Positions 1-31,416 of a DNA stretch of 31,416 nt are shown here, in pieces (positions within the stretch are counted from its first letter, which is position 1; every line of letters begins with the position of its first letter). Source of the stretch: Cyanophora paradoxa CCMP329. Taxonomy: Eukaryota > Plantae > Glaucophyta. A model generated the notes under the pieces. The model ran no database searches, was not told the origin of the DNA, and worked only from the letters and a program-made list of their open reading frames with translations. Where the stretch lies: positions 1 to 31,416 of the forward strand of contig QPMI01000372.1 of the NCBI GenBank assembly GCA_004431415.1, read 5' to 3'. Made by a program: the position numbers and the translations under genes.

Positions 1-1307
1 CGACGCCGTGCCCATCATTGGCATCGGCTGCACCGCCACGATTGCCACCGATAGGACGAAGAAGGTCAGTCGTCGTCGCCGCCGGAAAGCGCGAGCCCCG
101 GGCGCGCTCATTCGAGGGCGCAGGGCGAGCACGCGGCGCACGTGGCGGCGATGACGGCGCTGGGCTGCACGCTCTACTCGGTGAGGCTGGACAAGGAGGC
201 GGGGCGGGAGCGGCACCAGGAGGAGGCGATCGTCTCGGGGCTCGTCGTCCGCGCCCTCGCCGAGGCCTGCGGCGTGCCCTTCTCTGCCGACATCCCCCTC
301 ACCCAGAACGAGCCCATCGAGGCCCGCCCCCGCCCCCCGGGCCCCCCACGCCCGCGCCCCGCGGCTGAGGGGCCGGGGGCGGCAGATGCTGAAGTACGAC
401 TTCGCGGAGATCCGGGCGGCGCTCGACGCCGAGGGGGCCCCCCAGGGCGACCCCGTAGCCGACCTCGCGCGAGGCCAGTAGACCCGCCCCCCCTCTCTGT
501 CCCACCCCTTCTTTGTTGAGAATCGATGGACGCCGGCGTTGATGCGGGGGGTGCGGGGTGTAGGGGCGGTGGGGGCTGTGCTGCTGCACAAGGGGCGGGC
601 GGTGGCGGGGGCGGCGTGGACGGGCGGGCTCGTCTCCGGCTCCTTCAACCCCCTCCACGAGGGCCACCTCGGCCTCGCCGTGCCCGCCCTCCCCCCCTCC
701 CCCCTCCCGGGCGCCCCTGAAGGGGCCGGCAGGAGGAGGCGCGGCGGGCGCTGGGCGGCGCCGACGTGGCTTTCGAGCTGAGCATCGTGCGCGCGAAGCG
801 GGGGGGCGGGGGGCGTGCGTGAAGCAGGGGCCCCGAGGCGACGCGGCGGCAGGTGAACGCGGACAAGCCGGCGCTGGCGGAGGCGGAGATCCGGCGGCGG
901 GCGGCGCAGTTCGCGGAGCGGCCGCTGCTGCTCACGCGGGCGCCGCTCTTCGTCGAGAAGGCGCGGCTCTTCCCGGGGAGCACGATGGTGGGCAGCTGCA
1001 GCAGCAACTCTGCCCTTTCTGCTCTGCCCTGATGCGCTGCCAGGTGGTCGGGCACGACACGTACGAGCGCCTCGTGAACCCCAAGTACTACGGGGGCGGG
1101 GAGGGGATGCGGGCGGCCCTGGAGGAGATCCGCGCCGCCGGCTGCTCCTTCCTCGTGGCGGGCCGCAAGGAGCCGGCGACGGGGGAGTTCCGGGCGCTGG
1201 CGGGGCCCGAGCAGGGCGGCCTCTTCCGGCCCCTCCCCTTCCGCCTCGACCTCTCGAGCACAGAGCTCCGCGCCCGCGCCGCCGCCGCCGCCGGCTCCAA
1301 GTCCTAG
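1..1307 (+). CDS. Nucleotidyltransferase (cytidylyltransferase/NadD-like HxGH superfamily) with CinA-like N-terminal half; 5'-truncated, 5 introns in window
   Basis: Spliced translation: ...IGIGCTATIATDRTKK|GEHAAHVA...DKEAGRERHQEEAIVSGLVVRALAEACG...LVSGSFNPLHEGHLGLA|...FELSI|VNADKP...LLTRAPLFVEKARLFPGSTM|VVGHDTYERLVNPKYY...FLVAGR...FRLDLSSTELR, stop TAG 1305-1307. Introns include 65-123 (GT-AG) and 322-385 (GC-AG). GSFNPxHxGH and SSTxxR are nucleotidyltransferase motifs. Confidence 0.85.
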
Positions 1308-1528
1308 CGAGCCGCCCGGCCCCCGGCCCGGCGAGCCGCGCGCCGATGCAGCACTCTCTCTGAAGAACAGAACTAGGCGAACTAGTACTTGTACATGTAG
1401 ACCAACTAGACTACGCTTTGAATCGATGGTAACTAGAACTAGTCTCAGAATGCGGGTACTCTAATGCAAGCACTTGAACAGGCGACGATTGCACATGCTA
1501 TCGCTAGTAGCGGCCGGCGAAACTGCGG

Positions 1529-2767
1529 CTAGCGATGGGGCCGCGGCCCGCGCTGATGCTGCGGACGCGCGAGGGCGGGCCGCGGGCCGGGGGCGACGGC
1601 CTCCCGGCGAGGGCCGACGCGACTGAGAAGACGGCGGGGCCGGAGGCGCGGCGGGGGCGGCGGCCGGGGCGGGGGCGGGGCGGCGGCCTCGCGCTCGAAG
1701 CGCTGGCGCTTCTCGAGCTTGACGGTCTCGGCCTGCTGCCAGGCGAGGTCGAGGGCGCGCCGGTACACCGGGTCGTCCGCCCCTTGCGGCAGCAGCGGGC
1801 CCGCCGGGAAGGCGAACCGGCTCCGCTCCTGCGGCGGCGCCGCCTCGCGGCCCGGCCCGCCCCGCCCCGACACGGAGGAGGAGCGCTGGAAGCCGCCGCG
1901 CACGCGGCGGGCGGCGGCGTCGCTCGGGGAGGAGGGCGCCGAGGCGGGCACCGCGGCAGCCGCCCGCCCCAGCGTCCTCCCCGAGACGGCCAGCGGCGGA
2001 GGCCGCCCGCCCAGCTCCAGCAGCAGCATCGGCGGCGCCTGGCCCATCACCGACATCCCCTGCCCCGCCCCCTGCCCAGACCGCTGAGTAGGATGCGGGC
2101 GCGGCGCGGTGCGGGAGCGCCGGGCGGGGGCACCGAGCTCGGAGTGAGGGGGCCGGGGGGCGGGGAGGGTGCCGAGGGGACGTGGCGGGCGCGTGTGAGG
2201 AGGAGGTCGACGCGGCCGGCACGGGGTCGCCCGGGGCCCACGCCCATGCCTTCCCAGTCGTCTCCCGGGCCCTCCGCGAGCGAGCTCGAGGCACCCGCCC
2301 CCACGCCCGCCGCCGCCGCCACCGCCGCTGCTGCTGCGGCGGCCGCTGAAGACCCCGCGAGGGGCCGCGGGTTCGAGGAGTGTCGCAGGGCCTGGCCAGC
2401 CTGCCCGGCCGGCAGGCTCCGCGACGTCAATCTGCGCGGTCTGAGCGCGCGGGCGCCTACGGGACGCGCTCACGGAGGCGCACCGGACCCTCGCAGGGGC
2501 GTCGCTGTTTCGCTGCTTAGGTGACGAGGCCGCCCCTGAGGCGCTTGCGGCGGCCTCGCGCTCCTGGGCGGCCCGCTCGAAGCACTCTTGCTGGTAACGC
2601 TCGGCCACGAGGATCTCGCCCCGGTTGAGCCGCACCGCTTCCCGGAAAGCGACGCAATTCGCTATGCGGTTCACGGCCTGGACCACCTCGTCTTCCACGC
2701 CCGGTGCCGAAGTCCAGGGCCACGGCCAAGCAGGCGCCACATCCGGCAGGTCGTTCATTCCACCCGG
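1529..2767 (-). CDS. Hypothetical protein (intron-containing; both ends uncertain)
   Basis: Protein-like blocks EDEVVQAVNRIANCVAFREAVRLNRGEILVAERYQQECFERAAQERE and DDPVYRRALDLAWQQAETVKLEKRQRFERE are separated by low-complexity sequence. An acceptor-like CGCGCAG precedes 2767, so an upstream exon is likely. No family recognised. Confidence 0.5.
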   Translation of the reverse strand, partial: PGGMNDLPDVAPAWPWPWTSAPGVEDEVVQAVNRIANCVAFREAVRLNRGEILVAERYQQECFERAAQEREAAASASGAASSPKQRNSDAPARVRCASVSASRRRPRAQTAQIDVAEPAGRAGWPGPATLLEPAAPRGVFSGRRSSSGGGGGGGRGGGCLELARGGPGRRLGRHGRGPRATPCRPRRPPPHTRPPRPLGTLPAPRPPHSELGAPARRSRTAPRPHPTQRSGQGAGQGMSVMGQAPPMLLLELGGRPPPLAVSGRTLGRAAAAVPASAPSSPSDAAARRVRGGFQRSSSVSGRGGPGREAAPPQERSRFAFPAGPLLPQGADDPVYRRALDLAWQQAETVKLEKRQRFEREAAAPPPPRPPPPPRLRPRRLLSRVGPRREAVAPGPRPALARPQHQRGPRPHR

Positions 2768-3288
2768 CTGCGCGTCCCGCGCCCTAGCGAGCGGATATGC
2801 GGATTTACTTTCTGGGCTGGGCCCAGCTAGTAGCTGAGCTGAGCGAGCAGCCTGCCTCGGGTAGAAAATGCTTCTGCGCCGCAGGCGCGCCGGGACCAGG
2901 CTAGGTTGCTGGACCGAGCCCCACCTTTACTCGAGTTGACGGGCCGCATCGGGCTGCCTGGCTGCCGAGAAGATGAGAGGTGGTAACTAGCTAGGCCGCC
3001 GGACCGCAAAACCGCAGCAAACGCATCATGATCAGGCGGCCTGGCGGCTGAGAAGCGGGACTCTTGAAGTCGTGTACCCGGCCCCCGCCTGTTCCCCCAA
3101 TCGAGAAGAAGCGAACGGCGAGCGCGGGCAGGCTGCGTGCGAGCAGCGCGTAGAAGCGCTGCGCGCATTGACAGCCGCTGACGCTAGCCTCGCCGGACGG
3201 CACGCGCTGGTGCTCCGGGCTCAAGCGTGCCTGCACTCGCACTTCGCGGGGCTGGGCATCGCCGCGCGCTCGGTGAGGCGTGTCACGG

Positions 3289-5078
3289 ATGGCGGGGGAC
3301 GCTGCGGCAGCCGTGGATGGCGCTGCATCGCCCAGCGCGTCCGTAACCGTGAACGTCGCGAAAGTTCAGCGCCGGGCGGTTGCTGAGGACAGCGAGCCGC
3401 CCTCGTTGCCCGGAGGCGGCTCGTCTCTTTTGCAGTCGGCACCATCATCCACTACCAGCGGCGCTGTGGCTCCTGAGGCGGCCGGCTTGCCGGACTTCAA
3501 CGAGTTCCTTGGCTGGGCGAAGACCCGCAGCAAGGAGGAACTCGCGCACCAGCTTCACCGCGTTCTCAAGCTGCTAGTGACCCTCGGCATTCTGAATGTG
3601 CGAATTCCGTTCGCGCGGCAGCGCCTGCTGCTGGAGGGCGGCGAGGCGAACGCGGGGGCGGCGGCGGCGGGGCGCGGCGACGACGGGCTGGACGGGACGA
3701 CGCCGGCGGCGATCGCGTGCCTGGCGCTGAACCCCGCGCTCTGCCCGCCGCACAACGCGCCCCTTCTCTCCATCCCCCTCTTCTCCGACCTGGTGGCGCC
3801 CGCCCCCCGCCCCCCGCCCCCCCCGCTCGCGCTCACCGCGCCCCTCTTCCCCCCCCCCCCCCCCCCCCCCCGAAGGGCCGCTACGAGCGGAACTTCGACG
3901 AGGTGGCGTGCATCGGGCGCGGGGCGTTCGGGGCCGTCTTCTCGGCCCGCCACAAGCTCGACCGCTGCCTCTACGCCGTCAAGAAGGTCAAGATCAAGCC
4001 GCGGTTCCCCATGGAGCGGGTGCGCGGGCGGGTGCGCGTGGGCCGGGGCGGGCTTCTGAGGGGGCGCGGCAGCTGCTGAACCTGGACGTGCGGGGCCTCG
4101 GCGAGCTCGAGCACGTCCGCCAGCTCCTCCGCGAGGCGCGCCCCGCCCCCCCCCCCCCCCCCCCCCCCCCGCCACCTGCACACGGCCCGGTCGGCGCTGA
4201 GCGGCGGGGCGGGCGGGCAGGTGACGATCCTGGCTCGCGTCGGCTCGCACGAGAACCTCGTGCGCTACCACCAGGCCTGGATCGAGCCGCAGTTCGACTG
4301 CCCGGGGCGCCCCGCCGGCCCCGCCGGCCCCGCGTGGCGGCCCGAGGGGAGCGGGTGGGAGGAGAGCGCGACGGAGAGCGGGGCGGAGACGACGGCGGGG
4401 GCGTCGCGGGGCGGCCCTTGCCGCCCCTCGCCGCTGCGCGTGGAGGTCCTCCCCTCCGACTCCGAGCGCTCCTCGCCCCCTCCTCCAGCCCGCGCCCTCC
4501 GCCCCGCCCGCGCCCCCGACGAGAGCGCCGCCTCCGCCAGCGCCTCGGCGCGGGCCCCGGGGGGCTCTTCGCGGCGCCCTCGGGGGCCTCGCCGCGCAGC
4601 TCGGGCCCGACGAGTCCGTCGACTGGAGCGAGAGCAGCGCCGCCCCGAGCCGCTCCTTCTCCGCGCCCTCGGCGCCCCCCCGAGGCCTACCTCCCCGCCA
4701 TCGCCGCCCGCCGCCGCAGCATCCCCGGCCCCTCCGACCCCGACTGGCCCTCCTCCCCCGCCTCCCCGGCCTCGCCGCCGCCGCGGGAGGCGCTGGCGCT
4801 CGTGCCGGCGCGGGCGCGGCGGGCGGCCTCGCTTGTCCCGTGCCCGGCGCACTTCGTCCTCTTCATCCAGATGGCCCTCTGCGAGGGGGCGACGCTGCAC
4901 GAGTGGCTGGCGGAGCGCAACCGGCGGGGCGGGGTGGAGCGGGAGGCCAACCTCCGCATCTTCGTCCAGCTCCTCCGCGGCGTCGCCCACATCCACGCCC
5001 AGAAGATCGCGCGCACCCCCGCCCCGCCCCGGCCCCGGCCCCGGCCCCGGCCCCCTCACGGCGCTCCCTCGCCCCCAG

Positions 5079-5110
<32 letters not shown>

Positions 5111-5980
5111 GTCCGCCCCTTCCTCCCCCCCCTCCCGCCGCTCGCCGTTGCTGACGCGCCGGCGGGGCAGCCTGGAGCCGTCGGGGCGGCTGAAGATCGG
5201 GGACTTCGGGCTCTCGACGGAGCTCGCCGGGGCGCCTTCCACGCCCTCCTCCAGCCCCCCCGACACCCCGGCCTCCGCCTCCGCCTCCGCCTCGGCGTCG
5301 CGGGGGACGCGGGACGTGGGGACGCCCTCGTACGCCCCGCCGGAGACGCGCCTGGGGACCTTCTGCGAGGCCTCCGACATCTTCTCCTGCGGCGTCATCC
5401 TCCTCGAGGCGAGCGCCGCCCGCCCCGCCCATCCGCGCCCCGCCCCACCCACAGGCGGCCTTGCGGCAGCTCTTCTGCGTGCTGGGGACGGGGATGGAGC
5501 GGGCGGGGGTGCTGGCGGAGATGCGGGCGGGGTCGCTCCCCGCGCGCCTGCACCGCGACTTCCCCCTCGAGGCCTCCCTCGTCCTCTGGATGACCAAGCC
5601 GAGCCCCGCCGAGCGCCCCGCCGCCACCACCGTCCGCCCCCGCCCGCCCCGCTGTGTTTGGCCGCCCCCGCCGACGGCGCGCCGCGCAGGTGCTAGAGCA
5701 GCTGACGTGCGCGCGTGTGTGGCCGGCGCTGCCGGCGCCGGCGGGGGCGGAGGAGGGGCGGGGCCGGGGCCCGTGCGGGGCGCGGCTGGAGGAGGAGTTG
5801 GAGCGGCGGGGCCGGCGCATCGCCGCCCTCGAGGAGGAGGTCTCCCGCCTCCGCGCCCAGCTCGCCTCCCTCTCGCCCCCGGCCCCCGCCCCCGCCCCGC
5901 GCCCCGCGCCCCCGCTCTCCCCCCTCTCCCTCTCCAGCCCCGGCGAGGGCGCCCACAAGAGCCCCGAGGCCTCCGCCTAG
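3289..5980 (+). CDS. eIF2-alpha kinase, HRI-like (split kinase domain with long insert, C-terminal coiled coil)
   Basis: RYERNFDEVACIGRGAFGAVFSARHKLDRCLYAVKKV; HENLVRYHQAWIE; long S/P-rich insert; LFIQMALCEGATLHEWL; IHRDLKPANIF; LKIGDFGLS; VGTPSYAPPE; SDIFSCGVILLELF; TGMERAGVL. LFIQMxxC, the insert and TxMER are eIF2-alpha kinase hallmarks. Frameshifts are needed at the C-run near 3849-3871 and near 4560. Start codon uncertain. Confidence 0.88.
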
Positions 5981-6065
5981 CTCCAGTCGACTCGAACAAT
6001 ACAGTACAGTAGACCAGCGTGTCTTTGGGGCGGGAAGAAAGGGGGCGGGGCGGAGGGGGGCAGGG

Positions 6066-9014
6066 CTAGGCGGGGGTGTACTCGCCGTCGAGGAGGCCCT
6101 GGAGGACGGCGGGGTCGCTGATGAAGGGGGCCCCGCCCCCGCCCCCGGCCCCCGGGAAGGGCGAGTAGGGGTCGGGGCGGCGCTCGCGCTCGGGGCGCAT
6201 GGACTGGAGGACGAGGCCGGCGTACTTGGCCCCGTCCGCCACCACCTCCGCCGTCATCTCCTCCATCACCCTGCCGGGGGCTAAGGGGAGGGGAGCTCGG
6301 TGGGGGGGGGGGCCGGGGCGCGCGCACACGCTCGTGATCCGGGTGTAGCAGGCGTCGCAGACGAGGGCGGTGCGCTCCTGCCACTCGCGGCGGTCGCGGA
6401 GGCGGAGGAACTCGGGGCGGGTGAGCTGCGGGTGCATGGCGGCGATGAGCGGGGGCACCCCCGAGGCCGCCTCCATCAGCTCCGCCAGCGTGTCGTCCGC
6501 CAGCGCCAGCCGCCCCGCCCCCGGCCCCGCCGCCCCCGGCCCCGCCCCCGCAGCGGGGCGCGCGGCCCCCGCCATGGGCGAGCGGAGCCGGGAGAGGGCG
6601 CTGGCCGGCCTCCGCTCCGCCCCGCCCCCTGCCGGCCTCGTCCTTGGCCGGCGAGGGGCCGGCTCCGGGCCGGGGGCGGGGCGCGGGGCGGGGCCGGGGC
6701 GGGGCGGGGCCGCCGAAGAGGAGGGCGGGGCTGTGGAGCGGGTGGGCGTGGAAGGTCTTCACGGGGCGCGCCATCGCCGACGCCGGCCGCCCCAGCCCGA
6801 ACGAGCCCGAGCGCGACGTCCCGGGCGCCCCGTCCGCCCCGCCGCCGCCGCCGCCGCCGCCAGCGAGGGCGGCGCCAGCACCGCCCCCGCAGCGACGAGG
6901 ATGAGGAGGGCGCCGCCGCCGGCAGCGCCGCCGCCGGGGCCGGCGCCGGCTCGGGGAGGCGGGGAGGAGGGAGGAGGGGCGGTGCGGGTGCGCGCGAGGC
7001 GGGCGGAGCCGGCGCGGGCGGAGCCGGCGCGGGCGGTGCCGGGGCGGGGCGGGGCGGCGGCGGCGTCGATGGCGGCGAGCTGCTCGCCGATGGCGCGCAC
7101 GCGGCTCTGCTGCGCCGCCGTCGGCTGGAGGTACGAGGCGACGACGGCCGGCTCCCTGGGCGGCTCGGCGGCCGGCACGAGCGCCGCCGAGCGCGGCCGC
7201 CGCCGCGTCGTCGCCGCGCTCGCCGGCCGCGAGAGCGACGCCGCCGAGGCCGAGGCCCCCAGGCCGGCCGCCCCGCCCGCCCCGCCGGCCTCCGCCGCCG
7301 CTCGCCGCCGCTCCTCCGCGTCGTGGTGGTGCAGGTACTCCCTGCCCGCCCCGTCGGTCCCCGCGGCGGCCGAGGAGCAGCGCGCTGGGCGCGGCGCACC
7401 GGTAGGTCACCTCGTGCTGCGAGTCCGGCGCGATGTCTGCGCGCCGGCCGGCCGTCAGGGAGGGCGCGGGGGCGGGGCCGGCTCGCGGGGAGGCACCGCT
7501 GACGGAGCGGCAGGCGGGGCACTCGAAGTAGTGCTGGCGGAAGAGGCGCTCCTGGCCGGGGGCCTCCTTCTTGTGCTTGGCGGCGCGCGGGGCGGGGACG
7601 CCGGGCTGCATGTCGAGGGGCTGGTGCATCTGGGGGAGGAGGGGCCTGCGGACGTCGAGGCGGGCGCCCTCGAGGCGGACGGAGGAGCAGTAGAGGAGCC
7701 AGATGCGGTCCTCCTCGTCGATGCGCAGGTTCAGCACCATGCGCGCGATCCGCTGCCGCCCGTGCGTCGTCCGCTGCACGTGGTCCACCACGCTGCCGCC
7801 CCGCCCCCGCTCAGCCACGCCCCCGCCTCCCCGCCGCCCGCTGCGCACTTGAGGCAGATCTCCCCGATCTCCCGCTGCACCCGCTCCCCGCGGAGCTTCG
7901 CTGCGCCCCGCTCGCGTCCCCCGCGGCGCGGGGCGGGGCGGGGCGGGGCGGGGCGGGCGCACTGGTCTCGCGGAGGTGGTCCGGCCCCTCAAAGGTGACC
8001 GCTGCGCCGGCTGCGTCAGACGCCGCGCCGCGCCGCCGGGCAGCCCGGGTGCCCGGAGCCATACCCCGCTCGTACATGTCGAGGCGCGTGTTGGAGAGGA
8101 CCGCCTTGTTCGTGCACTGCGCCGGCGGCTCGGGCGCGGGGCCGGGGCGGAGGGGGGCGGGAGGGGGCGGCGCGCCTGCTCGACGATGGTGATGATGGGC
8201 GTCCAGACGACGCGGATGGTGAAGTTGGACTTGCCGCGCGGCGGCAGGAACTTCTGCAGGATCCTGCCCCCGCCCCCGCTCCAGCGCCGCCCGGGGCGCG
8301 CGCCGGGGCAGGGCGGGCCGGCGCGGACCCGTTGTTGACTTTGCTGCGAAAGAAGAGAAAGTCGTGGAGGCCCTGCCGGTCGAAGTACTCGATGACCAGC
8401 TTGCCTGCCGCCCGCCCGCCTCAGAGGCGACCGCCCGCCCGCCGGCGCGTCGGCCGTCCCAGAGGCGGAGGCGCACCCTCTCCGCCGCCGGAGACGGAGA
8501 TGTACGAGGCAAGGATCTCGCACTTCGGCTTGCGCTGCTCCGAGAAGATCTCCTCGATGCGGTTGTTCTTAACCTCCCACTTGGCGCGCTGCTCCACGTG
8601 CGTCTCCGCGCCTTCCGTGTGGAACCTGCGCCACCCGAGCCGCTCAGCGCTGCATGCCGGCGTGGGCCGGCGCGGGGCTGGCGGGGCCACGCAGGGCTTG
8701 GCAGGCCCGAATTGGCGGGTGACTTAGCTAGGCTGAGCTGGGGGCAGCTCCAGGAAGAGAAAGGCAGAAAAGGAGAAGATCTAGACTTGAAGACGTTGCA
8801 CGGGCTTCGCTAGGGGGTTACGCTGCGCTGGGGCAGCCAGTGATCTAGTCTGAGCGAGCAGGCACCAGTAGGCGGGCGAGCGGTACTTGTACACGACTGT
8901 CTCGGGCACGCGGACGCCCGGGCAGGTAGAGCCGGCCTCGTTCTCAAGCGCTAGGTAATGAAACAATGAGTCGACCACGCCATCCCCCTCAAGGGGCGGC
9001 AGCGTGGACGCCAT
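6066..9014 (-). CDS. Conserved uncharacterised protein with Cys-pair motifs
   Basis: Spliced translation: MASTLPPLEGDGVVDSLFHYL...VRVPETVVYKYRSPAYW|F...VIEYFDRQGLHDFLFFRSKVNNG|ILQKFLPPRGKSNFTIRVVWTP...MYERA|VTFEGP...RMVLNLRIDEEDRIWLLYCSSVRL...FECPAC...LVCDACY, stop TAG at 6066. From memory it resembles an unnamed family seen in flagellated protists; not searched. Confidence 0.75.
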
Positions 9015-9335
9015 CAGTCTTGGAACTGTGCTGGGTGCTCAATGGTCGGCCTTCGCCGGCTGCAGCGAGCTCGTTCAACCGCTACGCGAAAGTTCTGCGA
9101 TACCCCCAAAGTCCCCTCGTCGGGTACGGTGTAGATTAGTTCGAAGGCGGCGCAGGAGGCGGTGCGGATGTTGAGGACGCAGAAGCGGGAAAGATGCTGT
9201 GCAACGGACAGCTTTGCAACGGACGCCACCGGTGCGCTGTGCACGCCAGCCGGCCCGCGGCTGCGCTTTTTGAACTTAAAGTGCACCTGCACACCCTCAC
9301 ACGCAGCGCCGTCCCGATCTTTCAAGTATGCAAGT

Positions 9336-11528
9336 ATGCAAGAAGATATACAAGATGACAGCCTGCTCATGTGCGAGCTAAGCCGAGATCTGCCTGGCAC
9401 TCCCGTTCAAGGCGCCCAGACCGCGCAACCGGGCACACCGGATCAGCGTGCGGTGCGTCGGAAATGCTCAGAATGATCCCTTAATTGCATCTGAGCGCTT
9501 TGCTGACGCCCGCACGTACGCGCTTTTGAATGCAGGCGGATGCAGTTCGAATTCTCTGCCAGCTTCAAACCACGCTCTGCAAGGCCGGCTGCACCACGCT
9601 CACCTGCGAATCGGACGATGATGAAGAAGACTCTACGGACGCGTGCACACAGGCGCTGCCGTGCTCGAGGATCCTCGTCCGCGTCCTGGAGGAACACGTC
9701 GAGATCGCTGTGCGCGAGCGCGCGGCGCGCTCCCCGCGTGCGCATGCTGATTTCCGAACGCGTATCGTGCAGTTTGATACGGAGAAGTGCGCGCCCGGCG
9801 ACGTTTTTCCCAGTCCGGTCAATTCAAATTGCGGGTCGCTCCGAGTGCATGTGGACTCGAGCGGGGCCCGCGCGCTCTCCGTGCCGTACGACGACGTACG
9901 GGGCGTGGACTACGTGCCGTGGGGCCGCGGCGCGGTTGTGATCATCCGGCTGCGGTCGCCGCCGCGGGAGGCGGAGGCGGTGGGCGTCGCGTTCGACGCG
10001 CGGGCGCGGGGCGGCGACTCGGTCTCGTTCTACGTGGCGGAGGAGGAGGCGCTGGAGCAAGTGCAGGTCGCCCTCGAGCGCGCCGCCGTCGAGGGCCGCC
10101 GCGAGGCCTACCTCGCCTGGGCCATCGACGAGCCCCGCGGCCTCCCGCTCCGGAGCCCCCGCGCCGAGGCCCTCGCCCGCGCCCACTGGGGCGAGCCCGG
10201 CGCGCCCCGCGCACACGCCCGGCCCCGCGGCGGGAGCGAGGCGGGGAGCGAGTGCGGGGAGGGGGCGACGAGGGCTGGGACGAGCGCGTGGCGGCCCTGG
10301 AGGAGATCGTCCTCCGCCGCTCCGACCTCGAGGCCTGCGCCGCCCCCGACGAGCTCCTCACGCCCGCGCCGCCGACTTCTTCCTCCAGTGCGCCGCCCCG
10401 CCCGCCCGCCGCCGCCGCCGCCGCCGGGCCCCGCCGACGGGGGCAGGCGCATGCGCGAGATGGTGCGGGCTGCGCCGGCGTGCGAGTCGCCGTCGGGGAG
10501 CGGGCGGCGGCCGCGCGTGGCCATCGCGCCGACCTCCTTCTACCGCAAGCTCTCCCTCCGCCTCCAGGCCTCCGACGCCGCCCAGGTGCCCAAAGCCCGC
10601 CCGGCCCGCCCCGCCCCGCGCCGCGCCCCCTGACGCAGCCGGCAGGGTCCCCTCCCGCCCGACTTCGGCCTCCGCCACTCCGACTTCGCCCTCGTCCCCA
10701 TCTGCGAGCGGTCCGCCCGCCCCCGCCCCTCCCTCCCGCGGGGGCCGACGCCGGGGCGCAGGGGCCGCTGGAGCCTCGCCATCGTGTGCAACGGGCGGGC
10801 GCTGGGGCGGCCGCGGGGCCGGCCCTCGACGGGGCGCCCGCACATCCTGCACGTGGGGCAGCCGGGGCTGGCGAGCCTCAAGGCCCCCTCCGTCCTCCGC
10901 CGCTACCTGGAGCTCCTCCGCGACGCCCCGCACCTCTCCCCGTCCCCGGCCCGCCCCGCCGCCCCCCCCCCGGCCTTCCCCATCCCCAGCCCCGCACGCC
11001 GCCCGCCTCCGCGGGGCCCTCCCGCGCTCCTCGCGCGTGCGGGCGCGCCGCGCGGCCGGGCGCGCCGCCGCGTGGAGCTCCTCCAGCAGCGGCAGCGAGG
11101 CGGAGCGCGAGGCCCCGCCCCGGGAGGCCCGCCCGCGCCTCGCCGGCCCGGCGCGGCCCCGGCGGCGTCGGGCGGCGGCGCCGCGGTCGCCGGCGTCGAC
11201 GGCGTCGTCGGAGGAGGCGGGGGAGGCGTGCTGGCAGGTGCCCGTGCACGACGTGGAGGCGCCCGAGGCGCTGGCCCCCGCGGAGCTCCCGCTGCTGGTG
11301 CTGCTGCTGGTGCGGCGCCTCTGCGAGCGGCCGGACGCCTTCCTCTACGAGCTCGTGCGGCCCCTGGAGGCCCTCCTCGCCGGGCCCGACTTCTCCCGCC
11401 CCGCCCTCCGCGCCTTCCGCTCCACCCTCGCCGCCGACCTCTCCGCCGCGGCCGCCGCCGCATCCGCCGCCGCCTCCGCCGCCGCCTCCGCCTCCGCCGG
11501 CCCCTCCGCCCCACCCCGCACCCCCTAG
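9336..11528 (+). CDS. Ulp2/SENP6-7-like (peptidase C48 fold) protein lacking catalytic residues
   Basis: Colinear C48 motifs after splicing: IVLRRSDLEACAAPDELLTPA(A)ADFFLQ, VAIAPTSFYRKL, DFALVPICER|GRWSLAIVCN, RPHILHV, VLRRYLE, VPVHDVEAPE...LPLLVLLLVRRLCERP. Needs 2-3 single-base frameshifts (about 10260, 10367, 11000). Confidence 0.7.
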
Positions 11529-11615
11529 CACTGCCCGCCCACTTTTTTGTTTTTCGGGTACCGCAGTGAATCGATTGAATCGAGCACGCTTTTTCCAGTT
11601 GACGGCAGCGGGGGG

Positions 11616-13151
11616 TCAGGGTGCGGGGGGCTCCTGGCGGGGGTCGGCGGGGGCGGCGGGGCCGGGGCCGGGGGGCGCGTCGGGGGCGGCTTCGGCGGCG
11701 GCCTCCTCGAGCTCGAGGGCGGCGGCGATCTCCTCGGCCTCGGCGACGACCTCCTCGGGGGCCGGCAGCTCGCCCTCCTGGTCGTCCACCAGGCCCCCCG
11801 GCGCCCCCGTGTCCACCTCCCCGATCGCCTCCGTCTCCCCCTCCAGCGCCGCCCGCGCCGCCGCCTCCGACCGCGCCGCCTCCCGCGCCGCCTCCTCGCG
11901 CGCCGCCTCCGCCTCCGCCTCCGCCCGCTCCTTCTCGTCCTCCTCGAGCAGCACGCGCACGCCCACCGCCTCCGCCGTCTCCGCCACCGTCCCCGACGGC
12001 CGCGGCGGGCCCGGCGGCGCCTCCGACTCGCCCCCGGCCGCCGCGATCAGCCCCGCCCCGACCCAGCCGAGTGAGCTGATGAGCCGCTGCTCCGCCGCCG
12101 CCATCTCCACCCACTCGCTGGGGCCCAGCTCGTGGTCGTACCCCAGCAGGTGCAGCATCCCGTGCACCATCAGGATCCGGATCTGCGGGCGCACCCTCGG
12201 CGCCCCGGCCGCACGGACGCGCCCCGACCGGCCGCACCTCGTCCTGGAGGCCGTAGTTGCGCTCGCGCGCCTGCTCGCCAGCCCGGTCCAGCGAGATGAC
12301 GATGTCGCCCAGCGCCGTTCCCTCGTCCTGCCGTGGCGCTCGCCGGCGCGCGCGGCGCCGGGCGGGCGGCGGCGGCGGCACCTGCGGGAAGGAGAGGACG
12401 TCGGTCACGTAGTCCTTCTCCCGCCACGTGCGATTCAGCTCGCGGATCCAGAGGTCCGAGCACAGGACGAGCGAGATCTCCAGCTCGCTCTCCGCCACCT
12501 CCTCGGGGTTCGGGGCGATATCGAAGTCTGCGCTCCGCCGAATGACTCGCCGCTGCCGCCATGCGCGTTCGTGTTTCGCAGGGGCTCGCGCGAACCGGCG
12601 TGGACCTCCTCGGGGTGCCGGGCGACGCGCTCCAGCAATGCAGAGGCGTCGTTCGCGATGCGGTTGAGCAGCTCCGAAGAAGGCGCCAGATCCTCTACAC
12701 GCAGATCGACGATGCAGCGCACTGCCAGACCAGTCGCTGCGCGAGGATCAGATCGTCTCGAGGCGCACGGCCAGCGTCGCGCACCTGTGTGGACGACGGT
12801 CTCGATGGAGCGATCCGCAGACTCCACTTCCCTAATGGCTTCGGCTTCCGTCTCGACCGCCTGCTCCTCCGCGGTGCACTGGGGCGAGAAGAAACGCAGG
12901 GCGGCCCTGCCGGGCGGCACAAGCGACTGCCACACGGCCGCTCCCCTCCAGCTCCATGCGAGGGATTCATGCGAAACGCTTGGCACGAAGCCCGAAGCCA
13001 GGTGCAGCTGTTGCGGTGCCGAGCGCCTCGAATCTCCTTGCCGCCTCTGTGTTGGCCGCTGGGCTGGTCGCTGCGAGCTGGGTGAGCTGCTGCTCTGGGA
13101 GAGCTGCAGCGCCTTCCCGGGCGGCGCAGGGAGCCCGGCGACGAAGCCCAT
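11616..13151 (-). CDS. ybeY: Endoribonuclease YbeY, probably plastid-targeted, with acidic C-terminal tail
   Basis: ELEISLVLCSDLWIRELNRTWREKDYVTDVLSFPQ|DEGTALGDIVISLDRAGEQARE...DE|IRILMVHGMLHLLGYDHE contains the YbeY HGxLHLxGYDH zinc motif. N-terminus MGFVAG... is S/R/A-rich and transit-peptide-like. Four GT-AG introns. Confidence 0.93.
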
Positions 13152-13242
13152 CAGAATCTACGGCGAGCCGCGAACGAAGTGCCCCGTAGCCCCCCGGAAC
13201 CTGGAAAGTCTGGAAAGGAATCGCACCTCCGATTTCCTAGAA
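13152..13242. promoter_or_regulatory. Candidate bidirectional promoter (91 bp between two divergent ATGs)
   Basis: ybeY ATG is at 13151 (-) and the next gene's ATG at 13243 (+). The spacer has lower GC and contains the direct repeat CTGGAAAG-T-CTGGAAAG at 13201-13217. Confidence 0.55.
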
Positions 13243-14103
13243 ATGGCTTTCCTGTCCATTGTGCCTGCGTCGTTCGCTCAGTCTCGTGCACCGGCTGCCA
13301 CCTCAGCCCAGGTGACTTGCGATCTTCGCATGCGTGCACGTGCAGCCGCTGGCGGGCGCGCGCGGGCGCCTAGCGATCTAGCATCACAAACGCTGCTGAT
13401 CTCCAGGAGACTGCGCCCCCCTGATGCCTTGACCGCAGGCGTCCTCGTCGATCCGGCACGCGCCTGCGGCCCCTCGCGTCGCAGTGCCCTCTCAGTTCCT
13501 CGGTATGCAAGTACTTTACTTAGATCTGCATTCCCGTCGTGCGGCCTCGCGGATCGGTCTGCGTCGCCCTGTGCAGGCCCTGTGCCTGGGCACGCTTTAG
13601 CTTGGCTGCCGCTCCTTGAGGCCATCTAGGATTATTCGACTTCGCCTCATTGTGCCCCTCTGCTCACGTGTCCGGGGCGCAGCGACTCCGGCGCGGGTCT
13701 TCGCGGCGGAGCGGAGGTTCGCGGCGAACGAGGGCGGCCTGCGCATGATGGCGGACAAGAAGGAGAAGGCGCCCAGCCCGCCGCCGAGCCCCGCACCCCA
13801 GGAGGGGCAGACCGCCGGCGGACTCCTGGTGCGCCCCTGCACAGGCATCGCCCCCGCCCGCCGCTCTGCCTCACGTGCCGCCCCGCCTCTCTGCCTGATG
13901 TCAGGTCTTCTTCACCACGCTGGTGCGCCGCGGCGCAAGCATCGCCCCCGCCCGCTCTGCCTAACGTGCCGCCCCGCCGCTCCGCCTGGCGTCAGATGCT
14001 CTTCCTCGTCGGCCTGGGCTCGACGTCGGCGCGCATGTTCCTCTCCGACGACATGCTCGCCCCCGCCCCCATCGAAGAGCAGGCGCCGGCCCCCCGCAAG
14101 TAG
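13243..14103 (+). CDS. Small (134 aa precursor) putative plastid single-pass membrane protein, 5 exons
   Basis: Exons 13243-13311, 13439-13502, 13683-13828, 13905-13922 and 13996-14103 total 405 nt, in frame, all introns GT-AG. Translation: MAFLSIVPASFAQSRAPAATSAQASSSIRHAPAAPRVAVPSQFLATPARVFAAERRFAANEGGLRMMADKKEKAPSPPPSPAPQEGQTAGGLLVFFTTLMLFLVGLGSTSARMFLSDDMLAPAPIEEQAPAPRK*. Confidence 0.75.
13829..13995 (+). repeat. Two homologous adjacent introns (13829-13904 and 13923-13995) flanking an 18-nt microexon
   Basis: Hand alignment gives 64/73 identical positions plus one 3-nt indel, end to end from GTGCGCC to GTCAG. Confidence 0.9.
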
Positions 14104-14278
14104 GCCCCCCTTCAAAGCCCTACGCGCCTCAGCGGCTCTAGATCTCTGCCGCGTGTAAAGAGCGAGCTCGGATGAGTCTGGCGGGGCGGGGACTTGGGAG
14201 GGCGAGGAGGACGCGGGAAGCGGCGGGTGGGAGGAGGGGCCGGGGACAGGGTGGCGTCTGGCGGGGGTCTGGGCGGCG

Positions 14279-14380
14279 TCAGAGGGTGGCGTCGTAGCGC
14301 CTGCGGTCTTGATCTGCGCGGGGCGAGGCCTCAGAGGGGGCGGGGAAGGAGACGATGGCTCGGGGCGGGGGGGGGGGGGG

Positions 14381-14413
<33 letters not shown>

Positions 14414-16567
14414 CGGGGGCGGGGCGGGGCGGGCCGTTGCGGAGGGTGCGGTACGCCTCGTTGACCTCCTTGAAGCGCCGCTCCGACTCCGCCCTGCGCG
14501 CCCCCCGTCACCCGCCCGCCCGCCCGCCCCGCCCCGCGCGAGGCTCGGGGTCCAGGGGCGGCCGCACTTCTTGGCGGGGTCGGTCTGCCGGTCGGGGTGC
14601 TGCGCCCCCGCGTGAGGCCGCCGGGAGGCGAGAGCGAGCTGGGAGGGGCGGAGGCGGGGCAGGGGGGCGGGCGGACCCATTTGAGGGCCTCCTTGCGGAA
14701 GGCCGTCTTGATCTCCTCCGTCGTGGCTGAGCGGGGCACGCCCAGCACGTCGTAGTGCGTCCTCCCCCGGCCCCGCCCCGGCTGCTGCCCCTGCTGCTGC
14801 TGCCGCCCGTAGCCCTGCTGCCGCCCCTGCTGCTGCCGCTGCTGCTGGCCGTAGGAGTACTGCTGCTGGCGGCCGTACTGCTGCTGGTTCCGCTGGTACT
14901 GCTCGTACTGCTGCTGGTAGCCCCACGTGTCCTCCTCCGACGCCGCCTCGAACTCTGCGCGGGGTAAACAAGCGGCATAAAGACGAGGCGAGGGGGCGGC
15001 GGGCGGCGCGCCGAAGCCGAAGTGGTCGAAGTGGGGCCGGGAGTGCTTGAGGGAGGCGGCGGCGAGGCCGCGCAGGCCGGCCTCGAGCCACGCAAAGAGC
15101 GCCGCCCCGCCCCGCGCGTACACGTACGCGCACGCGGCGCCCACCAGCGCGCACGAGAGCACCGAGGAGTCGGCCCCGGCGAGGGCGCCCAGCACGCCGA
15201 GGGCGAGGCCGCCGAGGCCGCCGGCGAGGGTCGTCCGCCACGTCGAGTAGAGGAGGTCGCCGGCCACTGCCCCCGTCACCCCGCTCACCACCACGTGCTG
15301 CGTCAGCGCCCCTGCGCCCCGCCCCCTCGCCGGCCCTCCCCGGGGCGGGCGGGAGGGGCGGGGAGGGGCGGGCCCTGGGAGAAGGGGACGATGTAGGAGG
15401 GGAGGGCGACGGGGAAGCAGCGCGCGAGGCGGACGTTCAGCTCCACGCGGTCCAGCACCACCCGCGAGCCCCCGCCCCTGGTCGGGTCAGCCGGCGCGGG
15501 CCAGCGGGCGCGGCCGGCAGCCGGCGCGGGCACTTCTGGCGCAGGAGGCGGGCGGCGTTCTCGCGCTCGCGGCGGTGTATCAGGGGCTCCACCTGCGAGC
15601 GCCACGCCTCCCTGCCGCGCGCCCTCAGCGCCCCGCCCCGGCCCGGCGGCCGCCCCCCGCGACGCACTGGGAGCCGACGACGGGGCTCACGACGTTCGCG
15701 TAGCGCGTCGCCGCCTGGCGGCCGGTGAGGGGCGCAGGGCGGGGCGGGGCGGGGCGGCGGACGGGGTCGAAGGGGAGGGACTTGGGGAGGGCCCCGGGCG
15801 GGGCCTTGAGGGTCGGGAGGAGACCGCCGCGGATCTCCATGGCGGCGTCGATCTGCATCTCGGCGTCCGCGTCGTTCGCGTGGCTCGACTCGTACGCCGC
15901 CGTCAGCGGCCGCCACTCCGTCACCGTCCGCTGCTCGAACCGGTTCGTCGAGTGGTTGAACTGCAGCTCCGTCCGGTCGTACCCCACTGCCGGCCGGCGG
16001 GGCTCGTCGGCCGTCCCCGGGGCGAGGGAGGGCGGGGAGGGGCCGGTGCGGGCCCCGCACCTCGCCCCTCCACGGCGACCGAGACCTTCACCTCGAAGAC
16101 CCAGAAAGGATAGCTGGGCGAAGGAGGCCGGCGCGGCGCGGTCAGGCGGCGTAAGGCTTGACGCGCAGCGGGCTCTGCCGGCGCTCGCTTACTAGTGCTG
16201 CTGCGGATTCTGGGAGCGCAGAAACGTGTCGAAGGCGCCGCTCGCGAGGGTCTGGCCCTTGCTCCAAGCCGCTATCTTCGCCCTCGCCTGCTCCTGCGAG
16301 ACCTGGAAGGGGATGTACCGCCGCCCGACCCCTGCGCCGTACGCGTCGGCGTTTGCGGGCGCTCGAACGGCGTCTCCCGCACACGCGCGACTCGGCAAAG
16401 CTCGTACCGGCCCAGTACCGCCTCACATGCGCGTGCGGCAGCAGCGCGAGCGCGGCCGGAGCGCCGACGAGTCGGGCGCCGGCCGCGGCCGCAGCTCGCG
16501 TCCCTGCCGAGCGCGAAGCCGCGGAGAACGCCGCCGTCGTAAGCGCTCGCACCGCGTAGCTGCTCAT
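14279..16567 (-). CDS. C-terminal J-domain (DnaJ) membrane protein, probably mitochondrial
   Basis: Arg/Ala-rich presequence-like start MSSYAVRALTTAAFSAASRSAGTR. Then YIPFQVSQEQARAKIAAW...HY|YPFWVFEV...ALPSYIV...VVVSGVTGAVAG, two hydrophobic segments, a Gln-rich linker, and THYDVLGVPRSATTEEIKTAFRKEALKW|HPDRQ...RRFKEVNEAYRTLRN|...RRRYD, stop TGA at 14279. About 9 introns. Confidence 0.85.
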
Positions 16568-16962
16568 GATCGCACGGTGCAGGCCGCACGTCGCCGCCCG
16601 CTGGGCGAGCGCCGCGCTGGCTGTGCAGCTAAGCATCCGGCGCCGGCGCCGAAGATTGGAAGCTTTAGCGAATCTCCAGGCGCTGTGCTACGTGTGCTTC
16701 GTGTTCGTCCGGCTTCCAAAGTCCGCAGAGGCCATGCCGGTCGACGTCCCCTTCTCCCGCTTACCCCCCCCTCCGCCCCCCCCCCGCCCCCCTCCCTTCG
16801 TGTCACGGCTGCAGCCGAAAGGCAATTTACTGCGCTACGAACAGGGGATGGAGCAAGCGCTGGCTATAGCTAGCGGAGGCTGCGGGCAAGGCCAGAAAAA
16901 GCGGGAGCCGGGCAGCAGCCAGGCGCCAGCGCGGGGCGCCTGCGGGGGGCGGCTGGGGGTGC

Positions 16963-18614
16963 CTATTCCTCCTTCTTCTTCTGGCCGGGCTTCTTCTTCT
17001 CCTTCTTGCCCTCGCTGAGGGTCGCGCTGTCCACGAAGTCCGGGTACTTGAGCTTGAACGGGTCCCGCCCGGGGCCCATCGTCAGCTCCGCCGCCTGCAG
17101 CGCCCCCCTCAGCCCGGTCCCCGGGGCGCGGCGGGCGGGCGGGCGGGCGGGCGGGGGCGGGGCGGACGGCGGCCTCGGGTGCCTCGGCGGCGTCGGGCAC
17201 GAAGGTCGGGAAGGGCGGCAGCTCCGCGAACTTCTTCTGCGGGCAGCCTCAGGCGGGGCCGGCGCAGGCGGGGCGGAGCGGGGCGGGTGGGCGGGCCTTG
17301 ATGGCGTCCTTGACGCGGGCGTAGGAGCCGGCGTGCCCGGGCACGTTGCCCTTCACGAACAGCAGGTTCCGCGCCGCATCCACCTTGAAGATCTGCGCCG
17401 CCGCTCGCCGGCGGGGCCCCGGCGGGGCGGGGCGGGGCGGGGCGGGGCGGGGCGGGGGCGGGCCTGGAGGTTCTGGATGGTGCGGGTGGCGGCGCCCAGG
17501 TGCCCCGCCATCTTCTTCCCCTTGAACACCCGCCCGGGGTCCTGCACCCCGCCCGCTCGTCGAGGGCCCGGCCCGGGGCGGGGCGGGGCGGGGCGGGGCG
17601 GGCCTGGCGGTTGCCGGTGGAGCCGAGCACGCGGTGGCTCAGCGAGTTGCCGTGCGACGCGCCCTGCCCCGCGAAGTGGTGCCGCTTCATCGCGCCCTGG
17701 AAGCCCTTCCCCACCCTGCGCCCCCGTCGGCGGGGCCGCCCGGGGCGGGGCGGGGCGGGCGGGGCGCACGAGGTCCCCTGCACGTCGATGTACTGCCCGG
17801 GGAGGAAGTGCCGCGCCGTGATCTCCGTGCCTGAGCCCCGCCCGCTGAGCCGCGGAGGCGGCGGGGCGGCCGCGGGGCGGGCGCGCCGACGGGGACGACG
17901 GCGTCGGGGGTGACGCGGAACTCGCAGATGTGGCGCTTGGGCTCGACGCCGGCGCGCGCGAAGTGGAAGAGCATCGGCTTCGTCACGTGCTTCGGCTTCA
18001 TGTCGCCCGTGCCGACCTGCAGCGCGTAGTAGCCCTCCTTGGCCGCCGTCTTCACCTGCAGCACCTTGACCGCCTCCAGCTGCGCGCCGCCGCGTGAGGC
18101 CGCCGCGCGCCGGCCAGCCGCGCGTGCGGCGGCGCTTGCATGCGCATGTGCGTGCGCGGGCGGCGGCGCGCACCTGGAGGACGGTCAGGGCGTGCCGGAC
18201 GCCCCAGGAGTCCCAGAGCGGCATCATGCCGCATTTCTTGGCGATCACGCCTGTCCGCCGCCACGAAACCGTCCAGCCGTCCTTCTGATCGAACGTTTCC
18301 CTCCGCACGTACTCCTTGTCCTCCTCCTTGCGCTCCCGAGTCTTGACGCCGAGGCCCATCCACTCGACCTTCTCGCCTGTCTCGGGGTCCCACATATCGG
18401 GCATATCCTCCTGTTTTGGCGCTATAGGCCACCGTTTGAGGACGCGCCGCTGGAACGCGTTGAGCTTTTCCGTGCCCAGCTTCTTGGCCGGGACTGTCGT
18501 GCTCTTTTGCCGGATGATGAGCAGCGCCGCGGCTGGGCCGGCGATGCCTAGAGCTACGACGGTCGCGTTCGGCCGCGCGGACCGCCCGGCGGCGAGGGCG
18601 GCCGCCGCCAGCAT
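16963..18614 (-). CDS. MRPL3: Mitochondrial ribosomal protein uL3m
   Basis: [29 protein letters not shown]|...EGYYALQVG...[19 protein letters not shown]|[37 protein letters not shown]|[16 protein letters not shown]...QNLQ|[19 protein letters not shown]...VRVKDAIK|...PFPTF. Presequence-like N-terminus; 7 introns, 4 of them GC-AG. Confidence 0.95.
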
Positions 18615-18748
18615 CACAACGCGGCCTGATGGGGGGAGGGGCTTGGGGCGGGTACGCGTTGTCAACCAAGCGCGCCAAGCGCGAGAGCCTCGAGGCGAGA
18701 GGCAGTCAAAGCGCACAGGAGAGATCGCTGCCGTTGCTGCGGCCCGGG

Positions 18749-21700
18749 ATGAGTGCGATGGAGCGCGACACGCTCGCGCACTACCTGCTCGTTGTCGGCG
18801 TGCGGGACTTCGCCGAGCCGCTGCATTCGAAGTACCAGAGTGCGTGTTGCGCGCCGCACGCCCGCGGCACGCTAGCTAAGGGCGCGCGGCAGTCACAAAG
18901 TTCAACGACATCTTCGCCGTGCCCTTCAAGCCGCAGCTCTTGGAGCGCGTGCCGAGGAAGGACAGGAGCGACGTGCCGCTGAACACGGCCAGCGTTCCCT
19001 CCGTGCGCCGCCCGGCCTGCCCGGAGGTGCGCGCCGCGGGCCTGCCGCTCATGCGGCCCCCGCGCGGCGCAGTTCTGCTTCCCGCGGGGCCTGTACTTCG
19101 CGCGGGACGGTGACCTGCCGGCGCCGACGTTCCACACGTTCGTCATGACGGCGGCCGACGCGAATGCGACGCGGATCCACGGGGCGGCGCTCGTGTTCTA
19201 CGAGCCCGTCTACCGCCCCATCGACATCGAGATCGGCTCCCTCGTCGACCCCCCGCCCGAGCGCAAGGGCTCCTCCGCCGTCCGCACCGCCTCGCCGCCC
19301 CCGCCGCCCCCGCCCGACGCCGGCGGGGCGCGCAGGGGGCCGGCTCGGGGGCCCTCTCGCCGGCGCGCCCGCAGCAGCGCTCGCTGATGCCCGGCGTGAG
19401 CGCCCCGGCGGGGAGCCCGTCCCGCGGCAGCGCCCTCGCGGGGGCCGCGGGGACGGTGCGCATTCCGACGGGGGGCGCGTTCGTGCCGAAGTGCTTGTGC
19501 GTGGTGTCGCGGCACGGGATGTACAACACCTTCCGGAGCTTCCTCGCCCAGCTCCTGCGCCTCGTCAAGTCCAAGGCGCCCCTCCCCATCGAGCGGTGCG
19601 CCCCGCCCCGCGCGCCCCGCCGCCCCCGCGCTGGGCGCCGAGGCCCCGCGCCTGCAGGTACATCGCTAACTTCCTGGGGGAGGTGCCGCTGCCGCCGCGC
19701 GGCCTCGTCGTCGTCCGCCACGTCCTCGGCGACAAGGCCCGCCCCGCCCCGCCCCCTTTCCCCGCCCGCCTGACGAGCCCCCCGCGCCCCCGCAGATCCT
19801 CTCCATCTCCCGCTCCCCCGCCAACGACTTCCCCCCCGCCGACGCCCGCCCCCCTCCCCTCCCCGCCCGCCCCTCCCTCCGCCGCGCCTGACGAGGGCAG
19901 GGGGGGCGCAGTTCTCGTTCCGGCCCCTCTTCCAGGCGCTGGACTGCCGGAACGTGGCGCTGCTCTTCCGCTGCGTCCTCCTCGAGCGCCGCGTCGTCCT
20001 CTCCTCGCGCCGCCTCCAGCTCGCCGCCTGCGTCGCCGACGCCCTCACGTACCTGATGTTCCCGTTCCGCTGGCACCACCTCTACATCCCCGTCCTCCCC
20101 GGCGACCTCGACCAGTTCCTCTCCGCCCCCATGCCCTTCATCATCGGGGTGCACCCCTTCAGCATCCCCCCGGGGCCCAAGCCGCCCCACGTCGTCTGGG
20201 CCGACCTCGACAACAACCTCGTCGAGACCCCCGGGGCGGTCCCCGCACTGCCCGAGCCGCAGGGCGCCGCGCTGCGGGAGGCGCTGCGGCAGCACGCGGC
20301 GCTCTTCGAGCCGGAGCACCCCGAGCTCGAGTGCATCGACTACGCCTACTCGCGCGACTCGGCCTTCCAGCCCCGCCCCATCCGCGCCTTCTCCGCCGGC
20401 CTCCGCCCCGTCGCCGGCACCCCGCTGGTGCCGGCCGAGGAGCCCTCGCTGCTGCGCTCGTTCTTCTCGGGGGGCGAGGCCGGGGGGTCGGTGCGCGCCG
20501 GCGGCATCCCCCAGCACTTCCCGACGGGGGAGGGGTACTACATCTCGCCGGACTCGAAGGGCCCCGTCTTCCCCGGCCACTCGGAGTCGGAGGGGGACGG
20601 GCGCGGCCTCAACCTCCCCGCCGTCAAGCGCGCCTTCCTCCACTTCTTCGTCTCCCTCCTCGCCCCCTACCGCCAGTTCATGCGCCCCGCCCGCCCCGCC
20701 CCCAAGGAGGGCGAGGAGGAGGAGAGCGACGGGGAGGATGAGGAGCACTTCGCGCGGCGGGCCTTCCTCGCGCAGCACTCGCCCCAGGCGCAGCCCTTCC
20801 TCGCCCAGTTCCTGGAGACGCAGGCGTGGCAGGAGTTCGTGGAGGAGCGGGCGCGGGGCGGGGCGGACGCGCACGAGGCCGCCTTCTTCGACGCCCACGT
20901 CGCCGCCCACCTCGAGTCCCTGGCCCGCCCCCCCCGCCCCCGCCCCGCCCCCGCCCCCGAGCCCCGCCCCGCTGAGGCGGCGGGGGCAGGGGGCCGCCTC
21001 GGCGTTCTCCCTGCGGCCCTTCGCGCGCCCCTTCCTCGCGGACGCGGAGCAGTTCGGCTTCCGCGGCGTGCACGTGACCCCGGACCCCGACCCCTCCCAC
21101 GTCCACCCCAGTGCGCCCTCCCCTCCTCGCCGGCGGCGCGGCGCGGCGGCTGAGGCCCCGCCGCAGACGAGTACTTCGAGTACAGCCGCTTCCCCGCGCT
21201 GCAGGACTCGCGCCTCCCGGGGCCCCGCCCGGGGGCCCTCCCCGCGTGGCCCCCGCTGCCCCCGGCCCCCGCCATCCGGGTGCCCACGCTGGAGCTCGCG
21301 CGCGTCCCCTCCCCGCCCCCCTCGAGCAGCAGCCGCTCCTCCTCGCCGGCCCCCTCGGGGCGCTCCTTCGGGGAGGAGGCGCTCTCGGCGCTCGAGCGCG
21401 TGCTGGAGGCCCTCGGCGTCGGCGTCGGGCGCGACGAGAAGGACGAGCGCGGCCCCGGCGACGAGGAGGAGAGGGGGCCGCCGCCCCTCCGCAGCCCCGC
21501 CTCGGCCCCCGACCTCCTCCACCTCCCCCCGCGCGGGCCCGCCGGCTCGCCCCCGCCCGCCTCGCCCCTCCCCGAGCGGACGCGGCCCCTCTCCGCCTCC
21601 CACTCCTCCCTCGGCCTCTCCTCCTCGCCCCGCCGCCCCGCGCCCGTCCCGGCGGCGGGGAGCCCGCACCGGGCGCCCCTCCAGCTCTCCCTCATCTCCC

Positions 21701-23105
21701 CCACCGCCTCCCACGCCCCCCGCGCCCGCTCCGGCGCGCCCCCGCCCGCCCTCTTCTCCCTCGCCGGCCCCGGCCCGGCCCCGCCGGCGCCGCCGGCCCC
21801 CGGGCGCGCCGGCGCGGGCGGCGTCGCCGGCGGTGGCGACGCTGACGCAATTCTTCTCGAGCAAGTTCCGCCCGCGGGAGCAGCAGGGCGAGGCGACGCG
21901 CATCCAGGCCGCCTGGCGCGCCTACCGCGTCCGCCGCGCCTGCGTCCGCCCGCCCCGCCCGCCCGCCCCCGCCGCCCGCCGCGGGGCCCGACGGGGCGCG
22001 CAGGAGGTGCACTGGGCGGCGCGCTGCTCGGCGAGCGCGGTGCAGGCGCCGTCGTGGCGGCGGCTGCTGGGCCTGCAGGCGGCGTGCGCGTGCCGCATCC
22101 AGGCGGCCCTCCGGCGGCACCTGGCGGGGCACGTGGCGCGCGTGCTCGTGCGGCAGCGCGTGCAGGTGCTCCTGCGCGAGGGCCTCGTCCCCGGCTGGGC
22201 CCAGGCCTCCATGCCCCTCATCCACCGCTCCCGGCCCGCCCCGCCCCGCCCCGCCCCGCCCCGCGAGGCGCGGCGGCTGAGGGCAGGGGCGGGGGCAGGG
22301 TGTTCGAGCGGCACTGCACGCGGCCCTCGTGGGGCTCCCTCGTCGCCCTCAAGAACGAGCTCGACACGCTGCGGCGCTACCTCGTCCACCTCAGCCCCAC
22401 CGCCCCCGGGCCCGCCGGCATCGTCCGCAAGGAGCGCCAGCACGTGCGCCCGCCCCGCCCCGCGCCCCCGGCCCGGGTGACGCCCCCGGGGCCAGATCGC
22501 GGAGGTCGTGCGCAAGTGCCTGACGTCGACGGACATCGCACGGCTGCAGTCCTCCCTCCGCGTCTCCACCCACTCCCGCAAGGTGCGCCCCCGCGGGAGC
22601 GGGGGGCGGGGGGCGGCGGCTCAGGGCGGGCGTGGGCAGGCGGGCCCGCTGGACGCGCACGCGGCGATCGCGGAGCGGGTGTGGGAGGACGAGCGCTCGG
22701 CCGACGACTCCGCCCGCCTCGTCTTCCTCACCGGCACCTACGTCCGCCCCCCCCGCCCCGCGCCCTCCCCTCCCCCCGCCCAACCCGCCCACCCCGCGCG
22801 CCCCGCAGATCGCTCTCGAGCGGGGGCTCGTGCTGGGCGATGTGCGGGGGCCCCATCCCCCCCGCCCCGCCCCCGGGCCCCCGCTGACGGGCCGCAGACG
22901 CGCTCGGAGCTGATGGCGCGGTACGGGGTCCAGGGGGGGACGAAGCGGAAGCGGCAGCTGGTGCGCAACCTCTGGAACTCGAACCCCGCCAAGACCCAGC
23001 GCATCCTCGCCGAGGTGCCCCCGCCCCCCACCTCCCCCCGCCCCCGCCCCCGCCCTCGTGACGCGCCGGCAGCTCGGCACCCGCGGCTTCACCGTCCTCG
23101 ACTAG
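18749..23105 (+). CDS. DENN-domain Rab GEF-like protein with IQ motifs and a NACK/kinesin-7 C-terminal-like segment
   Basis: uDENN: HYLLVVG...[10 protein letters not shown]...FCFPRG...FHTFVMT...HGAALVFYE. cDENN: [11 protein letters not shown]...[28 protein letters not shown]...[15 protein letters not shown]...[10 protein letters not shown]...VVWADLDNN. dDENN: [16 protein letters not shown]...[16 protein letters not shown] motifs [15 protein letters not shown] and [13 protein letters not shown]. Stop TAG 23103-23105. Confidence 0.9.
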
Positions 23106-23470
23106 CCCCGGGGCCTCCGGCTCCCCGGCCAGCCCGCCCTCCTCCCGCCCCGTCGCCGGCCCGGCCCCTGCACGCCTCTCCCGCTTCCGATGTTCGCGAA
23201 CCACTTTTGCCGCCTGTCGCTTCGAATTCTCCTCCCTGGACGCGCCTCTGCGGCCGTAGGCAGAAGAGCTTCTGGCTGGGGAGAACTGAGAGCGCGAAAT
23301 GTGGCACGTGCGCGTGCCACGGTGCCGCGGGAGCGCAGCTAGCGCTGGCAGATCTAGTTCTAGAGCGGGGAGAGGTCACTCTCGTCCCTCACGGGCTTCA
23401 AGCTTCAAGCTCGAGGACCCGCCGCCCCGGGGGCTGCCAGGGGCCCCACGGCCACCGTTGACTCTCGCAG

Positions 23471-23575
23471 CTTACGAACTTCGGAAGTCCGAAGGCCCTC
23501 ACGAACTTAAAAAAGCTTCGGAAGTCCGAAGGCCCTCACGACCCCTTACGAACTTCGGAAGTCCGAAGGCCCTCA
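23471..23575. repeat. Three-copy tandem repeat (37-bp period) with an internal palindrome
   Basis: TTCGGAAGTCCGAAGGCCCTCA occurs at 23480, 23517 and 23554. Its core TTCGGA-AG-TCCGAA is an interrupted palindrome. Confidence 0.85.
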
Positions 23576-24365
23576 TGATCAGGCCCTGAGGGCCGCCCGG
23601 GCCCGGCGGCCTGAGACTTGCCAATGATTCAAGGCCCTGCCAGGCTGAGGCCTGCCGCAGTGCCGGCCGGCGGGGGGCCCGCGGCCCCCGGCCCGCCGCC
23701 ACGCCGGCGCCGGCCTTCAAGCTTCAAGGGCCGGGGGCTTCGCATTTGAGCCTCGGACCCGAGTTCCGAAGTTCGAGTCGACGTCCGGTCTCATGATCAG
23801 CCTGGCAGGCCTCACTGAGTCAGCCGCTGAGCCCTGGCAGGGCCTCCGCAGGCGGGGCGCCGGCTTGGAACTACGAGGCTCCTCAGGGCCTGACTCAGTG
23901 ATCCGAGGACTCGATCAGTGCACCGCGTGGCACGCGGTTGAGTGATCATGAGTGCTGTGGCCCCCCATCCTCTCCCCCCACCCTAGATTTGATCTGATCT
24001 GATGTATATTCATTTTCAATAAAACAGGGGGCGCTGCACATGCGTCCTCTGACAACAGTGAAGTAGAAGCATGAGAAGAAATGTATACAGGTACTTAATG
24101 ATACAATACCAGATGGTACTCTGTGCAGGTAGAATGAAACCACAAATGCGAAGGACAAATAGCGTCTGAGTCTACCACCATACGGCTACCATAGTATGCA
24201 AAGCAAAGCGATCTGAGCGGTATTAAACGACCCGATGCATATGGTTCCTAGCTATGTAGACTGTCATGTAGGTCTAGCCTGCCTGCCTGCCTGCGTGCGG
24301 GCGAGAGCGACCGGGGCCGAGGGGGGCGGGAGAAAGGGCGGGTGCGAGCAGCGGGGCCGGCGGGG

Positions 24366-27300
24366 CTACGAGGGGTGGACCTTGCCCTTGTGGAGGGCGA
24401 GGGACTTGGAGGGCTCGCGGGAGGCGCGGGAGCCGCGGGAGACGCCCGTGCGCGCCGTCGCGTTCGTCTCCCGGTCGAGGTCCTCGTCGAACTCCTCGTC
24501 GGCCTTCTTCGCGAGCTTGCGCTGGATCGCCGCCGCCTCGTCCTGGAACGAGTCGGCGTTGAGGTAGTAGGCGTGCAGGGCCGGCACGGCGAGGACGAGC
24601 TCGCGCGGGATCTGCACGAGCAGCTGCGACGCCCGCGACGTCTCCGCCCGCAGCCGCCGCACCATCGGCCGGAACAGCATGACTGCGCGCGCGCCCCGCG
24701 GCGTCAGCCAAGGCGCGCGAGGCGGGGGGGGGGGGGGGGGGGGCGGGCGCACTGTAGAGGAAGAGGAGGAGGAGGCAGGTGATGGCGAGGATGCAGCCCT
24801 CGATGATGATGACGCGCTTCACGTTCTCCTCCAGCTCCGAGACGTACAGCGTCGCCGACTGGAAGAGCCCGTCGTCCAGGTCCGACGCGTCGATCTGCAG
24901 CAGCAGCCGCAGCGCCGCCGACGGCACGCACGACGCGTCCGCGCACTCCAGCCGCCGCTGCGGCGGCGCCGAGGCCGAGACCGCGGCGACGGCCGCCGCC
25001 GTCGCGTTGGCGGCGGCGGCTGCTGCGGCCGCGGCGGCGGAGGCGGCGGAGATGGCGGCCGGCTGGAGCTCGAGGACGGCGGTCTTGGCGAGCTCGATGT
25101 AGGCGTAGATGAGGTTGTCGAGGCCGTTGGAGACCATCTCAACGTCGTCGACACGGTCCGGGGTGCACTGCGCGCGGTCCACGCGGAGGCAGCCGGGGCG
25201 GAAGAGGAGCTCGTCCTGGGCCCGGTAGCGCCCGTTCGAGCCCGACAGCAGGAGGCTCTCGTTGCCGAACTTGAGGCTCTGGTGCACCCAGCGCAGCTCG
25301 TCCGCCGCCGCCAGCACGCCCCGCGCCAGCTCCGCCCGCCCCATCAGGTTCCCCTGCCCGCACCCCGCGTCAGCGGCGGGGGGCGGGGGCGGGCGGGGCG
25401 GGGCGGGGCGGGCGGACGTCGTCGATGTAGAGCTCGCGGGCGAGGAAGGCGACGGCGCGGGCGAGGTAGCGGCGCTTGCCGGCGTTGTTGATCTCCGCGC
25501 TCGCCTGGTCCCCCGACGTGAGCGACTGCAGGCACACGATGAAGTTGACCAGCGCCAGGGCCCCGATCAGCACGAAGGCCGCCACGTAGCGCTTCGTGAG
25601 GGCCCCCAGGATGTCGATCTTGGCCGCCGCCGCCGCCGTCTTCTCCGCCTTGGTCGGCTCCTTCTTCTTCTCCTCCTCCTTCTTGATGGCGGGGAGGTCC
25701 TGCAGCGCCGACTTGGAGAGCTTCTGCATCGCCTTGAGGTCCGCCTCGATCGCCTTCTCCTCCGCCTTCTTCTGCGCCGCGATCGCCTTCTGCCGCTCCC
25801 GCTCCGTCTGCCGCGCCTTCTCCTTCTTCTCCTCCTCCCCCGCCACCTCGCCCCCGCCCACCGCCCCCGCCGCCGCCGCCGCAGCCGCCGCCGCCGCCGC
25901 CGCCGCCGCGCGCTTCTTCGCCTTGGGGTCGAGGGCCATGAGGGCGTCCGCGGTGAGGCGCCCGAAGGCCGGCGCCGGCGCTGCGGCGGCGGGGCCGGCG
26001 GCGAGGCGCCGGGCGGTCATGCCGCCGTTGCCGCGCGCCGACGGGAGCGGCATCGCGAAGTGGCGCGTCGAGACGTTGGGGCCCCGCGCGAGGGCAGCGG
26101 CACGTCGTCGGCGCCGGCGCCGGCGCTCCCGAGGGAGCGCGGGCTGGAGAAGGAGGAGGCGCCGGCGTTGCTGCCGCCGGCCCACGCCGAGGTTGGCGCG
26201 TGCGTCGCGCGGCCCGTCTCCAGCGGCGGCCGCCCCGTCTCGGGCGCCGCCCGCGCCGACGTGGCGCCGACCTGCTCCAGGCTCCCCATCGAGGCCGGCC
26301 GCCCCTCGCCGCCCCGCAGGCGGGCGAGGTGCAGCGGGAGGGTCTTCTTGCCGCCCGTCGGCGTGCGGGGCGGGGTCTCGGAGCCGACGAGGCTGGCCTT
26401 GCGGCGGACGCGGTTGGGCCCTCGCCGCTGCTCACCGAGCCGACGCCGGCCGACTCCTCCGACGCCGCCTTCTCCCGCCGCGCCCGCGCCGCTCCGCCAT
26501 CACCGCCCGTCCGTCGCCGCCCCGCATCCTCCTCCTCCTCCGCGTCCGCCGCCCTCCGCCGCAGCTTGCGCCCGCCCTTGCTGCTCGCGGCCTTGCGGCT
26601 GCGGGGCGTGCGGGCCTCCTCCTCGGCGCCGCCGGCGACCTCGTAGGCGTGGCGGCGGGGCCGGCGGCGGCCGCGGCGTCGCGGCGGATGCGGCGGGGCC
26701 GCCCCCGCGGCTCCTCCTCGCCCTCGGTGGCGTCACCGCCTCGCGGGCCGCCAGCTCGATCCCGAGGCCTCGGCGTCGCCGCCCCCCGCCCGCTCCACCT
26801 CGATCGCCAGGTACGAGCCGACGCGCCCCGGCACCCCGCCCCTCCGCCTCCGGCGCTCCTCCTCCTCCTCGCCGCCGCCGTTGAGGACCATGCGGATGGG
26901 GGCGGCGCCGCGCCGGCCGCCTCCGCCTCGCCTCGTGGCGGCGGTGGCCGCGGCGGCGCCGGGCGGGCTCGCGCTCGAGGGCCGGCTCCCGCTCCGCCGC
27001 GCCCCGCGCTCTCGCTCCGCCGCACCTTGCGCCCGCGCTCCGCCCGCTGCGGCCGGAGCGGCCGGAGCGGCGGTCGTCGGCGTCGAGGCCCGACTCGCCG
27101 TCGGGGTCGCTGGCGCCGCGGCGGCCGCGCCCGCGGCCCTTGCCGGGCCCCTTGTGGCCGCGCTTGACGGCGCCCTGGACGGCCTCGGCGAGGGCCTTCT
27201 TGATGTCCTCGCCCGCCGCCGCCGCGTCGGGCACCGAGAACTTGATGGAGCGCCGCCGGTTCTCCCCCGGCACCGAGGCCCGCGGGTTCTCCCCCTCCGC

Positions 27301-30300
27301 CCCGGCCCCGCCCTCGCTCCCCAGCTCGCTCTCCCCCTCGCCCTCCTCCCCGCTCTCCTCGTCCGTCGACGCGTTCTTGTCGATCAGCTGCGCCGGGGCC
27401 GGTCAGAGAGGGCGGGGAGGGGGCGGGGGGGAGGGGAGGGGGCGGGCCTTGGTGCGAATGTAGTAGCGGGCGACCTCGCGGATGACGGGGCGGGGGATGG
27501 AGAGGAGGATGTCGTCGACGCCGCGCATGACGCGCCGGACCTTGCGGAAGGCCGGCTGGAAGATGCCGAGCGCCAGCACGAAGAGGAGGAGGATCGAGGC
27601 GCCCAGCACGGCCCCCAGGATCCCCTTGGAGAACTTGGTCGTCAAGTACACCTCCTTCTCGTACAGGTCGCACGCCGTCCGGAAGGCCTCCAGCACGGGG
27701 CCCAGCGCGTTGTCGAACACGTACCGGAAGTTGCGGTCCGTGTCCGGCACCCGCTGCGAGCGCGCGCGGGTGAGCGCGTGGGCCCCCGGGGGGCGGGCAG
27801 GGGCGGGGCGGGGCGGGGAGGGGCGCACAAGCTTGTCGGGGTCGGTGTGGGCGAGCTTGCGGAGGCGGACGCGGTAGGAGTTGCCGAGGTCCCAGAGGTT
27901 CATGACGACGTCGCGGTACATGGGGTGCAGCGCCGAGGGGAAGTAGTCCCGGACGGAGATCTGCGAGGTCTTCCAGTAAAACTTGACGATGTCCTTGGTG
28001 GAGGCCTTGACGCCGTCGGGGAAGCCGAAGTAGAGGCCCAGGTGGTCGTACTGGAACTCGTCCATCTTCGCCGTCAGCAGCTCCGCCGCCGCCGCCGCCG
28101 CCGCCGTGTGGTTGCTGTACGCGTGCAGCTGCAGCGTCCGCGCGTACTGCGCCGCCGTGACGACGATGCGGCGCTGGAAGCTGACGGAGCGGGCGCGCTC
28201 GATGGCGGCGTTGAACTCGGCGAAGATGACCTGCACGGCGACGAACATGGCGATGGCGCAGCCGACGAGGAGCAGCAGGCCGACGGTGACGCCCCACGAG
28301 AGGCGCGAGACGGCCGACTCGTCGCGGACGGCGAGCACGAGGTCGCGCCTCTGCGCCTTCTTCAGGTTGTTCAGCGCCGAGGCCGACGAGGCCGACGACT
28401 GCGACTGCGACGCCGACTGCGAGACCGACTCGGAGACGCTCCCCGTGAGGTGCTCCGAGCGGCGCCCGTTCTCCCCGCCGTCCTCGCGGCCCTCGCCGCG
28501 CTGCTTGGCCTGCGCCTCCTGCTCCTCGACGTCGTCGGCGCGGGCGAACTGGACGATGGCCGCCTCGGGCTGGTTCTTGACGTCCTGGAGGAAGGTCCCG
28601 TAGGCGCGCAGCAGGACCTTGGAGTGGGGGAACTTGGAGAGGAGCGTCCGGTAGTTCGTTTCCGCCCCCGACTTGAGCTCCTCGATCGCCGCCAGCCGCG
28701 CCGGCGCCTCCTCCAGCAGCGCCTGCCGCCCCGTCGGCTGCGCCGGCCGCAGCGCCGCCGGGGCGGGGCGGGGCGGGGCGCACGACGGCGCCGGGGGAGT
28801 TGAGGTCCTTGCGGTGGAGGCCGCGCCAGAAGCCGCGCAGGAGCACGAGCGCCTGGTTGTGGTGCTCCTTCGCCTGCTCGTACATCCGGCTGAACTCCAG
28901 CGCTGCCCGCACCCGTCGGCCCCGCGCCGGCGCCGGCCGAGGCGGGCGGGGCGGGGGCGGGGCGCACTGCGGAGGAACTCGCCGGCGCCGGCCTCGGCGC
29001 CGGCGGCCTGCTCGCGCTCCCACGTGCGGCGCATGCAGCTCAGCTGGAAGCGCAGGTCCACCACGGGGTTCTTCCGCCACGCCTGCTTCACCTGCCCGCC
29101 CGCCCCGCGCGTCGCGCCCTGCCCCGCCCCGCCCCGCCCCGCTCGGCCCGGCCCCGGCGCACCTCGATCATGGCGGTGAGGGGCGATTTCTTGTAGAACG
29201 AGACGAAGCGGCTGTGGCAGATCTGCACGTACGCTGCGCGCCGAGAAGCCGTCGTCAGGCGCCGCGCGCTGGGCTGGGAGGGGCGGGGCGGGGGGCGCCG
29301 CGGGCACCGGAGGAGGGGAACTGGGCGAGGGCGGCCTGGTAGATGCGGTCGGCGGCCTGGATGGCCTCCTCGGAGGCGTCGTGGCGCAGGAAGCGCGTCG
29401 AGACCTCCACCTCCATCGGCGTCCAGAACTTGGGCGTCTCCTCCGGCCGCTGGAACTTCTGCAGCTTCCAGAACCGCCGCCCTGCCACGCCCGCCCCGTC
29501 AGGAGGCCGGGGCCGGGGCCGGGGCGGAGAAGCCGCCAGCGAGGGCGCACGGGAGGCCTCGAAGCCGATGAAGAAGCCCGGGATGAGGAGGAACTGGGCG
29601 CCGTAGGTGGCGTAGGCGCGCCACGGGAAGGACTCGTCGTCCGTGTCCATGGGGACGAAGCAGAAGCCGGCGCCCATCGCCGCGTAGAGCATCGCCGACG
29701 AGGTCAGGCCCGAGCGCGTCCAGGCCAGCCAGGGGACGTAGATGTACTGCGAGACGGCGGTGTAGAGGAAGAGCGCGAGGAGGCCGATCGTGATGATCAG
29801 CGAGACGATCGTGTTGGGGGCCACGATGAAGTTGGTGACCCACACGAGGGCGAGCTGGGAGGCCATGAGGAGCACGTCCGGGCGGCCGTGGGCCCGCCCC
29901 GAGAGGGCCTTGGTGTCGGGGGCCGGCGAGTGCGCGAGCAGGGCGCAGGCGAGGCACTCGGGGACGAGCAGGACGACGAGCACGATGGCGACGGGGGCGT
30001 AGAGCATCCACGGGAACGTCCCGCACACGAAGAAGTTGCCCGCCTCGGCGCCCTCCCGCATCACGAGGCCGTCGGGCGAGGCCCGCCCCTCCATGCACTT
30101 GAGCACCCGCGAGAGCAGCTTCGCCGTCGGGATGAAGAGCCCGTACGAGAAGAGCCGGATCACGCTTCGCCACACCCCCGTCGGGATGTTCTTGAACGTC
30201 TCCCCCGTCTGCGCCGGCCCCGCCCCATCGGCCAGGCGCCGGCGCGGCGCGGCGGCGGTTCCACGGGGCGGCGCACGCGGGAGGAGTAGACGATGAACGC

Positions 30301-30780
30301 GCCGGCGACCTGGGTCGCGAGCACTAGTATCGTGAGCAGCCAGAAGACGAGCTTGAACTGCATCCGCATGGTCAGCGCCCGCGGCGGAGACGCGCGGAAA
30401 CGCGGGACGGGGACCTTGTCGAAGTCCGTCCCGATGATAAGCTGCGCAGTATCGAGATAATTACGTATCCATTCCGTGCTCTCCTTCGCGAAGCCTGTGT
30501 TCCCCATGGAGAGGATAGCTACTAGGTTAATGTAATCTGCGCCACGCGGATCAGCCGCCTGCCCGGGGGAGCGAGCGCAGCACACTATGGAGACTGCAAA
30601 CGTACCAATAAACATGTAAAGTGCCGTTAGAAAGTTGTGCTTGCTCCACGTTGCTCGAGCTCTTCGCTTGTCGTCCCGGGACTCCTGGCCGTATATGACG
30701 TAGAAGAACGCGAAAGCGGCCCCCTCGATCTTGGTCGACTGCAAGCCCTCGCTTTCCCGTAGCGAGCGCGTCCGGGACAT
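24366..30780 (-). CDS. TmcB/TmcC-like (tiny macrocysts) multi-pass membrane protein
   Basis: N-terminal multi-TM block (LFIPTAKLLSRVLKC, LSGRAHGRPDVL), then EVEVSTRFL...ADRIYQAALAQFPSS, DLRFQL, FWRGL, AETNYRTLLSKFPHSKVLLRAYGTFLQDVKN. Later TM pairs and the tail SLKFGN...NGLDNLI...FRPMVRRLRAETSRASQLLVQIP match the TmcB family layout. About 11 introns; several frameshifts in the low-complexity stretch around 26100-27050. Confidence 0.8.
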
Positions 30781-31057
30781 GCTGTCTTTCGTCCCTATGG
30801 ACGACTGCGGAAGAGCGGCGTGAGGGCACCGGATTTCGGCCCAGAGGAATGCATCCGCACCTTCCCCACTGACTTGGAGTCATCCATCTGCGAGCTCCTC
30901 CTGATGGAGGGCCTCGCGGCGGTCAGACTCCCCCGCCCGCCGGTCATGCTTTGGCGCGGTGCCACCGACATGGCGGCTAGCCGATGCCGGGGCTAACAAG
31001 CTTTGTACTGCACTGCTAAGCCAGGTTGAGAACGAGCACGCCCGATGGGATCGCAGA

Positions 31058-31371
31058 ATGAAGCTGGTCAAGTTCGTCCAACACCTTGGCGAAGTTCCTC
31101 CTCCCGAAGTGAGGCTGGCTGCGGAACCTGGGGTGCGGCAGCTTGCGGTCTTCTGATGTATCTAAGACTCTCCTTGCAAGAGGAAGATCTGCTGGTGCCG
31201 ATCGCCTGCGTGACGTTGTGCTATTCTGCCTGCAAGCTGCAACAGCCTGCCAAGATCTTGCCAACTCCGTTCGAGTTACTGCCAAGCTCCCGGCGATTCC
31301 ACGTCGGGGGGCGGCGCTATACAAAGGTCTTGCGGCGAAGTTGCCGGCGAAAAGACTACACAGGCTTTTGA
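31058..31371 (+). other. Possible first exon(s) of a gene divergent from the TmcB-like gene
   Basis: ATG at 31058 (MKLVKFVQHLGEVPPPE) is followed by a GTGAGG donor-like site. The moderate GC matches gene 5' ends elsewhere in the window. No recognisable domain. Confidence 0.25.
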
Positions 31372-31416
31372 CGCTAGGAGGGGGGGGAAAGGTGGGTACA
31401 CACATTTCCACGCAGC

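Follow-up and report, generated by a model that had tools for sequence, protein, structure and literature searches.

GC-AG introns in other genomes

GC-AG introns account for about 1% of the introns of animals and plants, where donors with GC match U1 better at their remaining positions (Thanaraj and Clark 2001). Much higher shares have been described in several algae. In Aureococcus anophagefferens and Micromonas pusilla they reach 39.6% and 22.2% of introns, respectively, and were tied to high G+C, and the 5' pairing sequence of U1 was reported to be the consensus one in both species; Iwata and Gotoh (2011) called the cause of this tolerance "an enigma" and suggested base modifications or U1 snRNP proteins (PMC3033335). 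Other values include 25.6% GC donors in M. pusilla CCMP1545 and approximately 50% in Emiliania huxleyi (PMC4815162), as well as a GC-AG share of 7.7% in a Chlorella sp. (PMC3033335, PMC4815162). Introner elements harbour 79% of the GC donors of M. pusilla (PMC4815162); with a slash marking the exon-intron boundary, the Micromonas donor reads AG/GTGCGT and that of the introner elements AG/GYGCGT (PMC3879977). Transformed splice signals with co-evolved snRNAs are reported for Entamoeba (10.1101/2022.06.08.495308) and for tunicates (PMC13326754).

The genome of the glaucophyte Cyanophora paradoxa has a G+C content of 67.6%, and its assembly is reported as Illumina-corrected (PMC6704402). In the literature searched, we found no paper linking Cyanophora to GC-AG introns or splice donors and none giving a Cyanophora U1. 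GC-AG introns are also unmentioned in the main text and the examined supplements of Price et al. 2019.

GC-AG introns in four genes of Cyanophora

The window analysed here comprises positions 1 to 31,416 of contig QPMI01000372.1. The public C. paradoxa gene models of contig tig00001574, which are RNA-seq-guided BRAKER1/Augustus predictions, were used as reference and mapped residue by residue onto the window, and homology searches of the spliced models were made exon by exon or via the public proteins. Four genes with 42 introns in total form the sample:

3289..5977, plus strand: eIF2-alpha-kinase-like protein kinase gene, 9 exons and 8 introns (P0003 = g9349.t1, PF00069/PF07714, exact map).
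14282..16636, minus strand: J-domain protein gene, 12 exons and 11 introns (P0158 = g9354.t1, PF00226, exact map).
16966..18614, minus strand: gene for a mitochondrial-type ribosomal protein uL3 (uL3m), 8 exons and 7 introns (P0001 = tig00001574_g9355.t1, Pfam PF00297, exact map).
18758..23102, plus strand: DENN-domain protein gene, 17 exons and 16 introns (P0008, 1126 aa, 100% identical, exact map).

In these public models 14 of the 42 introns (33%) are GC-AG introns, and all 42 keep GT/GC-AG termini. The uL3m gene has the highest proportion, with four of its seven introns, and here the original prediction matched the public model exactly:

17831..17886, minus strand: 56 nt, donor tcg/GCGCGC (public model; P0002 gap-free over VPVG/TEIT).
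17542..17603, minus strand: 62 nt, donor cag/GCCCGC (public model; P0002 gap-free over GNRQ/DPGRVF).
17393..17463, minus strand: 71 nt, donor cag/GCCCGC, with a (CCCCG)n tract (public model; P0002 gap-free over IQNLQ/IFKVD).
17237..17296, minus strand: 60 nt, donor aag/GCCCGC (public model; P0002 gap-free over DAIK/KKFAEL).

P0002 is the transcript-derived uL3m protein of Cyanoptyche, which is therefore gap-free over all four GC junctions of this gene. In-frame GT-AG alternatives would cost 4-12 residues at 17831..17886 and at least 9 residues at 17542..17603, and none was found within 30 nt of 17393..17463. No transcript contigs are on record for the uL3m protein.

In the kinase gene three of the eight introns of the public model are of the GC-AG type:

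4136..4220, plus strand: 85 nt, donor gag/GCGCGC (public model; kinase homologues gap-free over LLRE/VTILA).
5009..5078, plus strand: 70 nt, donor atc/GCGCGC, no G at -1 (public model, unique junction position; homologues gap-free over HAQKI/IHRDLKPANIF).
5409..5469, plus strand: 61 nt, donor gag/GCGAGC (public model; homologues show G(V/L)ILLEL over the junction).

The single length-neutral GT-AG alternative at 5409..5469 would substitute the residues VILLE. The DENN-domain gene has four such introns among its 16, the last of which was absent from the list of the original prediction:

19737..19795, plus strand: 59 nt, donor aag/GCCCGC (public model; best DENN homologues gap-free).
19844..19911, plus strand: 68 nt, donor gac/GCCCGC, no G at -1 (public model, unique junction position; homologues read LPxxDFxFRPLF across it, gap-free).
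20923..20989, plus strand: 67 nt, donor ctg/GCCCGC (public model only).
22234..22298, plus strand: 65 nt, donor ccg/GCCCGC (public model).

For 19844..19911 no in-frame GT-AG alternative was found, and for 22234..22298 none within 30 nt. The intron at 20923..20989 is taken from the public model only, as its downstream exon lacks the conservation needed for a homologue check. A search with the DENN protein returned no related metagenomic loci. Further GC introns had also been claimed for the J-protein gene, and the public model indeed contains three among its 11:

15312..15373, minus strand: 62 nt, donor agg/GCCCGC (public model).
14955..15011, minus strand: 57 nt, donor tcg/GCGCGC (public model).
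14314..14434, minus strand: 121 nt, donor acg/GCCCGC, with a long poly-C tract (public model).

The match to the DnaJ profile of Pfam, which spans positions 38-55 of 63, stops exactly at the donor of the intron 14314..14434.

All 11 introns listed in the original prediction read GC...AG on the strand given for them (minus for uL3m, plus for the others), and ten of them recur unchanged in the public models. When all cuts that yield the same protein were enumerated for each junction, only the GC-AG cut obeyed the GY-AG rule. We therefore regard these as genuine, ordinary U2-type spliceosomal introns with these boundaries and at this frequency; splicing at these exact sites is predicted from protein conservation together with the RNA-seq-guided public models. 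U12-type introns (/RTATCCTT donor, TCCTTAAC branch site) were considered and rejected, as none of the 42 donors is similar to theirs and all are G-Y-S-C-G-like.

Outside the four models, we used our own gene finder to propose candidates:

322..385, plus strand: candidate GC-AG intron of gene 1, 64 nt, donor gag/GCCCGC (reads GC...AG; gene finder pick; fits the pattern).
8117..8175, minus strand: candidate GC-AG intron of the 6-9 kb gene, 59 nt, donor cag/GCGCGC (gene finder only).
27388..27447, minus strand: candidate GC-AG intron of the TmcB-like gene, 60 nt, donor aag/GCCCGC (gene finder only).

Nothing spanning the gene 1 junction was found in Pfam, NCBIfam or PDB. The candidate at 27388..27447 is of typical length, with CTGAC as a branch-like motif and CAG as its acceptor, and its gene carries a TPR_TmcB Pfam match. 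The finder over-calls GC donors: trained with one gene left out at a time, it had a GC-intron precision of 14/22, and its raw GC counts were excluded from the evidence. Adding these three credible candidates in unverified genes to the 14 introns of the models gives a window-wide GC-AG share of approximately 23-27%. Our estimate for the window is about 17-18 of about 72-77 introns, to which the earlier count of about 16 of about 75 came close. Judged from this sample, between a quarter and a third of the short introns of this very GC-rich alga begin with GC, and the tolerance of C at +2 is far above that of most eukaryotes.

Donor signal and pairing with U1

The atypical G-Y-S-C-G-C donor consensus that had been described for this DNA is real in the 42 public-model introns, and in 29 of them the donor is one of the four hexamers originally named. 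C occupies +4 in 38/42 donors and +6 in 34/42, the latter comprising 14/14 GC donors and 20/28 GT donors. Intron interiors are, however, 57% C, and this composition was taken as the background for donor scoring. Measured as relative entropy against the introns' own composition, +5 G carries 1.20 bits, +4 C 0.47 and +6 C 0.23. Against the C-rich background only +5 G thus holds much information, and the C signal at +4 and +6 is mostly what intron composition yields. Nevertheless there is likely to be some selection for C at +4, beyond the 57-65% C of the surrounding intron, which neither standard U1 nor standard U6 explains.

The standard sequences are AUACUUACCUG for U1 and ACAGAGA for the U6 box. 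A G at -1 and a G at +5 pair with C9 and C4 of standard U1, respectively, whereas C at +4 and at +6 are mismatches to it. The GC donors are compensated at exactly these two pairing positions: G stands at -1 in 12/14 GC donors against 9/28 GT donors (Fisher p=0.0025) and at +5 in 14/14 GC donors. The original prediction had also pointed to GC donors without the -1 G at 5009 and 19844; these are real and backed by homologues, and they are the only two of the 14. Mean pairing with standard U1 amounts to just 4.4-5 of 9 positions, approximately, and is weak for GC donors. Standard-looking donors such as GTAAGC and GTACGA are used in the same gene(s). The Rfam scan of the window gave no match to an snRNA or any other family.

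Introns range from 48 to 121 nt (median about 61). A CTSAB branch-like motif lies within -40..-6 in 22/42 introns, and the remainder offer only 3-4 A's as choices; about half of the introns have the motif 10-29 nt from the 3' end. The acceptor CAG is nearly invariant. Pairing of the C-rich 5' part with the G-rich 3' part in hairpins had a mean z of -0.1 in both classes against dinucleotide shuffles, which argues that there is no intron structure beyond composition.

Comparison with described systems

With Aureococcus, Micromonas, Emiliania and Chlorella, Cyanophora shares a nuclear genome of high G+C, a GC start in tens of percent of introns that are otherwise ordinary, and GT and GC classes of equal length. 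Its host lineage differs, the glaucophytes being a third archaeplastid lineage. The introns of Cyanophora are much shorter than those of Micromonas (median about 61 nt versus 150-180 nt). Their donors have in common G-Y-G-C-G at +1 to +5, and AG frequently precedes the GC donor; in Cyanophora, however, C replaces T at +6, and C and G are equally frequent at +3.

Compared with the GC-AG introns of animals and plants, the compensation at -1 G (12/14) and +5 G (14/14) is the same, but the frequency is 20-30 times higher and the match to U1 is still poor, at about 4.4 of 9 positions. A lineage-wide departure from the GTRAGT donor is common to Cyanophora and the Entamoeba and tunicates of the published reports, whereas Cyanophora keeps GT/GC-AG termini in 42/42 introns and the window does not suggest any change of the snRNAs.

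Abundant GC-AG introns are already known from other GC-rich algae, as the original prediction had rightly cautioned (PMC3033335, PMC4815162, PMC3879977), and the window gives no evidence for a new mechanism. What it does is extend to glaucophytes the link between high G+C and abundant GC-AG introns, known earlier in a pelagophyte, a prasinophyte and a haptophyte. In practical terms, gene prediction in Cyanophora must permit GC donors, as tools restricted to GT would break about one intron in four, and the opposite risk is that of over-calling them, as our own finder did. For splicing biology, these very short introns provide a naturally occurring series in which the donors are minimal (+1 G, +5 G, -1 G).

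Origin of the GC donors

In these U2-type introns, a drift from T to C at +2 is probably tolerated by the ordinary splicing machinery; the snRNAs would then be standard and mutational drift the cause. Strong GC-biased mutation or fixation pressure may push every tolerated donor position to C or G, with S at +3, C at +4 and +6 and a C-rich tract 3' of the donor as the outcome. Between a quarter and a third of the introns would have exchanged T for C at their second base by drift, while +1 G and +5 G, the positions most important for U1/U6 pairing, would have been retained. In donors with C at +2 the last exon base, almost always G, may regain one base pair with U1. Recognition would then rest on the reduced donor together with a narrow intron length (intron definition), the CTSAB branch-like motif and the CAG acceptor.

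It could also be proposed that the GC donors arose in, or spread with, a repeated intron family or a (CCCCG)n microsatellite, in the manner of the Micromonas introner elements that house 79% of the GC donors of M. pusilla (PMC4815162). Several observations are in keeping with this. The first 30 nt after the donor hexamer contain 74% C in the GC class versus 57.5% in the GT class (p=0.018), CCCCG/CCCGC units number 6.3 versus 3.6 (p=0.02), the donor is GCCCGC in 9/14 GC introns and continues straight into the repeat, and two introns have identical first 30 nt. However, pairwise comparison of the 42 introns gave no alignment covering at least 70% of the shorter partner, and the matches are simple repeat of at most 33 nt; the Cyanophora introns are thus not element copies like those of Micromonas, having only simple (CCCCG)n tracts in common. 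Furthermore, GT introns carry the same tracts, and +3 C is not significantly associated with GC donors (p=0.11). We consider a spread by repeats rather unlikely. It concerns the origin of the donors and is compatible with the drift of +2 described above.

The original prediction had favoured an altered recognition of the 5' splice site. On this reading the G-Y-S-C-G-C donor would have evolved together with the U1 5' end, with the U6 ACAGAGA box or its modification state, or with a +2-checking protein. The abundance of C at +4 and +6, both of them mismatches to standard U1, and the two homologue-backed GC donors without -1 G speak for it, as do the base modifications or U1 snRNP proteins suggested for other algae by Iwata and Gotoh (PMC3033335) and the co-evolved snRNAs reported for Entamoeba and tunicates. 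Nevertheless, the compensation of GC donors at -1 and +5 is what would suit a standard U1, standard-type donors are still in use, the C signal at +4 and +6 is mostly intron composition, and U1 is reported as standard in two algae with comparable GC-AG fractions (PMC3033335). We consider such co-evolution improbable. For these same reasons the specific proposal that the 5' end of U1 is variant or that the U6 ACAGA box has changed is unsupported, and the idea of variant snRNAs is disfavoured. If a modified step (a U6 ACAGAGA box changed or modified, a U1 with a substitution in its 5' end, or a different check of +2 by U1C or Prp8) did read these donors, it would explain why +4 C is nearly fixed and why some GC donors do without -1 G; we hold this to be quite improbable. 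The compensation at -1 and +5, along with the published algal precedent of a standard U1, therefore leaves no evidence of a rewired spliceosome, and tolerated drift by the ordinary machinery is the reading that we retain.

It might further be argued that the junctions are mis-modelled and that nearby GT donors are truly used, given that the public models come from BRAKER1/Augustus and that our own finder reached a GC precision of only 14/22. Nine junctions listed in the original prediction are, however, crossed by homologue alignments without a gap, a tenth being the J-protein junction at the end of the DnaJ profile match. Moreover, a search within 30 nt of 11 GC introns found no in-frame GT-AG pair at three of them, and at the others the alternatives delete or replace conserved residues, so that none preserves the protein, which makes mis-modelling very improbable.

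We found nothing in favour of an assembly or base-calling error of C for T at +2. It is hardly credible, as no fewer than 14 T-to-C errors would have to fall precisely on +2 in an Illumina-corrected assembly (PMC6704402), and the GC class departs from the GT class at -1 G, at +6 C and in C-tract content, which is therefore not random error.

GC-AG introns in four mapped genes

Four EukProt proteins (tig00001574_g9349, g9354 and g9355.t1, and one unnamed representative) match products of the window with 100% identity and could be mapped residue by residue on the DNA. Since they map fully and the 'tig' names follow the long-read assembly of Cyanophora paradoxa by Price et al. (2019, PMC6704402), the window, with a G+C content of 70-81%, is C. 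paradoxa nuclear DNA. The public gene models already include the GC-AG introns discussed here; they were made with BRAKER1/Augustus and STAR-mapped RNA-seq, so that the evidence they give is not fully independent.

GC-AG introns in the four genes with a public model
16966-18614 (-), uL3m gene: 7 introns, 4 GC-AG
3289-5977 (+), eIF2-alpha-kinase-like gene: 8 introns, 3 GC-AG
18758-23102 (+), DENN gene: 16 introns, 4 GC-AG, including 22234-22298, overlooked in the original prediction
14282-16636 (-), J-protein gene: 11 introns, 3 GC-AG

In total 14 of the 42 introns (33%) are of the GC-AG type. All 11 intervals listed in the original prediction (four in uL3m, three in the kinase, three in DENN and one in gene 1) read GC...AG on the strand given. 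When all cuts giving the same protein were enumerated at each junction from the exact public-protein mapping, the predicted cut was at every mapped junction the only one that obeys GY-AG. The abundance of GC-AG introns in the window is confirmed.

The junctions are also supported by protein conservation. The uL3m homologue of Cyanoptyche gloeocystis (P0002, MMETSP transcriptome) aligns gap-free across all four GC junctions, and the best DENN homologues do so at 19737 and 19844, for example at FPPAD|FSFRPLFQ. Homologues of the kinase have no gap across LLRE|VTILA, HAQKI|IHRDLKPANIF and GVILLE|LF. In the J-protein, positions 1-28 of the Pfam DnaJ profile match up to one exon end, and the match to positions 38-55 stops exactly at the GC donor 14435. 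The DENN intron at 20923 is based on the public model, and the candidate intron 322-385 of gene 1 on its pattern and our gene finder. Of 11 GC introns tested, three have no in-frame GT-AG pair within 30 nt; at the remaining ones, each nearby GT-AG alternative deletes or swaps conserved residues. No transcript contigs are on record for the uL3m protein, and no related genomic loci were found in metagenomes with the DENN protein as query.

Frequency in the whole window

A small gene finder of our own was trained on the mapped genes and tested by leaving out each gene in turn. It recovered 14/14 GC introns and 18/28 GT introns and over-called GC introns (precision 14/22), so its raw counts are an upper bound. 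In the genes that have no public model (gene 1, the 6-9 kb gene and the TmcB-like gene) it predicted 35 introns, 20 of them with typical features; four of these 20 are GC, three of them credible.

Candidate GC introns predicted by the gene finder
322-385
8117-8175
27388-27447

The window would thus hold about 17-18 GC-AG introns among about 72-77, close to the earlier hand count of about 16 of about 75. Their share differs strongly between genes, from 57% in uL3m to about 8% in the TmcB-like gene.

Donor, branch site and acceptor of the 42 mapped introns

The GC class comprises the donor hexamers GCCCGC (9), GCGCGC (4) and GCGAGC (1); GTGCGC and GTCCGC (8 each) lead the GT class. Two J-protein introns (16114-16192 and 16332-16407, minus strand) have the standard-looking donors GTAAGC and GTACGA, one of each, beside G-Y-S-C-G-C donors, so that A at +3/+4 is still accepted in the Cyanophora genome. 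Outside the four mapped genes, a small gene on the plus strand starting at about 13745 has a predicted microexon of 18 nt. It lies between two GT-AG introns that resemble each other (13829-13905 and 13924-13995), both with the donor GTGCGCC.

Over all 42 donors, C is found at +4 in 38, G at +5 in 38 and C at +6 in 34. The intron interior is 57% C and 30% G; measured against this background, +5 carries a relative entropy of 1.20 bits, +4 0.47, +6 0.23 and +3 0.21. The 'CGC' consensus is therefore largely a +5 G within C-rich sequence; +4 C, at 90%, is still above the level expected from composition.

The acceptor is CAG in 40/42 introns, and 22/42 have a branch-like CTSAB motif in their last 40 nt. 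The last 15 nt upstream of the acceptor are pyrimidine-rich in 19 introns and G-rich (>50% G) in 18, and many introns are therefore without a polypyrimidine tract. Introns are 48 to 121 nt long, and the GT and GC classes do not differ in length.

Compensation at GC donors

When U1 binds a 5' splice site, its C9 pairs with -1 G and its C4 with +5 G. Among the mapped introns -1 G is found in 12/14 GC donors versus 9/28 GT donors (Fisher p=0.0025), and in all three credible gene-finder candidates; +5 G is present in 14/14 GC donors, and +6 C in 14/14 versus 20/28 GT donors. The lost +2 U:A7 pair is therefore offset where a standard U1 reads, a compensation also known from the few GC-AG introns that animals and plants have. 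The two GC donors lacking -1 G that had been pointed out earlier are real, but they are exceptions and not the rule.

Directly downstream of the donor hexamer, C makes up 74% of the first 30 nt in the GC class versus 57.5% in the GT class (p=0.018), and CCCCG units are commoner in GC-class introns (p=0.02). In the mapped introns, tracts of (CCCCG)n or long poly-C lie directly 3' of the donor, as in 17393-17463 (-), 22234-22298 (+) and 14314-14434 (-). This C-rich 5' part may reflect a mutational link to the repeat driving +2 C, or may be an intronic splicing enhancer.

Interpretation and comparison with other algae

The original prediction went on to propose a rewired splice-site code. Rewired recognition in Cyanophora is the less likely reading and is not supported by the evidence in the window, since the GC donors are compensated at -1 G and +5 G, positions read by standard U1; an Rfam search found no snRNA in the window. 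The best explanation is a GC-driven drift of donor positions tolerated by a standard spliceosome. GC pressure would move donor positions toward C/G, the standard spliceosome would tolerate such donors in very short introns, and -1 and +5 would compensate them. U12-type introns (0/42 similar donors), an introner-like family (all similarity between pairs of the 42 introns is simple repeat of at most 33 nt) and a hairpin between the C-rich 5' and G-rich 3' parts (nothing beyond composition, mean z -0.1) were rejected.

GC-AG fractions have been reported for Aureococcus (39.6%), Micromonas pusilla (22.2%) and Chlorella sp. (7.7%) by Iwata and Gotoh (2011, PMC3033335), who related them to high G+C, termed their origin an enigma and saw no difference between the U1 pairing sequence and the consensus AUACUUACCUG. 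For M. pusilla, van Baren et al. (2016, PMC4815162) put GC donors at 25.6%, and they cite a figure of about 50% for Emiliania huxleyi. The Micromonas donor, AG|GTGCGT and AG|GYGCGT (Verhelst et al. 2013, PMC3879977), is nearly the motif of the Cyanophora window. Our literature search found no paper tying Cyanophora to GC-AG introns, splice donors or U1, and Price et al. (2019, PMC6704402) do not mention GC-AG introns; those of Cyanophora are a further case of a kind already known.

Other features of the window

An open frame of 1280 codons (9787-13629, plus strand; 81% G+C) has no Pfam match, and around it the gene finder calls either a gene on the plus strand (9530-12412) or one on the minus strand (11616-13151). 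Gene 1 (1-1376, plus strand) was divided by the gene finder into two genes. It probably does not end at the stop predicted at 481 but runs on through a donor of standard appearance, GTCAGT, at about 470, a continuation that probably leads into a nicotinate-nucleotide adenylyltransferase-like part; an N-terminal motif of NCBIfam/Pfam matches at 590-679 in this region.
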